Assembly (NCBI GenBank): GCA_050633305.1
Contig: JBOEGF010000009.1
Location: forward strand, 62,314 to 126,313
Reading direction: 5' to 3'
Length of the DNA: 64,000 bases
Source of the DNA: Nannocystales bacterium
GTDB taxonomy: Bacteria > Myxococcota_A > Polyangia > Nannocystales > Nannocystaceae
Made by a program: the position numbers and the translations under genes
Shown here: positions 1 to 64,000 of the stretch, one piece after another
Layout: each line of letters opens with the position of its first letter
Position numbering within the stretch: the stretch's first letter is position 1
Notes under the pieces: generated by a model
What the model was told of the DNA's origin: nothing
Seen by the model: only the letters and a program-made list of their open reading frames with translations
The model's database searches: none

Positions 1-739
1 CGACCGGTGCATGGGCCGGGTCGGGTGCGCGACCCATCGACTCCACGTGCTTCACGATGGTCTCAGCGTCGAGCGGGCGGTTGGCGGTGAAGAAGAAAAA
101 CCGCTCAAAACCCGGTGCGTCGTCGAGTTCGAACGCGTGGAGCACGGCCGTCCCCCCGGACTGGAGTGCGGTGGAGTCCCCCGCCTGCGGGGGGAAGTGG
201 AGGGTCACGGCGCCGGCGCCGTCGAGGGAGACCAGCACGCCGTGCGTCCAGCCGCCCGATCGATAGGAGACCTGGACGGTGTCCCCGGGGGAAACTCTCG
301 ACTCCGAGAGAAGGGGCTCGGCCCGGGTTCCGAGTTTGCGCTCGAGCACGATCGCCGCGTCCCCCTTGATGCGCTCTGTGGCGGGCGGGTCGGCGACGGC
401 GACTTGGGTGCCGGGGACGGGGGCAGCGGGGTCGGACCCTGGTCCGAGTGTCCAAACCAACAATGCGGCGGCGGCAGCAGCCAGGCCACCGGCGGCGGCC
501 CACACCGGCCATGCGAAGCCGGCGGTGGGCTCGGGCTCCAGGGCATCGATCCGGGCTTGGATCCGTCGTGCGATGACCTCGGGCGGGTGCGCGGTCAGAA
601 GCTCCTCATTCGAGGCCTTCAATCGCTCCAAACGAGGGTCTCCGGCCGCCTCGAGACGGGCCCGGACGGAACTCGCCTGGTCCTCGGAGAGTTCGCCGAG
701 CGCGAGTTGCTCGACGAGAAGGTCGGGTACACGGGTCAT
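1..739 (-). CDS. Putative anti-sigma factor (ActD-like): N-terminal helical domain, TM helix, periplasmic DUF4384-like domain; 3' end runs off the window
   Basis: Not in the ORF track; translated by hand from ATG 739, which overlaps the sigma stop (ATGA): MTRVPDLLVEQLALGEL...WPVWAAAGGLAAAAAALLVW (TM)...ERIKGD...GDTVQVSY...SLDGAGAVTLHFP...HAFELDDAPGFERFFFF. No stop before position 1. Confidence 0.8.
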   Translation of the reverse strand, partial: MTRVPDLLVEQLALGELSEDQASSVRARLEAAGDPRLERLKASNEELLTAHPPEVIARRIQARIDALEPEPTAGFAWPVWAAAGGLAAAAAALLVWTLGPGSDPAAPVPGTQVAVADPPATERIKGDAAIVLERKLGTRAEPLLSESRVSPGDTVQVSYRSGGWTHGVLVSLDGAGAVTLHFPPQAGDSTALQSGGTAVLHAFELDDAPGFERFFFFTANRPLDAETIVKHVESMGRAPDPAHAPV

Positions 740-1221
740 GGTGCTGTGGCCTCCAACGCACCGAGGCTCGACTTGAGCTTTCGTAGTCGCTTGCGAACGC
801 CGGACACCGACATCCCGACGGCGTCGGCGGTCTGCTCGAGGGTGAGTCCGTCATGCAGGTGGAGCGCGGCGATCGTGGCGGTCGACTCGGGTTCGTCTCG
901 GAACAGGCGGCCGAGCACCGAGCGTGCGTGGCTTTGGTCGACGGCCTCGGCGGCATCGGCGATCTGCATCAGCCGATCCGTCGCAGGGTCCTGCGGACGC
1001 CGCCGGTGCGAACGGAGCCGGTTCAGGCAGACCCGAGTCGCGGTTGTGTAGAGCAGAGAGGATGTCCCGCGGTCGTGGAGCTGGTCCGCCCGTCGCACGA
1101 TCTGAACGAACACGTCTTGCATGGCATCCAACGCTTCTTCCTCATCTTTCAGGATCGTCTTGCAACGGCGGAGCACCATTGGGCCGTACTTCCGATAGAG
1201 CGATGTGACGTCCAAGGCCAC
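736..1221 (-). CDS. ECF RNA polymerase sigma-70 factor (module A)
   Basis: Region 2: LYRKYGPMVLRRC...DAMQDVFVQI...LLYTTATRVCLNRLR. Region 4 HTH: DGLTLEQTADAVGMSVSGVRKRL. Confidence 0.93.
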   Translation of the reverse strand: MALDVTSLYRKYGPMVLRRCKTILKDEEEALDAMQDVFVQIVRRADQLHDRGTSSLLYTTATRVCLNRLRSHRRRPQDPATDRLMQIADAAEAVDQSHARSVLGRLFRDEPESTATIAALHLHDGLTLEQTADAVGMSVSGVRKRLRKLKSSLGALEATAP

Positions 1222-1231
1222 GCCCGCTGAT

Positions 1232-1261
1232 TACAACACCGACGAGCCCGGCAAGTGTCCC
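1232..1261 (-). promoter_or_regulatory. Putative ECF promoter A1 (GGGACAC-N15-GTGTTGTA), autoregulatory for the sigma
   Basis: Same GACAC-N15-GTGTTG motif as 1274-1303 and 3938-3967; GTGTTG lies 12 nt before the sigma GTG. Confidence 0.7.
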
Positions 1262-1273
1262 GAGTTTTTTTGG

Positions 1274-1303
1274 GTGACACCTGGCACACGCCGCGGTGTT
1301 GAA
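1274..1303 (+). promoter_or_regulatory. Putative ECF promoter A2 (GTGACAC-N15-GTGTTGAA)
   Basis: Motif repeat with identical spacing; GTGTTG lies 10 nt before ATG 1312. Confidence 0.7.
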
Positions 1304-1311
1304 GAGCGTTG

Positions 1312-1866
1312 ATGGCCCATCGCCCCGCGGCATTCCTCTTCGAGGCGATCCTCCTGAGCCTTGCGCTCCTTGCGCTGGGGGAGCCTTGGCGCTGCCTCGC
1401 AGATCCGCAGTTCGTCGCACGCCAGCCAGCACGGGGCCTGGTCCCGCATCTCGAGATCGACCGTCGCGCGGGCGACTCGGTGAACCGGCTCCAGGTCGGG
1501 GCGCAGGTGCGGTCGGGGGACGTGGTCCAGGTGAGCTACATCGCGGCGGGGAATCGCTTCGGAGTTGTCGTCTCGGTGGATGGACGCGGGGCGGTCACGC
1601 TTCACCATCCCAGAGCTGCACATGAGGTGCCCCGGATTAAGGCGCGGGGGGAGACTCCGCTGCCCCACGCCTTCGAGCTCGACGACGCGCCGGGCTTTGA
1701 ACGCTTCTTTTTCGTGACCGGCGCACGGGTTTCACTCGATCCGAGTTCGGTGTTAGAGGCTGCGCACGCGCTGGCCGCAGATGGGATCGTTGCATCTCGG
1801 TACGAGCCGCTACCCTTACCCGCGGAACTAGGCCAGTCCTCGTTTCTGCTGCGAAAGTCCCGATGA
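1312..1866 (+). CDS. Exported DUF4384-like protein, paralog of the anti-sigma periplasmic domain
   Basis: Hydrophobic N-terminus, then GDVVQVSY...SVDGRGAVTLHHP...HAFELDDAPGFERFFFVT matching 1-739; ATGA overlap with the caspase gene. Confidence 0.8.
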   Translation: MAHRPAAFLFEAILLSLALLALGEPWRCLADPQFVARQPARGLVPHLEIDRRAGDSVNRLQVGAQVRSGDVVQVSYIAAGNRFGVVVSVDGRGAVTLHHPRAAHEVPRIKARGETPLPHAFELDDAPGFERFFFVTGARVSLDPSSVLEAAHALAADGIVASRYEPLPLPAELGQSSFLLRKSR

Positions 1867-3929
1867 ACTCCGCTTCTCCTTACCGCGTCAGAGCCTGGAT
1901 TCTGGTGGTGTTTTGGGCGGTCGCGCTTGCCGCGGCCGGGTCGTGGCCTCGCGCTGCGTGGGCGGCGAAGAAAGAAGAGACTGCGCAGGTCGGCGAGGTT
2001 CGCCGGTTCGCGCTCGTGGTTGGGGCGAACGACGGCGGGGCGGAGCGTGTGGTGCTGCGTTATGCGGTTGATGATGCGAACGCGGTTGCGAAGGTTCTCG
2101 TGGAGATCGGGGGCTTGCAAGATGGCGATCGCAGCCTGCTGCAGGACCCGACCCGCGAGAAGCTGCTCTCCGAGGTTCAGCGGCTCTCCAAGCGGATTCG
2201 GGCGGCCCGCGACAGCGGTGCCAACGTCCAGTTCTTCTTCTACTACTCGGGGCACTCGGACGAGCGCGGGTTGCTGCTGGGCTCGGAGCGGATGGAGTAC
2301 CGCGCGCTTCGAAAGGCGATCGACGCGGTGCCGGCGGATGTTCGCCTCGCGATTCTCGATTCGTGCGCGTCCGGAGCGTTCACGCGACTCAAGGGCGGGA
2401 AGAAACGTGCACCGTTTCTCGTGGGGGCCTCGGCGGATGTCAAAGGCCACGCGTTCCTGACCTCCAGCTCGGCCGACGAGACCGCGCAGGAGTCCGACCG
2501 GGTGGGAGGCTCGTATTTCACCCACTACTTCACCACGGGACTGCGCGGCGCGGCCGATGCCGATGGGGACAAGCAGGTCACCCTCAACGAGGCGTACGAG
2601 TTCGCGTTCGACGAGACGCTCGCGCAAACCGAGGCCAGCCGTGGTGGAGCGCAACACGCCGCCTACGACATCAATCTCACCGGGTCCGGTGACTTGGTGC
2701 TCACCGACCTTCGGCACAACACCGCACGACTCGAGCTCTCGTCGGAGATCGGTGGTCGGGTGTTCGTACGGCGGGCCGGAGGTGAACTCGCCGCAGAGCT
2801 GTACAAGCCTGCGGGGAGCGCAGCGGTCTTGCTCGCTTTGGAGCCGGGCCTGTATCAGGTCACTGTCGACGACGGCACCACCTTGCGCCGAGCCAACAAG
2901 GACGTTCGAGCCCGTGGGCGGGTGGTGCTGGCCGCCTCGGAAATGCGGGAGATCGAGCGCGAGACAACGACGACTCGCGGAGCGACGAAGTACGAAGAAC
3001 TCGCCTTCGACATCGGGGCGTTCCCGCCGCTCTCCCTCAACGGGCAGCTCGCGAAGACGAAGAACATCCGGGATACTGAGATTCGCAACACGGCGTCGAT
3101 CTCGCTGCTGTGGGGGCGCAGCGGGGCGGTCCACGGCGTCGCGATGTCGCTGGGCGGCTCTCACGTCCGCGACCGGGTCGAGGGGGCCCAGCTGTCGTTG
3201 TTGGCCAACATCGCGCCGGGCAAGGTCGACGGCGCACAGCTGAGCTACGGGGCCAACATCGCCGGGTCGATGCGCGGGGCCCAGCTGTCCGTCTACAACC
3301 ACGCCAACTCCATGCTTGGTGGGCAGGTCGGTGTCGTGAACTTCGGCCGTGACCTCCGCGGGGCGCAGGTTGGGCTGTTCAACGTTGGCCGCCAGGTGAA
3401 CGGTCTCCAGGTGGGTCTGTTCGCGTTTGCGGACTCGGCGGATGCCCAGGTCGCGCTGTTTTCGGGCACCCGGGAGTTTGGTGTCCGCCCCAGCATCTCA
3501 ACGAGTGACACGGGGCTGGTCGAAGTCGCACTGCGGTTCCCCGCGAAGCGGACCTACTCGGAAATGATCATGGGCCTGCACCCCATGGGCACCGGGGAAG
3601 CGTGGACGTTTGGCTTGGCGTTTGGTGTGCACAATCCGCTCGCTCATCGACTGTTCCTCGACGTGGACCTGGCGTCCCTCGGTGTGGTCAATGGGGTCGG
3701 GTTCCGCGTGCCGCTGGGCGTGATGTCCAAGCTCCGAGTCATGGTGGGGTGGCAGCCCTACGACCGACTCTCCGTGTTCGGCGGCCCGACGGTCTCGTTC
3801 ATGGCCGACCGGATCGATGGCACCACGCGGGACACCGTGCGCCCCGGATATGGCTGGGCCAACACCGTCCACGAAGGCAGCTTCCGTGCTCGCATGTGGC
3901 CGGGCTTCATCGCGGGACTGCGTTTCTGA
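1863..3929 (+). CDS. Exported caspase-family (peptidase C14) protease fused to GAQ/N repeats (LA_2272-like) and a C-terminal beta-barrel
   Basis: Signal peptide ending AAWA; RRFALVVGAN, LRYAVDDA, YYSGHS (His), ILDSCASG (Cys), GSYFTH; repeats GAQLS..N/GAQVG..N; C-terminus GFIAGLRF. Confidence 0.9.
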   Translation: MNSASPYRVRAWILVVFWAVALAAAGSWPRAAWAAKKEETAQVGEVRRFALVVGANDGGAERVVLRYAVDDANAVAKVLVEIGGLQDGDRSLLQDPTREKLLSEVQRLSKRIRAARDSGANVQFFFYYSGHSDERGLLLGSERMEYRALRKAIDAVPADVRLAILDSCASGAFTRLKGGKKRAPFLVGASADVKGHAFLTSSSADETAQESDRVGGSYFTHYFTTGLRGAADADGDKQVTLNEAYEFAFDETLAQTEASRGGAQHAAYDINLTGSGDLVLTDLRHNTARLELSSEIGGRVFVRRAGGELAAELYKPAGSAAVLLALEPGLYQVTVDDGTTLRRANKDVRARGRVVLAASEMREIERETTTTRGATKYEELAFDIGAFPPLSLNGQLAKTKNIRDTEIRNTASISLLWGRSGAVHGVAMSLGGSHVRDRVEGAQLSLLANIAPGKVDGAQLSYGANIAGSMRGAQLSVYNHANSMLGGQVGVVNFGRDLRGAQVGLFNVGRQVNGLQVGLFAFADSADAQVALFSGTREFGVRPSISTSDTGLVEVALRFPAKRTYSEMIMGLHPMGTGEAWTFGLAFGVHNPLAHRLFLDVDLASLGVVNGVGFRVPLGVMSKLRVMVGWQPYDRLSVFGGPTVSFMADRIDGTTRDTVRPGYGWANTVHEGSFRARMWPGFIAGLRF

Positions 3930-3937
3930 TCGGCGGG

Positions 3938-3967
3938 GTGACACCCCGCCCGTGCCACGGTGTTGAA
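3938..3967 (+). promoter_or_regulatory. Putative ECF promoter A3 (GTGACAC-N15-GTGTTGAA)
   Basis: Third motif copy; GTGTTG lies 9 nt before ATG 3975; overlaps the inverted repeat at 3932-3950. Confidence 0.7.
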
Positions 3968-3974
3968 CTCTACG

Positions 3975-5222
3975 ATGGCCAACGCGACCCTCCTTCTCGC
4001 TTCGTTCCTCGCCGCTCCTGTCGCTCCGTCCCCGGCCGCGCCACCTGCGGCGGAAGCTCCGGTGGCCGCGCCCGCACCCGCGCCCGCACCTGCCCCCACT
4101 GCCGAGGTCGCTGCGCCCGAGACCGCCCCCGAGGGCGAGTCGCCTGTGGAACAAGACGCTTCGAGTGGAGCTGCGGAGGCGCCCGAGGAGGCGCCCGAAT
4201 CGGCAGAACAGGTGGCTGACCCACCACCGGTCGAAGAGGCGGGGGATGAGACCGAGGCCGGCACCGCGCCGGAACCCAGCACCGACGCGGCCACCCCCGA
4301 GGCCTCCGAGTACAAGGACGTCCCGTTCAACATTGGGTTGTTTCCGTCGGTCTCACTCAACGCCAAGCACAAGGGCGAGCGAGTCCGAAACAACGTGTCG
4401 CTCGGCCTGCTGTGGACCCGTGCGGCCCGCGTCGAGGGGCTGACCGCGGCGGGCGGGATCACGGTCGTGACCGAGTCCATGGAAGGCGTCGCTGCGGGGC
4501 AGTTCGGGAACATCAACCGTGGCGAGATGGAAGGCGTGCAGGCCTCGTTGTTCTTCAACACGGCCCAAGACCTGCGCGGGGTCCAGGCGAGCCACGGATT
4601 CAACTGGGCCACAGAGGTCCGAGGCGCCCAGTTCGGGATGGTCAACGCCGCGGGAACGGTTCGCGGGGTGCAGTTCGGCCTGGTCAACGTCGCCGATGAA
4701 GCCGACGCCTCCTTCGCGCTGATCCCCGTCACGCGAAAAGGGGGCTTTCATCCCGAGGTCTTCACCAGCGACACCGCGATGATCAACCTCGGGTTTCGCC
4801 TTCCGGCCAAGTACACGTACATGTTCGCCTCCGTTGGGCTGCAGCCCCTGGGACGCCTCGAGGATGGTCGTCTGTCGACCTCCGAGGGCGCCGGGCGAGC
4901 CTGGGAAGCTGGGCTGGGTTGGGGCGGCCACATCCCCATGGGCAAGCGGCTCTCGATGGACCTCGACCTGGGCGGCTTCATCGTCACGGACTCCCTGCAA
5001 TGGGCCGGTCCGGTGGGAAGCATGAGTCGCTTTCGCATGCTGCTGAACTACAGCTTCGCCGACCGGTTTACGGTGTGGGGAGGCCCCACGCTCACCGCGT
5101 TGGTCGACGATGCGGACCGCGGGATCGACCGACCCGGCTACGGCTGGGTCTCGGGTCGGTACGAAGACCACGACGTCCGGGTCCGGGTGTGGCCCGGCTT
5201 CGCTGCCGGCGTGCGGTTTTAG
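3975..5222 (+). CDS. Exported Pro/Ala/Glu-linker protein with LA_2272-like repeats and C-terminal beta-barrel; paralog of the caspase C-terminal half
   Basis: YKDVPFNIGLFPSVSLN vs YEELAFDIGAFPPLSLN; WGGPTL..RPGYGW..WPGFAAGVRF vs FGGPTV..RPGYGW..WPGFIAGLRF. ATG 3975 preferred over GTG 3960, which lies inside the promoter motif. Confidence 0.85.
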   Translation: MANATLLLASFLAAPVAPSPAAPPAAEAPVAAPAPAPAPAPTAEVAAPETAPEGESPVEQDASSGAAEAPEEAPESAEQVADPPPVEEAGDETEAGTAPEPSTDAATPEASEYKDVPFNIGLFPSVSLNAKHKGERVRNNVSLGLLWTRAARVEGLTAAGGITVVTESMEGVAAGQFGNINRGEMEGVQASLFFNTAQDLRGVQASHGFNWATEVRGAQFGMVNAAGTVRGVQFGLVNVADEADASFALIPVTRKGGFHPEVFTSDTAMINLGFRLPAKYTYMFASVGLQPLGRLEDGRLSTSEGAGRAWEAGLGWGGHIPMGKRLSMDLDLGGFIVTDSLQWAGPVGSMSRFRMLLNYSFADRFTVWGGPTLTALVDDADRGIDRPGYGWVSGRYEDHDVRVRVWPGFAAGVRF

Positions 5223-5226
5223 GACC

Positions 5227-8200
5227 TCACGCGTCCTCTTCTTCAGCCTCTTCGCCCCGGCGGGGCAGGGGGGCGAGGAGGGTCTCGACGTCTTCCTCGG
5301 ACAGGCTGAATCCGGTGCGACCGGCGGTTCGACCCGCGTCGGCCTGGACCGCCTGAGCCAAGGCTCTTTTGTGCTCTTGCAGCGAGAGGATTCGTTCCTC
5401 GACGCTGCCCTCGCAGACCAGCCGGTAGACGGTGACGGGGCGCTCCTGACCGATGCGGTGCGTCCGGTCGATGGCCTGCTGCTCGACCGCAGGGTTCCAC
5501 CAGGGGTCGTAGAGGATGACCGTGTCCGCGGCGGTCAGGTTCAACCCGGTACCGCCGGCCTTGAGCGAGACGAGCATGAGCGGGACCTCTTTGGCCTGGA
5601 AGCGATCGACGAGCGGCTGGCGCTTGCGGGTCCGACCCGTGAGCATCAAGTGAGGCTGCGCCTTGGCGTCCAGACGGGCCGCGATGAGGTCGAGCATTTT
5701 GGTGAACTGAGAGAACACCAGCACCCGGTGACCCGACGCGAGCAGCGGCTCGAGCAAGGACATGAGCTCTTCGATCTTGGACCCTTGTTCCGGCGGATCG
5801 TCGATTCGCGGGGCGAGACGGGCGTCGCAGCAGATCTGACGCAGTCGCAGCAACGCCTCGAGGACCACGATGCGGCTGAGGCCCAGGCCCTTGGCCCGAA
5901 GCGCTTGGCGAACCTCGTCGCTGACGACGCGGCGAACGGACTCGTAGATCTCGCGCTCGCGGGGACTGAGCACGACGCTGCGGACCACCTCGGTCTTGGG
6001 CGGAAGCTCCTCGAGCACCGCGTCCTTGGTACGCCGCAGCAGGAAGGGGGCGACTCGTCGGCGTAGGCCCCCAACAGCATCAGCCGCGCCACGTTCGGCG
6101 GGGCGCGCATAGGCCCGGCTGAACTGGGCCTGCGAGCCGAGCAATCCCGGAGCGACGAAGCGGAAGATCGACCACAGCTCGAGCAGGCTGTTTTCGATCG
6201 GCGTACCGGTGAGCGCGAGGCGCTGCCGGGTGCGAATCGCTCGGGTGGCGCCTGCGATCTTGGCGCGGGGGTTCTTGATCGCCTGGGCCTCGTCGAGCGC
6301 GACCACGTGGTACTGCGTCTCGCGAAGAATGTCGTCGCGCAGCAGGGTCGCGTAGCTTGTCAGCACCACGTCGAACTCGTGGATGCGGTCGACGGTCTCG
6401 GCACGATCGGGGCCGTGGGCCATGCCAACACGCAGCTGAGGGGTGAACAGGGCGGCTTGTTGGGCCCAAGTCCCGAGCACACTGACCGGTGCGACGACCA
6501 GGCATGGACGGTCGAGGCGGCCGGACTCGCGCTCGGCGAGCAGGTGCGCGAGCACCTGAACGGTCTTTCCCAGACCCATGTCATCGGCGAGGACCCCACC
6601 GCAGTGGGTGCGCCGCAGCAGCTGAATCCAGGCCAGGCCGACACGCTGGTAGTCCCGTAGCTCGCCGCGGAAACCCTCGGGGATCTCGGCGTCGTCTGGA
6701 CCGACACCGTCGACGAGTGTCTGGCCGAGTGTGGCGAGGGCGTCGTTGCCCTGCCAGCGATCGACGTCCAGCTGAGCCAGCCAGGCGGCGTCGTAGGTGG
6801 ATGCGCGCAGACGCAGGTTGGGTCCGCCGCGCGCGTCCGTCATGGACACGAGGCCGTCGAGCAAGCGCTGAACCTTTTCGGCGGGAACCCGCAGCAGGGT
6901 GCCGTCATCCAGACGCAGCGTGACCGAGGCGCCCACGACGATGCGATCGTGTTGCAGGCGTCCGGCTCCGATCGCGTCGAGGAGAACCGGGAGGAGGTTG
7001 ACCCGGCGCGGCCCATCGGGCCCCTCGACGTCGACACCCAGCTCGAAGGAAAACCAGCCCTCGGGGTCCGGATCCTCGTCGATGTCGACGTACCAAGCTG
7101 AGGGCTCGGTTGGGGCGAGGGCCTCGGGGGCGGAACCGGTGCGTTGCCAGCCCCGAGACTCGAGCACGGGCAGGATGTCGAGCAAGGTGAGCCAGCCGTC
7201 CGCATCGAGGGCGGCAGAACCGTCGCTCGCGGGCGCGGGCAGGCCGAGGTCTTCCCACGAACTCAGGGCGAAGCGCTCGGCCTCGGAGTCGCGCGGGCTG
7301 ACGCGGAGAACGGAGCCATCCCACGCGCAGATGTCTGTGGCGCCGCCTTGAAGCGGGACCGAGACCTCGCCGTAGCGAAATGCGATGACCGGACATCCGT
7401 CGCTGTGGCTGTCGGGGAGGTGCAACACCGGGGTGAGCCGTGTGAAGCCCGATTCGACGGTTCCCAGCAGTGGGATGGGTAGGCCGAGCGCTTCGACGCG
7501 CGCCCGGAGGTCATCCCCGGGGTCGACGTCGATGGGGATGTCCGCCGACTGGTACACGGCACGGAGGCGGCGCAGGGGGAGCGCGGTCTCCATGAGGCCG
7601 CACGCGCCGCTCGCCGGATCGACCCAGACCGGGGCGTCGAGAGGAAGCGCGACGTGCTCGGGGTTTTGGGCGGTGAGCCGCAGGTGCTGGGTGCCATCGG
7701 GGGCGGGGTGCCAGCGGGTCTGGCTGGTCTCGGGAGCCTCGGTCCAGCGTAGCGGTGGCCCTCCCCAGCGTTGCCATCGGACACGCCCGGTTTCGACGAA
7801 CCGCCGAAACAGAGCGGTCGCGCCCTCGCCCGGCGGGAGCGTCTCGTCGTCCTTGGGGGCGAGCGTGCGCAGGGCGTGCCACAGGTCGAGGTCTTCGCGC
7901 AGGACTCCGGCGGGGATGACGGTTTGCGCGGAGCTGACGACCAGCCGAGCGGTCCTGGGCTTGCTGCGGCCGTCCTCCCGGAGGGGCCCGACACGTGGGG
8001 CGATGCGAACGCGCCATCCGCCCTCGCGCTGAAGCCCGATCACGTACCGAACCTCTCGCCCGGCAGGTTCGGGCAGCTCGGGAACCGGCAGCCGAGGCAG
8101 GATGCGGGTCTGCCCGTCGGTCGTCTCGGCCTCTGCCTGTGCGAGCCAGTCGATCAGGGCCTTGCGGGTCGCGACCTCCTTGGCGAGCGAGGCGTCGGCG

Positions 8201-8469
8201 AGGGTGTGGAGTGCTGCCGCGAGGTGGCGGCAGTCGTAGCGGGTGTCGCAGGAGCACTGGCCGTGGACAGCGGTGCGTGCGAGCTGGAACTCGACCGTGT
8301 GCGTGCGCTTGATCCCGACTTTGGCCGTGTACCAGCCGCGCATGCCGTCCGCCTCGACGCAGGACACGACAGCGCCACCCTTGGCGTCCTCGAGCCCGCG
8401 TTGCCAAACGACGGGCTCGAACTGGCGCGATAGGGAGTCGAGGTCGAGTTCGATTTCGATTTCACTCAT
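5227..8469 (-). CDS. SWIM zinc finger / SNF2-family helicase-ATPase
   Basis: CSCDTRYDCRH (SWIM); LADDMGLGKT, DEAQAIKN, ALTGTPIEN, VFSQF, AGGTGLNL, DPWWNP, QAIDRTHRIGQ. Confidence 0.95.
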   Translation of the reverse strand: MSEIEIELDLDSLSRQFEPVVWQRGLEDAKGGAVVSCVEADGMRGWYTAKVGIKRTHTVEFQLARTAVHGQCSCDTRYDCRHLAAALHTLADASLAKEVATRKALIDWLAQAEAETTDGQTRILPRLPVPELPEPAGREVRYVIGLQREGGWRVRIAPRVGPLREDGRSKPRTARLVVSSAQTVIPAGVLREDLDLWHALRTLAPKDDETLPPGEGATALFRRFVETGRVRWQRWGGPPLRWTEAPETSQTRWHPAPDGTQHLRLTAQNPEHVALPLDAPVWVDPASGACGLMETALPLRRLRAVYQSADIPIDVDPGDDLRARVEALGLPIPLLGTVESGFTRLTPVLHLPDSHSDGCPVIAFRYGEVSVPLQGGATDICAWDGSVLRVSPRDSEAERFALSSWEDLGLPAPASDGSAALDADGWLTLLDILPVLESRGWQRTGSAPEALAPTEPSAWYVDIDEDPDPEGWFSFELGVDVEGPDGPRRVNLLPVLLDAIGAGRLQHDRIVVGASVTLRLDDGTLLRVPAEKVQRLLDGLVSMTDARGGPNLRLRASTYDAAWLAQLDVDRWQGNDALATLGQTLVDGVGPDDAEIPEGFRGELRDYQRVGLAWIQLLRRTHCGGVLADDMGLGKTVQVLAHLLAERESGRLDRPCLVVAPVSVLGTWAQQAALFTPQLRVGMAHGPDRAETVDRIHEFDVVLTSYATLLRDDILRETQYHVVALDEAQAIKNPRAKIAGATRAIRTRQRLALTGTPIENSLLELWSIFRFVAPGLLGSQAQFSRAYARPAERGAADAVGGLRRRVAPFLLRRTKDAVLEELPPKTEVVRSVVLSPREREIYESVRRVVSDEVRQALRAKGLGLSRIVVLEALLRLRQICCDARLAPRIDDPPEQGSKIEELMSLLEPLLASGHRVLVFSQFTKMLDLIAARLDAKAQPHLMLTGRTRKRQPLVDRFQAKEVPLMLVSLKAGGTGLNLTAADTVILYDPWWNPAVEQQAIDRTHRIGQERPVTVYRLVCEGSVEERILSLQEHKRALAQAVQADAGRTAGRTGFSLSEEDVETLLAPLPRRGEEAEEEDA

Positions 8470-8821
8470 GCGGTGCGTTCAGCCGCGGTCCGAGGCGCGG
8501 TGGCATTCGCAGCCGGCGAGGCCGGGCAAATGCTGGTCGCGAGAATTTCGGCAAGCTGTGGACCCCGACACGTCTGTGCGTGTTGAAGCCGAGACCGTTC
8601 CCGGCCCGGAGGGGGCGGATGGCTCGGAGTGTTCGCCGGGGTTTTCGGTCACGAGGCGGGAGGATACCGCGTACGGAGGGTTCTAGCAGCCTGTGGTGAA
8701 ACCCGCGGCCGGGTCTCGCGTTGGATGCCGCGCGCTCGCGGCGGAGCCTGAGCAGCCCGCGGAGCGAGGGCCCGGGCGAACCACGTCGATCGCGAGAAAC
8801 GCGGCGTTGGGTTTGGCGACC

Positions 8822-9868
8822 CTACTGCCGTCCATTCGGGTTGTAGCTCATCCAGTTCAGCCCGTTGGAGCGGTTCACGAGATCGTTGTAGGCGCGGCTG
8901 ACCTTGTCTGGCGAGCCCTCGACCATCCATCCGGCGCTGCCTCCGAGGCGCTGGAGCTCCGACTTGGTGAAGGCCTTGTTGTCGCGCTTGCGGCGCATCA
9001 GCTCCTTGGATGCCTTGAGGTAGCTCTCCGCGGTGTCGATGAACGAGTCGAACATCATCACCGTGTCCGCTTCTGCCTCATTCGCTTTGACGTACTTGTC
9101 CGCTTCTTCGAGGGCAGCGTCGTAGGTCTTGAGCGCCTTGTCGAAGCGGTCCAGATCGAGCGCGTCGAGCGTGGGCGCATCTCCGGCGGCCATGAGCGCC
9201 TTCGCCTGGGCCATGACGTTGGCCTGTTGGAAGCGCAGCTTTCGACCCTCGTCCTTTTCGAGTTGTTCGAGACGCCGGGCCTGAAGCGCGTCGTTCTGTT
9301 CCCCGACCGCCTTGCGCAGCGCCTGGTCCGCGTCTTGGAATGTGGCGATCGCCTTGGCCAGCGGGTCGTGCATCTCCTTTCCCTTGGAGAACCCGTCGTC
9401 TTTGTAGTCGTCGTGGTCGTAGTACTCGTGAGCGTCGTGGATGAGCGGCTGCACGGCTTTGTAGGCCGCAAGCCACGCGTCGCCGGCCTTCTCGAGTCCT
9501 TCGTCATGGGGCTCGGACGCCTTCGCGGTTGCGATGCCCTCCACACAGGATGCGTTGAGTTCGTGGTCGTAGATCCCGTAGACGTTTCGCTCTTTCCCGG
9601 TGACACCCTTTTCGATGTCGACCCAGCTGGCGTAACGATCGGCCGCGTCGAGGATTGACGACGAGGGCCCGTTGATGCAGTCGATGTAGCCGTCCAGTTT
9701 GATGCCGAGCTTGTCGTCCTCGGTGAGCTCTGCATTGGCAGCCGCGTTGCTCGCTTCGCCGACAGCTTCGGCTCCTTTCTCCAACAGGTCGGTCACCTGG
9801 TCGCAGCCAGCAGCCGGGAGTGCGAGAATCGACAGGAGGGCGGAAGCGTAGATTCGTGGTCGGAGCAT
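8822..9868 (-). CDS. YiiG/DUF3829-like helical lipoprotein
   Basis: Lipobox AAGC; KLDGYIDCIN, YYDHDDYKDDGFSKGKEMH and YNDLV resemble DUF3829 (from recall). Confidence 0.7.
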   Translation of the reverse strand: MLRPRIYASALLSILALPAAGCDQVTDLLEKGAEAVGEASNAAANAELTEDDKLGIKLDGYIDCINGPSSSILDAADRYASWVDIEKGVTGKERNVYGIYDHELNASCVEGIATAKASEPHDEGLEKAGDAWLAAYKAVQPLIHDAHEYYDHDDYKDDGFSKGKEMHDPLAKAIATFQDADQALRKAVGEQNDALQARRLEQLEKDEGRKLRFQQANVMAQAKALMAAGDAPTLDALDLDRFDKALKTYDAALEEADKYVKANEAEADTVMMFDSFIDTAESYLKASKELMRRKRDNKAFTKSELQRLGGSAGWMVEGSPDKVSRAYNDLVNRSNGLNWMSYNPNGRQ

Positions 9869-9944
9869 GGCGAGTGCGCGGTTGGGACGGCAGGCAGTGT
9901 CCTACGATTCAGCGGAGCGCGGTACCGCACACCCCAGCGCCCAC

Positions 9945-9972
9945 AAAAAAAGGCCGCCGGGGGAGGCGGCCT
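9945..9972 (-). terminator. Rho-independent terminator after the thiolase
   Basis: Minus strand AGGCCGCC-loop-GGCGGCCT followed by a T run. Confidence 0.8.
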
Positions 9973-9998
9973 CTTGGGCGATACGCGCGAGCGTGCCG

Positions 9999-11153
9999 CT
10001 ACATTCGCTCGAAGATGCCGGCTGCACCCATGCCGCCGCCGATACACATCGTGACCATCGCGTAGCGGCCCTGACGCCGGTGCAGCTCGTGGACCGCTGT
10101 GGCGGTGAGCTTGGCTCCGGTGCACCCCAGGGGGTGCCCGAGCGAGATCGCGCCGCCGCTGGGGTTGACCTTGTCCATGTCGAGCCCGAGCTTGCGGATG
10201 ACCGCCAGCGACTGGGCCGCGAACGCCTCGTTGAGCTCGAAGACGTCGATGTCGCCGAGCGTGAGGCCGGTCTGCTTGAGGACCTTGGGAATGGCCTCGA
10301 TCGGACCGATGCCCATCACGTCCGGCGCGACGCCAGCGACGGCGAAGCCGACGAACCGGGCAAGTGGGGTGAGGCCAAGCTCTTCGGCCTTGGCTTTGCT
10401 CATCACGACCGACGCCGCTGCGGCATCGTTCATCTGCGAGCTGTTTCCGGCGGTGACGCTCCCCTTCACATGGAAGGCAGGTCGCAGCTTGGCGAGTGCC
10501 TCGATGCTGGTATCGGCACGGGGCCCTTCATCGACCTGGTGCGTCTTGCCTTCAGCAGTGGTGATCGGGACGATCTCGTCGGTGAACTTGCCCGCTTCAA
10601 TCGCTGCAACCGCGCGCTTGTGGCTCTCGATCGAGAACGCGTCTTGGTCTTCGCGGCTGATCTCGAACCGCTGCGCCACGTTCTCCGCGGTGATCCCCAT
10701 CGAGATGTAGTACTCGGGGTGGTTCTTGACGAGGTCGAGGCTGAGCGAGGCCTTGTTGCCGCCCATCGGCACCATGCTCATCGACTCGACGCCGCCACCG
10801 ATTCCGCAGTCGATCACGCCCAGCTGGACGCGCTCGGCCACGGTGGCGATCGCCTGCAAACCGGAGCTGCAGAAGCGGTTGATGGTGATCGCGGAGCTGG
10901 AGTCGGGCAAGCCTGCGCCCAGCCCGATCATGCGCGCGATGTTGAGGCCTTGCTCGGCCTCGGGCATGGCGCAGCCCATGACCACGTCGTCGACGATCTC
11001 CTTGGGGAAGTTGTCGCCGAGCGAGGCGAGGACGGTCTTGAGCATCTCGATGGAGAAATCATCGGGACGCGTGTTTCGCAGGACGCCTTTGCCGGCTTTG
11101 CCGACGGCGGTGCGACGGGTTGCAACGAGAACGGCTTCTTGGAATTGAGGCAT
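9999..11153 (-). CDS. fadA: Acetyl-CoA C-acyltransferase (3-ketoacyl-CoA thiolase)
   Basis: [30 protein letters not shown] motifs. Confidence 0.95.
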
Positions 11154-11186
11154 GGTCTTCGGTTCCTTTCGTGTTCGCGTTGTCGG

Positions 11187-13616
11187 CTAGTTCCGCAGAG
11201 GTTTGCCGGTCGAGAGCATGGCGGCCATGCGGTCTTTCGTCTTTTGTGTGCCGCACAGGCTGACGAAGGCCTCGCGCTCGAGGTCGAGGATGTCCTGCGC
11301 CGTCTTGGGGGCGCCGGTGGCCTCCATGCCGCCCGAGAGCACGTGGGCGATCTTCTGCGCGACGAGTTGGTCGTGCTCCGATGCGTAGCCTCCCCAGGCG
11401 AACGTTTGCGCGCCCATCAGGAAGCTGGAGCCGCGCGATGCACCGATGACGTTGAGCAGCGCGTTGCGATCCGGTGGCACGAACCCTGCCTCGGCCAACC
11501 CGATCGCCTTCTTCTTGGCTTCGGCGATGACGCGGTTCTTGTTGAAGACGATGGTCTGGTCGGCGGCGATGAAACCGCCGGCTTTCGCCTCGTCGGCGCT
11601 CGTGGCCACAGTGGCCGCGGCTGCGGCTTCGAACCCACGACGAACCCAGGGGTAGGGGTCGCCGTCGGGCACTTGGGCGGACCACTCGCTGGCGCGGCGG
11701 ACGATCTCCTTGAGGCCACCCCCGGCCGGCAGCACACCGACGCCGATCTCGACCAGCCCGATGTAGCTCTCGGCTGCGGCCACGGTGGCGTTGCCGTGCA
11801 TCACGGTCTCGCAGCCGCCACCGAGCGCCATACCGTGCGGTGCGGTCACCACTGGGACGGTGCTGTGCCGCACCGTCATCAACGCCTGTTGCAGGTCGTT
11901 GACCGCCTTCTCCAGTTCGTCCCACTTGCTCTGCCCGGCGAGCGCCAGGATCGCGAACAGGTTGGCGCCGACGCAGAAGTTCTCGCCGTTGTTGCCGATG
12001 ACGACACCCCGGATGCCGCGCTTCTCAGCGTCGGTCACCGCGTTGACCATCATGTTGCCGATGCCGTCATCGAGCGCGTTCATCTTGGAGTGGAACTCCA
12101 CGCACGCGATGCCGTCGCCCAGGTCGACGAGGCTGGCGGAGGGGTTGCTCTCGATGACCTTGCCCTGCTCCTTGAGCGCGGACAGGATGAGGATGCCTTC
12201 GGGCTGCGGCACAGCCTCGTGGGCCTTGCGCTCGGCGATGAACATCGTGCGCTCGGCTTGCGGACCGGCGTACCAGGTGGCGTCGTCACCCCCGGCGGCC
12301 AGCAGAGCCTTGGCTGCAGGCGCGACCTCGATGCCCATGCCTTCGAGCTGCTCGACCGCCCACTTGACGCCGACGGCGTCCCACATGGCAAACGGGCCTT
12401 GCTCCCAGCCGTAGCCCCACTTCATCGCGTCGTCCATCTCCTTGGGACCATCGCTGATCTCGCCGAGGCGGTTGGCGGAGTAGTTAAACAGCGGCAGGTA
12501 TACCTTGCGCAGGAAGTCGCCGGCGCGCCCCTCGAGGCGGATCGCATCGTGGATGCGCTTCTGCCAGGACTGCTTCTTGATCTTGTCGACCTCGGGGAAC
12601 TTGGCTTTGACCTTGTCCCGGTACTCGAGCGTGCCCAGATCGAGGGCCAGGACCTTGCGCTTGCCTTTTTCGTCCTTGGTCTTCTTGTAGAAGCCCTGCT
12701 TGGTCTTGTCGCCCTTCATCCCCTTTTCGAACATCTGCTCGATCTTGGGGTGCACGACCATCTGCTCGTGCATCTCGTCGTAGTTGGCGGCCGACTTGTC
12801 GCTGCTGGTGGCCTTCTTGAGGTTGCCGATGACCAGGGCAGCCACGTCGATGCCGACGAGGTCGCCCAGGCGGAAGCTGCCCATCTTGGGGCGGCACATG
12901 AGCTTGCCGTTGAGCAGGTCGACCTCTTCGACCGTGTATCCACCCTCAAAGGTGGTCCCGAAGGTCAGCAGCATCTCGGCGATGCCGATCCGGTTGCCGA
13001 TGAAGTTGGGGGTGTCCCGGCAGGGCACGATGCCCTTGCCGAGCACGTGGTCCCCGAACGTGGACAGATCGGCAGCGACGGCGGGGTCGGTGTACTCCGA
13101 GCTCACGACCTCGAGCAGGTGCATGTACCGAGGGGGGTTGAAGAAGTGCATACCCACCACGCGCTTGCGGGCGGCCTCGGGCAGGTCCTCTGCGATCGAG
13201 CCCACGGGCAGACCCGAGGTGTTGGTCGCGAGCACGGCGTGCTCGGGTGCGGCCTTGGCGATGCGGTCGAACAGCGGCTTCTTGATGTCGAGCCGCTCGA
13301 TCACGGCCTCGAGGATCAAGTCGGACTCGGCGACGGCGGTCTCGAGGTCGTCGTCGATGTTGCCCGCGGTGATGCGGCCGGCGAAACCCTTGTGCATGTA
13401 GGGTGCCGGCTTGCTCTTGAGCATCTGTTTCATCGCGCCCAGGGCAAACGCGTTGCGCGTGGCCGCCGGGGCGTCCTTGTCGACGCCCTTGGGAACGATG
13501 TCCAACAGGTGGGTACGGATGCCGGCGTTGGCGAACTGGGCCGCGATTTGGGCGCCCATCGTGCCAGCGCCGATCACGGTCGCGACCAGCTCGTGCGGGG
13601 GACGGTTGAGACTCAC
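11187..13616 (-). CDS. fadN: 3-hydroxyacyl-CoA dehydrogenase/enoyl-CoA hydratase, FadN-type (dehydrogenase N-terminal)
   Basis: GAGTMG, TNTSGL, GMHFFNPPRYM; C-terminal crotonase FCVGANL, ALGGGCE, GLVEIGVG; co-oriented with the thiolase. Confidence 0.9.
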   Translation of the reverse strand: MSLNRPPHELVATVIGAGTMGAQIAAQFANAGIRTHLLDIVPKGVDKDAPAATRNAFALGAMKQMLKSKPAPYMHKGFAGRITAGNIDDDLETAVAESDLILEAVIERLDIKKPLFDRIAKAAPEHAVLATNTSGLPVGSIAEDLPEAARKRVVGMHFFNPPRYMHLLEVVSSEYTDPAVAADLSTFGDHVLGKGIVPCRDTPNFIGNRIGIAEMLLTFGTTFEGGYTVEEVDLLNGKLMCRPKMGSFRLGDLVGIDVAALVIGNLKKATSSDKSAANYDEMHEQMVVHPKIEQMFEKGMKGDKTKQGFYKKTKDEKGKRKVLALDLGTLEYRDKVKAKFPEVDKIKKQSWQKRIHDAIRLEGRAGDFLRKVYLPLFNYSANRLGEISDGPKEMDDAMKWGYGWEQGPFAMWDAVGVKWAVEQLEGMGIEVAPAAKALLAAGGDDATWYAGPQAERTMFIAERKAHEAVPQPEGILILSALKEQGKVIESNPSASLVDLGDGIACVEFHSKMNALDDGIGNMMVNAVTDAEKRGIRGVVIGNNGENFCVGANLFAILALAGQSKWDELEKAVNDLQQALMTVRHSTVPVVTAPHGMALGGGCETVMHGNATVAAAESYIGLVEIGVGVLPAGGGLKEIVRRASEWSAQVPDGDPYPWVRRGFEAAAAATVATSADEAKAGGFIAADQTIVFNKNRVIAEAKKKAIGLAEAGFVPPDRNALLNVIGASRGSSFLMGAQTFAWGGYASEHDQLVAQKIAHVLSGGMEATGAPKTAQDILDLEREAFVSLCGTQKTKDRMAAMLSTGKPLRN

Positions 13617-13838
13617 GGCGCGGAGGGTAGCGCTGCCGCCCGGGACGGCTCTAGGGGGATCAGGGCACCGCGGCCCTGCCGTTTTGCAGCGGGTGGGGCT
13701 CTCGCAGGATATGTGGCCCGGAGTCCCCTGAAATTACAGGACATGTGGTCGATTTGTGCGGCCCTCCGATCCCGGTGCCGCGAGGAGCGTCAACCCCAAT
13801 CCGGACCCGGGCTCGGCGGTACGGGCGCCTGGGCCGGC

Positions 13839-15035
13839 TTACTCGCAGACGGACTCGAGCAGGCCGAACTCGCTGAGCAGCTCTGTGTAGTCCTCGATTC
13901 GCCGTCCGCCCAACGGGTCGTCGAACTGCACGAAGAAGCGACGGTCGAGTTCGATGCCCGCGGATTCATAGGCTTCGGAGTCCGAATCGGTGTTGCCGAA
14001 GGCGAACGCGGGGACGAGTCCTCGGTCGGCCAACGCCGCGAGCTGACCGCTCTTGTACGCGACCGCGTCGTCGCCGAGTGCTCCGGTGGCCGACTGCGTC
14101 GTTCGGACGATCCCCGGGGGCAGCCCATGCTCGACCAAGAACTCATCGGTCCGCTTGGCGAGGAACTCGGGTCGGGCGGTCAAGTACATCGGCCGGTATC
14201 CGAGGTCCACGAGGAGCTGGAACGCATCCGTCGCGCCCGCGTTGATGTCGGGGACGGTGTCGAGGAGCAGGTCGATGAACCGCTCAAACTCGAACGTCGT
14301 CAGCGTGCCGTCGATGTCCGAGAGAAACATCGGGGTCCCCGGCTCGACCACTTCGATGATCGTATCGGCCCTGGAGCCGTCGCCCCGCACGACCATGTGG
14401 ATCCGGTGGCGTCCCAGGGGGAGGGGCTCGGGCAGCTCGAAGTAGACCCAACCTCCGGAGTCGACAACCCCGTGGATCGTGGGGTGGTCACCATCGTCGG
14501 TGGTGAACACCGAACCCAGTGGCTCGAACTCTCCTTCGCATCCCTCGAGCAGGAACAGGTCGACTTGCTCACCGGCCAGGTCCCAGTCGGTGGGGCCGTA
14601 GGCGAACTTGGCCATGACCCATTGCCACTCGTCGGGATTGTAGAACATGTCGTACCCGCGGTGCCGCTCGGAGCCGGACGCGGTGAGGACCGAGGACTGT
14701 GTCCGCTCCCAGTCCAACTCGGGCCCCGCGTTGGGCAGCGGTGCTTCGCACGTGGGGATTGGTTCGCATTGCATGGGCCCGTCGGTCTCCTGGACGCCCG
14801 ACTCCGACGACGCATCGCCCGACGTCGAGCCCTCGCCAGGGGTCGGGTCAGTGGTCGAGGAGCCGGATAGGGTCGTGGCCGAACCGGTGGATGCTGTCGA
14901 GGGCGGGGAACTGTCGGTCGTCGTCGAGCCAGACGACGCACTGCCGCCATTGGCCGAGGTGCCTTCCGTGTCGTCCGCACACCCGGCCAGGGCGACGACA
15001 ACGGCGAGGGCACTTCGGGTCACGCGGAAGTCCAT
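13839..15035 (-). CDS. Lipoprotein with LNS2/lipin-like HAD phosphatase domain
   Basis: Lipobox LAGC, Ser/Thr linker, SDIDGTLT, YLTARP, YKSG, AFGNTDSD. ATG 15035 chosen (TATCCT 5 nt upstream). Confidence 0.8.
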   Translation of the reverse strand: MDFRVTRSALAVVVALAGCADDTEGTSANGGSASSGSTTTDSSPPSTASTGSATTLSGSSTTDPTPGEGSTSGDASSESGVQETDGPMQCEPIPTCEAPLPNAGPELDWERTQSSVLTASGSERHRGYDMFYNPDEWQWVMAKFAYGPTDWDLAGEQVDLFLLEGCEGEFEPLGSVFTTDDGDHPTIHGVVDSGGWVYFELPEPLPLGRHRIHMVVRGDGSRADTIIEVVEPGTPMFLSDIDGTLTTFEFERFIDLLLDTVPDINAGATDAFQLLVDLGYRPMYLTARPEFLAKRTDEFLVEHGLPPGIVRTTQSATGALGDDAVAYKSGQLAALADRGLVPAFAFGNTDSDSEAYESAGIELDRRFFVQFDDPLGGRRIEDYTELLSEFGLLESVCE

Positions 15036-15169
15036 GCCGAAGGATACTGACAACAGTCTCACTTTGTCGGACATCGATTTTGGGGCGGGATGCCACGGGC
15101 GCGCAACTGCACCGTAGGGGAATCACATGCAATTTGGGTGAGCGGTGCTACCGTGAAACAGTACGAAGT

Positions 15170-17749
15170 ATGGATGGCCGGACCCCCCTGAAGCTGCGTG
15201 TAGGCAGCCTTGGGCTCTGGGCCCTGATGGGCTTGGTGCTCACGGCATCGCCCAGTCCCTCCGATGCGCACGAGGATTCACTCGTCCGCGGGGGCCAAGG
15301 ATCCGGTCCGTCCGACCCGAATCCGGCCGGCTCCGATGGATCGCAGCCGTCCTCGACAGACGCCGCTTCTGGTGACCCTTCGCTGTCCGCCGAGACGCCA
15401 TTGGTCGGACTCGACGGAGCGGCGACTGCGCTGGCGATCCGTGACGTCGGGGTAGCGCTTCAACTGTGCCAAGGGGAGTCGGGCGAGACGGGCTCCGACA
15501 CATGGTTCCGCGTAGAAGCGTTGCGGGGCCGGGCGCTTCGGCTTGCAAGCAAGCCCGCCGAGGCTGTGGCCACGCTCGAGCCGGTGTGGTCCCACAAGCA
15601 TCTGCGCAAGTCGTTCCCCGCCGACGCGTTGGGTATGGAACTCGCTCGGTCGCAGCTCGCTGCTGCCGATGGGCTGGAGCCAGAGGCCGCCGACACGCTG
15701 CGCCGGGACGCCGCAAAGGTGCTCGGCAAAGTCCGCAAGATGTCGCCGATCCGCAACTACGCCGAGGTTCGGGTTCTCGAGGCGCGAGCGATGGCGGCGA
15801 TCGTTGGCACCGACTCCAAGTCGACCGTGCTCGCCGGACGCAAGGCCGTCTCAGCGCTCGACCGGATCATCCGCGACTACCCCAAGCACCCGGACATCGG
15901 TTGGCTTCAGCTCGAGCGGGCACAGGCCCAGGTTCGTGCGGGCAAGCCCACCGATGCGGCGGTCTCACTGCGGGCTCTGCACATTGCACGGGCGGGTGAG
16001 CCGGAGGCAAAGGCAGCTTGGGAAGAACTGGAGTCCTTGGCCGAGCGCTTCGACCGCGTGCGCGCCAAGCCGCTGTCGGTCACGGAGCAGCTCGATCGGG
16101 CGATGTCTGCGCGACGTCTTCGGTGGGTCGACCTGTCCCGAGAGATCCTCGACGATGTGATCGATACGACCACGTCCAAGTCGTTGCGGACCCAGGCCCG
16201 GTCTTCGCGGGCGTACACGGCCTACAAGCAGCGGGAGTTCGGCCAGTGCGCCGACGACTTGCGACCGTCCTTCGAAGCCACGGGCTCCATCGATACGCGG
16301 GGCCGTCTACTGCGCTGTCTCGAACGCGGTGCCATGTACGACGAAGCGCTGCAGATCTACGACGACGCTGCGAAGAGCAAGAAGAAGTGGTCGCGGATCA
16401 GCGCGTTGTGGGACGCGACGATGTTGGCCGTCCGCGCTGGCAAGTACGAGCGGGCGGAAGGATTCCTCAAGCGTTACGAAAAGGAGACGGCTGGCAACCG
16501 TCAGACCCGCGTGTGGCTGCACGCGTGGCTTCCGATGCGCTTGGGCCGAGTCGACGAAGCCATTGCGGGGTTCGAGGCCGCCGAGCGCTACTCGACCGAC
16601 CGAACCCGGGCTCGATACTTTCGCGCCAAGCTGATGCTAGCGGGGTCCGACGCCTCGGCGCGGCTCGAGGGCGAGGCGATGCTCACCGAGATCATCGATC
16701 ACTCTCCACTATCGTATTACGCGTTGATGGCCCGGCAGCGCTTGCTGGACGCCGGTCGGACCGTGCCTCCCGCGCCCTCCCTCGAGCCCAACCGCGGCGA
16801 GCCCGTTCACCCCACGCGCCCCGAGGTTGCAGCGACCCTCGCCGAACTCGACGGCAGCTTCGGCGACGCGTGGCCCGAGATTCGTCGTGCGCGACAGCTT
16901 TATAACGCGGGCTATCTCGAAGAGGCTCGACGGGAGCTCCGGGTTGCCGTGCAGGCGTATGAGACGCGAGGCAAGAAGGCCGGTGGTGTCCGCAACGAGT
17001 CCTTCCTGGTCGGTCTGGGGTGGAAGCCCGATTGGAGCTATCCCCGGATTCGGCCCACCCGCGACGGCATGCGCACGCTTCGCAGCAAGGAAGACTCGGC
17101 GACGCTTGCGTCGGGGTTCCGCGAGCTGGCGCGTGGGTTCGACGAGCCCTATCGTTTTGCCAAACTCAGCACCTCAGCCGACGGTGCGTACAAGGCTCGG
17201 TGGCACCCCCGCGCGTTTCGGGCCGCTGTCGAACGAGAGGCTCGGCACTTCGAGATCGACCCCATCCACATGTGGTCGCTGATGTACACCGAGTCGCGCT
17301 TCCGCCGATTTGTCGTCTCGCCAGTGGGTGCTCGTGGCGCACTGCAGATCATGCCCTGGACCGCACAGCAACTCGCCGAGCGGCTCGGTGAAGTCGAGCC
17401 CGGCGGCTCCTTCGATGACGACACGTTGTTCGACATCGACACCAATGCCCATTTGGCCGGCTACTACGTGGCCGAGCTTCTCAAGAAGTTCCATGGCCAA
17501 GCGCCGATGGCCTACGCCAGCTACAACGGGGGTCCATCCAACGTGCAGCGTTGGCTCGAAGCCAAGGCCAAGAGCGAGGTCCCGCTGGAACGCGATGTCT
17601 TCGTCGAGGAGATCGCGTTCCGCGAGAGCTACCGCTACGCCAAGCGGGTCACCGAGGTCTCGGCTGCGTACGCGCTGATGTACAAGGGCGAGTTCCCGCG
17701 CTGGACCAACGAGATCGACGCCGACGTCGAAGACAACATCGCGTTCTAG
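15170..17749 (+). CDS. Soluble lytic transglycosylase (Slt70-like, helical repeats + SLT domain)
   Basis: Signal peptide, long helical region, PLSYYAL, YTESRF (catalytic Glu), GALQIMP, ASYNGG, EEIAFRESYRYAKRV; start approximate. Confidence 0.9.
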   Translation: MDGRTPLKLRVGSLGLWALMGLVLTASPSPSDAHEDSLVRGGQGSGPSDPNPAGSDGSQPSSTDAASGDPSLSAETPLVGLDGAATALAIRDVGVALQLCQGESGETGSDTWFRVEALRGRALRLASKPAEAVATLEPVWSHKHLRKSFPADALGMELARSQLAAADGLEPEAADTLRRDAAKVLGKVRKMSPIRNYAEVRVLEARAMAAIVGTDSKSTVLAGRKAVSALDRIIRDYPKHPDIGWLQLERAQAQVRAGKPTDAAVSLRALHIARAGEPEAKAAWEELESLAERFDRVRAKPLSVTEQLDRAMSARRLRWVDLSREILDDVIDTTTSKSLRTQARSSRAYTAYKQREFGQCADDLRPSFEATGSIDTRGRLLRCLERGAMYDEALQIYDDAAKSKKKWSRISALWDATMLAVRAGKYERAEGFLKRYEKETAGNRQTRVWLHAWLPMRLGRVDEAIAGFEAAERYSTDRTRARYFRAKLMLAGSDASARLEGEAMLTEIIDHSPLSYYALMARQRLLDAGRTVPPAPSLEPNRGEPVHPTRPEVAATLAELDGSFGDAWPEIRRARQLYNAGYLEEARRELRVAVQAYETRGKKAGGVRNESFLVGLGWKPDWSYPRIRPTRDGMRTLRSKEDSATLASGFRELARGFDEPYRFAKLSTSADGAYKARWHPRAFRAAVEREARHFEIDPIHMWSLMYTESRFRRFVVSPVGARGALQIMPWTAQQLAERLGEVEPGGSFDDDTLFDIDTNAHLAGYYVAELLKKFHGQAPMAYASYNGGPSNVQRWLEAKAKSEVPLERDVFVEEIAFRESYRYAKRVTEVSAAYALMYKGEFPRWTNEIDADVEDNIAF

Positions 17750-17785
17750 CCTTCGCAGACGGCCTGCGGTCGGTCGCCAGCCGAC

Positions 17786-18661
17786 TCAGTCCGCGATCGG
17801 GATTGCGTAGTGCATGACCGAGTCCGGTCCCTCGGCGCTCCATTGCGGACCATAGAGTTCGAGGTCCGGCCCCCACGTGTGTCGGTGTCCGGAGCGCGCG
17901 AGCCAGGTCGCGTAGATGTAGTCGACGGTCTTGTCGATCGTCTTGGCGTACCCACGGTGCTCGAACACCGCGTAGCGTCCGCCCGGAACCTCCAAACTCT
18001 GCATGTCGGTGGGGACCGCGGTGTCGCCCTCCACCCCGGCGGCCGCAAAATACTCCAGTCGGTCCGGGTCCTCGAGGTCCGGCCGCACGATGCCGTAGTA
18101 GGGAAACGGGACCCTGTTTTGGACCTCGTCGTGACGGGCCATGAACGCGTCCCACAGCTGCGGCAGCGTCTCACCCAGGTTGTTCTTCTCGGATCCGACG
18201 CCGTAGAAGACCGTCCGCATTCCGATCACGGCGGTCGCGGCTCGCGAGACGAGCGTGGGCTCCCGCGAGACGGCTTGGCTGACGTGCTGAAGGTACGCCT
18301 CGTCGAATCGGACCTTCTTCAGAAACAGATTGCCATGCCCCAGTGCGCGGTACTCCGTCGGGGTCATCCGGAAGGCTTTCTTGAACGCCCGCGCGAATGC
18401 TTCCTGACTTTCGAACCCGGCCGCGAGCGCGATGTCGAGAATGCGGCGGTCCGTGGTGAGCAACAGATCCAGCGCGTTGGCCATGCGTCGTGATCGAACG
18501 TAGGTTTTGAGGGTCTCGCCGGTGAGCGCCTTGAAAATGCGCTGGAAGTGCGCATGGCTGATGCCCGCCGCCTTGGACACCTGGCGCAACTCGATGTTTT
18601 CGTCCAGCCGCGCCTCGATGAAGTCGACCCCGCGCTGAATCTGTTGCAGGTATCCGCTCAC
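17786..18661 (-). CDS. AraC-family regulator with GyrI-like effector domain
   Basis: HFQRIFK, IALAAGFESQEAFARAFKK, C-terminal GGRYAVFEH..YIYATWL..GPDLELY. Confidence 0.92.
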   Translation of the reverse strand: MSGYLQQIQRGVDFIEARLDENIELRQVSKAAGISHAHFQRIFKALTGETLKTYVRSRRMANALDLLLTTDRRILDIALAAGFESQEAFARAFKKAFRMTPTEYRALGHGNLFLKKVRFDEAYLQHVSQAVSREPTLVSRAATAVIGMRTVFYGVGSEKNNLGETLPQLWDAFMARHDEVQNRVPFPYYGIVRPDLEDPDRLEYFAAAGVEGDTAVPTDMQSLEVPGGRYAVFEHRGYAKTIDKTVDYIYATWLARSGHRHTWGPDLELYGPQWSAEGPDSVMHYAIPIAD

Positions 18662-19032
18662 GGTTGCTCTGGAGTTTCGAAGAACCCGGTCATGGTGCGG
18701 ACCTTCCCACTATCGCTGTACTCGCCGTAGGAAATCCCGGTTCCCAACACGGAACCATCTCCGCCGACCATGTTCCACGATGCCACGGAGCGGCCGTTAT
18801 GAGCCTTGAAGTCGGTGGTCACGAAGTGTCCACCGGGGACCTGCTGATGAAACTCGACCATGTACTCGACCAGCGCATCCCACCCTTTTCGCTGGGTGAT
18901 CGGGTCGGTGTAGACGCATCCATCGTCGAGGGCTTGGGCGCACGCGCTGCGCTTTGCCTGTGGGCCGGTGAGCTTCCAGATCGCGGCGTAGGCTTCCCAG
19001 GCGGTGCGGGCTTCGGGTTGTGTCATCGTCAT
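18658..19032 (-). CDS. SnoaL/NTF2-like protein
   Basis: YAAIW..CVYTDP..G..ALVEYM..MTGFF pattern; overlaps the AraC start. Confidence 0.8.
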   Translation of the reverse strand: MTMTQPEARTAWEAYAAIWKLTGPQAKRSACAQALDDGCVYTDPITQRKGWDALVEYMVEFHQQVPGGHFVTTDFKAHNGRSVASWNMVGGDGSVLGTGISYGEYSDSGKVRTMTGFFETPEQP

Positions 19033-19125
19033 GAATGAACCGTAGGCGGCTTCGCCATCGGACTTCTGACCGTTTGTGCTTTTCTCGTGGTGCCGACTTC
19101 AGGTTCCGGGCTTACTCTGAGGCCC

Positions 19126-19554
19126 ATGGCTGAGCTCGCACGTGCGGCGGTTCGAGTGTTGCTGTTGCTGACGGGCCTCATGGGCGTGTTGACTCTGGCC
19201 TCTGGCATCGTGGAAGCGTTCGTGCTCGCCGGTTCTCCCGCGAGCGCGGCGGTCGCGCTGGGTCTGATGCCGTTGGCGACCTGGATGGGTTGGCGGACCG
19301 CCGTCAGCTCTGCTGAGTTCATGCGGTGGTTGGTCCGCGGTACGGTGGGCTTGGCGGTCATCAGTGCTCTGACCTCATTGGTCGGGCTGAGCTGGCCGGT
19401 GGTCATGGCTGTGGTGACGGGTACGGCGGTGGTCGACTTTGCCCCGCTGCAGGGCGTCGCGGAGGTTGGCGGCGTTGGGATCTGCATCTCGGCGGTCTTG
19501 CTGGGGGTCATCGCCGCGGCCGTACTCTGGGATGAGCCCCCCGAGATCCGGTAG
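19126..19554 (+). CDS. Hypothetical membrane protein (about 4 TM)
   Basis: Strongly hydrophobic ORF; TACTCT 7 nt before ATG. Confidence 0.55.
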   Translation: MAELARAAVRVLLLLTGLMGVLTLASGIVEAFVLAGSPASAAVALGLMPLATWMGWRTAVSSAEFMRWLVRGTVGLAVISALTSLVGLSWPVVMAVVTGTAVVDFAPLQGVAEVGGVGICISAVLLGVIAAAVLWDEPPEIR

Positions 19555-19557
19555 TGG

Positions 19558-20328
19558 TCACGGGTGGTGCTTCGCCGCGGCATGTCTCGCGAGGGCGTCG
19601 GCGGACGCGTCATCGAGCGGAAACAGCAACTCGAGCCGAAGCTCTTGCACGGTGATGTCGTGCGCCGCGGTGAGCTCTCCGACCAGCGAGAAGGTCTGCA
19701 CGGTGTCTTGTCCCAGCCGGAACGCAGGGCAGATGGCGTGCGAGAGGGGAGGGCGCGTACCGAGGTTCGCATCGGCGTGGGCGGAGAGCTCCTGCAGCCG
19801 AGCATCGAAGGGGGCGGCTCGGGCATCGCGGCGCAGCCGCCCCGCAACCGCGGCTGCGACCGTATCCCAGTTGACGATCCGCTCGCGCAGCGGACCCCCG
19901 TCGACGAGTGTGCGTGCGAGGTTGTGGCCGACCGCATCGCCCAGCAAGACTCGCCCGGCGGTGTTGAGCCGGACGATGTCCCACCACCCGTTGACCAGCA
20001 GACCAGGGTAGGGGTCGTGGGCATCGAGGGTCCGCTCCAGGGCGGCGACGAACGGAGCGGTCGTGCCGGAACCCATTGGGGTCTCCTCGAACGCCGCGGG
20101 TAGGCCTGCGAGCAGGAGCAGGGCGTTTTGGTCGCGCAACGGTACGTCGAGCGCGACCCCCAATCGCTGCACCGTCTCGGAGCGGGGCCGTGCACGCCCG
20201 TTCTCCAAGAAAGAGATGTGTCTCTGGGAGATGTCCGTTCGCAGGGCGAGCTGCAGCTGACTCATTCGGCGGAGCGTTCTCCATTGCCGCAGTCGCTGAC
20301 CGAATGGGCTGGGCGCAGCGTCGACCAC
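19558..20328 (-). CDS. XRE-family HTH regulator with MmyB-like ligand-binding domain
   Basis: FGQRLRQWRTLRRMSQLQLA..SQRHISFLENGRARP; HDPYPG; ELRLELLFPLD. Confidence 0.9.
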   Translation of the reverse strand: MVDAAPSPFGQRLRQWRTLRRMSQLQLALRTDISQRHISFLENGRARPRSETVQRLGVALDVPLRDQNALLLLAGLPAAFEETPMGSGTTAPFVAALERTLDAHDPYPGLLVNGWWDIVRLNTAGRVLLGDAVGHNLARTLVDGGPLRERIVNWDTVAAAVAGRLRRDARAAPFDARLQELSAHADANLGTRPPLSHAICPAFRLGQDTVQTFSLVGELTAAHDITVQELRLELLFPLDDASADALARHAAAKHHP

Positions 20329-20425
20329 GAGCCGATCGTAGCAGCCCACGATCGCCCCGCCCCAACGGCGTTCGATGACGTGAAAGGGAATCGCCAGGCT
20401 CGCGGTGCCTGCGTAGCTTGCGTGC

Positions 20426-20809
20426 ATGTCGACCCAGCGACTCCTCGTGTCCACGGCAGCGGTAGCGCTGTGTATTGGAAGCTTTGCGCTGCTATTCCCG
20501 GCGCTGCTGCTCGCGGGCAAAGGCGTGATGCCTGTCGAGCCGGGCGCGGTCGCGATGACCCGGACCGTCGGTGTCGCGCTGATCGGGGTCGCGGTGCTGG
20601 ACCTCGCCGTGTCTTCGCTTCCCCCCTCGGCCGTGCTGCGCCGGGTCCTGCTGGCGAACGCTGCGTTTCAGCTCGGGCTGCTCCCGCTGGACCCTTGGGC
20701 CTGCGCAACAGGCGCGTTCCATGGCCTCGCATCGTTCCTCCCCAACAGCATCCTGCACGTCGTCCTGGCTGCGATGTTCTTCCGAGCCTGGCGAGGCATG
20801 CCGCGGTGA
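20426..20809 (+). CDS. Hypothetical 4-TM membrane protein, divergent from the XRE regulator
   Basis: Four hydrophobic segments; TAGCTT 6 nt before ATG. Confidence 0.7.
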   Translation: MSTQRLLVSTAAVALCIGSFALLFPALLLAGKGVMPVEPGAVAMTRTVGVALIGVAVLDLAVSSLPPSAVLRRVLLANAAFQLGLLPLDPWACATGAFHGLASFLPNSILHVVLAAMFFRAWRGMPR

Positions 20810-20872
20810 GCCGTGCCTTGCCTCACCGCGCCCCGACGTTCGGCTCTGACCGCCCCGGGCTAAGGTGCGCGC

Positions 20873-22387
20873 GTGGCAAGCACCGAGATTCAGAACATCT
20901 TCGCCGAGCTTGGTCTGACCCCGCCCGCGGACGTCGGCGAGGGTGGACTCGTCATCCAAGACCCAAGCAACGGGCAGACGTTGGCCCGCCTGGCCACGCA
21001 CGATGAGGACGCCGCCTTGGCGATGGTCGGCAAAGCCCAGGCTGCCTTCAAGAAACTGCGAAACATGCCGGGTCCCAAGCGGGGGGAGCTCGTCCGTCAG
21101 ATGGGCGAGATGCTTCGCACGCACAAAGAGGGGCTGTCCAAGCTCGTCTGCGCCGAGGTCGGCAAAGGCATCGAGGAGGCTCGCGGCGAAGTCCAGGAGA
21201 TGATCGACATCTGCGACTTCGCCACCGGGCTCTCCCGTACGCTCGGCGGCCGCACGCTCATGTCCGAGCGCGACGGTCACCGCATGATGGAGTTGTGGCA
21301 GCCGCTGGGCGTCGTGTTGTGCATCAGCGCGTTCAACTTCCCGGTGGCCGTGTGGTCCTGGAACGCTGCGATCGCGTTCGTGTGTGGTGATTCGGTGGTC
21401 TGGAAGCCCAGCCCCAAGGCGGCGCTGTGCGGCATCGCAGTGCACGAGTTGCTCAAGCCCGTGCTCGAGAAGGCCGGTCATGGCGACGCGATGCAGCTTG
21501 TCCTCGAACGTGACGTCAAGGTCGCCGAAGCTCTCGTCGACGACGCTCGAATTCCTTTGGTGAGCGCGACCGGATCATGCGCGATGGGCCGCAAGGTCTA
21601 CCCCCGCGTGGCGTCGCGATTGGCCCGTTGTCTGCTCGAACTCGGTGGCAACAACGCGATCATCGTCGACAAGAGCGCCAACCTCGACTTGGCTGCCCAT
21701 GCGATCGCGTTCGGTGCGGCTGGCACCGCGGGTCAACGCTGCACCTCGACCCGTCGGGTGTTCGTCGAGGCTGCCGTCGCCGACGCGTTGATGGCGAAGC
21801 TGGAGCCCGCGTACCGTCAGCTCAGCGAGCGCATCGGTGACCCGCGAGACTCCGCCAACCTCATCGGCCCCCTCATCGACGAGGCCGCCGTGCAAGCCTT
21901 CTCCTCCGCCGTCGAGCGGGCCGCAGCCGCAGGTGGCGACGTTCGGGTCGGTGGAAAAGCGCTGGAGCAGGACGGCAACTTCGTGCAGCCGACGCTGGTC
22001 CGCGTCCCCGACGGCAAGCCGTTCCCGCTGATGGCCGAAGAGACCTTCGCCCCCATCCTCTACGTCCAAGCCTTCCCCGACGGCAACCTCGATGAAGCGA
22101 TCGCCTCGCAGAACTCGGTCGAGCAGGGACTCTCCAGCGCGCTCTTCACGGACAGCGTTCGCGCGGTGGAGCGGTTCTACAGCCCCGACGGAAGCGACTG
22201 CGGCATCGCGAACGTGAACCTCGGTACGTCCGGTGCAGAGATCGGCGGAGCGTTCGGTGGCGAGAAGGAAACCGGCGGCGGACGAGAGGCTGGCAGCGAC
22301 GCCTGGAAGTCCTACATGCGTCGCCAGACCTGCACGATCAACGGAAGTGACGCTCTGCCCCTCGCGCAGGGCATCAAGTGGGAGTAG
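20873..22387 (+). CDS. Aldehyde dehydrogenase family 7 (piperideine-6-carboxylate/antiquitin-like)
   Basis: GEVQEMIDICDFA, SAFNFPVAVWSWN, LELGGNN, GQRCT, GAEIGGAFGGEKETGGGRE.GSDAWK. Confidence 0.93.
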   Translation: MASTEIQNIFAELGLTPPADVGEGGLVIQDPSNGQTLARLATHDEDAALAMVGKAQAAFKKLRNMPGPKRGELVRQMGEMLRTHKEGLSKLVCAEVGKGIEEARGEVQEMIDICDFATGLSRTLGGRTLMSERDGHRMMELWQPLGVVLCISAFNFPVAVWSWNAAIAFVCGDSVVWKPSPKAALCGIAVHELLKPVLEKAGHGDAMQLVLERDVKVAEALVDDARIPLVSATGSCAMGRKVYPRVASRLARCLLELGGNNAIIVDKSANLDLAAHAIAFGAAGTAGQRCTSTRRVFVEAAVADALMAKLEPAYRQLSERIGDPRDSANLIGPLIDEAAVQAFSSAVERAAAAGGDVRVGGKALEQDGNFVQPTLVRVPDGKPFPLMAEETFAPILYVQAFPDGNLDEAIASQNSVEQGLSSALFTDSVRAVERFYSPDGSDCGIANVNLGTSGAEIGGAFGGEKETGGGREAGSDAWKSYMRRQTCTINGSDALPLAQGIKWE

Positions 22388-22411
22388 TGCCTTTCGCCTG
22401 ATCGCGGGCCG

Positions 22412-22449
22412 CAAAACCGACTCTCGAGCCGTTCGAGGGTCGGTTTTTG
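22412..22449 (+). terminator. Rho-independent terminator (possibly bidirectional)
   Basis: AAAACCGACTCTCGA-loop-TCGAGGGTCGGTTTTT. Confidence 0.8.
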
Positions 22450-22602
22450 TGTGCAGTGGTTTCGCGGTTGCGTGCAGCGGGTGACACCCGTAGCTTGAAG
22501 GCGAGGGGTGCCGGCGCCGGGAACGGCGTCACTGCAGCCTCGATCTCGCGGCTCCCTGGGAAGGGGGCGGCACACGCCCTTGACGGGGCGAGAAGGAGCC
22601 AC

Positions 22603-23151
22603 GTGACCATCAACGAAGAACTCTACCGCCTGGGCAACTCCGCGCGTCGTCTCAACGACGGCTCGGACCAACTCAACCGAAGCATCGCTGCCATCGATAG
22701 CCTTCTGGGCCGTCTGATGATCGGCCTCGACTACGTGCATCCGCGTCCGCTCTCCGAGCACACGACGTACGACGCCACGGGCAAGCGGGTCATCGAGATC
22801 TCGTACCTGGCGTACCTCAAGCTCAAGGGTGGCTATCGGCTGGCGCTCAAGACCGTGAAGGTCCTCGAGTCGCGCTCCGCCGCGGCTGGACAGATCCCAG
22901 GCGACCTCATCACCTTGCTGGAGGCGCCCCGGAGGCTTCGCTACCGTGCCATCGAGCAACTTCCAGAGCTGGTGATGGGTCTGGCCGAGCAGGTCGAGGA
23001 CATGCTCGGGGCGATGGAGCGTCGGGTGGGCATTGCGAACTCGCTGGTCGCGAACCTCGAGCAGATCGCAGGGCCGACCGACATGAATGAGACCCATCGG
23101 GCCGCCGAGTCTGCGACGTCACACCGTCGTCAGACCTTGCCCGCGCTCTAG
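22603..23151 (+). CDS. Hypothetical cytoplasmic protein
   Basis: AAGGAG RBS before GTG 22603; GC3-biased codons; no recognised family. Confidence 0.75.
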   Translation: MTINEELYRLGNSARRLNDGSDQLNRSIAAIDSLLGRLMIGLDYVHPRPLSEHTTYDATGKRVIEISYLAYLKLKGGYRLALKTVKVLESRSAAAGQIPGDLITLLEAPRRLRYRAIEQLPELVMGLAEQVEDMLGAMERRVGIANSLVANLEQIAGPTDMNETHRAAESATSHRRQTLPAL

Positions 23152-23186
23152 CCCGGAGCCGTATCCCGCGCTTCGCTGATGCTGCG

Positions 23187-25757
23187 ATGATGCTGCCGAC
23201 CTCGCCTGCGGGCGGTCTGAGTGCTCGTCTCAGTGCGTGCCTCGACGCGCTGCCGCGCTATCGCGTCGAGCGGACGCTGCCCGCACATGTTGGGGTTTCG
23301 GTCGAAGCCCACGACACGCGGCTCAACCGACGCGTGTTGCTCCGGATCTACGGACCCGAGAACAACCCGGACCGAGCGCTCGCGGGCGCGCAGGCGGCCA
23401 GCCAAGTTCGCCACCCGGCAGTGGTCTCGGTCCACGATGCTGGGATCCTAGGCGAGGACGGCGACCGTTCGGTCTACGTCGCGGTGGAGCACTTGGCTCC
23501 GTCTCGAAGCCTCCGAGCTTGGCTAAGCAACGCGCCCGCACGCGTGGAAGTCTCCGAGACCTTCGACACGCTTGCCCAGGGCCTCCATGCGGCGCACGAG
23601 GCGGGGGTTGTTCATGGCGGACTGGACGGAACCGCCGCTCGCGTTCGGTCCGACGGGCGGGCTGTTCTGATCGAGTTCAGGGGCAGTGGCGTGACGCGGG
23701 CGGACGACCTTCGAGCCCTGGCGCGATTGTGGCTACGGGCGACGGCGCGCTGGCGAAACGCGCGTCGCGAGGCTGTGCTGAGGCGAGCGGTGGATCCGCG
23801 TCAGCGCGATCCGTTCGCGTCGGTCGAGGCGTTTCGGCGTGCCATGTTCGACGCTGGGCGCTCGCGTGCGGGGGCGGTGGCCGTCGGTTTGGCAGTGTCG
23901 GGGGCGGTGGCTGGGGTGGGGGGCTGGTGGTGGGCTGCGGCCGAGCCTCCGCCGACCCCATGCCCGCAGCGTGTGGCATCGGAGGCCGTCGCGGTTTGGT
24001 CCCCGAGACGAGCCGAGGCGGTTCGCGCAGGGTTGAGCGCCGCTACAGGGCCCCAGGCGGCGGAGACCGCTGACCGGTTACTTCCGCGGATCGACGCGTA
24101 CATGGAGCGGTGGCGTGAGGGGGCGGACGCACTGTGTGTCGCCGAAGCGCAGCCGCCTCGGGCTGCTTGTTACGCCGAAGCGCTCTCCGAGCTCGACAGC
24201 CTCTTGTCGTTGTTCGAGGTGAGTGACCCCGAGGGTGTTGCGGTCGCGCCCAGCGCGGTGACCCGGCTGCCCGACCTTGGCGCATGCGATCGCCAACGGG
24301 GAACTGGCGACCCCCAGGCGACCGACTTGTCTCGGGAGTTTGGCCGGCTTCTCGCGCTCGAGCGTATCGGAGCCGACGACGAGTCGTACAAGGCCGCGAC
24401 CGAACTGTTGGCCAGCACGCCGGGCCTCACGGACTCCCAACGAGCGCGGCTGCATCGTTTTCGGGCGGTCGCGTTGTTCGAGCAGCGTGCCTTCGAGTCG
24501 GCGGTGGACGAGGCCAAAGACACCTACGCCATCGCGCGCAAGGCCGGCGCGATCCGGGAGCAGGTTCAGGCCGCCTCGTTGTTGGTCAGTATCGAGGGCA
24601 ACGAGCGGCGCAACCAAGCGCAAGCCAGCGCTTGGCTCGAGCGGGCCCGGGAGGCAGCCGAGACCCCGGGGGCGGACCCGCTGCTGGTCGCGATCGTCGA
24701 CAAGGCCGAGGCAAACTACGCCTACGGTGTTGGGGACTACATCCGGGCCTTGGAGCTCATCGAGCGTTGCATCGCGACGCGGTCTCGGGTCCAGGGGCCC
24801 GAGCATCCGATGACGTGGAGCAGCCGCAACAATCGGGCGGCGATCCTCCGCACGCTCGGGCGTGGCGACGAAGCGAACACCGAGGTGCGCATGCTCTTGG
24901 AGCATCAGGTTCAGACCTACGGGACGATGAATGCCACCGTGGCTCGCTCCTACAACAACCTGGGGTCGGGTTTGTCGGAGTTGGGGCGGTACAAAGAGTC
25001 GGTCGAGGCGCTCGAGCGGGCGGTGGAGATCTGGCGCGCCACCAAGGGCCCACGCTACGCCGACCTGGGGATGGCATTCACAAACCTGGGGCGGACCTAT
25101 GCCCAGCTGGGACAGTACGAGCTTGCGCTGGAGAGTCTGCACTCGGCGATCGATGTGTGGACCGATGCCTTCGGGCCCGACGACTACCGGCTGGGTATCG
25201 CTCGCAACAACCTGTCCGCCACCTACACGATCATGGATCGGCACGGCGACGCCGCGGAGCAGGGCGAAGAAGCCTACCGTATCCAGGTGGCGCGCAATGG
25301 GCCCGACCACCCGGACAACGTCTATCCCACCACCAACCTCGCGCACTCGTACGCGAAACTGGGACGCTTTGCCGATGCTCGGAGGTGGGCGGATGAGGGC
25401 GTGCGAATCGTCCGCGGTCGTGAGGGCGAGCTGCCGATCGAGTTCTACAAGGCCGTGAGCATGTCCGCCGAGGTTCACCTCGAGGAGGCTCGGGCCACGC
25501 CGGAAGACGCTGAGCTGGTCGCGCAGGCGCTCTCGGGGATGCGAGAAGCCTGCGCGCTCTCCGTGTCAATGGAGGACGGGATCGACCCGGCGCACTGCTA
25601 CACGGTCCTTGCGGAGGCGCTCCTCGACTTTGGGGCGGACGATGCGGCAGCGGTCGCCACCCGGGCCATCTCGCTGATCGACGCCAGCGAGACGACGCGG
25701 CAGGGCTACGCCGATGCCCGCAAGCGGCTCGAGGCGCGTGTGCGACCTCCGCAGTAG
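23187..25757 (+). CDS. Degenerate Ser/Thr kinase (pseudokinase)-TM-TPR protein
   Basis: AHDTRLNRRVLLRI, HPAVVSVHDAG, GLHAAHEAGVVHGGL, TM helix, C-terminal TPRs (HP..SRNNRA, SYNNLG, AFTNLG). Confidence 0.85.
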   Translation: MMLPTSPAGGLSARLSACLDALPRYRVERTLPAHVGVSVEAHDTRLNRRVLLRIYGPENNPDRALAGAQAASQVRHPAVVSVHDAGILGEDGDRSVYVAVEHLAPSRSLRAWLSNAPARVEVSETFDTLAQGLHAAHEAGVVHGGLDGTAARVRSDGRAVLIEFRGSGVTRADDLRALARLWLRATARWRNARREAVLRRAVDPRQRDPFASVEAFRRAMFDAGRSRAGAVAVGLAVSGAVAGVGGWWWAAAEPPPTPCPQRVASEAVAVWSPRRAEAVRAGLSAATGPQAAETADRLLPRIDAYMERWREGADALCVAEAQPPRAACYAEALSELDSLLSLFEVSDPEGVAVAPSAVTRLPDLGACDRQRGTGDPQATDLSREFGRLLALERIGADDESYKAATELLASTPGLTDSQRARLHRFRAVALFEQRAFESAVDEAKDTYAIARKAGAIREQVQAASLLVSIEGNERRNQAQASAWLERAREAAETPGADPLLVAIVDKAEANYAYGVGDYIRALELIERCIATRSRVQGPEHPMTWSSRNNRAAILRTLGRGDEANTEVRMLLEHQVQTYGTMNATVARSYNNLGSGLSELGRYKESVEALERAVEIWRATKGPRYADLGMAFTNLGRTYAQLGQYELALESLHSAIDVWTDAFGPDDYRLGIARNNLSATYTIMDRHGDAAEQGEEAYRIQVARNGPDHPDNVYPTTNLAHSYAKLGRFADARRWADEGVRIVRGREGELPIEFYKAVSMSAEVHLEEARATPEDAELVAQALSGMREACALSVSMEDGIDPAHCYTVLAEALLDFGADDAAAVATRAISLIDASETTRQGYADARKRLEARVRPPQ

Positions 25758-25805
25758 TCGAATCGAAGCTCGAACCGGGGGGCGGCGTCGTGCTATGCCG
25801 CGAGT

Positions 25806-27845
25806 ATGGCCAAGCGTGTTCTCGTCACCGCAGCCCTGCCGTACGCCAACGGATCGATCCACCTCGGACACATGCTCGAGGCAGTGCAGACCGATGTCTA
25901 CGTGCGTGCCCGGAAACTCGCCGGAGACGACTGCCGATTCATGTGGGCGGACGACACCCACGGCACGCCGATTCAGGTCCGCGCTCGCAAGGAGGGCATC
26001 ACGCCCGAGGAGGTGATCGAGCGGGCCTATACCGAGCACCGGGCCGACTACGACGACTTCCAGATCGGTTTCGACGTGTTTCACAGCACGCACACCGAAG
26101 AGTCGAAGAAGCACGTCTACAAGATCTTCGAGGCGCTGGAGAAGAGCGGGAACATCGAGAAGCGGAGCATCGACCAGCTCTACTGTCCTCACGACGAGAT
26201 GTTCCTCCCGGACCGGTTCGTCAAGGGCATCTGCCCCAAGTGCAAGAGCACGGACCAGTACGGCGACAACTGCGAGGTCTGCGGGACCACCTACAACCCG
26301 ACCGACCTTGGCGAGCCCCACTGCTCGGTGTGCGGGACCACGCCCGTGATGAAGGCAAGTGAGCACTTGTTCGTGGACCTCGGTCGCCACACCGACTTCT
26401 TGCGCACTTGGATTGAGTCGGGCGGGGTCGATGGCGGCACGCCGCTTCAACCCTCGCAGCGCAACTATGTGATGGAGTGGGTCGAAGGAGGCCTTCGCGA
26501 CTGGGACATCTCTCGCGATGCGCCGTACTTCGGTTGGGAGATTCCCGGCAACCCCGGCAAGTATTTCTACGTCTGGTTCGATGCGCCGATCGGCTACATC
26601 GGCGCGACTCAGAAGTGGTGCGACGACAACGGCGTCGACGTTGATGAGTACTGGGACGGGAAGAGTCGTGAAGACGTCGAAATCGTTCACGTCATCGGGA
26701 AAGACATCGTCTACTTCCACAGCCTGTTTTGGCCCGCGATGCTGAACGCGGCCGGCTACACGACACCGTCGCAGGTGCAGGTGCACGGCTGGCTCACCGT
26801 GGGCGGCGAAAAGATGTCGAAGACTCGCGGCACGTTCATCTTGGCCCGCACCTACCTCGAGCATTTGCCCAGCGACTACATGCGCTACTACCTGGCGGCG
26901 AAGGTCGGCGCGTCCGTCGAGGACATCGACCTGTCGTTCGAGGACTTCGTCAACCGCTGCAACGCCGAGTTGGTCAAGAAGGCCGCCAACCTCTGCAGCC
27001 GCAGTATGAAGTTCGTGTTCGGCCGCCTCGGCGGGACCCTGGGCGAGCTTCCCGCCGACACCGCCGAGATCGTCGCCACGGCGCAGGAGCGCTTGCAGAA
27101 AGCTCGGGGGCACTTCCTGGCCTTCGAGTCCCCCAAGGCGGTGCGGCTGGCGATGGAGGTTGCGGAGGACTTCAACCTCTACCTCACCGAGAAGGAGCCC
27201 TGGAAGCTGGCCAAGTCGGACCCCGAAGCGGCGCGAGGCATCTGCTCGGCTGGCATTTACGCCTCGCAGGTCATCGCGACGATTCTGGCTCCGATCCTGC
27301 CCATCTGGGCCGAGAAGATGCAGCGCATGCTCAAGCTCGACGCGCCGCTGAACTTCGAGACCGGCGGGACACCGCTTTCCGGCGGGCACGCGGTCGCGGA
27401 GTACGAGACCCTCGCGGAGCCGATCGACGCCAAGGCGATCGAGGCCATCGTCGAGGCCAGCAAGGAAGACGCCGCGCCCAAGCGGACCTTCGACTACGAG
27501 GTCGAAGAACTCGCAGAGCAGACCAAGATCGATGCATTCGATGCGGTCGACCTGCGGGTGGGCAAGGTGCTCGCGTGCGACAAGGTGGAGAAGGCCGACA
27601 AGCTGCTGCAGCTGACGATCGACCTGGGGCCGCTGGGCATGCGCAACATCTTCAGCGGTATCGCCAAGAGCTACGCTCCCGAAGACCTGGTCGGCAAACA
27701 CGTCGCGGTGTTCGCCAACCTCAAGCCTCGCAAGATGCGGTTCGGAATGAGTGAGGGCATGGTCTTGGCCTCGGGTGCGTCAGACGATGGCGTGACCGTG
27801 CTCGAGCTCGACCCGAGCTCCAAGCCCGGCGAGAAGATCACGTGA
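25806..27845 (+). CDS. metG: Methionine-tRNA ligase with C-terminal tRNA-binding domain
   Basis: ALPYANGSIHLGH, Zn knuckle CPKC/CEVC, YVWFDAPIGY, KMSKT, C-terminal DLRVGKV..NLKPRKMRFG. Confidence 0.98.
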   Translation: MAKRVLVTAALPYANGSIHLGHMLEAVQTDVYVRARKLAGDDCRFMWADDTHGTPIQVRARKEGITPEEVIERAYTEHRADYDDFQIGFDVFHSTHTEESKKHVYKIFEALEKSGNIEKRSIDQLYCPHDEMFLPDRFVKGICPKCKSTDQYGDNCEVCGTTYNPTDLGEPHCSVCGTTPVMKASEHLFVDLGRHTDFLRTWIESGGVDGGTPLQPSQRNYVMEWVEGGLRDWDISRDAPYFGWEIPGNPGKYFYVWFDAPIGYIGATQKWCDDNGVDVDEYWDGKSREDVEIVHVIGKDIVYFHSLFWPAMLNAAGYTTPSQVQVHGWLTVGGEKMSKTRGTFILARTYLEHLPSDYMRYYLAAKVGASVEDIDLSFEDFVNRCNAELVKKAANLCSRSMKFVFGRLGGTLGELPADTAEIVATAQERLQKARGHFLAFESPKAVRLAMEVAEDFNLYLTEKEPWKLAKSDPEAARGICSAGIYASQVIATILAPILPIWAEKMQRMLKLDAPLNFETGGTPLSGGHAVAEYETLAEPIDAKAIEAIVEASKEDAAPKRTFDYEVEELAEQTKIDAFDAVDLRVGKVLACDKVEKADKLLQLTIDLGPLGMRNIFSGIAKSYAPEDLVGKHVAVFANLKPRKMRFGMSEGMVLASGASDDGVTVLELDPSSKPGEKIT

Positions 27846-28927
27846 AGAAGCCCGAGCACCAATGGGAGACCCGGCTGCACCTCGCCGTTCGGCTCCCCTC
27901 GGTGCCCGAGGCGTTCGCGGACCAACCCCGTGCGGAGGCGTTCGAGCTGCGGTTCCACGATGGTCGCCGCGGCCATGTGGTCTGCGGTCTGAACCGTCAG
28001 CAGGCGGATGACGTCGCCGCCACCGACCCCGACCTGGCCCATGCGGTTCGGTGCTGGCTGGTCGCCCGAGGGGCGCGGACCACCGCCCTTCGGGGCCCGC
28101 GGGGGGAACTCGATGCGGGCCCGATCGACGTGGCGAGCTTGGGCTCGGCGCCCACCCGCAGTGACCGGCTGATCACGCTTGCTCCCTCCAACGCCGAGGT
28201 GGTGCATGCGTTGGAGTGTTTTGACCGTGTGGTCGCATGCGAAGACTCATCCGACCATCCGCCGCGCACCCAAGAAATCCCGCGTCTGGGTCCCGACTTG
28301 GGCCCCGACCTGGACCGGGTGGCGGAGCTGGAGCCCGACCTGGTGGTCAGCTCGTTGTCGGTCCCGGGCATGGAGCGCATCGTGACCGGGCTGCGTGCAC
28401 GGGCTCTCCCACAGGTTGTCCTCGCGCCGCGTTCGCTCGGGGATGTGTGCGCCGATGTGCGGACAGTGGCGGCGCTGCTGGGTGTTCCCGAGGCGGGCGT
28501 CCGGGTCGTCGCGGACATCGACGCACAACGGGCTGCGTTGGAGGCCGACCGTTCGAGTGATCCGGTCCCCGTCTATCTGGAATGGTGGCCCAAGCCGATG
28601 TTCACGCCGGGCATCGACTGCTTCAGCAACGAGTTGATTGCGCTCGCGGGCGGTCGCAACGTCTTCGGAGACCGGCCCGGGTCGAGCCTGCAGATCGAGC
28701 CTGAAGAGCTGCTGAGCGCCAACCCCGGGGTTTGCTTCGTGTCCTGGTGTGGGGTGGCGGAAGCCAAGCTCGACCCGCAAAACCTGATCGGACGGCCCGG
28801 TCTCCAGTCCCTGTCCGCGGCACAGCAGGGGCATGTCTACGCGCTCGACGAACAGTTCAGCGGCCGTCCGGGCCCACGAATGCTTGAAGCTGCGCGCCGA
28901 ATGGCGACCAAGATCCGCGGCCTGTAG
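27842..28927 (+). CDS. BtuF-like helical-backbone (cobalamin/siderophore) binding protein with N-terminal extension
   Basis: RLITLAPSNAEVV, LEPDLVV, VYLEWWPKP, ELIALAGGRNVF, RPGPRM; GTGA overlap with metG. Confidence 0.8.
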   Translation: MKKPEHQWETRLHLAVRLPSVPEAFADQPRAEAFELRFHDGRRGHVVCGLNRQQADDVAATDPDLAHAVRCWLVARGARTTALRGPRGELDAGPIDVASLGSAPTRSDRLITLAPSNAEVVHALECFDRVVACEDSSDHPPRTQEIPRLGPDLGPDLDRVAELEPDLVVSSLSVPGMERIVTGLRARALPQVVLAPRSLGDVCADVRTVAALLGVPEAGVRVVADIDAQRAALEADRSSDPVPVYLEWWPKPMFTPGIDCFSNELIALAGGRNVFGDRPGSSLQIEPEELLSANPGVCFVSWCGVAEAKLDPQNLIGRPGLQSLSAAQQGHVYALDEQFSGRPGPRMLEAARRMATKIRGL

Positions 28928-29078
28928 GGCGGGGCGACTCGATCCGCACGCCATTTTTTTGCGTGCGAGATCCCGCTGTGTCTACTGTCGCAACACGCCG
29001 CTGGGACACCGATCCAAGCCATGCCCATGGGGGGCAGGCGGGTCGTGCGTGGTCACCAGAGGACCGGAGTGCATCGTC

Positions 29079-29396
29079 ATGGTCGTCGAATCGCTGAAGA
29101 GCTGGTTGCCCGAAACCCTGGAGAATGAGGCCAAAGACCTCTCCGAACAGCTTCGAAGCTTCAACGGTCACAGGACCGTTTGGCTCGATCGCGAAAACTG
29201 CATGTGGCACGCCGAGCCCGACGAGATGCTCGAGGAGATGGGTCACCGCTACGTCGGAACCTTCTTCCGCCCCGCGCAAGAGGACTTGTGTGACGCGCTG
29301 GCCAAGATGGTGCCGATGCGACCGGCCGTTCGTATGCGTCCAAACCGTCTGCCGGCCCCGGCTTTCGCTCGCGTGGGTGCTCTCGCACCCGCCTGA
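29079..29396 (+). CDS. Small hypothetical protein (105 aa)
   Basis: GGAG RBS before ATG 29079; followed by a terminator. Confidence 0.65.
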   Translation: MVVESLKSWLPETLENEAKDLSEQLRSFNGHRTVWLDRENCMWHAEPDEMLEEMGHRYVGTFFRPAQEDLCDALAKMVPMRPAVRMRPNRLPAPAFARVGALAPA

Positions 29397-29416
29397 ACCC
29401 GTCCTTCACATCCAAG

Positions 29417-29455
29417 AAAAGCGCGGTCGCTGCCCCCTTGCAGCGCCGCGCTTTT
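29417..29455. terminator. Bidirectional terminator between convergent genes
   Basis: AAAAGCGCGG(T)CGCTGC-loop-GCAGCGCCGCGCTTTT. Confidence 0.8.
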
Positions 29456-29470
29456 GCAATGTGCCAACGC

Positions 29471-30118
29471 CTAGAAATCAGCCGGGAAGGCGCAAACGCC
29501 ACCGCCGCCACCGCCACCGCCGAGGCTGAGGCAGTCCATCCCCGTGGGACAGGTTGTGCCCCGCTCGCAGGCGAGCAGGCACTGGGCGCCGCCTCCACCT
29601 CCGCCTCCGGGTCCCCCGCCATCGCCACGGCAGAAGGGCTGTGCGTCCCCTTCGGACGGCGCTGGGCAGTCCTGCTCGTCAACGTCGCATTCTTGCGTAC
29701 ACCAGTTAACGCCGGCGTTTTGGCCGCCGCCGATCTGCGTGCACTCGTAGTCCCCTACGCAGGCTTGGTCGCCAGGGCAGGGGCCGTAGAGGCCGTCGCC
29801 CTCGCCGCCGCTGCTCGAACTCCCTGAGCTTCCGGAGCCACTGCTGCTACCAAATCCGGTCGAGCTGCCGCTGCTGCTGCCCGACGAGGTTTCGCCGCCG
29901 CCGCTGGAGGATGTGGAGTCTGGTCCCGAGTTGGAGTCGCTGTCGGTCTGCGCCGAATCTGAGGCCGCCTCGGAGTCCGAAGCGGAGGCGGTCGTGGTGG
30001 TGGTGGTGCCACTGCCCGTGCCGCCGTCGGTGTCGGTGTCGCCACCGCTGTCGCCCGAGTCGCACGCGCTGAGGCTGAGCCCGAGGCCCAGGAAGAAGGT
30101 CAAGGTCATCCGCTGCAT
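29471..30118 (-). CDS. Lipoprotein with Ser/Thr/Gly linker and Cys-rich C-terminal domain
   Basis: Lipobox LSAC; low-complexity linker; Cys-rich tail (YGPC..WCTQECD..CPAP..CLLAC..CPTGMDC). Confidence 0.8.
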   Translation of the reverse strand: MQRMTLTFFLGLGLSLSACDSGDSGGDTDTDGGTGSGTTTTTTASASDSEAASDSAQTDSDSNSGPDSTSSSGGGETSSGSSSGSSTGFGSSSGSGSSGSSSSGGEGDGLYGPCPGDQACVGDYECTQIGGGQNAGVNWCTQECDVDEQDCPAPSEGDAQPFCRGDGGGPGGGGGGGAQCLLACERGTTCPTGMDCLSLGGGGGGGGVCAFPADF

Positions 30119-30130
30119 GACTCGACCGTA

Positions 30131-31309
30131 TCACTGCCCCTCGAGCACAAGGTCGCGCAGGCGGTCACGGGCCGCATTGATCTCCTGCGATATGTTCTCT
30201 TCGGTGGGAATCAAGCTCGACGCGTTGAACCAGATCACCAGCGTCACCTCGGTTTCGGGGAAGTGATAGGCGAAGGTGCGGTAGCCGAACTCGTGGCCGC
30301 CATGACCAATACCGCGCAATCGTCCGGGAGGGCCCCATGCCTCGACGCCGGCCCCGTACAGCGGGAAGTCGTCCTCGCCCGTCTCCACGCTCGGCATCAT
30401 GCGCGCCAAGGCGTCCTCCCCGAGGATGTCGCGCTGCCCAAGCAGGTGGTCGAAGAACGTGACCAGGTCGCGCGCGGAGGAGGTCATGCCCCCATCGCCC
30501 CCGACGCACAGGTTCGCGTAGCTCCGCGTTGAATCGACCAATGCGCCGTCCCCCATGAGGTCGAAGTACCCGTGGGCCACACCCTCGTAGCCGAAGTCGT
30601 CGACGACGTAGGCCGTCTCGTTCAGCGCGAGCGGCTCCAGCAGCCGCTCCTCCACGACTTGGGCTTGTGGTTTTCCGGTGACCGCCTCGATGATCCAACC
30701 CAGCAGGAGGTAGTTGGTGTTGGAGTAGGACCAGTCCTCGCCTGGGGAGAACTCGGCGTCCGAGTCCAGGGCGTGGGCGTAGCAGGCCTGGGTGCTCCAC
30801 GTCTTCTCGGGCCGGTTGAAGAGGTCCAGGACAAGTTCGACGTCGAGGAAGTTGTAGACGCCGCTGGTGTGTTGCAGCAGATGCGTGGTGGTGATGCGAT
30901 CCGCGTTCGGCAGTGAGGCGGTCCGCTCGGGAAGCAGCGTGGAGATCGGGGCGTCGAGGTCGAGCAGTCCCTCCTCCGCCAAGGAGAGGATCGTCGTTGC
31001 GACAAAGGTCTTGGTCACGCTTGCGATGCGGGTGCGGTGGCAACTCTGCATCGCTTCACCCCGGCCGAGATCGACGAAACCAGCGGAGCCTTCCCAGGTG
31101 CCATTCGCATCCCGGACCGCAAGAACGACGCCTGGCAGCCCGGAGTCGACGGCGTCTTCGAGCGCAGCTTGAAGCGCCCCTGCCAACGGATGTTCGGACG
31201 TCGGTTCGGCCTCGCGAGAGAAGCATGTGGACGGTTCCCCTTCGGGGACAGGGTCCACGTCGCAGGCGGAGCAGGCGAGAAGGGCGAGGATTCGAGCGAG
31301 GTTCTTCAT
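30131..31309 (-). CDS. Serine hydrolase (beta-lactamase/D-Ala-D-Ala carboxypeptidase family) lipoprotein
   Basis: IASVTKT (SxxK), WSYSNTNY (YxN), GHGG; lipobox-like LACSAC; ATGA overlap with the upstream gene. Confidence 0.9.
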   Translation of the reverse strand: MKNLARILALLACSACDVDPVPEGEPSTCFSREAEPTSEHPLAGALQAALEDAVDSGLPGVVLAVRDANGTWEGSAGFVDLGRGEAMQSCHRTRIASVTKTFVATTILSLAEEGLLDLDAPISTLLPERTASLPNADRITTTHLLQHTSGVYNFLDVELVLDLFNRPEKTWSTQACYAHALDSDAEFSPGEDWSYSNTNYLLLGWIIEAVTGKPQAQVVEERLLEPLALNETAYVVDDFGYEGVAHGYFDLMGDGALVDSTRSYANLCVGGDGGMTSSARDLVTFFDHLLGQRDILGEDALARMMPSVETGEDDFPLYGAGVEAWGPPGRLRGIGHGGHEFGYRTFAYHFPETEVTLVIWFNASSLIPTEENISQEINAARDRLRDLVLEGQ

Positions 31310-31932
31310 CGTCGCGTCCTCCACGCTCCCAAGGAGACCGCGAGCCCGCAGCTGACGTCCGCGACGCCCATGACGGGCAGGCCATTTCCGGGCATGAACG
31401 GGGTCTGGGCGAGTTGTCGGTATCGTACGAAGACACGCAGCGGCACTGGGGTGAGCGAGCTGAAGTCGTAGCCCAGCGTTGCACCCAGCCCCACGCGGGC
31501 GGCGACGGCCCAGGGGGCGCGTGCGGCCTGTAAGGGCTGTCCGTCCTCGGCGCGATACGTGGTGCCAGGGACCCGGGACATCTGTCCTCCGAGCAACAAG
31601 CCCAGGTCACCGTACAACCCGAAGGGGGCGGTGAGCCGGGGCAAGAGCGTCGCGTCGAAGCTCCCGCCCACGGCAAAGTTCCGCTGCGAGAACATGCCGA
31701 GGTCCGTCCCAACCTGGAGGCTGAACAGCCGACGATTCACGAAGCGAAGCTCGGTACCAAGCGCCCCGTGGGGAGAGGCGGGGACCGGGTCGAATCCGAG
31801 TGCCCGCGCGCCACCCGTGACGACGATGGGCCAGGATTGACGCGCGGACCAAGTGTCCTTTTGGGGCACGTCCGGTTCCGGTCCGGAGGAGAGGAGCCAG
31901 AGGCTCGTGAGTATCGAGGAGAACTGCATCAT
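31306..31932 (-). CDS. Exported protein, probable small beta-barrel (payload of module B)
   Basis: Signal-like N-terminus; amphipathic strands (LYGDLGLLLG, LGATLGYDF, VFVRY); start 31932 or 31941. Confidence 0.65.
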   Translation of the reverse strand: MMQFSSILTSLWLLSSGPEPDVPQKDTWSARQSWPIVVTGGARALGFDPVPASPHGALGTELRFVNRRLFSLQVGTDLGMFSQRNFAVGGSFDATLLPRLTAPFGLYGDLGLLLGGQMSRVPGTTYRAEDGQPLQAARAPWAVAARVGLGATLGYDFSSLTPVPLRVFVRYRQLAQTPFMPGNGLPVMGVADVSCGLAVSLGAWRTRR

Positions 31933-31944
31933 GGGTCTCATCCG

Positions 31945-31974
31945 GTGTTTCCCGGCGAGCCCCACGTTCGTGAA
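31945..31974 (-). promoter_or_regulatory. Putative ECF promoter B2 (TTCACGAAC-N12-GGGAAACAC)
   Basis: Matches 33236-33265 with identical spacing; directly after the anti-sigma stop. Confidence 0.7.
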
Positions 31975-32697
31975 TCAATCTCGAGGTTCGAGGCAGGATT
32001 TTCGGACGCGCTGGGCGAACGAGGAGGCGCCGCGCTCCACGTACGCCTGCGCTCGCTTCGTCGTTGCGGGGGTGCTCCGAAGGTTGCACGACGCGATGAG
32101 CTTGAGGACCTCGGCCTCCTCGACGAACGCACCCGTCGGAAACTCGCGCGCATACGTTTGGGCGGTGGTCTTCGCACTGGAATTGTTCCCCGCCGTGAGG
32201 GCGCGCCGGGCCTTCACGATGAGCGCGAGTTCGGCCTGAAGGTCGCTTCCCTTGGGCTGCGCGGCCGCGGAGGTCGCTGCGTTCTTGGTCGATCCGCGGC
32301 GCTTGCGGGGCCGCTGAACGGACGGGGGATCCTCGTTGGGTGCCGAGGATTCGTGCGCGGTGACGTCTTGGCGCGGTTGCGGCGTCTCGATGTGCGGGGC
32401 AGGAGCGCGCTGCTCTGGAACGTAGGTTGCGATCGGGTCCAGCCGACTCGGGGCCGGGCGCGAAGCGGTGGCAGCGAGGCCCGCAGCGCCAAGAGCTGCA
32501 GCCGCAACTCCGCCGACTACAATCCGGCGAAGGATGCTCGTCTGGGGCGCGGATGGTTCGGGCGCGCTCTGAGACGGGGGAGGCGGAGCAGCGAAGCCAA
32601 GGCGGTCTCGCAGCGCGGCGACCTCCTGGGACGTGGGAGACGAGGCGCCGCGGGCTGCGTCGAGCAGGGCCCTCGCGTTGGGGTTGAGTTCATCCAC
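31975..32697 (-). CDS. Putative anti-sigma factor (TM, Pro-rich linker, TPR-like C-terminal domain), module B
   Basis: MDELNPNARALLDAAR; TM IVVGGVAAAALGAAGL; LQAELALIVKARRAL..YAREFPTGAFVEEAE..C..C; overlaps the sigma stop. Confidence 0.75.
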   Translation of the reverse strand: MDELNPNARALLDAARGASSPTSQEVAALRDRLGFAAPPPPSQSAPEPSAPQTSILRRIVVGGVAAAALGAAGLAATASRPAPSRLDPIATYVPEQRAPAPHIETPQPRQDVTAHESSAPNEDPPSVQRPRKRRGSTKNAATSAAAQPKGSDLQAELALIVKARRALTAGNNSSAKTTAQTYAREFPTGAFVEEAEVLKLIASCNLRSTPATTKRAQAYVERGASSFAQRVRKSCLEPRD

Positions 32698-33229
32698 CTT
32701 CTCGTCTCCTCACGGCGTCGAGTCGGTCGACGCTGGCCTGAAATGCTTGCCGGGCGGAGCGGAGCCGCGAGGCCACGGTGTTGGGGTTCTCGCCGAGGAT
32801 CTCACCGATCTCGGCGGCGGTGAGCCGCTCGAGCTCACCGAGAACGAATGCCTCCCGTTTGGCTTCGGGCAGGCTCTCGAGGAAGTCCGCGAGGAATGCC
32901 TCGGCCTCTCGGTAGGAGACGGCCTCGTCTGGCGAGGGCGTGGTGTTCACGCTGGGCTCGAACGCCGCCTCCTTGCGCTCGGAGCGAAGATGCTTCCGCT
33001 TGTGGTGCAGGACGACGTGGCGGGTGATGCCGCCGATCCACGCGCGGGCGGAGCGGCTGGGGTCGAGTTCGTCGATCTTTCGCTGCACGATGATGAACAC
33101 CTCGTGCACCACGTCTTGAGCGTCGGCTTGGGGGATGCCCAGGTACCGAGCTGTGCGCCATGCAAACTCGACGTGGTCCTGGTAGAGGATCGCGATGGGG
33201 GTCGCAGCCGACTGGGGCGAGGCGCTCAA
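32690..33229 (-). CDS. ECF sigma factor (module B)
   Basis: LYQDHVEFAWRTARYLGI..DVVHEVFIIV..WIGGI; LPEAKREAFVLGELE..EIGEILG.NPNTVASRLR; TTG start overlapping the upstream stop. Confidence 0.92.
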   Translation of the reverse strand: MSASPQSAATPIAILYQDHVEFAWRTARYLGIPQADAQDVVHEVFIIVQRKIDELDPSRSARAWIGGITRHVVLHHKRKHLRSERKEAAFEPSVNTTPSPDEAVSYREAEAFLADFLESLPEAKREAFVLGELERLTAAEIGEILGENPNTVASRLRSARQAFQASVDRLDAVRRREGG

Positions 33230-34236
33230 CGCCCTGTCTTTCCCGCCGCCGCCGAAGTTCGTGAAGGAAAATGGACTTCGAGGCCGACCGTCCCGCGGAT
33301 GGACGCGGGACCGGGCTGAAAGGGCGTCTGGGAGTCCATCTGGGGGACCGAAATGCTTCGAAGACCCACGTGGGCTTCGGCCGACGCCCACAGCGCGAGG
33401 GCGGGGCGAAAGAACCACGTGACCCCCGCGGACCCGGTCGCGGCTGGCCATGCGGCATGGCGGACTCGCCGCCGTGTCGGTGCTCGGTCTGCAGTGCGAA
33501 GCGCGCCGACGCCGCCGCCCACACACAACGGGAACAACACCGTCTTTGAACCGGGGGTCAGGCAGCCGCGGGCGGCGACGAACCCCATCGTGACGAGGAA
33601 TCGATATCCAGCGCCCCGGGGGTCGGAAGCGTCGGCCGGCGTCCACAGGGCCCCAGAGACCTCGGCGCGGCCCCAGGGCCCAGCCGCTCCGACGGCGAGA
33701 CGACCCGCGGTCATCGTCGGCGTGACCCCGTACCCCAGACCGAGGTCGAACCGCGCCAGGGCGCGAGTGAAGTCCTCTCTCGGCACGCGCTGTCGAGGCT
33801 CCGGTTCCGGCTCTGGCTCTGGCTCCGGTTCCGGCTCTGGCTCTGGCTCTGGTTTCGGTTCCGGTTCCGGTTCCGGTTCCGGTTCCGGTTCCGGTTCCGG
33901 TTCCTGCGGTGGGGGGTCCGCTTCGAGGGGGTCAGGACTGAGCGCGAGCGACAGAATTACGGCGGCCGCGTCCCCCAACGCCTCGCACGACCCGGCTTCC
34001 AGCTCTTTGGTGGAGTCCCCGAACCGCAGCACCAGCGTCCATCGGCCCTCGAGCAGCGTGACCTTGGCGTCAGCGCTCAGCGGCCGCAACGGCGCCTGTT
34101 CGAGCAGCGCGTCGACCCGGGCGCGGACCTGCGCTTCGTTGGGACAGGTCTGCGGAGCGTCCCAACGGAGCTTCAGCGGGTCGGACTCGGGTGGGGCGAT
34201 CCCGACCGCCCCCGCCAGGAGTCCGGCCACCAGCAC
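33226..34236 (-). CDS. Exported protein: N-terminal Cys-pair domain, (EP)n linker, C-terminal beta-barrel (module B)
   Basis: LRWDAPQTCP..SCEALGDAAAVILSLAL; 18-unit EP/KP linker; amphipathic strands ending GLEVHFP plus a 12-aa tail. Confidence 0.75.
   Translation of the reverse strand: MLVAGLLAGAVGIAPPESDPLKLRWDAPQTCPNEAQVRARVDALLEQAPLRPLSADAKVTLLEGRWTLVLRFGDSTKELEAGSCEALGDAAAVILSLALSPDPLEADPPPQEPEPEPEPEPEPEPEPKPEPEPEPEPEPEPEPEPEPRQRVPREDFTRALARFDLGLGYGVTPTMTAGRLAVGAAGPWGRAEVSGALWTPADASDPRGAGYRFLVTMGFVAARGCLTPGSKTVLFPLCVGGGVGALRTADRAPTRRRVRHAAWPAATGSAGVTWFFRPALALWASAEAHVGLRSISVPQMDSQTPFQPGPASIRGTVGLEVHFPSRTSAAAGKTGR
33236..33265 (-). promoter_or_regulatory. Putative ECF promoter B1 (TTCACGAAC-N12-GGGAAAGAC), autoregulatory
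   Basis: Ends 6 nt before the sigma TTG; twin of 31945-31974. Confidence 0.7.
33797..33904. repeat. Hexamer tandem repeat (GGTTCC/GGCTCT variants, 18 units) encoding an EP/KP linker
   Basis: Eight perfect GGTTCC units at 33857-33904 plus variant units. Confidence 0.9.
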
Positions 34237-34265
34237 CCCCGTTGCCTATCACACTCTCACCGCGC

Positions 34266-35336
34266 TCAGGCTGTGGCCGCTGCGACCGGGAGGTGGGGGA
34301 GCGCGAGGTTTTCTCGGAGAATCTGCTCGACCGCATCGACCCACGCAGGCTCGGTGTTGAGCGAGGGAACCAGCGTCAGCTCGCGGCCCTCGCCGGCCTT
34401 CTCGAACTCCTCCTTCAGACCCATGCCGACCTCTTCGAGCGTCTCGAGGCAGTCGGCGACAAATGCGGGACAGAACACGACCAGTTTTTTGACGTCGCCC
34501 TTGTCTCGAATCTGCTCGAGCACGACATCGGTGAACGGCGTGATCCACTCCTTGGTCAGTCGCGATTGAAACGTGACCGTGTAGTCCGACGCATCCAGCT
34601 CGAGCTTGGCGGCAAGATCTCGTGCCGTGGTCACGCTCTGTGCCCGGTAGCAGTTGCGGTTGACGTCGGTGATCGTCTCGCAACAGTTCGGCTTGGCGAG
34701 GCAGTGCGCACCGGAGCGGTCACCCTTGCGAAGGTGTCGTTCGGGGAGCCCGTGAAAGCTCATCAGGACGTGGTCGGGCTGCTTTTCCTCGAGGATCGGG
34801 CGACCGACTTGGGTGAACGCCTCGATGAACGCCGGGTGGTCGTAGAACGGAGGGACCACGGTCACGAACGGGGTGTTCTCCTGCTCTGCCGCGATGCGGT
34901 ACGCCGCTTCGGCGGTGGAGCCGGTGGAACTCGATGCGTACTGGGGGTACAGCGGGAAGGCGATAATCCGGTCGCATCCGTCTTGGATGAGTCCTTCGAT
35001 GCCCGAGCGCAGCGACGGTGATCCGTAGCGCATGGCGAGGCGAACCCGAACGTCGGCTTCGCCTGCGAAGCGTTCGGCGATCTGCTCCGCGAGCGCTTTG
35101 CCGTGGATCAGCAGGGGCGAGCCCTCGTCCGACCAGATCTTCTTGTAGGCGGCCGCCGACTTGGCGGGGCGGAACCGAAGGATGATCAGGTTGAGCAGGA
35201 ACCACCGGCTCACCGGGTGGATGTCGATCACCCGCGGGTCATTGAGGAACTCCGCCAGGTAGCGGCGCACGTCGCCGGTCTCCGGCGAGTCCGGGGTTCC
35301 CAGGTTGACGAGCAAGATGCCGATGCGGCGGTTCAC
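34266..35336 (-). CDS. hemH: Protoporphyrin ferrochelatase
   Basis: GILLVNLGTP, RRYLAEFLND, MRYGSP, PLYPQYASS, SFHGLP, FQSR, FVADCLETLEE. Confidence 0.96.
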   Translation of the reverse strand: MNRRIGILLVNLGTPDSPETGDVRRYLAEFLNDPRVIDIHPVSRWFLLNLIILRFRPAKSAAAYKKIWSDEGSPLLIHGKALAEQIAERFAGEADVRVRLAMRYGSPSLRSGIEGLIQDGCDRIIAFPLYPQYASSSTGSTAEAAYRIAAEQENTPFVTVVPPFYDHPAFIEAFTQVGRPILEEKQPDHVLMSFHGLPERHLRKGDRSGAHCLAKPNCCETITDVNRNCYRAQSVTTARDLAAKLELDASDYTVTFQSRLTKEWITPFTDVVLEQIRDKGDVKKLVVFCPAFVADCLETLEEVGMGLKEEFEKAGEGRELTLVPSLNTEPAWVDAVEQILRENLALPHLPVAAATA

Positions 35337-35352
35337 GGCAGCGAGCCTGCGG

Positions 35353-35386
35353 AAAAACCCCGGCCCGCGCAAGCGAGTCCGGGGTT
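35353..35386 (-). terminator. Rho-independent terminator after htpG
   Basis: Minus strand AACCCCGG...CCGGGGTTTTT. Confidence 0.7.
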
Positions 35387-35406
35387 CGACACCGTGCAGC
35401 GGGGTT

Positions 35407-37350
35407 CTACTTCTCGACCAGCGCGTCGAGCATCGACTGGATGCGCGCCACGGTGCCCTTGGGGTCGGGAACCTCGCCCTCCGAGAGGTGCGCTTGGTCG
35501 TGCAACAGCTCGATGTAGGCGTCGGCTCGGGCGGCGTCGTCGCCGGACTGAACCAGCGCACATGCGGCCTTCACGAAGCTGTGGCCGCCGTTGAGCTCGA
35601 GGACGCGTGGTCGATTGGAGACCTCACGCCCCGCGGCCTGGAGGATACGCTCCATGTTGCGACCCATTCCGCCCGCATCGTCGACGAGGCAGGAGGCGCT
35701 CGAGGTGAGCCGACGCGAGACCTTCACAGCGCTGACGCGACCGGCGAGGAGCTCGGTTGCACGCTCGAGGAGCGGGGCCAGCTCGGCGGATTGGCCGTCG
35801 TCCTTGGTGTCTTCGCCTTCGTCGTCCTTGCTGTCCTCGTCGGAGGAACCGTCGAGGTTGAGGTCGCTCGCGGTGACGCTGATGAGCTTCTTACCGTCGT
35901 ACTCGGCCAGGTCCTGAACGACCCATTCATCGACCGCGTCGGTCATCATGATGACGGCGTAGCCTCGGTCGCGCAGCGCCTCGAGATGCGGGCTGCCCCG
36001 CAACTCCTCCTGCGAGCGTCCCGTGATGTAGTAGATGGCCTGCTGGCCCTCGGGCATCGTGTCGACGTACTCGCGCAGAGAGACCCACTTGGCCTCGTGC
36101 CCGGTGCTTCCGAAGCGCAGCAGCTCAGTGAGGTCGTCCTTGTGGCCCGCGTCGAGGTGCAGCCCTTCCTTGAGGAACACACCGAAGTTCTCGAAGACCT
36201 TCTCGTAGCGCTCGCGGTCTTCCTTGGCGGTGTCGGAGAGCAGCCGCAGGGTCTTGCGGGTGAGCTGCCGACGGATGGCGGAGAGGTTCTTGTTCTCCTG
36301 CAGCATCTCGCGGGAGACGTTCAGGGGGAGGTCCTCGGAGTCGACAACACCCCGCATGAACCGCAGGTAGGTCGGCAGGAGCTTGTCGCAGCTCTCCATC
36401 ACCATCACGCGGCGGGCGAAGAGCTGCAGGTGCTTGCTCTCCTCGTTGAACAGGTCGGCAGGGCGACGACCGGGGATGAACAGCACCGCGTGGAACTGGA
36501 TCGGTGCATCCATCGACAGGTGCATGCGCCCCAGTGGCTCGTCGCCGGGCAAGACGAAGCCGCCCATGACGTGCTTGTAGAACTCTTTGTAGTCGTCGTC
36601 GTTCAGCTCGGACGCGTTCTGCGTCCAGAAGGCGCCGATCTCGTTGAGTTGGGTCCACTCCGGCGTGTCGTCGCCTGGCTCGTCGCCCTTTTTGTCGACC
36701 GCGAACTGGACCGGGTACATGACGAAGTTGCTGTACCGCTTGACGATGTTCTCCAGCCGGTAGTGATCGAGGTACTCCTTTGCATCCTCCTTGAGGTGGA
36801 CCTCGATGCGCGTGCCTCGGGTGGCCTTGTCGGTCGGCGCGATGGTGAACGAGCCATCCCCGGTGCTGCTCCAGTGCACACCGTCGTTGCCGGGCAGGGC
36901 GGAGCGGGTGAAGACGTCGACGCGGTCCGACACCATGAAGGCGCTGTAGAAGCCCACACCGAACTGGCCGATGAGCTGTACGTCGGGAGACTTGCCGTCG
37001 GCCTGAGCCTTGGCGGCTTGCTCGAGGAAGGCGAGGGTGCCCGAGTGGGCGATGGTGCCGAGGTTGGCGCGCGCCTCTTCGGGCGTCATGCCGATGCCGT
37101 TGTCTTCGATGATCAGGACCCCGCGCTCGGTGTCCGCGGACAGCCGGACGCTGGGCTCGAGCTCTTGACCCTCGAGGCTTGTGTCGACCAGCGCCGTGTA
37201 TCGGGCCTTGTCGATGGCATCGGAGGCGTTGCTGATCAGTTCCCGGAGAAAGATCTCTCGGTTCGTGTACAGCGAATGGGTCACCAGTTTGAGAACGGCG
37301 GCGACCTCCGCCTTGAACTCGTGCTTTTCGGGTGCTGGCGTGTCGGGCAT
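35407..37350 (-). CDS. htpG: Chaperone HtpG (Hsp90)
   Basis: SLYTNREIFLRELISNASDA, DNGIGM, NLGTIAHSGT, IGQFGVGFYSAF, DLPLNVSREMLQ. Confidence 0.98.
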   Translation of the reverse strand: MPDTPAPEKHEFKAEVAAVLKLVTHSLYTNREIFLRELISNASDAIDKARYTALVDTSLEGQELEPSVRLSADTERGVLIIEDNGIGMTPEEARANLGTIAHSGTLAFLEQAAKAQADGKSPDVQLIGQFGVGFYSAFMVSDRVDVFTRSALPGNDGVHWSSTGDGSFTIAPTDKATRGTRIEVHLKEDAKEYLDHYRLENIVKRYSNFVMYPVQFAVDKKGDEPGDDTPEWTQLNEIGAFWTQNASELNDDDYKEFYKHVMGGFVLPGDEPLGRMHLSMDAPIQFHAVLFIPGRRPADLFNEESKHLQLFARRVMVMESCDKLLPTYLRFMRGVVDSEDLPLNVSREMLQENKNLSAIRRQLTRKTLRLLSDTAKEDRERYEKVFENFGVFLKEGLHLDAGHKDDLTELLRFGSTGHEAKWVSLREYVDTMPEGQQAIYYITGRSQEELRGSPHLEALRDRGYAVIMMTDAVDEWVVQDLAEYDGKKLISVTASDLNLDGSSDEDSKDDEGEDTKDDGQSAELAPLLERATELLAGRVSAVKVSRRLTSSASCLVDDAGGMGRNMERILQAAGREVSNRPRVLELNGGHSFVKAACALVQSGDDAARADAYIELLHDQAHLSEGEVPDPKGTVARIQSMLDALVEK

Positions 37351-37492
37351 GACTCTCGGCGGCCAACGCTAAGCATCGTCTTCGCGACGTCAATACGCGG
37401 GCGACCAAGCACGCCGAAACGGACGTTTGCGGGATCTCACGGCTTTCTAGGAGCGCTTGTCACGGGGTCGGTGTCGCCCCTACAGTCGTGGG

Positions 37493-38635
37493 GTGAGGTT
37501 GTTGGCGTTCGTGGGTGTTGCGGTGTTGGGGTGCGCGGGGGTCGTAGCCTGCGACTCGACATCCTCAAATCCCGGCGTTGGCGGTGCACCACGAGATGCT
37601 GAGATCCCACTCACGGCTCCGCCACCGGCGATTCGAGTCCCCGCTCCACTGCCGAGCGCGTACTGCGATGTCAACGTGACCGGGACTGGGGTCATCGACC
37701 TCGAAGAGGTCTATTTGCCCGGGGTGGTGACCTGCGAGAATGGAGGCGCAGATCTCGAAGCGCTCAAGGCCCAGGCCATCTCCGCTCGCTCGGTTGCCTA
37801 CTACAACATGGCCACGGAGGGGGAGATCTGTGACAGCCAGGGGTGCCAGGTCTTCTCTTGTGCCAGCGACCCCTCGGCACTTGCGATTCAGGCGGTGCAG
37901 GAGACCTCGGGGATCTACCTCATGTACAACAGCACGTTGACCTACGGCTTCTACGTGGCCGGGGACAACAACACGTCCGGGCCCGATTGTGTGGGCTCCA
38001 GCGGCTCGACGGAGCAGTGGGTCACGTACAACAGCGGGCAGTCCGGGACGAGTGTCGAGCAGACCGAACTCGGCTTCGTGCACCCGACCGGTGATCCGTC
38101 GTACGGCCAGAACCGCGGCTGCATGGGGCAGTGGGGTGCGCGGTGTCTCGAGGAGGGCGGAGCGGACTACCTCGACATTTTGCGGTTCTACTACGGCGAG
38201 GACATCGAGCTCGTTCAAGGCGAGGGAGATTGCGTCCTGCCGGGCGAGACCACCGACGGGTCTGCCTCCGAGTCCTCAGGGGCGGATGCTTCGACGGGTG
38301 GCGACCCTTCGGCGAGCGGAGACCCGACCGACCCGAGCGGAGAGCCGACAGATCCCACCGAGGGCAGCACGGGACTTGGCGGGGGGACAGCGGGCGACAC
38401 AGGGAAGCCGGGCGCTGGGGACTCGGACGACTCGAGCGAGGACCCGGCGCCGACGTCCGGCTCCCTCTCCGCGGGGGCCTTGCCCGCAGGCTTTGGCGAG
38501 GACGCAACCAACTCCGGATGCAACTGCACGTCCGCTGCTCATGAGGGACGTCGCGGCTTCGGCTCTACGGCCGCCTTGTGGCTGGTGGTGCTGGGTCTTG
38601 GCCGTCGACGACGGCGCGGCTCATCCCGCAGCTGA
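37493..38635 (+). CDS. SpoIID/LytB-domain protein with lipoprotein-like signal and MYXO-CTERM tail
   Basis: YLPGVVTCE..EALKAQAISARS..ICDSQGCQVF..GCMGQWGA..ILRFYY; C-terminus GCNC..LWLVVLGLGRRRRR. Confidence 0.85.
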   Translation: MRLLAFVGVAVLGCAGVVACDSTSSNPGVGGAPRDAEIPLTAPPPAIRVPAPLPSAYCDVNVTGTGVIDLEEVYLPGVVTCENGGADLEALKAQAISARSVAYYNMATEGEICDSQGCQVFSCASDPSALAIQAVQETSGIYLMYNSTLTYGFYVAGDNNTSGPDCVGSSGSTEQWVTYNSGQSGTSVEQTELGFVHPTGDPSYGQNRGCMGQWGARCLEEGGADYLDILRFYYGEDIELVQGEGDCVLPGETTDGSASESSGADASTGGDPSASGDPTDPSGEPTDPTEGSTGLGGGTAGDTGKPGAGDSDDSSEDPAPTSGSLSAGALPAGFGEDATNSGCNCTSAAHEGRRGFGSTAALWLVVLGLGRRRRRGSSRS

Positions 38636-38672
38636 GTCGCTCCGCCCGGCGTTCGTGTCGGTGGCTGGACAT

Positions 38673-38709
38673 GAAGAAACCCCGGCCGCAATGCGATCGG
38701 GGTTTCTTC
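38673..38709. terminator. Bidirectional terminator
   Basis: GAAGAAACCCCG...CGGGGTTTCTTC between convergent genes. Confidence 0.8.
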
Positions 38710-38753
38710 GTTGCCGCATGAGCCGGAGCTCGCACGGCGGTTGAGGCTATTGC

Positions 38754-38975
38754 CTACTCTTCGGCGGTGGGCGCCTCAGCGTCAGCCTCTTCGGCGGACT
38801 CTTCAGCAGCTTCGTCGGTGGACTCTTCGGTGACGTCGTCAGCCGAGGGAGCCTCAGGGGTCTCAGGCGCCTCGGGGGCGGCAACGTCGGGGGTCGCGGT
38901 GTCGGGGGTGGACTTGTCGCAAGCAACGAGGGTGCCGGCAGCCGCAACGATGAGAAGCAGGTTGGTGATCTTCAT
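38754..38975 (-). CDS. Small acidic disordered lipoprotein (73 aa)
   Basis: AAGGAAG RBS; MKITNLLLIVAAAGTLVAC lipobox; E/D/A/P/T-rich body. Confidence 0.8.
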   Translation of the reverse strand: MKITNLLLIVAAAGTLVACDKSTPDTATPDVAAPEAPETPEAPSADDVTEESTDEAAEESAEEADAEAPTAEE

Positions 38976-39194
38976 GCTGGTCGCTTCCTTGTGGAGGGCG
39001 AGCCGAAAGAGCTCGCGATTCGGCTTGATTACCCCAAGCCGGCGCACTTGTGAACCCGGGCCCTAGAGCATTCCTGCGCACAATGACGCGCAGACGCACG
39101 ATCCGTAAGCATCTGCACGGGTTTCGCGCAGTCCGTGCGGTCCGGACGCTGACAAAACAGACGTCCCGACGAGCCGGACGGTAGGATCGCGCTG

Positions 39195-39563
39195 ATGGGG
39201 ACCCTTGGAAAGCTGTGGCCGTTGGTCTTGTTCGCCTCGTGCTGCGGGCTCGCCTACCAAGGGTGGGCCAACAGCCAGACTCCCCATCCGGTCGATGCGC
39301 AGGCGGAAGCGATCGCCTGCGAGGAACTCGACGCTTGCGGAGGCTCAGCGGCGAACTGGTCCGAGCTCGAGACCTCACCGTTCGTCCGGATCTACCGGAT
39401 CGATTCGGGCAGCGGTCCGGTCACGATCGAGTGCCGATGGTCCGCCGTCATGTTCGGCACGATCTCGTGCCTCGCAGACCGCGAGAGCATTGCCGACGTC
39501 CCAAAAGAGAAACCAGACCAGCGCCCCCACGAGCTTCGCCGGGGCAACAGTAAGCGCCGCTAA
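39195..39563 (+). CDS. Hypothetical exported protein with Cys pairs
   Basis: Hydrophobic N-terminus; TAGGAT 7 nt before ATG. Confidence 0.65.
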   Translation: MGTLGKLWPLVLFASCCGLAYQGWANSQTPHPVDAQAEAIACEELDACGGSAANWSELETSPFVRIYRIDSGSGPVTIECRWSAVMFGTISCLADRESIADVPKEKPDQRPHELRRGNSKRR

Positions 39564-39855
39564 AGCCCGCCAGATGGCAACCGCCGCCGGGCCGATTGGG
39601 GTCGCAGCCGCCCCGCGCATCTGGCCTTCCATCGCACCACCAGCTGCCAACCCTGCTGAACCCCAACCCCCGAGTCAAGCCAGAGACGAGGGCTGCCGAA
39701 CAGCCCACGGGCCGCCCGGTCGCGGACGCCGAAGCGACGAGCAACCCCCCCCACCGGTCGCCCGGTCGTGGACGCCAACCGCCGAATCAAGCAGGAGGAG
39801 CGAGGCGACGAGCAAGCGCTACGGGGTGCGGGGCGAAGCTCTCTTGGGTGTCCGG

Positions 39856-40055
39856 GTTGCCGCGACCTCCCCGGTGGGGAGGGCGCGACAACGCAAGAGG
39901 CCCCTGGCCTTTGGGGGCTCAGGGGCGTTGAGGCTCTGTTGGGAGGCGGCGGTGATGCCGGCTCCCGAGCGCACGCGTTGTCGCGACAGGGGTCGCGAAA
40001 CTCTTTCGCGCTTACGCGTTGTCGCGACCTCCCCGTTGGGGAGGGCGCGAAACGC
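39856..40055. repeat. REP-like palindromic repeats (two copies of about 38 nt plus a partial copy)
   Basis: GTTGYCGCGACCTCCCCGKTGGGGAGGGCGCGA at 39856 and 40018; ACGCGTTGTCGCGAC at 39973 and 40014. Confidence 0.75.
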
Positions 40056-40937
40056 TCAAATAAAGCTCGGGAGCCGAGGCGAGTTGCTCGAGGTGAGCCG
40101 CCGGTGCCAGAGCTGAACGCCGATGAAGTCGCCGGAGGGCTTGACCACGTGATCGGTGAGCCGGGCGGTGACCTTGAAGCCGAGTGTCGCGTAGACTTGG
40201 TTGCAGAACTCGTCGTCGACGGGGCTGAGGCCGAACACGCTGGCGGTGTCCATCTTGAGGAGTTCATCGAGCAGGGCCCGCATGGTGAACTCGTACTGCG
40301 GCATGTCGTCCTCCTTGAGGGGGACGGTCATGAGGTCGACCTTGGCGTGGCCGAAGGAGCTGTCCGTCTCCGCGCCAAGCCAGATCTCGCGCTTGCCCTG
40401 TTTGCCGTGGACGGCCACGTCGGGGTGGAACATGCCGCGGCGGAAGGGGGCGTAGACCGAGCCGTCTTGCAGCGTCTCGGTGATCGCCTTGAGCCGGTCC
40501 TCTTCGGTGACGACCTCGAGGTTCAGACCGCGAGGCTTGCTCTCTTGCGGCTCGCGCGAGGCGACGTTGGGGCCGGTGAGCTTGGGTGCTCCGCCTTGGA
40601 TGGGATCTCCATCCTCGGTGTAGACACGGCTCATGACGTAGGCGTCCGCGGTTCGGAAGTAGCCGGGGATGGCTCCTTCGCGAGAGAAACCGACGGAACG
40701 CCAGCTCTTGCTGTCCTGCTTCTCAACGACGGTGAACACCTTGCGCAGACCTTCGGCCCGAGCGATCCGGTCGAAGAAGTCGCGCTTCTGCTGGTAGTTG
40801 CCTACCCTGTAGTCGAACACGCGCAGGTTGTGATGGCGCCGATTCAGCAAGAAGCAGAAGTCGATGTCGCCCTTGCGGTAGTAAATCTCTTCGACGGGCT
40901 CTTCCGTTGGGACGGGAGCGGCTTGGGCTTCAGCCAT
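40056..40937 (-). CDS. Tandem GNAT-fold protein resembling beta-lysine N-acetyltransferase AblB
   Basis: KVFTVV..GFSREGAIPGYF..DAYVMSR and NQVYATLGFKVTARL..VQLWHRRL resemble AblB-family segments (from recall). Confidence 0.55.
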   Translation of the reverse strand: MAEAQAAPVPTEEPVEEIYYRKGDIDFCFLLNRRHHNLRVFDYRVGNYQQKRDFFDRIARAEGLRKVFTVVEKQDSKSWRSVGFSREGAIPGYFRTADAYVMSRVYTEDGDPIQGGAPKLTGPNVASREPQESKPRGLNLEVVTEEDRLKAITETLQDGSVYAPFRRGMFHPDVAVHGKQGKREIWLGAETDSSFGHAKVDLMTVPLKEDDMPQYEFTMRALLDELLKMDTASVFGLSPVDDEFCNQVYATLGFKVTARLTDHVVKPSGDFIGVQLWHRRLTSSNSPRLPSFI

Positions 40938-41083
40938 GCTTGGTTCTCGATTCAAGTCGGGGGAGAGTGTCCCGGGGGCTCGTGTCTGCTCACGCGTTCA
41001 CCGAGGGCCCTGAAAACACTACGTTTTGCCGGCCTGCGAGGCCAGCTCAGATGATTCCGTACCCCTACCACCTACATATTTTC

Positions 41084-42424
41084 ATGTCAAAGCGCGCCAA
41101 CACAATCGGCCTTGACGCAGGGCCCCGGCACCGGGTACCGGCTACCGCGCTCTGCGTGCTGAGCGCGGCCTTGGCGTGCCGACCGGAGACTGCACCGGCC
41201 CCAAAGACAGGTTGCACGAAAGATCTCGACTGCAAGGGCGAGAGAATCTGCGTCGACTCGTTGTGCGTCGACGCAGAACCGAAGGATGCCCTGCAGGGGC
41301 AGGCTGCGTCTCCAGCGTCGCCAGATGACTCCTGGAGACGGGGTGGCCCGGCGGGTGACCGCCCTTCGCGCGGGCGGGGGCCGGTGGAGCCACCCAAAGC
41401 GGCGTGGGAAGTCGATCTTGGCTCGGTTGTATTCGCGAGACCTACACTGGGGACGGACGCGAAAGGGCGCACGATCGCGTATGTGGGGACACACGCGGGC
41501 CGATTCGCGGGGGTGGTCGCAGATGGGCCCGGGGCGGGCTCCATCGTCACGGACATGACCGTGGGGGGCATGGTTTGGTCGACCGCTGCCCAGGACGGCC
41601 GAGGTCGTCTGTACGTAGGCGCCGACGACGACACGCTGTACGCAATCGAGCCCGCGGCGTCGAAGATCGTGTGGTCCAAGAAGCTCGGCGACTGCAAGCC
41701 CGCCCGAGCGCCGGGTCCCGAGGGCGCCCGGTGTGACGTGGACGGCGGTCCGACGCTGGGACCCGATGGCGACCTCTACGTCGGTGCGGACGGGGTCTAC
41801 CGCATCACGACCGGGGGCGCCGTGGTCTGGCATTGGCCCGCGGACGAGGACAAGGCCAAACACGTGTTCTCGAGCCCTTTGGTCACCAAGGAGGGGTTGG
41901 TCGTGTTCGGGGGCCAGGACGGCTTCGTCACCGCGCTCAACTCGGACGGAACGCTCGCGTGGCGGTACAAGGTGGGGGCCGATGTCGACGGCTCCGCTGC
42001 CGCTGGGATCGAGGGGTCGATCTACATCGGAGCCGACGACGGCCGCATGTTTGCCCTGCGCACAGATGGCAGCCTCAAATGGAGCTTCGTCTCTCAGAGC
42101 GACATCCGCTCCTCGGTCGCGGTTGCGGCCGATGGCACGATCTACCTGTCGTCGTTCGACGGGAACCTCTACAGCCTCGACCCCGCGGGGAACGTCCATT
42201 GGATGCTTCCATCCGGAGGTCGAATCGCGGCGTCCCCGGTGCTCGATGCCGACGAGGTCGTCTACGTGGGGAGCCAGGATGACCGACTGTATGCCGTGAC
42301 GCCGGAGGGCAAGGTACGGTGGAACGTCGAGTTCCCGACCGACATCGACAGCTCGGTGGCGATCACCGACGCGGGGACGCTGGTGGTCGGGTCCGACGAC
42401 GGCAAGCTTCGCGGTTTGCGTTGA
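41084..42424 (+). CDS. PQQ-like beta-propeller repeat lipoprotein
   Basis: ALAC lipobox, small Cys motif (CTKDLDCKGERIC), repeated YVGADD.LYA..G..W units. Confidence 0.85.
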   Translation: MSKRANTIGLDAGPRHRVPATALCVLSAALACRPETAPAPKTGCTKDLDCKGERICVDSLCVDAEPKDALQGQAASPASPDDSWRRGGPAGDRPSRGRGPVEPPKAAWEVDLGSVVFARPTLGTDAKGRTIAYVGTHAGRFAGVVADGPGAGSIVTDMTVGGMVWSTAAQDGRGRLYVGADDDTLYAIEPAASKIVWSKKLGDCKPARAPGPEGARCDVDGGPTLGPDGDLYVGADGVYRITTGGAVVWHWPADEDKAKHVFSSPLVTKEGLVVFGGQDGFVTALNSDGTLAWRYKVGADVDGSAAAGIEGSIYIGADDGRMFALRTDGSLKWSFVSQSDIRSSVAVAADGTIYLSSFDGNLYSLDPAGNVHWMLPSGGRIAASPVLDADEVVYVGSQDDRLYAVTPEGKVRWNVEFPTDIDSSVAITDAGTLVVGSDDGKLRGLR

Positions 42425-42511
42425 ACGCTCGCCTGGACTCCCGAGCATGGTCCCACGGGGACCGGTGGGGCCGGGTTTTCCGTTCGTCGGTTGGACTGAT
42501 AGCGTGCCGCC

Positions 42512-44740
42512 GTGGCTCGCAAGCCGAAACCGAAACCGAAGACGAAGGCTGCCAAGGCGAAGGCCAAGCGCGGCTCCCGAGGTTCTTCGACGGGCAGTCC
42601 GAAGCGCGGTTCCTCGAAGCCGTCGTGGCCCAAGGGATCGACGCGCCGCAAGCCCGCGGGGTCCGCCTCTTCTGCGGACTCGGGCTGGGAGCCCAAGACG
42701 CCGGGACGTGTGCGCCCGGGCGCGGCTCCTCGTCCCAGTGCGCCCCCGAGCGCGCGACACGACTCCTCGTCCGACCCACGGATCGTGCAAGGGAAGCTGC
42801 TCGTGAACCCGGCCGGGTTTGCGTTCGTCGACCGCGGCGACGGAGAGCCCTCTGTGTTCGTGCCGCCGCCGGAGCGCAACGGCGGAATGGATGGTGACCA
42901 GGTCATCGTATCGTGGACGCCTGGCGCACGAGGTCCCGAGGGCAGCGTTCGCTCGGTCATCTCCCGCGCACGGACTCGGGTGACCGGTGTGCTTCGCCGT
43001 CGTGGTCGTCGGTTGTTCATCGAGCCCGATGACCCGCGCGTCTTGGGAGAAGCCGACGTGTTGGCTGACACCACCGCGTCTCCGGGCATGGTCGTGGTCG
43101 CCACGATCGTCGACTACCCCGACCCTTGGAAAGACGGGTTCTCGGTCACCGTCGAACGGGTGTTGGGCGAGCCCGGGTCGCTGGCGACCGAAGAAGAGCG
43201 TGTCCTCGTTGAACATGGCGTCAATCCGCACCTCCCCCAGGCGGTGCTCGATGCTGCCGAACTCGTCCCGAATCGCGTGATGAAGGCGGACCGCGAGAAC
43301 CGGGCGGACATGCGGGAGTTCGACTTCATGACGATCGACCCGCCCGACGCGCGGGACTTTGACGACGCAGTGTGTGTCGAGCTGCTGGGCAAGGACCCGC
43401 GGCGAGCCAAGATGCGCGTCCACGTGGCGGTTGCAGACGTGTCGCACTACGTGCACGAAGGCGACATCTTCGATACCGAGGCTCGCAACCGGTACTTCTC
43501 CTGCTACCTGCCCTCTCGGGTCATTCCGATGCTTCCGATGCCGCTGAGCGCTGGGATCTGCTCGTTGGTGCCGAAGAAGGAACGCTGCGCGATGGTGGTC
43601 TCCTTCGACGTGGATGCGAGCGGCCGGATGAGCAAGGCCGAGGTCGCTGCGGCGGTCATCAAGTCGAAGGCGCGCCTCTCCTACGACCAGGCTGCAGCGC
43701 ACATGAGCGGCGCCAAGCTGCTCGACGAGGAGGTCGGGGCGCGTGTCGTCATGCTGCGCGCCGCGGCAGACCGACTTCGATCGGCTCGGCTCAAGCGTGG
43801 CGCGGTCGAGCTGCACCTGCCCGAGACGAAGGTCATTCTCGATGAGGATGACCGCGAACGGGTTCGCGACGTGGTGCAGGCCCGGCAGGATCCGGAGATG
43901 AAGCGCGCCTACAACCTCGTCGAGGAGCTGATGGTCGCCGCAAACGAGGGGGTGGGGCAGCTCGCCGTGGAGCACCGGCTTCCCGTGGTGTTTCGTGCTC
44001 ACGACCGCCCGGACGAGGCGCGAATCGAGCGTTTCACGCAGGTCGCGGGTTTGCTTGGCGTGGAGGTGTCCGCGGAGGACCTACGCTCCCCGCTGGCGTT
44101 TGGCGCCTTGCTCGAGCGCCTCGAGGATCATGAACGTCGGGCCCCGCTCAACGCACTGTTGTTGCGTACGCTCGCCCAGGCCGAGTACTCGACGCACAAC
44201 CTGGGTCACTTCGCGCTGGCGAGTCCGGCCTACGTGCACTTCACCAGCCCCATTCGTCGCTACCCCGACCTGATCAGCCACCGGGTGCTCAAGGCGTACC
44301 TGCGGCAGACCGGTGGCTTCTGCGGGCCCGACCCGGTGCCGCGAATGCCCTCGATGCGTGACAGCACCGCGCAGGCGGGAGCGTGCAGCGAGAAGGAGCG
44401 ATCGGTCACTCAGGCTGAGCGGGACGCCAAGGCGCTGCTGTGTGCTGCGTTCATGCGCGACCGGATCGGGGACCGTTTCGAGGCGTCGATCAACGGCATG
44501 TCGCAAGGAGGCCTGTACGTCACCCTCGACGCCCCTGCTGTCGATGGCATGGTCCGTCGGGCTCAGATCGAGCGGGAACTCCGAGAGAAGTTCGAGGTCG
44601 ACGACATGGGCGCCATCATGACCGGGGTCAAGAGCGGAAAGACGTTCGCGGTGGGCGACCGGCTCATCGTCGAGATCACCGACGTGTCGCTCCAGCGTCG
44701 CCAGATCGAAATGGCGATGGTCAGCAAGCTCAGCGACTAA
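42512..44740 (+). CDS. rnr: Ribonuclease R (RNB + S1)
   Basis: GFAFV, TIDPPDARDFDDA, VAVADVSHYV, HFTSPIRRYPDL, C-terminal S1. Confidence 0.93.
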   Translation: MARKPKPKPKTKAAKAKAKRGSRGSSTGSPKRGSSKPSWPKGSTRRKPAGSASSADSGWEPKTPGRVRPGAAPRPSAPPSARHDSSSDPRIVQGKLLVNPAGFAFVDRGDGEPSVFVPPPERNGGMDGDQVIVSWTPGARGPEGSVRSVISRARTRVTGVLRRRGRRLFIEPDDPRVLGEADVLADTTASPGMVVVATIVDYPDPWKDGFSVTVERVLGEPGSLATEEERVLVEHGVNPHLPQAVLDAAELVPNRVMKADRENRADMREFDFMTIDPPDARDFDDAVCVELLGKDPRRAKMRVHVAVADVSHYVHEGDIFDTEARNRYFSCYLPSRVIPMLPMPLSAGICSLVPKKERCAMVVSFDVDASGRMSKAEVAAAVIKSKARLSYDQAAAHMSGAKLLDEEVGARVVMLRAAADRLRSARLKRGAVELHLPETKVILDEDDRERVRDVVQARQDPEMKRAYNLVEELMVAANEGVGQLAVEHRLPVVFRAHDRPDEARIERFTQVAGLLGVEVSAEDLRSPLAFGALLERLEDHERRAPLNALLLRTLAQAEYSTHNLGHFALASPAYVHFTSPIRRYPDLISHRVLKAYLRQTGGFCGPDPVPRMPSMRDSTAQAGACSEKERSVTQAERDAKALLCAAFMRDRIGDRFEASINGMSQGGLYVTLDAPAVDGMVRRAQIERELREKFEVDDMGAIMTGVKSGKTFAVGDRLIVEITDVSLQRRQIEMAMVSKLSD

Positions 44741-45612
44741 CCGGGGTCGCTGTCGGGCTCGGGAACCTCGAGCGCGTCACCAATGGCCCACTGGGTCTGT
44801 GGCACGCGTTCGAGTCCTGCGATCGGATGGGCGATGACGCTGACGCCCTCGTCCACATGCACGACGTGCCGCTTGGTCTCCGAGGGCACGATGCGCGGCG
44901 CGTTTGGACTCGCCTGCTCGAAGGCGTGGAGCTGGCTGTCGAACTCGGCCTGCTCAGCCTCGCTGGGATGCAGGGAACCCGCGGCACGCAGTGCATAGCC
45001 CTGCAGTGCGGGGGCGTCGAACGGCTCGGCAAGCGCGCTGACGGCATGCCACAGCTCGGCATGCACGGCGAAGTCTTCGGCGCAGGCCGCCAGGGGGAGC
45101 AGGAGGCCTTCCTCGCAGGCCGTCATGGCGTCCTCGAACGCCTCACGCTGGGCGGAGACGTACGCGATGCACAGCAGGGCGCTCTTGTGGCTGGGCACCT
45201 GTGGGGCTTCGGGGATCTGCAGCGCCCGATGAGCAGCAGCGAGCGCATCGTCAGGGCGACCGACGTCACGGTACGCGAACGCGGCGTTGATCAGCTGGCG
45301 GCCCGCCGATGGATCTCCGTGTCGCGCGAATCGCTTGGCCGCCTCGACCCAGGTGTCTGCGGCTTCGCGCAGAGAATCGGTTTTCGCCAGTGCGTAGCCC
45401 AGTCGCGCCTGGCTTCCGGCCATCTCCATGCTGTCGTCGCCGAAGAAGGCCGCGTCGAACCGTACCCCGCAGTGCATCGCGAGCACCTCGTCGAGTTCGA
45501 GCATCTCGTGCACGACGCTTGCCGTCTCGTTCGACGACCCGGGCAGTTGGGTCATGAGCGTCTCGAATCGTTCGAGCAGCCCCGGCAGGGCCTCGCGAGG
45601 ATCGGTGGCCAC
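44737..45612 (-). CDS. Hypothetical helical/TPR-like protein
   Basis: Helical repeat pattern; sits 5 nt downstream of the barrel gene on the same strand. Confidence 0.6.
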   Translation of the reverse strand: MATDPREALPGLLERFETLMTQLPGSSNETASVVHEMLELDEVLAMHCGVRFDAAFFGDDSMEMAGSQARLGYALAKTDSLREAADTWVEAAKRFARHGDPSAGRQLINAAFAYRDVGRPDDALAAAHRALQIPEAPQVPSHKSALLCIAYVSAQREAFEDAMTACEEGLLLPLAACAEDFAVHAELWHAVSALAEPFDAPALQGYALRAAGSLHPSEAEQAEFDSQLHAFEQASPNAPRIVPSETKRHVVHVDEGVSVIAHPIAGLERVPQTQWAIGDALEVPEPDSDPG

Positions 45613-45617
45613 GGCTG

Positions 45618-46466
45618 CTAGAACTCAATCGCGAGGCCGGCAAACCAGGTGGCATCGCCGACGCTGATCGAGTTGCCAATACCGAGGTTGTCCAGTCGGC
45701 TGAACGAGAACTCGCCGAACACGTAGGTGTGGTTGATCCCCGTGGTCTGATCGAGCTTCTTGGCGGTGCCGCGCTCGATGAAGTCGAGGCGGAGCATCAT
45801 GCCGGCGTTGAGCGTGTAACCCCAGACCCCGCCGAGGCCCTTGTCGCCGTCTTCGTCTCTGGCGATGTTGCGGCGACCGTCCCGGGCCCAATACAGGGCG
45901 TACGTCGGGCCCGCCTTGGCGTACGGCACCAGTGGCACCTTGAAGCGATCGGCGAGCAACTCGAAGCGGTAGCTGATCAGTGCCGAGACCGGCAACAGCG
46001 TGAACGTGGCACTATCGGCCGAGCTGCGGATGGTGGTGTCTTCGGGGGTGGGGTTGGCGAGGATCGCGGAGGCCTTGTCGCGGAAGAACGCAACTTGGGT
46101 GCCCAGGCCGAGCGGTCCACCCGCGTAGAAGAACTGCCAGTCGAAGCCGAGCACCGGCATCAGACCATTCTTGGGCTCTTCGGTTGCCACCCCGCCGCTG
46201 TCCGTTTCGCCGAACAGGGTGGCGTAGGGCCCGAGACCCGACCCGTCGTACTTGCGGTCGATGTCCGGCAGGTACGGACCCATTTTGATCTCGACCGCAA
46301 ATCGCTGTGGCGAGCCAGGGCGCTTGAACTTGTCCCTGCGGCGGGCCCCGAAGTCGACGCTGCTTTGGCGTTCGAGCGCCTCGTCCGAGGGCGTCCCGGG
46401 CGGCGGCGCATCATCGGTGGCCGGCGCTGCGAGGAGCGCGGCTGCGAGAAGTCCCGCGGGGTTCAT
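45618..46466 (-). CDS. Outer-membrane beta-barrel, MXAN_2562-like family
   Basis: SPQRFAVEIKMGPYLPDID, PLVPYAKAG, GINHTYVFGE, terminal GLAIEF; family name from recall. Confidence 0.75.
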   Translation of the reverse strand: MNPAGLLAAALLAAPATDDAPPPGTPSDEALERQSSVDFGARRRDKFKRPGSPQRFAVEIKMGPYLPDIDRKYDGSGLGPYATLFGETDSGGVATEEPKNGLMPVLGFDWQFFYAGGPLGLGTQVAFFRDKASAILANPTPEDTTIRSSADSATFTLLPVSALISYRFELLADRFKVPLVPYAKAGPTYALYWARDGRRNIARDEDGDKGLGGVWGYTLNAGMMLRLDFIERGTAKKLDQTTGINHTYVFGEFSFSRLDNLGIGNSISVGDATWFAGLAIEF

Positions 46467-48268
46467 GCCTGACCTCCCGCGCTGCGGCGACGGCGAGCGA
46501 CGAGTCCCAACAGTCCGGTCAGCAGCAGCCAGCCGGCGTCGTGTCGAGAGGGGCCATCCGTGGTGCAGCTGCAGAAACCACCTTTGCCGCAGATCTCACC
46601 CTGTGCGTTGCACTGCTCCCACAGGTCCGTGGTCTCGCGCGGCGTCGCGATGAAGACCTCGGACGCCGAGACCGGGTTGCCGGCGTAGTCGAAGGCGACC
46701 AGCAGGACCTGATAATCGCGGTCGTTGGTGAGGCCGTCGATGCGCGCCGTGCTTGCGTTGGCCGCGATGAAGTCGGAACAGACGTAGTCCCAGTGCAGGG
46801 TTTCGATGCCCGAAGTGTCGAGGCCGTCGGTGTCCGTGCCGGAGTCGGTATCGGTGTCGGTTTCGGTGGAACTCGTTGTCGTGGAGCTCGCCGTTGCGGT
46901 GGTGGTCGTGGCTCCGGAGGTCATCCCGGGCTCGCCGGTCGTGCCGGCCTCACACACCATGCAGCCGGTGTCGCCCTTTGCCTCGTTGGCGCAGGCGGCA
47001 TCCCAGCGGTCGGCGCAGCAGTACTCGAAACCCTCGACCTGGCAAACCGCCAGCGTGCACTCACTGTCTGCGCAGCTGGGGGAGGTGTTCTCGGCGCAAC
47101 AGTTTCCCGCGCCTCCGCAGACCTCGCAGTAGTCGTTCGCCAGAGCCGCGCATGCTTCGCTCCACGTGTCCGCGCAGTCTCCCAGCTCAGCGGCGACGGC
47201 GGCGAGGCAGGTGTTGTCGCTGCAGCTGCCGACCCCGCAGCAGTCCCCGGTCCCGCCATGGGCAACGCCGGGCTCTGCTCCGAACTCCGAAGCGCCGCTC
47301 GTGCCGCCCCCGGTCTCCCCACCGCCGTCGGTGTCGCCATCGGTATCCCCGCCGTCGGTATCGCTGCTACCCGGAAGGATGGGGTCAGGATCAGGGTCGA
47401 CGTCGACCTGGTCGAAGGGCCCGTCAGGGCAAAGGTTCTCCGCCGTGTAGTAGACGGTGCCACGGTTCTCGGCGGTGACCGACGAGATGCTGAAGCCCTT
47501 GCTCGCCACAGGAGTGCCGTCGGCGTTGGCACAAAGCGCGCGGTAGCCCTGGATGTCGGTCGTCGTGGAGTTGTCCCACTTGATGACCACGGATCCGTCC
47601 CCGCCGGATGCACGAAAGTCCGTGGCGTTGATGGTCGGAGCGAGGAAGTCGAAGGTCAGCGCGGGAGTGTTTCCGTCGGCGTCCGAGATCTCGGTCTGCG
47701 TCCCTTGGATGACGAACTCACCCACTTGGCAATCGGTTTGATCACCGTCCTCAACGCAGACCCAAATGCCGCCGTCTCCGGTCTGTGCGTCGCAGCCGTA
47801 TCGGGCCTCCGCTGTGTTGATGTCCCGAGGGCTCCCGGGGGTCACGCCGGTCGCCAACCATAAGGGGTTGAACTCGAAGTCGATATTGCGGGTGTATGTG
47901 TTGGTAAAGTCGTTGATCGCGAGGGCGCACGGGAAGTTCTGCTGGTTGTTTCCTGCCTCCGCCGTACCGCAGTTGTTCCCGATGTAGGCGCGGACTGGGA
48001 CTGAGTCGAGCGCCGTACCGCTCTGGAGCCGGATGCGCGCCGACACGGCCTGACCACACTCGCAGCGGGCCTTGTTCACGTACCCCCGCAGGTCGTTCGC
48101 GGTCATCTGACGACCGCGAGTTCCGTCCGCCTTGGTCGTCCAGTATTGGATCGTGAAGTCGTCCGCCGTTGGGGGGGCGGCGGCTGCCGACTGAGGCTGC
48201 ACAAGCGTCATCAGCCCCCCCAAAAGGGTGGCTCCCAGACGACTGAATCGGACGAGGGCTGAGCTCAT
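46463..48268 (-). CDS. MYXO-CTERM-anchored surface protein with FnIII-like and Cys-rich repeats (MXAN_2561-like)
   Basis: Signal peptide; GGDGSVVIKW...IDGLTNDRDYQVLLVAFDYAGN; C-terminus GGFCSC..WLLLTGLLGLVARRRR; ATGA overlap with the barrel gene. Confidence 0.8.
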   Translation of the reverse strand: MSSALVRFSRLGATLLGGLMTLVQPQSAAAAPPTADDFTIQYWTTKADGTRGRQMTANDLRGYVNKARCECGQAVSARIRLQSGTALDSVPVRAYIGNNCGTAEAGNNQQNFPCALAINDFTNTYTRNIDFEFNPLWLATGVTPGSPRDINTAEARYGCDAQTGDGGIWVCVEDGDQTDCQVGEFVIQGTQTEISDADGNTPALTFDFLAPTINATDFRASGGDGSVVIKWDNSTTTDIQGYRALCANADGTPVASKGFSISSVTAENRGTVYYTAENLCPDGPFDQVDVDPDPDPILPGSSDTDGGDTDGDTDGGGETGGGTSGASEFGAEPGVAHGGTGDCCGVGSCSDNTCLAAVAAELGDCADTWSEACAALANDYCEVCGGAGNCCAENTSPSCADSECTLAVCQVEGFEYCCADRWDAACANEAKGDTGCMVCEAGTTGEPGMTSGATTTTATASSTTTSSTETDTDTDSGTDTDGLDTSGIETLHWDYVCSDFIAANASTARIDGLTNDRDYQVLLVAFDYAGNPVSASEVFIATPRETTDLWEQCNAQGEICGKGGFCSCTTDGPSRHDAGWLLLTGLLGLVARRRRSAGGQA

Positions 48269-48523
48269 GGCGAAGCGGGAAGGCAGGGTGCAACGATGAT
48301 GCCACCAAAGGATGCGAGCAGACGCACCGGTTGGCGGTTTCGAACGACGCGCATCGTGGACGAGATGGCTCCGGCCGGCAAGGGGCCGTGACGAAATGGC
48401 AATCGGGTCCGCCCGCCGACGTCAGTGGCCACGATCGGGTCGGCCAATCGCTTCGCAAAGGTGCCATACTCCCTGCATGGGATTCTCGCGCACACGGCGA
48501 GACTGCCCCGAAGAAGAAGACAC

Positions 48524-49093
48524 ATGGGTTTCACGCGACTGGACGACGAAATCGAGTTCACCCTCCTCAAGGCGCGCCGGCTGTTTTTTTCCGGCGGCGT
48601 GGGCGGGGACTCGGCCACCGATGCGATTCGCAAGCTCTGGTACCTGGAGCTGACGGGTAAGGGAGAGCCGATCACGCTCGTCATCAACAGCCCCGGGGGC
48701 TCGGTCGATGCCGGCTACGCGGTCTGGGATCAGGTCAAGTTGATCTCCTCGCCGGTCCGCACGCTGGTCACCGGGATGGCGGCTTCAATGGGCTCCATCC
48801 TCTCGCTCGTGGCCCCGAAGGGCAGCCGCTATGCGACCAAGAACGCCCGCTTCATGATCCACCAGCCCTCGATGGGCGGAATTACGGGCCCGGCCACGGA
48901 TATCGCGATCACCGCCGAGGAGATCGTCAAGACCCGGGACAAGATCACGGATGTCTATGCCGAGGCCACCGGGCAGCCCCGCGAGAAGATCGTCAAGGCG
49001 CTCGACCGCGACACCTGGATGTCGCCCGACGAGGCGCTCGACTTTGGCCTGATCGACAAGGTCGTCGAGTCGTTCGACGAAGTCGGGGCCTGA
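48524..49093 (+). CDS. clpP: ATP-dependent Clp protease proteolytic subunit
   Basis: [16 protein letters not shown] (Ser), FMIHQP (His), DRDTWM (Asp), FGLID. Confidence 0.95.
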
Positions 49094-49210
49094 TCCTCAA
49101 CTGAACCTCGCGGGTCCGGCCTTTGGGTCTGGCTCCGTGTTCACGCCCGGTCGAGCGCTCGGATCACTCCGGGCATCTCGGCAGGGCGTCTGTCGTTGTG
49201 GGGCAGAGGG

Positions 49211-50128
49211 CTATGAGCTTTGGGCTCGCGCATGCACGCTGGCGATGGCTGCGGCGATGGCTTCAGGAACCTCCTCTTGAAGGAAGTGTCCGGCGTCGGT
49301 CACCGTCAGTTCCGCTCGCGGAAGCTCCCGTTCGTGTCGACGCAGCGCGCGGCCCAGGATCGGATCCCGCGAACCCCAGACCAGACCGGTGGGCCCCTCG
49401 AACTCCGAGAGCCACGCTCCACCCTCCCGCAGGGCCGTCATCGACGGGTGCTCGGGGCCGTCGGGCACCATCCGGGCCAAGGCCAGGGGCCCGACGCGGT
49501 CGGCAGGGCGACGCAGTGGCCAGCGGTAGGCCTTTGCGACGCGTCCGCGAATCGACCGGCGATCGCCTTGCACAGCCCACATCGCGTTCTGGGGAAAGCC
49601 GAGTCCCCGGAAGGCGAGGTCGGAGACCACCGGGAGCCGCGCGAACGCGTGGAAGCTGCTGCCTCGCGGTCGGCTGGGGACGAACACCGCGGTGTTGCCT
49701 AGGACGATGCCTCGCACGCGGTCGGGCAGGGCGCGGGCGAGCTGAACCGCAAGCGGTCCACCCCAGTCTTGTCCCACGACGATGAAGGGACCGGGAACCA
49801 GAGCATTGATCAGGGCGACCAAGGTCTCGGCGTGGTTGACGATCGTATGATCGACCGCACTGCGCAGTCGGGCGGAGAGCCCGAATCCCAGCAGATCGGG
49901 GGCCACACAGCGAAAGCCGGGCAGGGCGGCGATGACCTTGCGCCACAGGAACGACCAGGTCGGGTTTCCATGCACGAGAACCACGGCCGGGGCATCGGGG
50001 GGGCCTTCGTCGAGGACGTGCATCGCCCGGCCTGCGTAGGGGCCCTCCTCCAGCTCAAACGTGCACCGCTGCACCGGGAGCATTTCGTCGAGCCAGCGAG
50101 GCAGCGGGGGCGCAGGACGGACGGCCAC
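49211..50128 (-). CDS. Alpha/beta hydrolase, haloalkane dehalogenase/OleB-like
   Basis: HGNPTWSFLWR, PDLLGFGLS, GQDWGG, WGSRDP, AGHFLQEE. Confidence 0.88.
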   Translation of the reverse strand: MAVRPAPPLPRWLDEMLPVQRCTFELEEGPYAGRAMHVLDEGPPDAPAVVLVHGNPTWSFLWRKVIAALPGFRCVAPDLLGFGLSARLRSAVDHTIVNHAETLVALINALVPGPFIVVGQDWGGPLAVQLARALPDRVRGIVLGNTAVFVPSRPRGSSFHAFARLPVVSDLAFRGLGFPQNAMWAVQGDRRSIRGRVAKAYRWPLRRPADRVGPLALARMVPDGPEHPSMTALREGGAWLSEFEGPTGLVWGSRDPILGRALRRHERELPRAELTVTDAGHFLQEEVPEAIAAAIASVHARAQSS

Positions 50129-50168
50129 GCGCGGGTTCTACTTCACGCGCGTGGCAATCGCCAGACGC

Positions 50169-50936
50169 TCATTCGTCGGGGTCGGAGCAGACCAAATTGT
50201 TCTCCCCCATGCAGCTCAGGCAGATGCCGGCGCTGGGGCTCGGCGCGCAGTCGAGGACCGGCTGCGGTGTGCAGTCCATCCGCCAGATAAACTCGCCGCC
50301 CGCGTTGCCGCCCCCGTCGTAGGCGAAGTTGGACTCGGAATACACAAAGCCGACGGTTCCCGCGTATCCAACCCAGACGGAAGAGTCGATGCCTTGAATC
50401 TGGGCGACCATCCGGTAGGCCTGTTCGGAGCCGCTCGCTTCAAGAACGCAATCGTGGGCCGCGACGTAGGCTTCGGGGGGATCGTCCAGAGTCACGGTGC
50501 CGCAGTCCTCGGGTACGGTCTTCCCCGCAGCCGCCTCGTCGACGTACATCGCAAGATCGCACTTGCCGCCCGGCACGCAGTCGCAGACCCAGTTGCCTCC
50601 GTCGCAGTACTGCTCCAGGTTCGTACCTTCGGGGCACGGCCCGCAGTCGGCTTTCTCGCAGTTGCCACCGCTGCTCGAGCCGTCGCTTTCCCCGGGGCCA
50701 GTCGTGCTCGATGGACTGTCGCTCGTCGCGCTGGCCACGGTGCTCGCCGAGTCGCTGGTGTCCGGGGATGTCTCGGAGTCGGACGCCGAGCCCCCGGTGG
50801 TGGAACCCGGGGACGAGTCCCCCGACGCACTGTCGGATCCGGAACCCCCGGTATCGCTTTGACCGACCGGCTCGGAGTCGGGGTCGCATCCGGTGAGCGC
50901 GAGGACGGGAAGCAAGATCAAGGAAAGCTGTCTCAT
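50169..50936 (-). CDS. Ser/Thr-linker Cys-rich lipoprotein (payload of module C)
   Basis: Lipobox LTGC; linker; multiple Cys. Confidence 0.8.
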   Translation of the reverse strand: MRQLSLILLPVLALTGCDPDSEPVGQSDTGGSGSDSASGDSSPGSTTGGSASDSETSPDTSDSASTVASATSDSPSSTTGPGESDGSSSGGNCEKADCGPCPEGTNLEQYCDGGNWVCDCVPGGKCDLAMYVDEAAAGKTVPEDCGTVTLDDPPEAYVAAHDCVLEASGSEQAYRMVAQIQGIDSSVWVGYAGTVGFVYSESNFAYDGGGNAGGEFIWRMDCTPQPVLDCAPSPSAGICLSCMGENNLVCSDPDE

Positions 50937-50942
50937 CGGGAG

Positions 50943-50971
50943 GTTGGTGTCGGCCGCCGATTCAATGTATC
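50943..50971 (-). promoter_or_regulatory. Putative ECF promoter C1 (GATACAT-N12-CGACACCAAC)
   Basis: Ends 6 nt before ATG 50936; twin of 51993-52021. Confidence 0.7.
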
Positions 50972-51016
50972 GAAGAAAACGACGCGCCCACTAGGTTGAG
51001 CACGTCGGTGCCCACG

Positions 51017-51994
51017 ATGGGTTTTGTTCTGGCAGCGCTGGCGCTTTGGGGGGTTCCTGATGCGGAGATCCCGCAGTGGGATGTGCCCGAGGTGTGTCCG
51101 GAGCAGGGCGCTGTGGAGGCGTGGATCGACCGTCTGATGCTCGACGCTGCCGGGGATGTCCCCAAGTGGCAGGGACACATCGAAGGGGCGGAGGAGGCGG
51201 GGTTCGTGTTGACGCTGACGGTGTCGGGGCAAACGCGGACCGTCGAAGCGCCGGACTGCGGGAAGCTCGTGGTTGCGGCCGCCCTCGTTGTGGCAGTCGC
51301 AGCGGACCCCGTGGCGGTTGCCGACGTGATCGAGCCTCAGCTTCAGCGGCCGCTGCTCGCTCCGCTGCCCTTGGAACGGACATCGGTCGTGGAGCCGCCC
51401 GCACCGTCGTTGGGTCCCGCCGAGCCGCAAGAGCGCGTGCCGACGACGAGGGACCCGCCAGAGCGGGGGCCCGCCTCTGGTGTGTCCGTGGTGGTCTCTG
51501 GCGTGGTCGGGGCGGAGCTGGCGGTTCTTCCGCGAGCAGGGTTCGCGGCCAGCGTGGGCGGGGGGGTGCTCTGGTCCTGGCTTCGGCTGGAGCTCGTCAG
51601 CGTCGTGTCGACGCCGCGTGATGTCCGGTCATCCGAGCCCAGCTTCGGTGCCACAGCTGCGGTCGTGGGCGCTCAAGTGCGAGCCTGCGGGGTCGTGGAC
51701 ACGGAACGGGTCGAGGTCCCGCTGTGTTTGGCGGGGGAGGGCGGAGGCGTGTGGGCGCGCGGATTCGGACCCAGCATCGAGCCGGAGTCCAGGATGCAGC
51801 CGTGGGCGGCGCTCGTTCCCAGCCTCGCGATCACGCGCTGGGTCTCCAAACGGGTGGGCGTGGAGGCTCGAATCGCGGTTCCGGTTGGTCTGTACAAGCC
51901 CGCTGTCCATTTGAGCGGGGTGGAGCTCGACGTGTTTCGCGCCGGACCCGTGGGGGCCCGCGTGTGGGTGGGGCCGGTACTGCGTTTTCCTTGA
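51017..51994 (+). CDS. Exported Cys-pair-domain/Pro-linker/beta-barrel protein (module C)
   Basis: QWDVPEVCP..PDCGKLVVAAALVVAVAADP; VRAC..VPLC; ends VLRFP; start uncertain (50996/51008/51017). Confidence 0.75.
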   Translation: MGFVLAALALWGVPDAEIPQWDVPEVCPEQGAVEAWIDRLMLDAAGDVPKWQGHIEGAEEAGFVLTLTVSGQTRTVEAPDCGKLVVAAALVVAVAADPVAVADVIEPQLQRPLLAPLPLERTSVVEPPAPSLGPAEPQERVPTTRDPPERGPASGVSVVVSGVVGAELAVLPRAGFAASVGGGVLWSWLRLELVSVVSTPRDVRSSEPSFGATAAVVGAQVRACGVVDTERVEVPLCLAGEGGGVWARGFGPSIEPESRMQPWAALVPSLAITRWVSKRVGVEARIAVPVGLYKPAVHLSGVELDVFRAGPVGARVWVGPVLRFP

Positions 51995-52021
51995 TACTTC
52001 GAGCTCCCGGGCGACACCTAC
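51993..52021 (+). promoter_or_regulatory. Putative ECF promoter C2 (GATACTT-N12-CGACACCTAC), autoregulatory
   Basis: Overlaps the barrel TGA stop; ends 14 nt before sigma GTG 52036. Confidence 0.7.
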
Positions 52022-52035
52022 CCCTCGAGTCCACC

Positions 52036-53229
52036 GTGACCTCCAGCGCCGCTCCCTCTCAATCCGCGTTTCGCGGTCTCTACGACGAGCATCACGCCTT
52101 CGTCTGGGCGGTGCTGCGTAAGCTCGGTGTGCCGGAGCGGGACGCGGAGGACGTGATGCAAGAGGTGTTCTTGGTCGTCCATCGCAGGCTTGGCGCCTTC
52201 GAGGGTCGGTCGGCGTGGACGACCTGGCTGTATGGCATCACGACGCGGGTCTATTGGAACTACGCCCGGCGGTTGCGCAGTCGCCCGCAAGCGAGCTCGT
52301 CTGCATCCTCGCTTCGCTTGGTCGATCCCAGCGCCGACCCCGAGCGATTCGCCCAGCGGCGAGAAGCCAGCGCAATGCTCGAGGCGCTGCTCGGCTCGCT
52401 CGATGTGGACAAGCGTACTGCGTATGTCCTGCACATCGAAGGGCTCTCTGCGCCGCAGATCTCCGCCATCACGGGGGTCAAGACGAGGACCGTCTACTCT
52501 CGGCTACGTGCCGCGAAGGCCGAGGTCGAAGCAAGTGCGCGGCGGGTTCAAGCCCGAGCACGCAATGACGACGCGGTCCGTCGGTTGGCGCAGCGGTCCA
52601 CGGCTCACCCGCCCAAACGGCTCCGCGCGCGTGGTTGGGCTGCGCTTGCACTGCGCAGTCCGGAGCTCGCGGGCTCGCTCGGAGGGGCGGCTTCGACGAC
52701 GACGCTTCCATGGGTGGGCGTGCTGGGCGGTGTTGCGATGACGGTCTTTGTGGTGCTGAAGAGCGGCGCCGAGCCGTCCGCACCCACGCTCGGACCGGTC
52801 GTTGCCGAGGTGGCCTCCCCCGAGCGCCCCGTCTCGACGGCTCGGGCGACCTCCGCACCGGCCGTGCCCGCGCCGGCCTCGGCCGTGCCCGCTTCTGTCG
52901 CGGCTTCGAGGGTGCCAGCCTCTCCTGCACCCCGAGCGCGTGTCCGCTCGGCATCGCCGAAGCACACCGCGACCGCGCACTCCCCCGAACCGGTGCTCGG
53001 ACCCCTGCCGCGGGCTCGGATCGAGCTCAAGGCGGGCAGGGCCGCCGACGCGCTGGCGTTGTTGAAGGCGCATGCGCGTGTCGAACCGGACAGTCCACTG
53101 GCCACGGAGCGCACCGCCATGATGCTGCTCGCGTTGTGTTCCCTCGACCGTGTCGACGAAGCGAAGGCGCTTGTCGAAGCCGACTCGGCCGCGCTCCCGG
53201 CCTCGTGTGTCGCGACGCCCAGTCGCTGA
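52036..53229 (+). CDS. ECF sigma factor fused to an anti-sigma-like TM/Pro-rich/TPR-like extension (module C)
   Basis: FRGLYDEHHAFVWAVLRKLGV..EDVMQEVFLVVHRRL..WLYGI; TVYSRLR; then TM WVGVLGGVAMTVFVVL and ARIELKAG..HARVEPDSPLATER..LALC..C. Confidence 0.85.
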   Translation: MTSSAAPSQSAFRGLYDEHHAFVWAVLRKLGVPERDAEDVMQEVFLVVHRRLGAFEGRSAWTTWLYGITTRVYWNYARRLRSRPQASSSASSLRLVDPSADPERFAQRREASAMLEALLGSLDVDKRTAYVLHIEGLSAPQISAITGVKTRTVYSRLRAAKAEVEASARRVQARARNDDAVRRLAQRSTAHPPKRLRARGWAALALRSPELAGSLGGAASTTTLPWVGVLGGVAMTVFVVLKSGAEPSAPTLGPVVAEVASPERPVSTARATSAPAVPAPASAVPASVAASRVPASPAPRARVRSASPKHTATAHSPEPVLGPLPRARIELKAGRAADALALLKAHARVEPDSPLATERTAMMLLALCSLDRVDEAKALVEADSAALPASCVATPSR

Positions 53230-53420
53230 CATCGGTCGGTAACGCTGCTTCGTTGCGGGGACTCGCCGATTTCCAGGGCCGCCGTGTCGTCGCGGAAACC
53301 TGTCAGGACCCAGCTGTCCACACGGTCGCTTCCTCGTCTCTTGGAGTGGGCCGTGCGGTGGGAGTTCGGCCCCACCGTGGCTTGCTCGTGTTGCGTCCTG
53401 CCATCATAGTTGGCGTCCAG

Positions 53421-54590
53421 ATGTCGCCAGCACGCAGGCGCGCGCAAAGTCGCGCCGAGGCCTCGGTCGTTGGCCGTCGTGCTCGAAGGAGGGGGACGAC
53501 TCGCCGTAGACCGCTGCGGCGGCGCCCGAAGGCGCTCGCCCTGCTCGGCATGTTGGGCCTGGGACTCGCTGGCCGCGCGGGGGTGGCTGCGGTGCCATCC
53601 GACCTCGGCACCCCGTCCGCGGTCGAATGGTTGGCCGACCCCGCCGGATCCTGCGACCGAGGACCCGAGCTACGCACCCTCGTCGCGCGACTCGCGGGCC
53701 CGGACCTTGCTCTGCGCGCGGAGGTCGAGGTCTCGATACGTGAGTCCGTGTTCCATGCGGTGGTTCGGGTGCACAGCGGCGGCCAGACGCAGGAGCGCAG
53801 CCTGTCATCTCCGCACTGTGCGTCGTTGGTGCGGGGCGCGGCGATCATTCTTGCCGTCAGCGCGGACCCGGTGCAGACGGCGTCGGCCCTGCGCGTCCGC
53901 GAGCCGACCCTCGAGGAGCCGGATCCGCCTGTGATCGTTCCGCGTCCGCCGGATACGGCCGGCCCGACCGGCATGGTGAATCCCAACCCCGCCCGTGCAC
54001 GAGAGTCTTCCCCTGTGCCGAGCGAAGGGTCGCACCGGACCCACGCGCGACCGAACCTCCACGCGTTGGGGGAGGCGATCGGGACGGTCGATCTGCGCGG
54101 GCATTTCGGCGCGGGTGTCGTGCCCGGGTTCTCGGGGGGCGTCGGCGGTGGTCTGACCCTCGGTCGCGAGCACCTCGCGGGTCGATTGGGGGGCACGACC
54201 TGGGCCCCGAGGCGCGCGAGCCTGGACGGGGCCACCGACGTGGGGGTCGAGGTGTCCGGGTGGAGCCTCGATCCGCAGCTCTGCAGCGGGTTCGGCTCCC
54301 AGCGTTGGTCACTCCAAGGTTGCCTCGGAGGCGAGCTCGGACAGCTCTCCGGTCGCGGGGAAGGGCGCAGCCTGAGCGCCTCGCGGACACAAACCCGCTT
54401 GTGGGCGGCCGTCGCCGCGAGCCTTGCGGGGCGTTTCGCGGTCCATCCCCGCCTGCTGCTGGGCGTGTGGGGGGCGATGAACGTGCCCGTGATGCGAGCG
54501 AAATTCGTCCTGCGCGATGGTCGGGAGCTGTTTGCGACAACTGCGCTCGGCTGGCGAGCGGGGTTTGAGCTCGTGGCGAGGTTTTGGTGA
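53421..54590 (+). CDS. Exported Cys-pair-domain/Pro-linker/beta-barrel protein (module D)
   Basis: VEWLADPAGSC..PHCASLVRGAAIILAVSADP; QLC..QGC; ends ELVARFW; start uncertain (53421 or 53550). Confidence 0.7.
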   Translation: MSPARRRAQSRAEASVVGRRARRRGTTRRRPLRRRPKALALLGMLGLGLAGRAGVAAVPSDLGTPSAVEWLADPAGSCDRGPELRTLVARLAGPDLALRAEVEVSIRESVFHAVVRVHSGGQTQERSLSSPHCASLVRGAAIILAVSADPVQTASALRVREPTLEEPDPPVIVPRPPDTAGPTGMVNPNPARARESSPVPSEGSHRTHARPNLHALGEAIGTVDLRGHFGAGVVPGFSGGVGGGLTLGREHLAGRLGGTTWAPRRASLDGATDVGVEVSGWSLDPQLCSGFGSQRWSLQGCLGGELGQLSGRGEGRSLSASRTQTRLWAAVAASLAGRFAVHPRLLLGVWGAMNVPVMRAKFVLRDGRELFATTALGWRAGFELVARFW

Positions 54591-54614
54591 CGGAATCCGG
54601 CTCGGGCCCGCAAT
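54587..54614 (+). promoter_or_regulatory. Putative ECF promoter D1 (GTGACGGAA-N14-GCAAT), autoregulatory
   Basis: Contains the barrel TGA stop; ends 8 nt before GTG 54623; twin of 55988-56015. Confidence 0.7.
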
Positions 54615-54622
54615 GGGGGTCT

Positions 54623-55195
54623 GTGGCGGCCCACGCCAGCGAACCAGAGTTCTCCGAGGTGTACCGCTCTCACTACGACTTCGTCTGGCGTTGTGTGCGC
54701 CGACTTGGGGTTCCCGCCTCTTTGGTCGACGACGCGACCCAGGAAGTGTTCGTCATCGTTCACCGACGGCTGAGTAGCTACGACCCCCGCACACCGATGC
54801 GCGGGTGGCTGTTTGGGATCCTGCGGAAGGTCGCCGCGTCGCAGCGGCGGCGTGCCAAGCGGGTCGCTCCGGTGCCCTCGTCGGTGCGGTCCTCGGCGGA
54901 CTCCGATCCCGAGGCAGCGCTCGCGCGTCGAGAGGCTGCCGACTGGGTCGAGCGATTTCTCGCCACCTTGGATGAGGAACAGCGCGCCGTCTTCGTGTTG
55001 GCGGAGTGCGAGGGCGTTCCTGTCGTCGAGTTGGCCGACACGTTGGGGATCAAACTCAACACTGCGTACTCCCGGTTGCGCCTCGCCCGACGCCGATTCG
55101 AACGCGCCCTCGTCCGGGTGCAAGCTCGTGCACAGGCGCGCGCGCGCGTCCGACCTGTCGTGCAGGCCCCAGCGCGCTCGGAGAGCTCGCGATGA
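54623..55195 (+). CDS. ECF sigma factor (module D)
   Basis: FSEVYRSHYDFVWRCVRRLGV..DDATQEVFVIVHRRL..WLFGI; LDEEQRAVFVLAECEG..LNTAYSRLRLAR. Confidence 0.93.
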   Translation: MAAHASEPEFSEVYRSHYDFVWRCVRRLGVPASLVDDATQEVFVIVHRRLSSYDPRTPMRGWLFGILRKVAASQRRRAKRVAPVPSSVRSSADSDPEAALARREAADWVERFLATLDEEQRAVFVLAECEGVPVVELADTLGIKLNTAYSRLRLARRRFERALVRVQARAQARARVRPVVQAPARSESSR

Positions 55196-56025
55196 AGGAA
55201 CTGGGACCAGACGCGAAGCGGGTCTTGCAGAACTACTGCGAGGAGACTCGTCCCGCCGCCTCCGAGGGGAGAGACCAAAACCAAGCGATTGCAGAGATCG
55301 TACGGCTGGCCAAGGTGCGGGCTCTGAGACGACGGGTTGCGATCGTTGGCACAGTCCTGGCGGTCGCGGCGTCGCTCCTCGCCGTGCTGGTGTTGCGTCC
55401 GGGGCGGGGCGCACAGTTCGTGGAGCAGTCGCGCCCGCTCGAGGCGACCGACCTGCGTGCCGGTGTCCTGCCAGGACAGGCGAGACCGGGCACCGCCCCG
55501 ACGACAGCCGCCCTGCCCGAGGTCACGAAGCAGCAGCGTGCACCCGAGTCGCCGAGCCGACCGGAGCAAACCGCGACTCCGTCAAGTGCAACTCCGCAAC
55601 TTCCCTCAGGCTCGCGTCGCAAGCCGAACCGGCGGCCGCGCCCGGCTGGCCCGAACGAGGAAGGGTCCAGTGAGGGTCCCGAACCGGCGGTCGACACCTT
55701 GGGCGCGGAAGCGGAGTTGATGGCCCAGGGGCGGAAGGCCTTGCGTGAGGCCGACGATGCTCGCCTCCTTCGACTGATGGCGCGGCACCGTACAGAGTTT
55801 CCCGAGGGTGCCTTGGTCCACGAGCGCGAGGCCTGGGAGAGCATCGCTCGGTGTCGAGCGAACACGGCTACGCAGGCGGTGCGGGAGCGAGTCGGGCAAG
55901 CTTTCCTCGAACGACACGCCAGCTCGCCGTGGTCCGCAAAGATCGAACGCGCTTGCGCTGGCGTCGAAGAAACATCGACGAAGTCGCGTGACGGAAACGG
56001 TTCGCCGAAAGCAACTGGGGAATGA
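55192..56025 (+). CDS. Putative anti-sigma factor (TM, Pro-rich linker, TPR-like tip), module D
   Basis: ATGA overlap with the sigma; MKELGPDAKRVL; TM VAIVGTVLAVAASLLAVLVL; LGAEAELMAQGRKAL..HRTEFPEGALVHERE..C..C. Confidence 0.78.
   Translation: MKELGPDAKRVLQNYCEETRPAASEGRDQNQAIAEIVRLAKVRALRRRVAIVGTVLAVAASLLAVLVLRPGRGAQFVEQSRPLEATDLRAGVLPGQARPGTAPTTAALPEVTKQQRAPESPSRPEQTATPSSATPQLPSGSRRKPNRRPRPAGPNEEGSSEGPEPAVDTLGAEAELMAQGRKALREADDARLLRLMARHRTEFPEGALVHEREAWESIARCRANTATQAVRERVGQAFLERHASSPWSAKIERACAGVEETSTKSRDGNGSPKATGE
55988..56015 (+). promoter_or_regulatory. Putative ECF promoter D2 (GTGACGGAA-N14-GCAAC)
   Basis: Inside the anti-sigma 3' end; ends 6 nt before ATG 56022. Confidence 0.7.
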
Positions 56026-56831
56026 TGAATGCTTCTGAACTCCTTGGGTCGGGCCGCGTGCTTGCAATGGCTGCGGTCGCGACGATGACCGTTGCCTGTC
56101 CTCTTCCCGACGCCGACGTTGGCGAGGTCGACACCCCGTCCGGCGATGCGGACAGTGCCCAACCTGAAACCGGAAACGGCGGGGGGCCTTCGAGCGACGC
56201 GGAGTCGGGAGTCGAGCCCGGCACGGGGGAGCCGGGCGGTGCTTCGACCAGCACCACCGGCGGTGGGGGCACGGAACCCGGCGATCCCGGCGACGAACCG
56301 GATGAGACGAGCGGGGGAACGGGGACGACCGCGGAGACAGGCGAGCAAGGATCGACGGGCGGGACCTCCGGATCCTCGGTGTGTTGTGTGGACGGCTTGT
56401 CTTGGAGATGGGTGGTGGGGTTGACTCCGACCTTCGCGACGCACTCGCTCACCGAATGCGACACCTTCACCTTTACCCACGACGACAACACGAACGATGC
56501 TGTCCCGCCTGCGGTATGCACCAACCCGGTGAGTTGCGAGGGCGGGGTGGGCGAAGTGACACTCGCAGACGTTTACGAGCACCTCATGTCGCCCGGGATG
56601 CAACAGGTCCTTGCGGCCGGGACGGCCTTGTACGGCACCAACCTGTTGCCCAACGACGGTGCGTCGAAGCGCATTACGTACGGTGAGGTTGTGATGACCC
56701 TGGGCCTCGGGGAGTGCCCGGGCGGCAAGTCTCCGCTTTGCATCCCCGTCCCACCCGCGCTCGCCGAACTCGACGTCATGCTCGAAGCGCTGGCCGCCGA
56801 CCAACCCGCGCTGACCGACTGTGGAGGATGA
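56022..56831 (+). CDS. Gly/Thr/Glu-linker Cys-containing lipoprotein (payload of module D)
   Basis: Lipobox TVAC; low-complexity linker; several Cys in the C-terminal domain. Confidence 0.75.
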   Translation: MMNASELLGSGRVLAMAAVATMTVACPLPDADVGEVDTPSGDADSAQPETGNGGGPSSDAESGVEPGTGEPGGASTSTTGGGGTEPGDPGDEPDETSGGTGTTAETGEQGSTGGTSGSSVCCVDGLSWRWVVGLTPTFATHSLTECDTFTFTHDDNTNDAVPPAVCTNPVSCEGGVGEVTLADVYEHLMSPGMQQVLAAGTALYGTNLLPNDGASKRITYGEVVMTLGLGECPGGKSPLCIPVPPALAELDVMLEALAADQPALTDCGG

Positions 56832-56939
56832 CCTGCCGGGGCACCGCCAACCCTCGTCGAGTGCTCTGCGGCTCTGGCTGCCTGCAGAAATCTCCATCCG
56901 AGGTTAAACCGTTCGCCAGCGTTGGGATCTTCGGGGGCA

Positions 56940-58562
56940 ATGGCTCGCATTCCCCTTTCCCTCGCGTCCTCTGCATGTCTTGTGGCCCTGTCGACGTCGG
57001 TCGCGTCGACTCCTGCGCATGCCGCGAGTGTTTCGTTCTCCGTCGACACGACCAACGATACGGTCGACATCAACCCTGGAGACGGGCTGTGTAGAGATGC
57101 GGAGGGCTACTGCTCGCTTCGTGCGGCGGTGATGGAGCTCAATGCACTTGGGGGTGGCGCGGTGTCGGTCCCCGCGGGGACGTTTCGGCTGGCGCGAACC
57201 GGGGCGTCCGAGGACGCCGGCTTGACCGGGGACCTCGATATTTGGACGGACATTCATATCTCCGGGGCCGCAGGTGCCTCAGGCCCCACGACGGTCATTC
57301 AAGCCGTAGGCGATCGCGCGGTCGATGTCTCGGACCCCACGAACCTGATTCAGGTCGCCGTGAGCGACGTTGAGTTCATCGACGGGGACGCGGGCGCGGG
57401 CGATGGCGGTGCGATCCGGGCAGCGGGTGGGGCGCTGCTCGTCTCCGATTGTCACTTCTTCGGAAACACGGCGACCGAAGGTGGGGCGATCGACTTCGAG
57501 GGGGTCTTCATGACCACTTCGGCCGACACGTTCGACAGCAACGTCGCCGATCACGGCGGGGCGATCGCCGCGAGAGGGGAGGTTACAGGCGGGAACTCCA
57601 CCTTCAGCAACAACGAAGCCACGGCCGCGAATGGACGAGGCGGAGCGCTGTACATCCCCTCGGGGATGTTCCGGCTGCTCGACATGACGTTCGAGTTCAA
57701 CACCGCGACATACGGAGGCGCTTTCTTCAGCAGCCCCGCGCCGATGATGACGCTCACCTCGGGGAGAGCTCATCTCGAGAGGGCGTTGTTCTACGGCAAT
57801 GACGCTGCGAGCGGCGGCGCGGCATGGATCGAAGGGGCGCAACGGGTCGAGATCGCCGATACGCTGTTTCTGTCAAACACGGCGGATAGCGACGGAGGCG
57901 CAGTCTGGGCGGAAGCGCAGCTGGATGTCGATCGAAGCTCGTTCGTCGACAATCGCACGACGGCGAGCGGAGGAGCGATTGCCTGGGACGGGTCGGGGAC
58001 CGGTGCGAGGCTCGACATCCTGAACTCGACGTTGGGCGACAACGAGGCGGCGTACTCCGGTGGAGGCCTCTTCGCCGATGGAGGGGATGTGGACATCACC
58101 ACTTCGACCATCGCCGACAACGAGGTAACGGCAGGGGGAGGGCGTGGGGGCGGCATCTATCATGCGGCCGCGGCGGGTTTCCGCATGACGCACACGCTGG
58201 TCATGCGCAACCGGGTGAGCGGTGCCCCGTACCTCTCACCTCTGGGCAATGACATCTCCGCATTCTCGACCCCCGTGGTCTCCGCGGACCACAACATCGT
58301 CGGCGATGCGCTGGGCTCCTCGTTCAGTAGCAACCCCACCGACCTCGTGGGGAGCTCGACGATGTCGGTCGTATGGCCACTGACCACGCTTGGCTACTTC
58401 GGTTCTCCGACGCTCAGCTACGGGATGGGCTGGTTCTCGTCGGCACGCGACGGCGGGGCATCGGTCTGCACGACACCAGGCGGGGCTCCGGTCAACGTCG
58501 ATCAGCGGGGCAACCCCCGTCCCATGGGTGTTGCCTGCGACATCGGCGCGGTCGAGGGGTAG
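56940..58562 (+). CDS. Secreted CSLREA-domain beta-helix protein with PMP-like GGAI/FxxN repeats and a choice-of-anchor-Q-like C-terminus
   Basis: Signal peptide ending AHA; GDGLC..CSLRAA; GDLDI; repeated FxxN..GGAI; DQRGNPRP..CDIGAVE. Confidence 0.88.
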   Translation: MARIPLSLASSACLVALSTSVASTPAHAASVSFSVDTTNDTVDINPGDGLCRDAEGYCSLRAAVMELNALGGGAVSVPAGTFRLARTGASEDAGLTGDLDIWTDIHISGAAGASGPTTVIQAVGDRAVDVSDPTNLIQVAVSDVEFIDGDAGAGDGGAIRAAGGALLVSDCHFFGNTATEGGAIDFEGVFMTTSADTFDSNVADHGGAIAARGEVTGGNSTFSNNEATAANGRGGALYIPSGMFRLLDMTFEFNTATYGGAFFSSPAPMMTLTSGRAHLERALFYGNDAASGGAAWIEGAQRVEIADTLFLSNTADSDGGAVWAEAQLDVDRSSFVDNRTTASGGAIAWDGSGTGARLDILNSTLGDNEAAYSGGGLFADGGDVDITTSTIADNEVTAGGGRGGGIYHAAAAGFRMTHTLVMRNRVSGAPYLSPLGNDISAFSTPVVSADHNIVGDALGSSFSSNPTDLVGSSTMSVVWPLTTLGYFGSPTLSYGMGWFSSARDGGASVCTTPGGAPVNVDQRGNPRPMGVACDIGAVEG

Positions 58563-58636
58563 CGGCTCGGGCGGGAATACTTTGGCCCTAGGCCTGATTG
58601 TGGGTGGGCACGTCGGCTTTCGACCTGCATCCACCT

Positions 58637-60838
58637 ATGCTCCACAGGCCTCCTCATCGTTCCCCCCGTCTCGTCCTCGTTGCTGCGCTGCTGCTCTCGG
58701 TCGGCGGATGCCACCCTCGCTCCGGCGAGCGCCACCCCGACGCCGCGGAAGTGTCGACGCCCACCGCAGGTTTTCCGGCTGCGACGCCCGAGGACGTGGG
58801 CATTCCCAGCGAGGCGCTGGAGCGACTCTCGCGACGAGTCCAGGCGCTGGTCGACGACGAAGACATCGTGGGCGGCGAGTTGATGGTCGTGAAGAACCGG
58901 CGGACCGTCTTTCAAGCCGCGTATGGCTGGAAGGACCGCGAGGCTGGGCAGGCGTTGGAGACCGACGCCGTGTACTGCGTGCGGTCGATGACGAAACCGT
59001 TAATCGGGACCGCGATCCAGATGTTGGTGGACGATGGCCGGCTCCGTGTCGACACACCTGTCCATGAGATCTTGCCGTCGTTCGACACGCCGGACACCCG
59101 CGGGATCACGGTCGAGCATCTCCTCTCCCACACCGGCGGCTTCCCGATCTCGACCATCGCTCAGCCGCTCGATGCCTACCCAGACCTCGCTGCCGTCGCG
59201 GCTGAAGCCGCAGCGACCCCGCTCCTGTTCGAACCCGGGACTCGGTTCGAATACAGCGATGCGTCGGCTGACACGCTGGGGGCGATCGTCGAAACGTTGA
59301 CCGGGGCCTCCGCGGAGGCATTCATTCAAGAGCGCATCCTCGACCCGCTGGGGATGCAGGACTCGTTCACGCTGCTGACCCCCGATGCGCCGTTTCGGGC
59401 CCGGATCCCCAGCGCCTATTCCGGGGGACCGGGGGCGTGGGAGCGGCACTGGCAACCCTCGGCGTCGATCATGTTTCCGATCTTCTTGCCGTCGCAGAGT
59501 TTGTACTCGACGACGACCGACTACGCTCGATTCGTGACCCTGTGGATGGACCGAGGCCGAGTCGGGAACGAGCAGCTGCTCTCGAGGGAAGCGGTCGCGC
59601 GCGGGCTCGTTCCTCGTGAGCGCATCACTGGCATGCGCTCCGGGTTTCAGGGGCTGGACCTCTACTACGGCCAACAATGGGTCCTGTATGCGGACCCGGA
59701 CCCGGAGCGTCCGCAGCATCGGGTGTTCGGTCACTCCGGATCCGACGGAACACATGCGTGGGTGTGGCCCGAGGAGGACCTGATCGTGCTGTTTTTCACG
59801 CAGTCTCGCGGCACAATGGCAGGCATCGCGCTGGAACCAGCCCTGCAGAAGCTGCTGGTCCAGCAGGACCTCAGTGCGCCCGAGCCTGTGGGTGCTTCGC
59901 AGGCGTTGGGCGAGTTGGCCGGGCTGTATTGGGATGAGACCGCACACGCGGCGTACTACGTCATGACGCCGAAGGGCCGCGGATTGGTGCTGGAACGTCC
60001 CGGTCGCATGCGGATGACGTTGGTTCCCGGCGAGATCCCCGGCCGCTATGAGCACGAAGCCGGCGCCCCGGCGTGGGTTGAGTTCGTGCGGGACGAAGCG
60101 GGCGCGGTCATCTCCATGCGCACCTCGTTCGCAGGGACGGTGGAACTCGACCCCAAGTACGTGCCCGATCCGAGCCTACCTTCGGTGCCCGACGTGCTCG
60201 CTCGCGTCCGCGCGGCTCACGGGATCGACAACCTTCCCAAAGCGGGGACCGTGCAGCTTCGGGGGACCGTGACCTTGAAGTCGCGCCGTCTGGAGGGGGT
60301 GTTCTCCTCGACGTTCGACAGCACGCATTCGAACTCGTCGGCGGAACTCGCCGGCACCGAAGAGGTGGTCGTGGTCTCGGGCGACCAAGCTTGGTACCGC
60401 GCGACGCACTTGGGCGCACAAGAGCTGACGGGGGCCCGTCGTGCCCAGACGTTGCTCGACCAGGTCTCGGTTCGATATGGGGACTGGTCGGAGCACTACG
60501 AGAGTGTCGAAGTCCTCAAGCGCCTCGAGCATGATGACCAGTCCGTTCTCCTGGTGCGGGTGGTGCCCAAGGAGGGTCCGGGGGCGACGATGGTGGTGGA
60601 CGAAAAGACCGGGCGCTTGATCCACACCGACACCCTCGTGCAGGTCCCCGGGCTCGGGTTGGTCGGGGTGGAGACGGACTACGGGGACTTTCGCGATGTC
60701 GGTGGGATGACCCTCCCATTCAAGGTGGTGGCCACGTACGCCACGCCGATGATCGGTACGATCGTCTCCGTCGTCACCGAGTCCAAGACGGGCGTTCGGG
60801 TGCCCGAGGACACCTTCAAAGCCCCTCGGGCGGAGTGA
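58637..60838 (+). CDS. Serine hydrolase (beta-lactamase family) lipoprotein with long C-terminal extension
   Basis: VGGC lipobox; RSMTKP (SxxK), LLSHTGG, FEYSD, FGHSG; about 330 extra C-terminal residues. Confidence 0.88.
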   Translation: MLHRPPHRSPRLVLVAALLLSVGGCHPRSGERHPDAAEVSTPTAGFPAATPEDVGIPSEALERLSRRVQALVDDEDIVGGELMVVKNRRTVFQAAYGWKDREAGQALETDAVYCVRSMTKPLIGTAIQMLVDDGRLRVDTPVHEILPSFDTPDTRGITVEHLLSHTGGFPISTIAQPLDAYPDLAAVAAEAAATPLLFEPGTRFEYSDASADTLGAIVETLTGASAEAFIQERILDPLGMQDSFTLLTPDAPFRARIPSAYSGGPGAWERHWQPSASIMFPIFLPSQSLYSTTTDYARFVTLWMDRGRVGNEQLLSREAVARGLVPRERITGMRSGFQGLDLYYGQQWVLYADPDPERPQHRVFGHSGSDGTHAWVWPEEDLIVLFFTQSRGTMAGIALEPALQKLLVQQDLSAPEPVGASQALGELAGLYWDETAHAAYYVMTPKGRGLVLERPGRMRMTLVPGEIPGRYEHEAGAPAWVEFVRDEAGAVISMRTSFAGTVELDPKYVPDPSLPSVPDVLARVRAAHGIDNLPKAGTVQLRGTVTLKSRRLEGVFSSTFDSTHSNSSAELAGTEEVVVVSGDQAWYRATHLGAQELTGARRAQTLLDQVSVRYGDWSEHYESVEVLKRLEHDDQSVLLVRVVPKEGPGATMVVDEKTGRLIHTDTLVQVPGLGLVGVETDYGDFRDVGGMTLPFKVVATYATPMIGTIVSVVTESKTGVRVPEDTFKAPRAE

Positions 60839-60953
60839 TCGACTCCGGGCTTGAGCGGGCCTGATCTTCACCCGTTCGGCGCAACGCACAAGAGCGGCCG
60901 AGTTCCGCGTGCCCTCACGCCCCGGGGCTGTCGACGGCGCTGGGCCACAGGCG

Positions 60954-61790
60954 TTAGGAGGCGGCCACGCGGCGGAGGAACGCCTCGCCGTCTTTGCGCC
61001 CGAGGTCGAACGTGGCCTGAACCCGAGCGGGGTTGGCGTAGTCCCACAGGGCGATCGGGACCGGCGCGCTGGGCCGGACCGCGGTCATACCGGGAAACTC
61101 CGGGAGCGCGTCGTCGTGTCGGGACAGCAGGACCAGCGTTGGGCCGTGGTGGGAGACCTGCTCCACAGGGACACTGTCGACCAGCGCTCCGTCGAGAACA
61201 TTGCGACCCTCTCGCCGCATGAGTGGCATCAGCGGAGGCGCACAAGACGACTGCAGAATCAGATCCGCGAGGTCGGCCGCGTTCTCACACTGGTCCGCGC
61301 GGACCATCGCGGCCTGGTACCCCAAGCGTCGCGGCCAACGTGGTCGTACCCGCCCGGCCACGCGTCGCTCGATCCGGTACGAGACCAGCCCCACAGCGGC
61401 CGCGACTGCGGGGTGCCAGCCGCTGGGGGGATGGGTCAGCATCACGTAGATCTCGGGCCCTTCGCGCAGGGCCTTGAGCATCTCGGGGGTCGTCGTGCGC
61501 TCGATGGTCCCTCGGTACATCTCGTAGTGGGGAAACACGGGGCCCGCTCGGCCGACGTTGCCCAGGTGGAGGTTGCTGGGGTTCTCGTCGGTGCGCCGCT
61601 TGAACTCCTCGAGCACATGGCGACTGCGACCGGTCACCGCGGCACAGGCGAACGCCGCACCGGCGCTGACCGAGGCGATGACCGCGGGCTCGAAGAGGTG
61701 GCCTGCCTCCTCCCAGAAACCAGCCTGCCAGAAGCAGCGGCATCCACCCCCGGAGAAGACCACCGCCCGGATCGAACTGGGCTCAAGCAT
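60954..61790 (-). CDS. Patatin-like phospholipase
   Basis: FSGGGCR, SVSAG nucleophile elbow, LDGA. Confidence 0.85.
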   Translation of the reverse strand: MLEPSSIRAVVFSGGGCRCFWQAGFWEEAGHLFEPAVIASVSAGAAFACAAVTGRSRHVLEEFKRRTDENPSNLHLGNVGRAGPVFPHYEMYRGTIERTTTPEMLKALREGPEIYVMLTHPPSGWHPAVAAAVGLVSYRIERRVAGRVRPRWPRRLGYQAAMVRADQCENAADLADLILQSSCAPPLMPLMRREGRNVLDGALVDSVPVEQVSHHGPTLVLLSRHDDALPEFPGMTAVRPSAPVPIALWDYANPARVQATFDLGRKDGEAFLRRVAAS

Positions 61791-61929
61791 GGGAGGTGTT
61801 GTAGAGGGCTGGAGGCCTCCTGCCCAGCGACGTTTCGATTGTTGCGTATCTGGGAGCGCGCCTTACGAGGAGGCGAGGGGCCCTTGCGGGATGCGCGCTA
61901 TGAACCCGAGGTGCGGTGCAGTCCGCCGC

Positions 61930-64000
61930 TCAGACGGCCTCGAAGAAGGTGTCGCCGTGGTCGGCCATCTGTCGAAGCGCTCGCGGAACGGCATATCGCT
62001 CGCCGTACTGCTCCGCGAACGTGTCCATCTGTGCCACGAAGGCGGCCACGCCCATGCGGTCGATGTACGAGAGGGGTCCACCGGTCGCCGGCGAGAACCC
62101 AACGCCAAAGATGGCGCCGACTTCTGCATCGCGGCGGCGCTCGATGATGCCCTCGGCCACGGTACGGGCCGCCTCGAGGGCTTGAATGCCGAGCAGCCGG
62201 GCACGCAGGTGCTCCACCGACGTGTCCTCGGGCGTGCCGCGGGCGTGGGCCTTGAGGCCCGCCCAAAGTCCGCGGCGTCGGCCGTCTTTGTAGTCGTAGA
62301 ACCCGGCCCCTACAGCCTTGCCCGTTCGTCCATCCGCCACGAGCGTCTCGACCATGGCCACGCCTGGCAGGTCCAGGCTCCGTCCGTACTTACGACCCAT
62401 GCTGAACGCCTTGGCGCCCAGGGAGAGGGTGACCTCATCGAACACCTGAAGTGGCGGTACAACCATCCCGGCGCTGCGTCCTGCCCATTCCACGACAACG
62501 GGGTCGTGCCCCTCTGCGACGAGTTGGGCACCCTCGAGGATGTAGGCTGAGAACACCCGCGTGGTGTAGAAACCGTAGCCATCACCGACCACGATCGGGA
62601 GCTTGCCGATGCTCTGGGTGAAGGCGAGCGCGCGAGCGGCCGTCGACTCGGAGGTCTGCTCCCCGACGATCACCTCCAGCAACTCCATTTTCTCGACCGG
62701 AGAGAAGAAGTGCAGTCCGATGAAGTTGTCGGGATTGCTGCTGACCTTGGCGAGGTCGCCGATGGGGAGCGCGCTGGTGTTGGACGCCCAAATGCCCCCC
62801 TCGGCGAGCATCGGTTCGGCCTCTTGGGTCACCCGGTGTTTGAGTTCGAGGTTTTCGAAGACGGCCTCGATGATGAGGTCGGAGCCTCGCAGCGGCTCGA
62901 GCTCGAGCGTGGTCTGGATGCGTCCGAGTAGGGTGTTGCGGGCCTCGTCGCCGAGGTGCCGGAGCTTGGCAGCCTGGGCGGCGCAGTGGGCCTCGGCGGT
63001 CTGCAGTGTTGCCTCGTCGATGTCGCGCAGAACAACGTCGTATCCCGCCTTGGCGCAGACGAACGCCAACCCCGCGCCCATCATGCCGGCGCCGAGGATC
63101 GAGACCTTCTGGATGCGCGCCGACTCGGCTCGCGGAAGGCCCTCGTGCTTCTTGGCCGCGTTGCGGTGGTACCAGAGCGTGCGGATCATGTCCTTGGCTT
63201 GGTCCGAGATCGCCAGCTGCACGAAGGCCCGGGCCTCGACTTGCAGGGCTCGATCGAAGTCGAGGGCGAGTCCTTCTTGGACCGTCGCAATCGCGAGTCG
63301 GGGGGCTGCGTAGGCACCCGCGGTCTTCTTCTCGATCATGCCGCAGGCGGCCATGAACAGGTTCCGAGCATCACCGGAGCCAGCCCGTGGGCCCGGCATT
63401 CGGCCCTTGCGGTCCCAGGGTTGTGCGGCCCCGGGGTTGGCCTCGATGAAGTCCAGCGCCGCTTGGCGAACGGCGGCCGCATCGGGAGCCAGCGCGTCGA
63501 CCAGTCCTGCAGCCCTGGCTTTGGGGGCGCGCAGGACCTTGCCCTGCAGGATGATGTCGAGGGCAGCCTGAATGCCGATCAACCGGGGGAGGCGCTGGCT
63601 ACCGCCCGCCCCGGGGATCACGCCGAGCGTGACCTCCGGGAGCCCGACTTGAACGTGGCCTTCGTCGAGTGCGATGCGGTGGTGGCAGGCGAGGGCCAAC
63701 TCGTAGCCGCCGCCGAGCGCCGAGCCCGTCAGGGTCGCGACCACGGGCACGCTCATCGTCTCGAGTCGTCGATACAGCGCCGAGAGTTTCTCGACGCGCT
63801 CGAGCAACGCTCGGGCATCGCGCTCGGGGAACAGCGCATCGAGGTCGGCCCCCACGCAGAAGTCGCGGTGCGCGGTGTCGATGATGATGCCGCGAAGGCC
63901 CTCCTGGGCGGCAGCCCAGTCGAGTGCCTGCCCGAGCCCGATGCCGAAGGCCGCATCGATGCGGTTGACCTTGGGCATCGCGAGCGTGAGCGTGGCGACG
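61930..64000 (-). CDS. Fatty-acid oxidation multifunctional enzyme (enoyl-CoA hydratase + 3-hydroxyacyl-CoA dehydrogenase, FadJ/FadB type); 5' end outside the window
   Basis: FCVGADL, ALGGGYE, GLPEV, GAGMMG, SNTSAL, GLHFFSPV; the frame stays open to the window edge (VATLTLAMPK). Confidence 0.93.
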   Translation of the reverse strand, partial: VATLTLAMPKVNRIDAAFGIGLGQALDWAAAQEGLRGIIIDTAHRDFCVGADLDALFPERDARALLERVEKLSALYRRLETMSVPVVATLTGSALGGGYELALACHHRIALDEGHVQVGLPEVTLGVIPGAGGSQRLPRLIGIQAALDIILQGKVLRAPKARAAGLVDALAPDAAAVRQAALDFIEANPGAAQPWDRKGRMPGPRAGSGDARNLFMAACGMIEKKTAGAYAAPRLAIATVQEGLALDFDRALQVEARAFVQLAISDQAKDMIRTLWYHRNAAKKHEGLPRAESARIQKVSILGAGMMGAGLAFVCAKAGYDVVLRDIDEATLQTAEAHCAAQAAKLRHLGDEARNTLLGRIQTTLELEPLRGSDLIIEAVFENLELKHRVTQEAEPMLAEGGIWASNTSALPIGDLAKVSSNPDNFIGLHFFSPVEKMELLEVIVGEQTSESTAARALAFTQSIGKLPIVVGDGYGFYTTRVFSAYILEGAQLVAEGHDPVVVEWAGRSAGMVVPPLQVFDEVTLSLGAKAFSMGRKYGRSLDLPGVAMVETLVADGRTGKAVGAGFYDYKDGRRRGLWAGLKAHARGTPEDTSVEHLRARLLGIQALEAARTVAEGIIERRRDAEVGAIFGVGFSPATGGPLSYIDRMGVAAFVAQMDTFAEQYGERYAVPRALRQMADHGDTFFEAV

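Follow-up and report, generated by a model that had tools for sequence, protein, structure and literature searches.

The window analysed here, a 64 kb stretch of DNA from a member of the Nannocystales, begins with a minus-strand gene pair encoding an ECF-type sigma factor and an anti-sigma factor, faced by three genes on the plus strand (Table 1). The sigma protein is small, has regions 2 and 4 only, and scores 62.2 bits against the sigma70-ECF model TIGR02937 (cutoff: 42.9), features which place it among the ECF sigma factors (sigma-70 group 4); matches to the helix-turn-helix of region 4 fall below cutoff. Its N-terminus, MA(L/V/I)D, aligns with those of its relatives from residue 1. The best PDB match to a solved ECF sigma factor has an E-value of about 1e-4, a relationship at the family level only.

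The anti-sigma factor divides into a sigma-binding part at the N-terminus, a single membrane helix and, in the periplasm, a DUF4384-like domain whose LDDAPxFE motif is invariant in the alignment; its gene directly follows the sigma gene in related loci too. The DUF4384 family itself (PF14326) gave sub-threshold matches in 9 of 15 anti-sigma orthologues (13.6-21.1 bits, cutoff 27) and, in the Pfam search of the window proteins, no match at E-values up to 1. The 184-aa protein shares 47% identity with residues 132-230 of the anti-sigma factor. The caspase-domain protein carries LA_2272-type repeats (NCBIfam, 32.8 bits; cutoff 25) and a C-terminal part with a Phe at its end, and its gene is kept beside those of the sigma and anti-sigma factors in related loci. 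Residues 371-688 of this protein are 37% identical over 331 residues to the 415-aa protein, which just passes the LA_2272 repeat cutoff (25.1 bits); apart from this repeat, the anti-sigma factor, the 184-aa protein and the 415-aa protein gave nothing above cutoff in Pfam and NCBIfam.

Table 1. Genes, motif copies and predicted promoter features of the locus (window coordinates).
Feature	Position	Strand	Description
Anti-sigma factor gene	2..739	minus	ORF running off the window start; 270 aa at full length in the genome
ECF-type sigma factor gene	736..1221	minus	161 aa, GTG start; Pfam Sigma70_r2 7.3e-14
Membrane-anchored protein gene	1312..1866	plus	184 aa; domain paralogous to the periplasmic DUF4384-like domain of the anti-sigma factor
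Secreted caspase-domain (Peptidase_C14) protein gene	1863..3929	plus	688 aa; Pfam PF00656 3e-13
415-aa protein gene	3975..5222	plus	paralogous to the caspase protein over the latter's C-terminal half; LA_2272-type repeats, Phe as last residue
Site 1	1232-1261	minus	GGGACAC-TTGCCGGGCTCGTCG-GTGTTGTA
Site 2	1274-1303	plus	GTGACAC-CTGGCACACGCCGCG-GTGTTGAA
Site 3	3938-3967	plus	GTGACAC-CCCGCCCGTGCCACG-GTGTTGAA
P1, predicted autoregulated promoter of the sigma/anti-sigma operon	1230..1263	minus	-35 GGGACAC (1255-1261), -10 GTGTTGTA (1232-1239); predicted start ~1224-1227
P2, predicted to drive the divergent operon of 184-aa and caspase genes	1272..1305	plus	-35 GGTGACAC, -10 GGTGTTGAA; predicted start 1308-1312
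P3, predicted internal promoter, within the 45 nt that follow the caspase stop codon	3936..3969	plus	-35 GGTGACAC, -10 GGTGTTGAA; predicted start 3972-3975
A/T-rich 10-nt stretch between the divergent -35 elements	1262..1271	.	CAAAAAAACT on the sigma strand; T7 run 1265-1271

Three copies of a bipartite element

A pattern search of the 64 kb window for GACAC-N15-GTGTTG returned three matches against 0.03 expected, a number reached in none of 100 shuffled sequences, and with one mismatch tolerated the count remained at three (1.13 expected). The hexamer GTGTTG ends 12 nt before the GTG start of the sigma gene at 1221, 10 nt before the ATG of the 184-aa gene at 1312 (7 nt if the TTG at 1309 is the start) and 9 nt before the ATG of the 415-aa gene at 3975. 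Sites 1 and 2 are arranged back to back, their extended -35 elements 10 nt apart. The three copies, their distance of 9-12 nt from a start codon and their divergent arrangement around a T7 tract stand as given in a preliminary description of the locus. That description had also called the spacers equal in length and unrelated in sequence; all three are indeed 15 nt long, but those of sites 2 and 3 coincide at 9 of the 15 bases (counted by hand), mostly G+C-rich bases beside the -10 element.

P2 reaches 26.2 bits with the matrix described below, the joint top score in the genome, and P3 scores likewise 26.2 bits, with its predicted start at or adjoining the ATG. P1 scores 17.6 bits; its -35 element lacks the conserved T and is the weakest of the set, a point against the promoter reading. 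Counterparts of P3 occur ahead of genes for proteins like that of 415 aa in two related loci (L039 and L047), and an alignment of the flanks of P2 and P3 revealed nothing conserved beyond the two motif blocks. The 90-nt intergenic region between the divergent genes is taken up by two motifs and the T tract, and no sigma-70-like promoter was found between positions 600 and 5400. Two other ECF-like sigma genes in the window, whose products are 22-29% identical to the sigma factor studied here, have no such site. The stretch between the two -35 elements has an A/T fraction of 0.80, and its equivalent in L001 and L002 one of 0.64-0.73, against a background of 0.32-0.33. The T7 tract itself is not kept in relatives, and in the closest of them only the A/T-richness between the two -35 elements recurs; the stretch may act as an upstream (UP-like) element shared by both promoters.

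That the repeats resemble one another by chance, or that they fold into a hairpin in RNA or DNA (a terminator or attenuator, for instance), is extremely improbable. Site 2 is able to pair ACACC with GGTGT (-13.7 kcal/mol), but it is the only one of the three sites whose halves pair, the folding z-scores are -1.70, -0.16 and +0.55, and no Rfam family was found in positions 1-9000; a structured RNA was rejected on these grounds. Chance is opposed by the shuffled sequences and by a conservation across phyla that persists despite the free sequence of the spacer.

Structure and conservation of the motif

Conservation was assessed in 80 loci (1.65 Mb) encoding relatives of the sigma factor, from Myxococcota, Spirochaetota, Fibrobacterota and others, with sites accepted at a matrix score of at least 15 bits and taken as upstream when within 200 nt before the sigma gene. 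Of these 80 loci, which are not independent of one another, 66 carried the motif GGT(G/A)ACA(C/G)-N15-GTGTTnnA upstream of the sigma orthologue; in nine further loci a same-strand site lies farther off, 330-1375 nt upstream and ahead of an inserted gene, and a divergent site is present in 29 loci. Since the matrix was trained on the same sigma-upstream sites that were then counted, circularity was controlled only by shifting the spacer and by the 47 divergent and other sites that lie outside the training set. Altering the spacer between these half-site matrices by 1 or 2 nt left 0-2 upstream, no divergent and 0-2 other sites in the 1.65 Mb. A site kept upstream of the sigma gene in orthologues is what would be expected of an ECF promoter.

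Seven Myxococcota loci (L001-L006 and L009) have a homologue of the 184-aa gene on the divergent strand, and a second, back-to-back copy of the motif is present in all seven; the caspase gene is also divergent in 6/6 of those whose stored DNA reaches it, the DNA of L009 ending earlier. In six loci with the caspase gene on the sigma strand (L007, L008, L010-L012 and L015) there is a single site. Cultured organisms with the cassette include Enhygromyxa salina (L007, L008) and Paraliomyxa miuraensis (L003). The motif lies 26-33 nt before the start codon in most relatives.

The consensus consists of the -35 block GGT(G/A)ACA(C/G) and the -10 block GTGTTnnA, and all sites have the 15-nt spacer, the columns of which carry 0.01-0.22 bits each and are free in sequence. 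Matrix position 4 is G in 73% and A in 26% of sites, giving (G/A)AC at positions 4-6, and GT is nearly invariant at positions 24-25 and again at 26-27. Purines are enriched at positions 38-39, 9-10 nt past GTGTTn, a placement fitting the predicted transcription start. Two blocks separated by a fixed spacer of free sequence, with an AAC-like core at -35 and a GT core at -10, are the build of an ECF promoter, and the motif would be assigned to this class. The -35 element is itself a near-palindrome (GGTGACACC).

The sites could also be read as operators, rather than promoter elements, for a dimeric regulator recognising an ACAC-N15-GTGT inverted repeat with halves about two helical turns apart. 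ACAC is complementary to GTGT, and this 4-bp inverted repeat, which is compatible with such a regulator, counts against a promoter; moreover, eight Spirochaetota loci carry the fully symmetric arrangement AACAC-N15-GTGTCAC-N15-GTGTT. Across 113 unique sites, however, conservation of the half-sites is not mirrored: GGT at positions 1-3, T28 and A31 are all without a partner, only 3-4 bp are complementary, and the complementarity between the halves equals the value predicted from column frequencies, with no covariation between them. The GTGTT end always faces the gene, the 7-12 nt between motif and start codon together with the lack of a sigma-70-like promoter leave no space for a separate promoter, and the tie to an ECF sigma gene across phyla is the pattern of autoregulated ECF promoters. 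We regard the operator reading as very unlikely; the column pattern argues for an element that is directional and not a symmetric operator. The motif, its spacing and conservation, and its position and orientation relative to the genes are direct observations.

Sites elsewhere in the genome and the choice of sigma factor

A genome-wide motif scan had been proposed as a check of the promoter assignment. On number alone the bare 11-base core is not enriched, with nine sites at N15 against 2-13 at each other spacing, but the placement of the sites before start codons is particular to N15: what is special at this spacing is the location of the sites, not their number. On inspection, 6 of the 9 exact N15 sites sit within 22 nt before the first start codon of a coding-like ORF, and of those with spacers of 14 and 16 nt, inspected singly, 0/13 and 0/9 are start-proximal. 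A stricter automatic filter for start proximity passes 3/9 N15 sites versus 1/77 at spacers 10-14 and 16-21. The matrix scan at 15 bits or above placed 8 of 20 sites close to a start, compared with 0-2 of 10-24 at shifted spacers. Among 207 GTGTT sites located 5-25 nt before plausible gene starts, five have a -35 score of at least 6 at the right spacing, and at eight shifted spacings none or one does.

About seven more candidate sites are found at other loci of the same genome, with candidates on contigs C2, C10, C18, C22 and C38. The genes behind them encode a paralogous sigma factor, another caspase, two S41 peptidases and further envelope proteins; at five of these sites, 8-16 nt separate the -10 hexamer from the start codon. 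The earlier proposal that the three copies in the window define the regulon of the module was hence too narrow.

Contig C10 encodes the paralogous sigma factor, which matches the adjacent one at 58% identity across 156 residues and has a nearly identical C-terminal DNA-binding region and its own DUF4384-like anti-sigma factor; an exact copy of GACAC-N15-GTGTTG lies 22 nt ahead of the start of the paralogous gene. It might be asked whether the sites, as ECF-type promoters, are read mainly by this paralogue, or equally by both factors, with no private regulon for either. The second caspase, encoded on C22 behind a GAACAC-N15-GTGTTG site, counts for such a reading. In the 80 loci, however, the motif accompanies the adjacent sigma factor's orthologue and the caspase cassette, and the paralogous sigma gene has no caspase gene beside it, and we consider this alternative unlikely.

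Our preferred explanation, held with considerable confidence, is that all three sites serve as promoters for RNA polymerase with the adjacent ECF sigma factor and, probably, for polymerase with its 58%-identical paralogue as well. The preliminary description had named them the cognate -35 and -10 elements of the adjacent sigma factor. An ECF-type promoter tied to this sigma family is borne out by the same motif and spacing across phyla, the strict spacer, the orientation and the lack of a sigma-70-like promoter, and from these we infer recognition by the adjacent factor. Assignment to that factor alone is not secure, because the paralogous sigma/anti-sigma pair bears the same motif and about seven more candidate sites exist.

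Proposed mechanism and comparison with known systems

The element would work as a bipartite, directional promoter in which (G/A)AC at -35 replaces the usual AAC of ECF promoters. Release of the sigma factor from its membrane anti-sigma factor would be the trigger. P1 would then provide positive autoregulation of the sigma/anti-sigma operon, P2 would drive the divergent operon of the DUF4384-like protein and the secreted caspase-domain protein, and P3 would give extra expression of the paralogue of the caspase C-terminal half. In most relatives the sigma, anti-sigma and caspase genes follow one another in this order behind a single predicted promoter of this type; in the present lineage the caspase gene would have shifted to the opposite strand with its own copy of the promoter. 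Transcription is predicted to start 7-9 nt after GTGTTG, and the three transcripts from the window would then carry about 0-6 nt of 5' untranslated sequence. Near-leaderless mRNAs would follow from standard ECF promoter geometry and are a reasonable inference for this lineage only. Against the promoter reading, a GTG start after a predicted untranslated region of 3-6 nt would be awkward for translation of the sigma gene.

A broader scheme is speculative and, taken as a whole, rather improbable. A signalling module of sigma factor, anti-sigma factor and outer-membrane caspase would be common to Myxococcota, Spirochaetota, Fibrobacterota and others; the -35 element is nearly palindromic, and therefore one -35 could serve two divergent promoters, as in the eight Spirochaetota loci; and the caspase would be both a target of the sigma factor and the protease that frees it, cutting LDD-AP of the DUF4384-like domain and so closing a positive feedback loop. 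In the present lineage the promoters would have come to lie against the start codons, making the whole regulon leaderless.

The element is of an ordinary kind, for an unstudied ECF sigma family. If the promoter reading is correct, it would supply a recognition sequence for a family that spans several phyla and an initial set of targets, which comprises a caspase-type protease, S41 peptidases and outer-membrane-type proteins; what a bacterial caspase does in envelope signalling could then be addressed directly with a simple reporter. Such a strict and unusual motif with a near-palindromic -35 could also serve as an orthogonal promoter/sigma pair.

Group ECF25 (Casas-Pastor et al. 2021, PMC7826278) covers Deltaproteobacteria, Spirochaetes (ECF25s3) and Fibrobacteres (ECF25s13), and resembles the present family in taxonomy and in having a single-pass anti-sigma factor with DUF4384 at position +1, a likeness by description only. 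The promoter listed for ECF25s1 and ECF25s2 is GGAAC / GTC, unlike GGT(G/A)ACA(C/G)-N15-GTGTTnnA, so the present sites do not have that promoter; the supplement text, in the portion consulted, gives a motif for these two subgroups and none for those of Spirochaetes or Fibrobacteres (PMC7826278). Unlike the loci described here, the ECF25 description mentions, in that portion, no caspase neighbour (PMC7826278). For ECF250 the predicted promoter, TGTCAC or TGTCCCTTT at -35 and GTTATATA at -10, is near the Spirochaetota form of our motif (GGTGTCAC ... GTGTTATA), but that group is described from Firmicutes only (Bacillaceae, Paenibacillaceae), with DUF4367/DUF4179 anti-sigma factors and ABC transporters, none of which fits here (PMC7826278). 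The strings GTGTT, TGACA, caspase and Peptidase_C14 were absent from the part of the Casas-Pastor supplement examined, the remainder of which might list the motif (PMC7826278), and a limited body of full-text literature yielded no description of the sigma/anti-sigma/caspase cassette or of the motif.

The type III-E CRISPR module of Csx29, Csx30 and RpoE also combines a caspase-like protease with a protein that binds an ECF sigma factor, some Csx30 variants having a DUF4384 C-terminus (bioRxiv 10.1101/2022.08.17.504292). According to the portion of that account consulted, the module is cytoplasmic and RNA-guided, whereas the locus studied here has no CRISPR genes and its protease is a secreted Peptidase_C14; the likeness bears on a possible release of the sigma factor, not on the promoter (bioRxiv 10.1101/2022.08.17.504292).

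A close parallel to the predicted promoters is offered by DdvS of Myxococcus xanthus, whose promoters have the AAc at -35 and cGT at -10 common to ECF promoters, with starts confirmed by 5' RACE (PMC6061681). They differ in sequence from the putative promoters described here, which read GGTGACAC ... GTGTTnnA with a near-palindromic -35. As in the locus studied here, the DdvS-dependent promoters (GTAA-N16-CGT) are bipartite, with a fixed spacer and AAC-like and GT cores, and stand in several copies per locus ahead of a sigma/anti-sigma operon and a few nearby targets (PMC6061681).

The locus and its three motif copies

The genome from which the window was taken (11.0 Mb, 66% G+C, 90 contigs) has its closest relatives among public genomes in the Nannocystaceae/Myxococcota, and two gene sets, one per strand, lie within 5.2 kb of the window start. 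The caspase-domain protein and its 415-aa half-paralogue share the C-terminal end ...PGF(I/A)AG(L/V)RF, of which the terminal Phe is also found in many extra-target proteins of other loci; this end looks like the signal that outer-membrane barrel proteins carry at the C-terminus. The helicase gene, convergent with the 415-aa gene, probably has no relation to the sigma module.

Features of the locus (window positions) and candidate targets elsewhere in the source genome (contig:position; gap, distance between GTGTT(G/C) and the start codon)
Feature	Position	Strand	Evidence or gap
Membrane anti-sigma, downstream of sigma gene	2-739	-	extends past window edge; 270 aa in genome
ECF-type sigma factor, 161 aa	736-1221	-	Sigma70_r2 7.3e-14; TIGR02937 62.2 bits (cutoff 42.9)
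Predicted promoter, sigma gene	1230-1263	-
Predicted promoter, 184-aa gene	1272-1305	+
184-aa membrane protein	1312-1866	+	paralogue of anti-sigma periplasmic domain
688-aa secreted caspase-domain protein	1863-3929	+	Peptidase_C14 3e-13; LA_2272-type repeats
Predicted promoter, 415-aa gene	3936-3969	+
415-aa protein	3975-5222	+	paralogue of C-terminal half of caspase protein
1080-aa SNF2-family helicase	5227-8469	-	N-terminal SWIM zinc finger, weak, sub-threshold (18.1 bits; cutoff 19.6)
Candidate: 486-aa secreted PSD2/DUF1585 protein	C2:125695		16 nt
Candidate: 226-aa DUF4097 lipoprotein	C10:101551		8 nt
Candidate: 441-aa beta-lactamase-family lipoprotein	C38:42344		15 nt
Candidate: 461-aa S41 peptidase lipoprotein	C22:87008		9 nt
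Candidate: 506-aa S41 peptidase lipoprotein	C18:621044		12 nt
Candidate: paralogous ECF sigma, 58% identical	C10:851528		22 nt
Candidate: second caspase, 47% identical	C22:151590		11 nt; variant -35 GAACAC, 12.7 bits

The anti-sigma factor, the 184-aa protein and a paralogous anti-sigma factor of the same genome (L087:7049-7894) have (Y/F)ELDDAPxFERFF in common, within a DUF4384-like periplasmic domain, and the L, D, A, P, F and E of LDDAPxFE were invariant over 18 aligned sequences from several phyla. Because Asp-Asp is followed here by Ala-Pro and a conserved caspase gene lies alongside, the stretch suggests a putative cleavage site in this domain.

The preliminary description had reported three copies of GACAC-N15-GTGTTG (N15, a 15-nt spacer), and exactly three were recovered in 64 kb, against 0.03 expected; none of 100 shuffles reached three, and allowing one mismatch added no site in the 64-kb window. 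GTGTTG precedes the start codon shortly, as had been noted, by 12 nt (sigma), 10 nt (184-aa) and 9 nt (415-aa), and the divergent copies do lie back to back, filling the 90-nt intergenic region between the sigma and 184-aa genes with 10 A/T-rich nucleotides in between. Apart from these two copies the region holds no promoter candidate, since the 7-12 nt from motif to start leave no space for another; no sigma-70-like promoter was found in 600-5400. The DNA between divergent -35 elements was enriched in A/T, with a fraction of 0.35-0.80 against a background of 0.29-0.35 (window 1262-1271 and the related loci L001-L006 and L009); cores in the nearest relatives include GAAATTT and GAGATTTT. In M. 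xanthus, A/T-rich DNA at ECF promoters is bound by the CarD-CarG complex (PMC6061681). The motif was not found near the other two ECF-like sigma genes of the window (~32735-33205, -, and 52075-52533, +), whose products are 22% and 29% identical to the sigma factor studied here.

Conservation and directionality of the motif

Relatives of the sigma factor (49-75% identity) were sampled at 80 loci, which belong to Myxococcota, Spirochaetota, Fibrobacterota and a small number of further groups. A matrix seeded with the three window sites gave, at convergence, the consensus GGT(G/A)ACA(C/G)-N15-(G)GTGTTnnA and exceeded 8 bits in 68 of 79 scorable upstream regions (L075 was excluded, its upstream DNA being too short). 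Because the matrix was trained on the sites it counts, two controls were run, i.e. spacer shifts and untrained sites, with sites scored at 15 bits or more, upstream taken as up to 200 nt from the sigma gene and divergent as up to 300 nt. With the true spacer, 66 of the 80 loci had an upstream site and 29 a divergent site, and 18 sites lay elsewhere in 1.65 Mb; with the spacer altered by 1 or 2 nt and the same half-matrices, the counts were 0-2, 0 and 0-2, respectively, in the same 1.65 Mb. None of the 47 sites in the divergent and other classes had served to train the matrix. Of the 18 other sites, eleven were on the sigma strand, 330-1375 nt upstream and before an extra gene, and nine of these were in loci with no proximal site; as these nine add to the 66, a sigma-strand upstream site is present in 75 of 80 loci. 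The remaining five comprised L014 and L032 (no site), L037 and L058 (below 15 bits) and L075.

Over 113 unique sites, conservation was strongest at G2, T3 and C6 of the left block (1.7-1.9 bits) and at G24-T28 and A31 of the right block (1.4-1.9 bits). Mutual complementarity of the blocks is confined to ACA(C)/(G)TGT, and GGT, T28 and A31 are without a mirrored counterpart; covariation between the halves is absent, because the complementarity seen is that predicted from column frequencies, and the gene is always on the GTGTT side. These grounds make an operator very unlikely, the element being directional, and a common hairpin was rejected on folding z-scores of -1.70, -0.16 and +0.55 at the three window sites; an Rfam search at the locus returned no family match. 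The promoter reading of the three copies is well backed by this comparative evidence, and the motifs are most likely ECF promoters read by a sigma factor of the adjacent type.

Most loci have the order sigma, anti-sigma, caspase on one strand, and in L001-L015 six such loci (L007, L008, L010, L011, L012 and L015) have a single site. A divergent 184-aa homologue as in the window occurs among these fifteen in seven Myxococcota loci (L001-L006 and L009), all seven with a second back-to-back motif copy; the caspase gene is divergent too in the six whose DNA reaches that far, the L009 sequence ending earlier. In L013 (Spirochaetota) a 177-aa gene is divergent and carries a motif copy of its own, and the caspase gene remains on the sigma strand. 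A cassette gene that leaves the sigma operon takes a motif copy along.

One -35 heptamer is common to both divergent promoters in eight of eight Spirochaetota loci (L023, L024, L025, L027, L029, L038, L040 and L042). It is GTGACAC, or GTGTCAC on the opposite strand, with a -10 element 15 nt off on either side, and in each locus it sits roughly 50 nt before the sigma gene (L023:5947-5953, for instance); the divergent gene there encodes a ~200-aa protein of a family ending in Phe.

Candidate regulon and predicted transcription starts

Defining the regulon of the module by its three copies, as had been proposed, proved too narrow, candidate sites being present also before targets outside the window (see table). 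Genome-wide, the exact core occurs nine times at N15, which is not above other spacings (2-13 each); the N15 sites are distinguished by position. Six of the nine are followed within 22 nt by a coding-like ORF, counted from its first start codon (with an in-frame stop no more than 11 codons upstream), against 0/13 at spacer 14 and 0/9 at spacer 16. In the matrix scan of the source genome, 8 of 20 sites of 15 bits or more were start-proximal; shifted spacers gave 0-2 of 10-24. A -10-anchored search found five good -35 elements when the spacing was right and 0-1 at eight shifted spacings.

The paralogous sigma gene belongs to a sigma/anti-sigma pair (C10:851576-852824, i.e. L087:6577-7894; 58% and 39% identity) with a DUF4384-like anti-sigma factor and no caspase gene alongside. 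The second full-length caspase gene is isolated at C22:149414-151414 and is preceded by the variant motif and by an A7 run. In other phyla, ~200-aa proteins ending in Phe are a recurrent extra target (8 of the 18 other sites), as are proteins resembling the 415-aa protein in L039 and L047.

The -10 element of ECF promoters occupies the -12 to -7 stretch, as in E. coli sigma-E. Laying GTTnnA (matrix positions 26-31) on this stretch would place the start at positions 38-39, where purines are mildly enriched (G+A 0.76-0.79); in an alternative register, with the first GT as -12/-11, it would fall two bases earlier. Either register predicts starts at ~1224-1227 (-), 1308-1312 and 3972-3975 and 5' untranslated regions of about 0-6 nt, with the starts at or adjoining the ATG of the 184-aa and 415-aa genes; the sigma gene would have 3-6 nt ahead of its GTG. 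This applies to the window and to L001 and L002, its two nearest relatives (gap of 12 nt). At most other loci the motif-to-start gap is 26-33 nt, and a Shine-Dalgarno-like GGAG/AGGA is often present. Leaderless transcripts at the window sites are plausible but unproven, with the chances about equal either way.

Comparison with known ECF promoters

Full-text searches of the available literature turned up neither the cassette nor the motif. The available part of the ECF group descriptions in Casas-Pastor et al. 2021 (PMC7826278) contained neither a GTGTT nor a TGACA motif and did not mention a caspase. Judged by its group description there, ECF25 fits the window family in taxonomy and in its DUF4384 anti-sigma factors (DUF4384-like in the window), but its listed motif, GGAAC / GTC, is unlike that of the window; the motif of ECF250 (Firmicutes), TGTCAC / GTTATATA, looks similar, whereas its other features do not fit (PMC7826278). 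The proposed element is in kind an ordinary, autoregulated bipartite ECF promoter. The same type is represented in M. xanthus by the promoters of DdvS, for which PMC6061681 gives an autoregulated bipartite GTAA-N16-CGT with starts confirmed by 5' RACE.

Follow-up and report, generated by a model that had tools for sequence, protein, structure and literature searches.

The window analysed here, a 64-kb stretch of DNA, contains three copies of an undescribed gene set that comprises a barrel, a membrane-held ECF sigma factor and a payload, and which we lean towards reading as an ECF switch across the envelope, each copy having an input and an output of its own. The three barrel–ECF–anti-sigma–payload cassettes claimed in a sequence-only reading, at 30131–34236, 50169–53229 and 53421–56831, were all found, with sigma and anti-sigma as separate genes, as had been proposed, in cassettes 1 and 3 but as one fused reading frame in cassette 2. 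Their features are:

Cassette 1
33226–34236, minus strand: gene 1, with hydrophobic N-terminus, alpha/beta N-domain, PE-repeat linker and 8-stranded barrel
~33907–34194, minus strand: gene 1 N-domain with Cys pair (AF2 pLDDT 92.5)
33239–33265, minus strand: predicted ECF promoter, TTCACGAAC-N12-GGGAAA, within the gene 1 3′ end
32690–~33229, minus strand: ECF sigma (Sigma70_r2, r4_2, TIGR02937), its start placed at the TTG overlapping the gene 1 stop
31975–32697, minus strand: gene 3, putative anti-sigma with one TM and a TPR-like tip with two Cys
31948–31974, minus strand: second predicted promoter copy, upstream of the payload
31306–31941, minus strand: payload, small outer-membrane barrel unrelated to gene 1
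30131–31309, minus strand: payload, serine hydrolase lipoprotein of the beta-lactamase/PBP-like family (PF00144, E 4.6e-59)
Cassette 2
50169–50936, minus strand: payload on the divergent strand, a lipoprotein rich in Cys, with a Ser/Thr/Gly/Asp stalk and a V-G peptide past the lipid Cys
50946–50971, minus strand: predicted promoter for the divergent lipoprotein, GATAC-N15-GACACC
51017–51994, plus strand: gene 1, with N-domain, linker and 8-stranded barrel (AF2 pLDDT 88.5)
51993–52018, plus strand: predicted promoter upstream of the ECF
52036–53229, plus strand: ECF–TM–stalk–TPR tip in a single frame of 397 aa
Cassette 3
53421–54590, plus strand: gene 1, whose true start may be further downstream
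54587–54613, plus strand: predicted ECF promoter, GTGACGGAA-N14/15-GCAA, overlapping the gene 1 stop
~54623–55195, plus strand: ECF sigma (Sigma70 domains), its start placed at the in-frame GTG 3′ of the promoter
55192–56025, plus strand: gene 3, putative anti-sigma with TM, 102-aa stalk and TPR tip
55988–56014, plus strand: second predicted promoter copy, within the gene 3 3′ end
56022–56831, plus strand: payload lipoprotein with stalk, nine Cys and a V-G-E peptide past the lipid Cys

The suggestion that these cassettes form a paralogous family was borne out in the genome, where 47 of 215 sigma-like matches make up one ECF clade (support only 83, on a quick version of the tree) and 42 of these 47 are flanked by a barrel gene at most 2.6 kb upstream and a gene for a TPR-tipped membrane protein at most 1.5 kb downstream. 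Neither partner occurs at the cassette position in any of the next 23 ECFs listed. (One of these 23 has the tip of a neighbouring cassette 2 kb upstream.) Four clade ECFs have no tip, and all four are also without a barrel gene; one member of the clade that lacks the barrel gene has instead a CglF/GltF-like tip, in seven of seven genomes of the genus, and the account in PMC11761067 describes GltF as modelled to bridge to an outer-membrane barrel complex. Linkage of gene 1 to the ECF clade elsewhere, set as a check on the proposal, was seen across Myxococcota, both partners being present at 58 of 63 ECF-found loci in one external set and at 134 of 176 in another (80 metagenome loci were excluded from these counts but entered the sets of pairs and of payloads). 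In the present genome the barrel–ECF–tip linkage is far beyond chance, and an N-domain without a tip was found at 0 of 176 external loci. Conversely, about a fifth of the tip-bearing external loci (31/165) have no N-domain gene within ~1.5 kb upstream, which speaks against a strict need for an adjacent barrel gene; at least seven of these 31 have one 2–8 kb upstream by coordinates. Sigma/anti-sigma fusions like that of cassette 2 account for 15 of the 42 cassettes, need at least two origins on the quick tree and would require cleavage to release the sigma. No bridging contig for the cassette 2 fusion junction was present among those listed from one DNA run.

Gene 1, proposed earlier to be a barrel, comprises, in AF2 models, an alpha/beta domain of disulfide type that a Pro-rich linker joins to an outer-membrane-type barrel of eight strands without a plug. 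Its best fold matches are NspA, OprF and OmpW (Z 17.9, 17.1 and 16.8), the first for the cassette 2 barrel in VIA (rmsd 2.8 across 149 residues), its hydrophobic columns alternate, and 113 of the 122 gene 1 representatives with a Met start have a hydrophobic N-terminus. None of 41 gene 1 members matched TonB-receptor Pfam families. The residues quoted in the earlier motif are kept over 41 paralogues, with C17 and C70/71 invariant and W11, R63/64 and AAAL..A.A.DP conserved, and the Cys pair claimed for the barrel is likewise there. The family, of ~13,000 sequence clusters, has no Pfam entry and was found in Myxococcota throughout the range tested. For the N-domain, which had no Pfam match, the best fold matches were HPF/RaiA (Z 7.2), TolB-N (6.5) and LptE (5.6), with no STN domain among those listed; because none exceeds Z 7.2, we leave it without a family name. 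PDB sequence matches to gene 1 covered the linker only and were discarded. A search for barrel–anti-sigma fusions among 8000 longer-protein candidates, weak evidence in itself, returned one match, which was irrelevant.

The TM, Pro-rich stalk and tip described earlier for gene 3 are all present (in cassette 1, a short cytoplasmic part, the TM and a 75-aa Pro-rich stalk), and the tip motif holds across paralogues as E..LL..AR..L...HA..FP.G.L..ER, with two Cys conserved at 90% or more in the paralogue alignment. The tip, at which the protein ends, spans 55–95 aa with one or two TPRs; BamD chains are its best solved matches (E 0.001), and six of 41 gene 3 members match YfiO. No FecR match was found in the three window proteins, nor a CHAT domain in these or in the 41 members. 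All window ECFs match Sigma70_r2 and r4_2, and so have both sigma2 and sigma4. Short tips go with one N-domain subtype, an association confounded by kinship.

A bipartite promoter motif with consensus gTGACGGAt...GGAcA (−35/−10) lies upstream of the ECF in 34 of 42 cassettes of this genome and upstream of the payload in 18 of 42, but upstream of gene 1 in only one of 41, against a background of 20 in 598 gene ends. Since the working model was seeded on GA[CT]GGA noticed by eye (an unseeded 16-bp search gave mainly T-rich motifs, and the −35 element in 1 of 25 restarts), it was subjected to a leave-one-out test and to replication in other genomes, where the counts were 117/138 for the ECF, 64/137 for the payload and 5/130 for gene 1, with one external set at 9/58 for gene 1. 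The barrel gene thus falls outside the predicted regulon, as for a sensor. The ECFs, which combine both sigma domains with a cognate bipartite promoter ahead of their own gene, are predicted in silico to be autoregulated. Within the window, the patterns of cassettes 1, 2 and 3 each have two matches, against 0.00, 0.07 and 0.01 expected; genome-wide, the cassette 1 matrix ranks its ECF copy first and its payload copy second, and the cassette 2 lipoprotein copy ranks third. Similarity is higher between cognate than between non-cognate copies at −35 (7.36 versus 6.13 of 10) and at −10 (7.72 versus 5.43; 0 of 20,000 permutations), but not significantly so in the spacer (p 0.09). Covariation at z > 5 pairs sigma2 with −10 (eight cells) and sigma4 with −35 (six cells), versus none and one in the two cross blocks, and replicates in other genomes at the same residues; the top two rows of an earlier run, artefacts of invariant columns, were excluded. 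The insulation of paralogues suggested beforehand thereby gains support at the promoter level, where cassette-specific variants and sigma2/sigma4 covariation make them look insulated.

As had been noted, the payloads differ, being a barrel plus serine hydrolase in cassette 1 and Cys-rich lipoproteins in cassettes 2 and 3. The hydrolase scores under every NCBIfam cut-off listed; the payload barrel resembles OMP_b-brl-like structures in the ESM Atlas (TM ~0.7) and does not match the gene 1 barrel HMM; the cassette 3 lipoprotein has no Pfam family. Payload heads have a Pfam match in four of 28 cases, all different, and are otherwise unrelated. Despite this, unrelated payload lipoproteins have in common a hydrophobic-Gly peptide 7–9 residues past the lipid Cys: C-x(2-9)-[LVI]-G-[DEQSGA] occurs in 11 of the 15 payloads called strictly, compared with 52 of 985 for the remaining lipoprotein calls (p 3e-11) and 26 of 379 for others with a similar stalk. 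Among 80 external payloads, 68 have [LVIF]-G, and in 61 of these 68 the Gly falls at +7 to +9. The peptide is retained in seven of eight lipoproteins at loci without an adjacent barrel gene, and so need not depend on one. The strict caller used identified a lipoprotein as the next gene in just 80 of the 202 external cassettes.

In the mechanism that we favour, gene 1 would be produced independently of the sigma and would carry its alpha/beta domain on a ~60-aa Pro-rich tether, in the periplasm given the barrel topology. Gene 3 would use its short cytoplasmic part to tether the ECF to the inner membrane, by a covalent link in a third of cassettes, and span the periplasm on a ~86-aa stalk with the BamD-like TPR tip at its end, which may dock onto the N-domain of the barrel. 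A change in the variable outer loops of the barrel, or in its occupancy, could alter this contact and open the anti-sigma to regulated proteolysis. The released ECF would then read, as the in silico data strongly predict, a cassette-specific −35/−10 pair ahead of both the ECF gene and the payload gene, which would leave paralogues with largely separate promoters. The output would usually be a Cys-rich lipoprotein on a stalk; its hydrophobic-Gly peptide is likely to bind some part of the system and may complete a feedback loop. As to the N-domain–tip contact, mutual information over 83 long-tip pairs (17 short tips dropped) peaked at z 5.09 versus 5.19 in shuffles, while Gaussian DCA, run with 228 of the 245 unique pairs, did recover contacts within domains, among them that between the two tip Cys, but its maximum for N-domain and tip, 5.39 versus 4.4–5.1 in shuffles, was matched by the control pairs (barrel–tip 5.68, N-domain–ECF 5.17). 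The N-domain–tip Mantel test gave r 0.07 (p 0.17), and mirror-tree analysis of 41 paralogues was not significant for this pair and gave r 0.16 (p 0.04, uncorrected) for barrel–ECF.

Direct N-domain–tip contact would not be needed if the signal were the N-terminal peptide of the lipoprotein itself, with each cassette taking inventory of its own surface lipoprotein, a possibility that we rate as real but unlikely. By partner switching, of which Rcs offers an analogy, the barrel would capture or display the payload, and uncaptured or lost payload would shift the occupancy of the tip, a scheme equally doubtful. The enrichment of the peptide on otherwise unrelated heads, its persistence without an adjacent barrel gene and the resemblance of the tip to the peptide-binding TPR of BamD all favour such a scheme; yet there are payloads without the peptide and payloads that are no lipoproteins (as in cassette 1), 22 stalk lipoproteins distant from clade ECFs also fit the wide motif, and the peptide could be a mere export signal. 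A fuller version, which we hold as tentatively, would make the cassette a self-monitoring surface channel, in which the constitutive mini-barrel and tip sense, via the N-terminal peptide of their own payload, whether that payload is present, lost or occupied, dozens operating without cross-talk through sigma2/sigma4 residues and promoter bases that follow a readable code; if true, the set would amount to a switchboard across the envelope that works without TonB and keeps inventory protein by protein.

Rather less probable is that these are ordinary ECF/anti-sigma pairs sensing at the TPR tip alone, with the barrel a co-inherited export or anchoring partner, or a passenger porin or adhesin, without a signalling role. 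The 31 tip-only loci and the N-domain–tip covariation, not above controls, fit this reading, as do the known barrel–lipoprotein surface-display pairs of myxobacteria. TraA/TraB is one such pair; GltK–CglB on GltABH is described as another (PMC11761067). Against it, one would expect a dedicated export partner to be induced along with its cargo, whereas gene 1 generally lacks the promoter, no N-domain occurs without a tip among the 176 loci, and the four tipless clade ECFs also lack the barrel gene. Least probable, and by a long way improbable, is an envelope quality-control reporter, in which the BamD-like tip would bind the beta-signal of an unfolded or mis-assembled cognate barrel that serves as a canary for outer-membrane biogenesis, much as outer-membrane proteins play a comparable reporter role for sigmaE. 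The BamD and YfiO matches and the position of the barrel gene outside the regulon agree with it, but the divergence of the 42 paralogues, their separate promoters and their unrelated payloads point to many specific inputs more than to one generic stress.

If the trans-envelope switch is correct, it would be a third route from outer membrane to sigma factor besides TonB transducers and Bacteroidota Dma, would account for a sizeable part of large myxobacterial ECF sets and would give a role to a protein family without a Pfam entry; the copy number suggests dozens of parallel surface-to-gene signalling lines in one genome. The cassette-specific promoter pairs are ready reporters that make each step testable, and the natural sigma–promoter pairs with covarying residues are a resource for ECF promoter recognition and orthogonal switches.

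By analogy, the cassette would work like FecA–FecR–FecI or a split Bacteroidota Dma, and it appears to belong to neither. The earlier comparison with FecA–FecR–FecI holds for the barrel/anti-sigma/ECF layout but not for regulation, the receptor gene here apparently not being an ECF target. TonB-dependent signalling (FecA–FecR–FecI, FoxA–FoxR–FoxI), as described in PMC11637429, also has an outer-membrane barrel with an N-terminal periplasmic domain, a single-pass anti-sigma, an ECF and many paralogous lines per genome; it differs in its 22-stranded, plugged transducer, whose gene is a target, in the FecR domain in place of a TPR/YfiO-like tip, and in an output of uptake rather than a lipoprotein. 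The Bacteroidota Dma/Reo anti-sigmas with ECF21, as described in PMC10927553 and PMC7826278, share the 8-stranded barrel, inner-membrane anti-sigma, disordered periplasmic sequence, sigma-fused forms (Dma3, beside split forms in ECF21 s9, s16 and s28) and small regulon. In the cassettes, by contrast, barrel and anti-sigma are encoded separately throughout, a folded N-domain and a TPR tip lie on either side of the break, the barrel gene is upstream (−1) in 42 of 42 rather than at +2, the promoter consensus is unlike the GCAACC/CGTCT given for ECF21, and copies reach ~50 in Myxococcota, compared with three for Dma in Bacteroidota. In Myxococcus xanthus, DdvS–DdvA is described (PMC11506125) as an ECF with a single-pass anti-sigma bearing periplasmic TPRs, for which release by regulated proteolysis is proposed; the large TPR–CHAT domain and zinc-bound cytoplasmic bundle of DdvA contrast with the one or two TPRs, absence of CHAT and linked barrel gene of the cassettes. 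Lastly, ECF267, ECF210 and ECF216 come from the same taxa (Sorangium, Chondromyces, Sandaracinus), and their entries in PMC7826278 describe no barrel gene or promoter motif. ECF267 is likewise given a TPR-bearing anti-sigma and no TonB receptor, but that anti-sigma is FecR-like with kinases nearby, whereas gene 3 has no FecR match and has a Pro-rich stalk between TM and tip. ECF210, for which the entry describes neither regulator nor promoter, could by its description be the cassette clade.

Translation of the window contained everything claimed for the three cassettes in the sequence-only reading, namely a barrel gene (gene 1), an ECF sigma factor, a putative anti-sigma ending in a tip (gene 3) and payloads, save that the ECF and anti-sigma of cassette 2 are not separate genes: they form a single 397-aa frame (52036–53229) comprising ECF, TM segment, stalk and tip. 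The lipoprotein gene of cassette 2 is divergent relative to the rest. In Pfam and NCBIfam searches of the window cassettes, families were assigned only to the ECF domains and the serine hydrolase, and genes 1 and 3 gave zero families past the cut-off, bar low-complexity linker matches and weak TPR matches.

HMMs built from the three window copies were iterated over every ORF in the six frames of the 11-Mb genome, and revealed a sharply bounded clade of ECFs: 47 of 215 hits score at least 168 bits, and the best hit below them reaches 105. At 42 of these 47 there is a barrel gene at most 2.6 kb upstream and a tip at most 1.5 kb downstream, and 41 of the 42 full cassettes have an N-domain match in gene 1. 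A 43rd clade ECF is fused to its tip, with a barrel gene ~3 kb upstream, while the remaining four lack both tip and barrel gene (one each with a CglF-like C-terminal end, with a different long gene next, near a contig end and apparently broken). The cassette paralogues are old, mean identity being 26% for the N-domain, 28% for the tip, 34% for the ECF and 24% for the barrel. ECF–anti-sigma fusions, found in 15/42 cassettes, are scattered over a quick ECF tree, which forces at least two origins. At two loci, L012 and L034 (contig C5 of this genome, 331064–332296), an unrelated gene sits between barrel gene and ECF; the L034 insert is a membrane-transporter-like frame and the ECF there retains its own promoter. 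The genome also holds barrel relatives without an N-domain match and a single N-domain frame lacking a barrel (C24, 8945–9688; C5, 216552–217238 and 102074–103105; C10, 216411–216998), and none of these four adjoins a clade ECF.

Loci in other genomes were collected via the ECF alone, so that the linkage test was free of gene-1 bias. Among 80 named records from Nannocystaceae, Polyangiaceae, Kofleriaceae, Sandaracinaceae, Myxococcaceae and Archangiaceae, the N-domain lay upstream in 66 of the 71 with room for it, the tip was present in 69/70 and both in 58/63. A further 176 loci with 1.5-kb flanks yielded both partners in 134, the tip only in 31, neither in 11 and the N-domain only in none; at least seven of the 31 tip-only loci have an N-domain 2–8 kb upstream. 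Clade ECFs occur in 56/60 genomes of this genome's own family (up to 52 matches per genome) and in 54/61 of another family. A phylum-wide sample of 251 genomes, scored at 19 candidates per genome, contained the N-domain in at least 39. The N-domain profile matched 12,951 clusters at 50% identity; of ten checked, the four that carry names are all hypothetical or uncharacterised, and its Atlas neighbours are unnamed Myxococcota clusters. In rearranged cassettes (L125, L139, L366, L376, L417), either the barrel gene lies 3′ of the anti-sigma or the ECF has a tip-bearing gene on its 5′ side.

A recurring element, first noticed by reading gene junctions, was modelled as a 36-bp promoter (approximately gTGACGGAt, a spacer and GGAcA). 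With leave-one-cassette-out scoring and a threshold of 8 bits, sites were found upstream of the ECF in 34/42 cassettes, of the payload in 18/42 and of gene 1 in 1/41, and at 20/598 random gene ends. In a model-free comparison, the cassette's own payload-upstream region was the best of 42 for 13 ECF-upstream regions (0/100,000 permutations), and gene-1-upstream regions gave no signal (13.11 versus 13.10). Cassette-specific matrices placed a second local copy in the genome-wide top 20 for 18/34 cassettes, and in three of these that copy is on the opposite strand. Within the window, every cassette's own promoter variant occurs exactly twice, and the copy before the divergent lipoprotein ties that gene to cassette 2. 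Trained on this genome alone and then applied to two outside sets with few loci in common, the model found the motif upstream of the ECF, payload and gene 1 in 47/59, 12/59 and 9/58 loci respectively of one set, and in 117/138, 64/137 and 5/130 of the other.

Bases at −35 and −10, but not in the spacer, are more alike between cognate than non-cognate sites. Covariation fell in the expected blocks, sigma2 residues pairing with −10 and those of sigma4 with −35, and cross-block signal was almost nil; kinship inflates these scores but does not predict the block pattern. Ser at sigma position 158 pairs with TG in 40/58, and position 80 follows an Asn-AC, Asp-CC, Lys-GG and His-GA correspondence. 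Promoter placement, cognate likeness and sigma–base covariation thus make it very likely that the ECF drives its own gene, the anti-sigma and the payload, but not the barrel gene, a promoter logic that is well supported in silico. Start codons lie ~8–17 bases past the predicted −10 in many cassettes (e.g. window 33229–33265, 50937–50971 and 54587–54625), so near as to suggest leaderless or very short-leader messages. It is common for a predicted promoter to overlap the upstream gene's stop codon, and a T- or A-run is often found 5′ of the −35.

Automatic calling placed a lipoprotein directly after gene 3 in 29/42 cassettes, with two payload calls apparently wrong and four missed payloads showing a lipobox by eye. 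The typical payload carries a Cys-rich head on an acidic Ser/Thr/Gly stalk, and Pfam matched only four of the 28 scanned, each differently. A hydrophobic-Gly peptide, [LVI]-G-[DEQSGA], follows soon after the lipid Cys in 11/15 strictly called payloads versus 52/985 other calls and 26/379 with similar stalks. Among external payloads [LVIF]-G occurs in 68/80, at position +7 to +9 in 61, and the peptide is present in 7/8 payloads from loci without an adjacent barrel gene. Other genes noted in the window were:

29471–30118 (−), probable third cassette-1 payload, a Cys-rich stalked lipoprotein without the hydrophobic-Gly peptide, 13 bp past the serine hydrolase
45618–48268 (−), Cys-rich protein whose C-terminal tail resembles a membrane anchor, then a beta-barrel-like gene
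56940–58562 (+), after cassette 3, beta-helix protein weakly matching CSLREA and choice-of-anchor Q
58598–60838 (+), after cassette 3, long serine-hydrolase-like protein

Inspection by eye found no cognate cassette-3 promoter for the last two.

The family is real and large. It is apparently undescribed, although it may belong to ECF210 or another group of PMC7826278, whose tables may bear on novelty. In the literature covered, mostly papers open without subscription, we found no description of the cassette, its promoter or the hydrophobic-Gly peptide; published systems were compared through PMC7826278, PMC10927553, PMC11761067, PMC11506125 and PMC11637429. The cassettes work like FecA–FecR–FecI and resemble a split Dma, but the defining tests of each system place them outside it. 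Analogies also exist with Rcs, sigmaE and TraAB.

AlphaFold2 modelled gene 1 (41 paralogues, pLDDT 88.5) as a beta-alpha-beta-beta-beta-alpha domain joined by a low-confidence linker to eight long strands with alternating hydrophobic and polar columns. Best barrel fold matches were NspA (Z 17.9, rmsd 2.8, 149 aligned), OprF (17.1) and OmpW (16.8), with which Foldseek concurred, and a hydrophobic N-terminus is present in 113/122 gene-1 representatives with a Met start. The isolated N-domain (pLDDT 92.5) was given no family name because its fold matches were only middling (HPF/RaiA Z 7.2, TolB-N 6.5, LptE 5.6). The tip profile matched BamD (E 0.001), and of 41 tip members 12 matched TPR_14 and six YfiO. 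Some tips (17/100, in at least two lineages) are reduced to a single helical hairpin and one further helix, without the Cys pair (loci L028, L089, L096–L103, L107, L110, L111, L114, L119, L122, L124 and L140), and the N-domains paired with them have a shorter beta3–beta4 turn.

The gene-1 linker (median 60 aa, range 41–78) and gene-3 stalk (median 86 aa) would jointly be long enough to bridge the periplasm, across which the earlier reading had the N-domain contact the tip. Covariation between N-domain and tip (MI, DCA) scored no higher than controls. The contact is a plausible inference, with indirect support from the N-domain never occurring without the tip, from the barrel gene lying outside the regulon and from a natural tip swap, in which the tip fused to a clade ECF that has no barrel gene is CglF/GltF-like (E 1e-12, under the family cut-off):

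L040, 3342–4574 (contig C18 of this genome, 17853–19088), and L432–L437: fusion of ECF, TM, stalk and CglF/GltF-like C-terminal domain

This fusion occurs in 7/7 genomes searched within the genus. In L040 it has no adjoining barrel gene, and at five of the seven loci the coding strand bears the promoter motif. GltF is modelled in PMC11761067 as a bridge via GltC to the GltABH barrel complex. The ECF fusion may connect transcription with the gliding complex.
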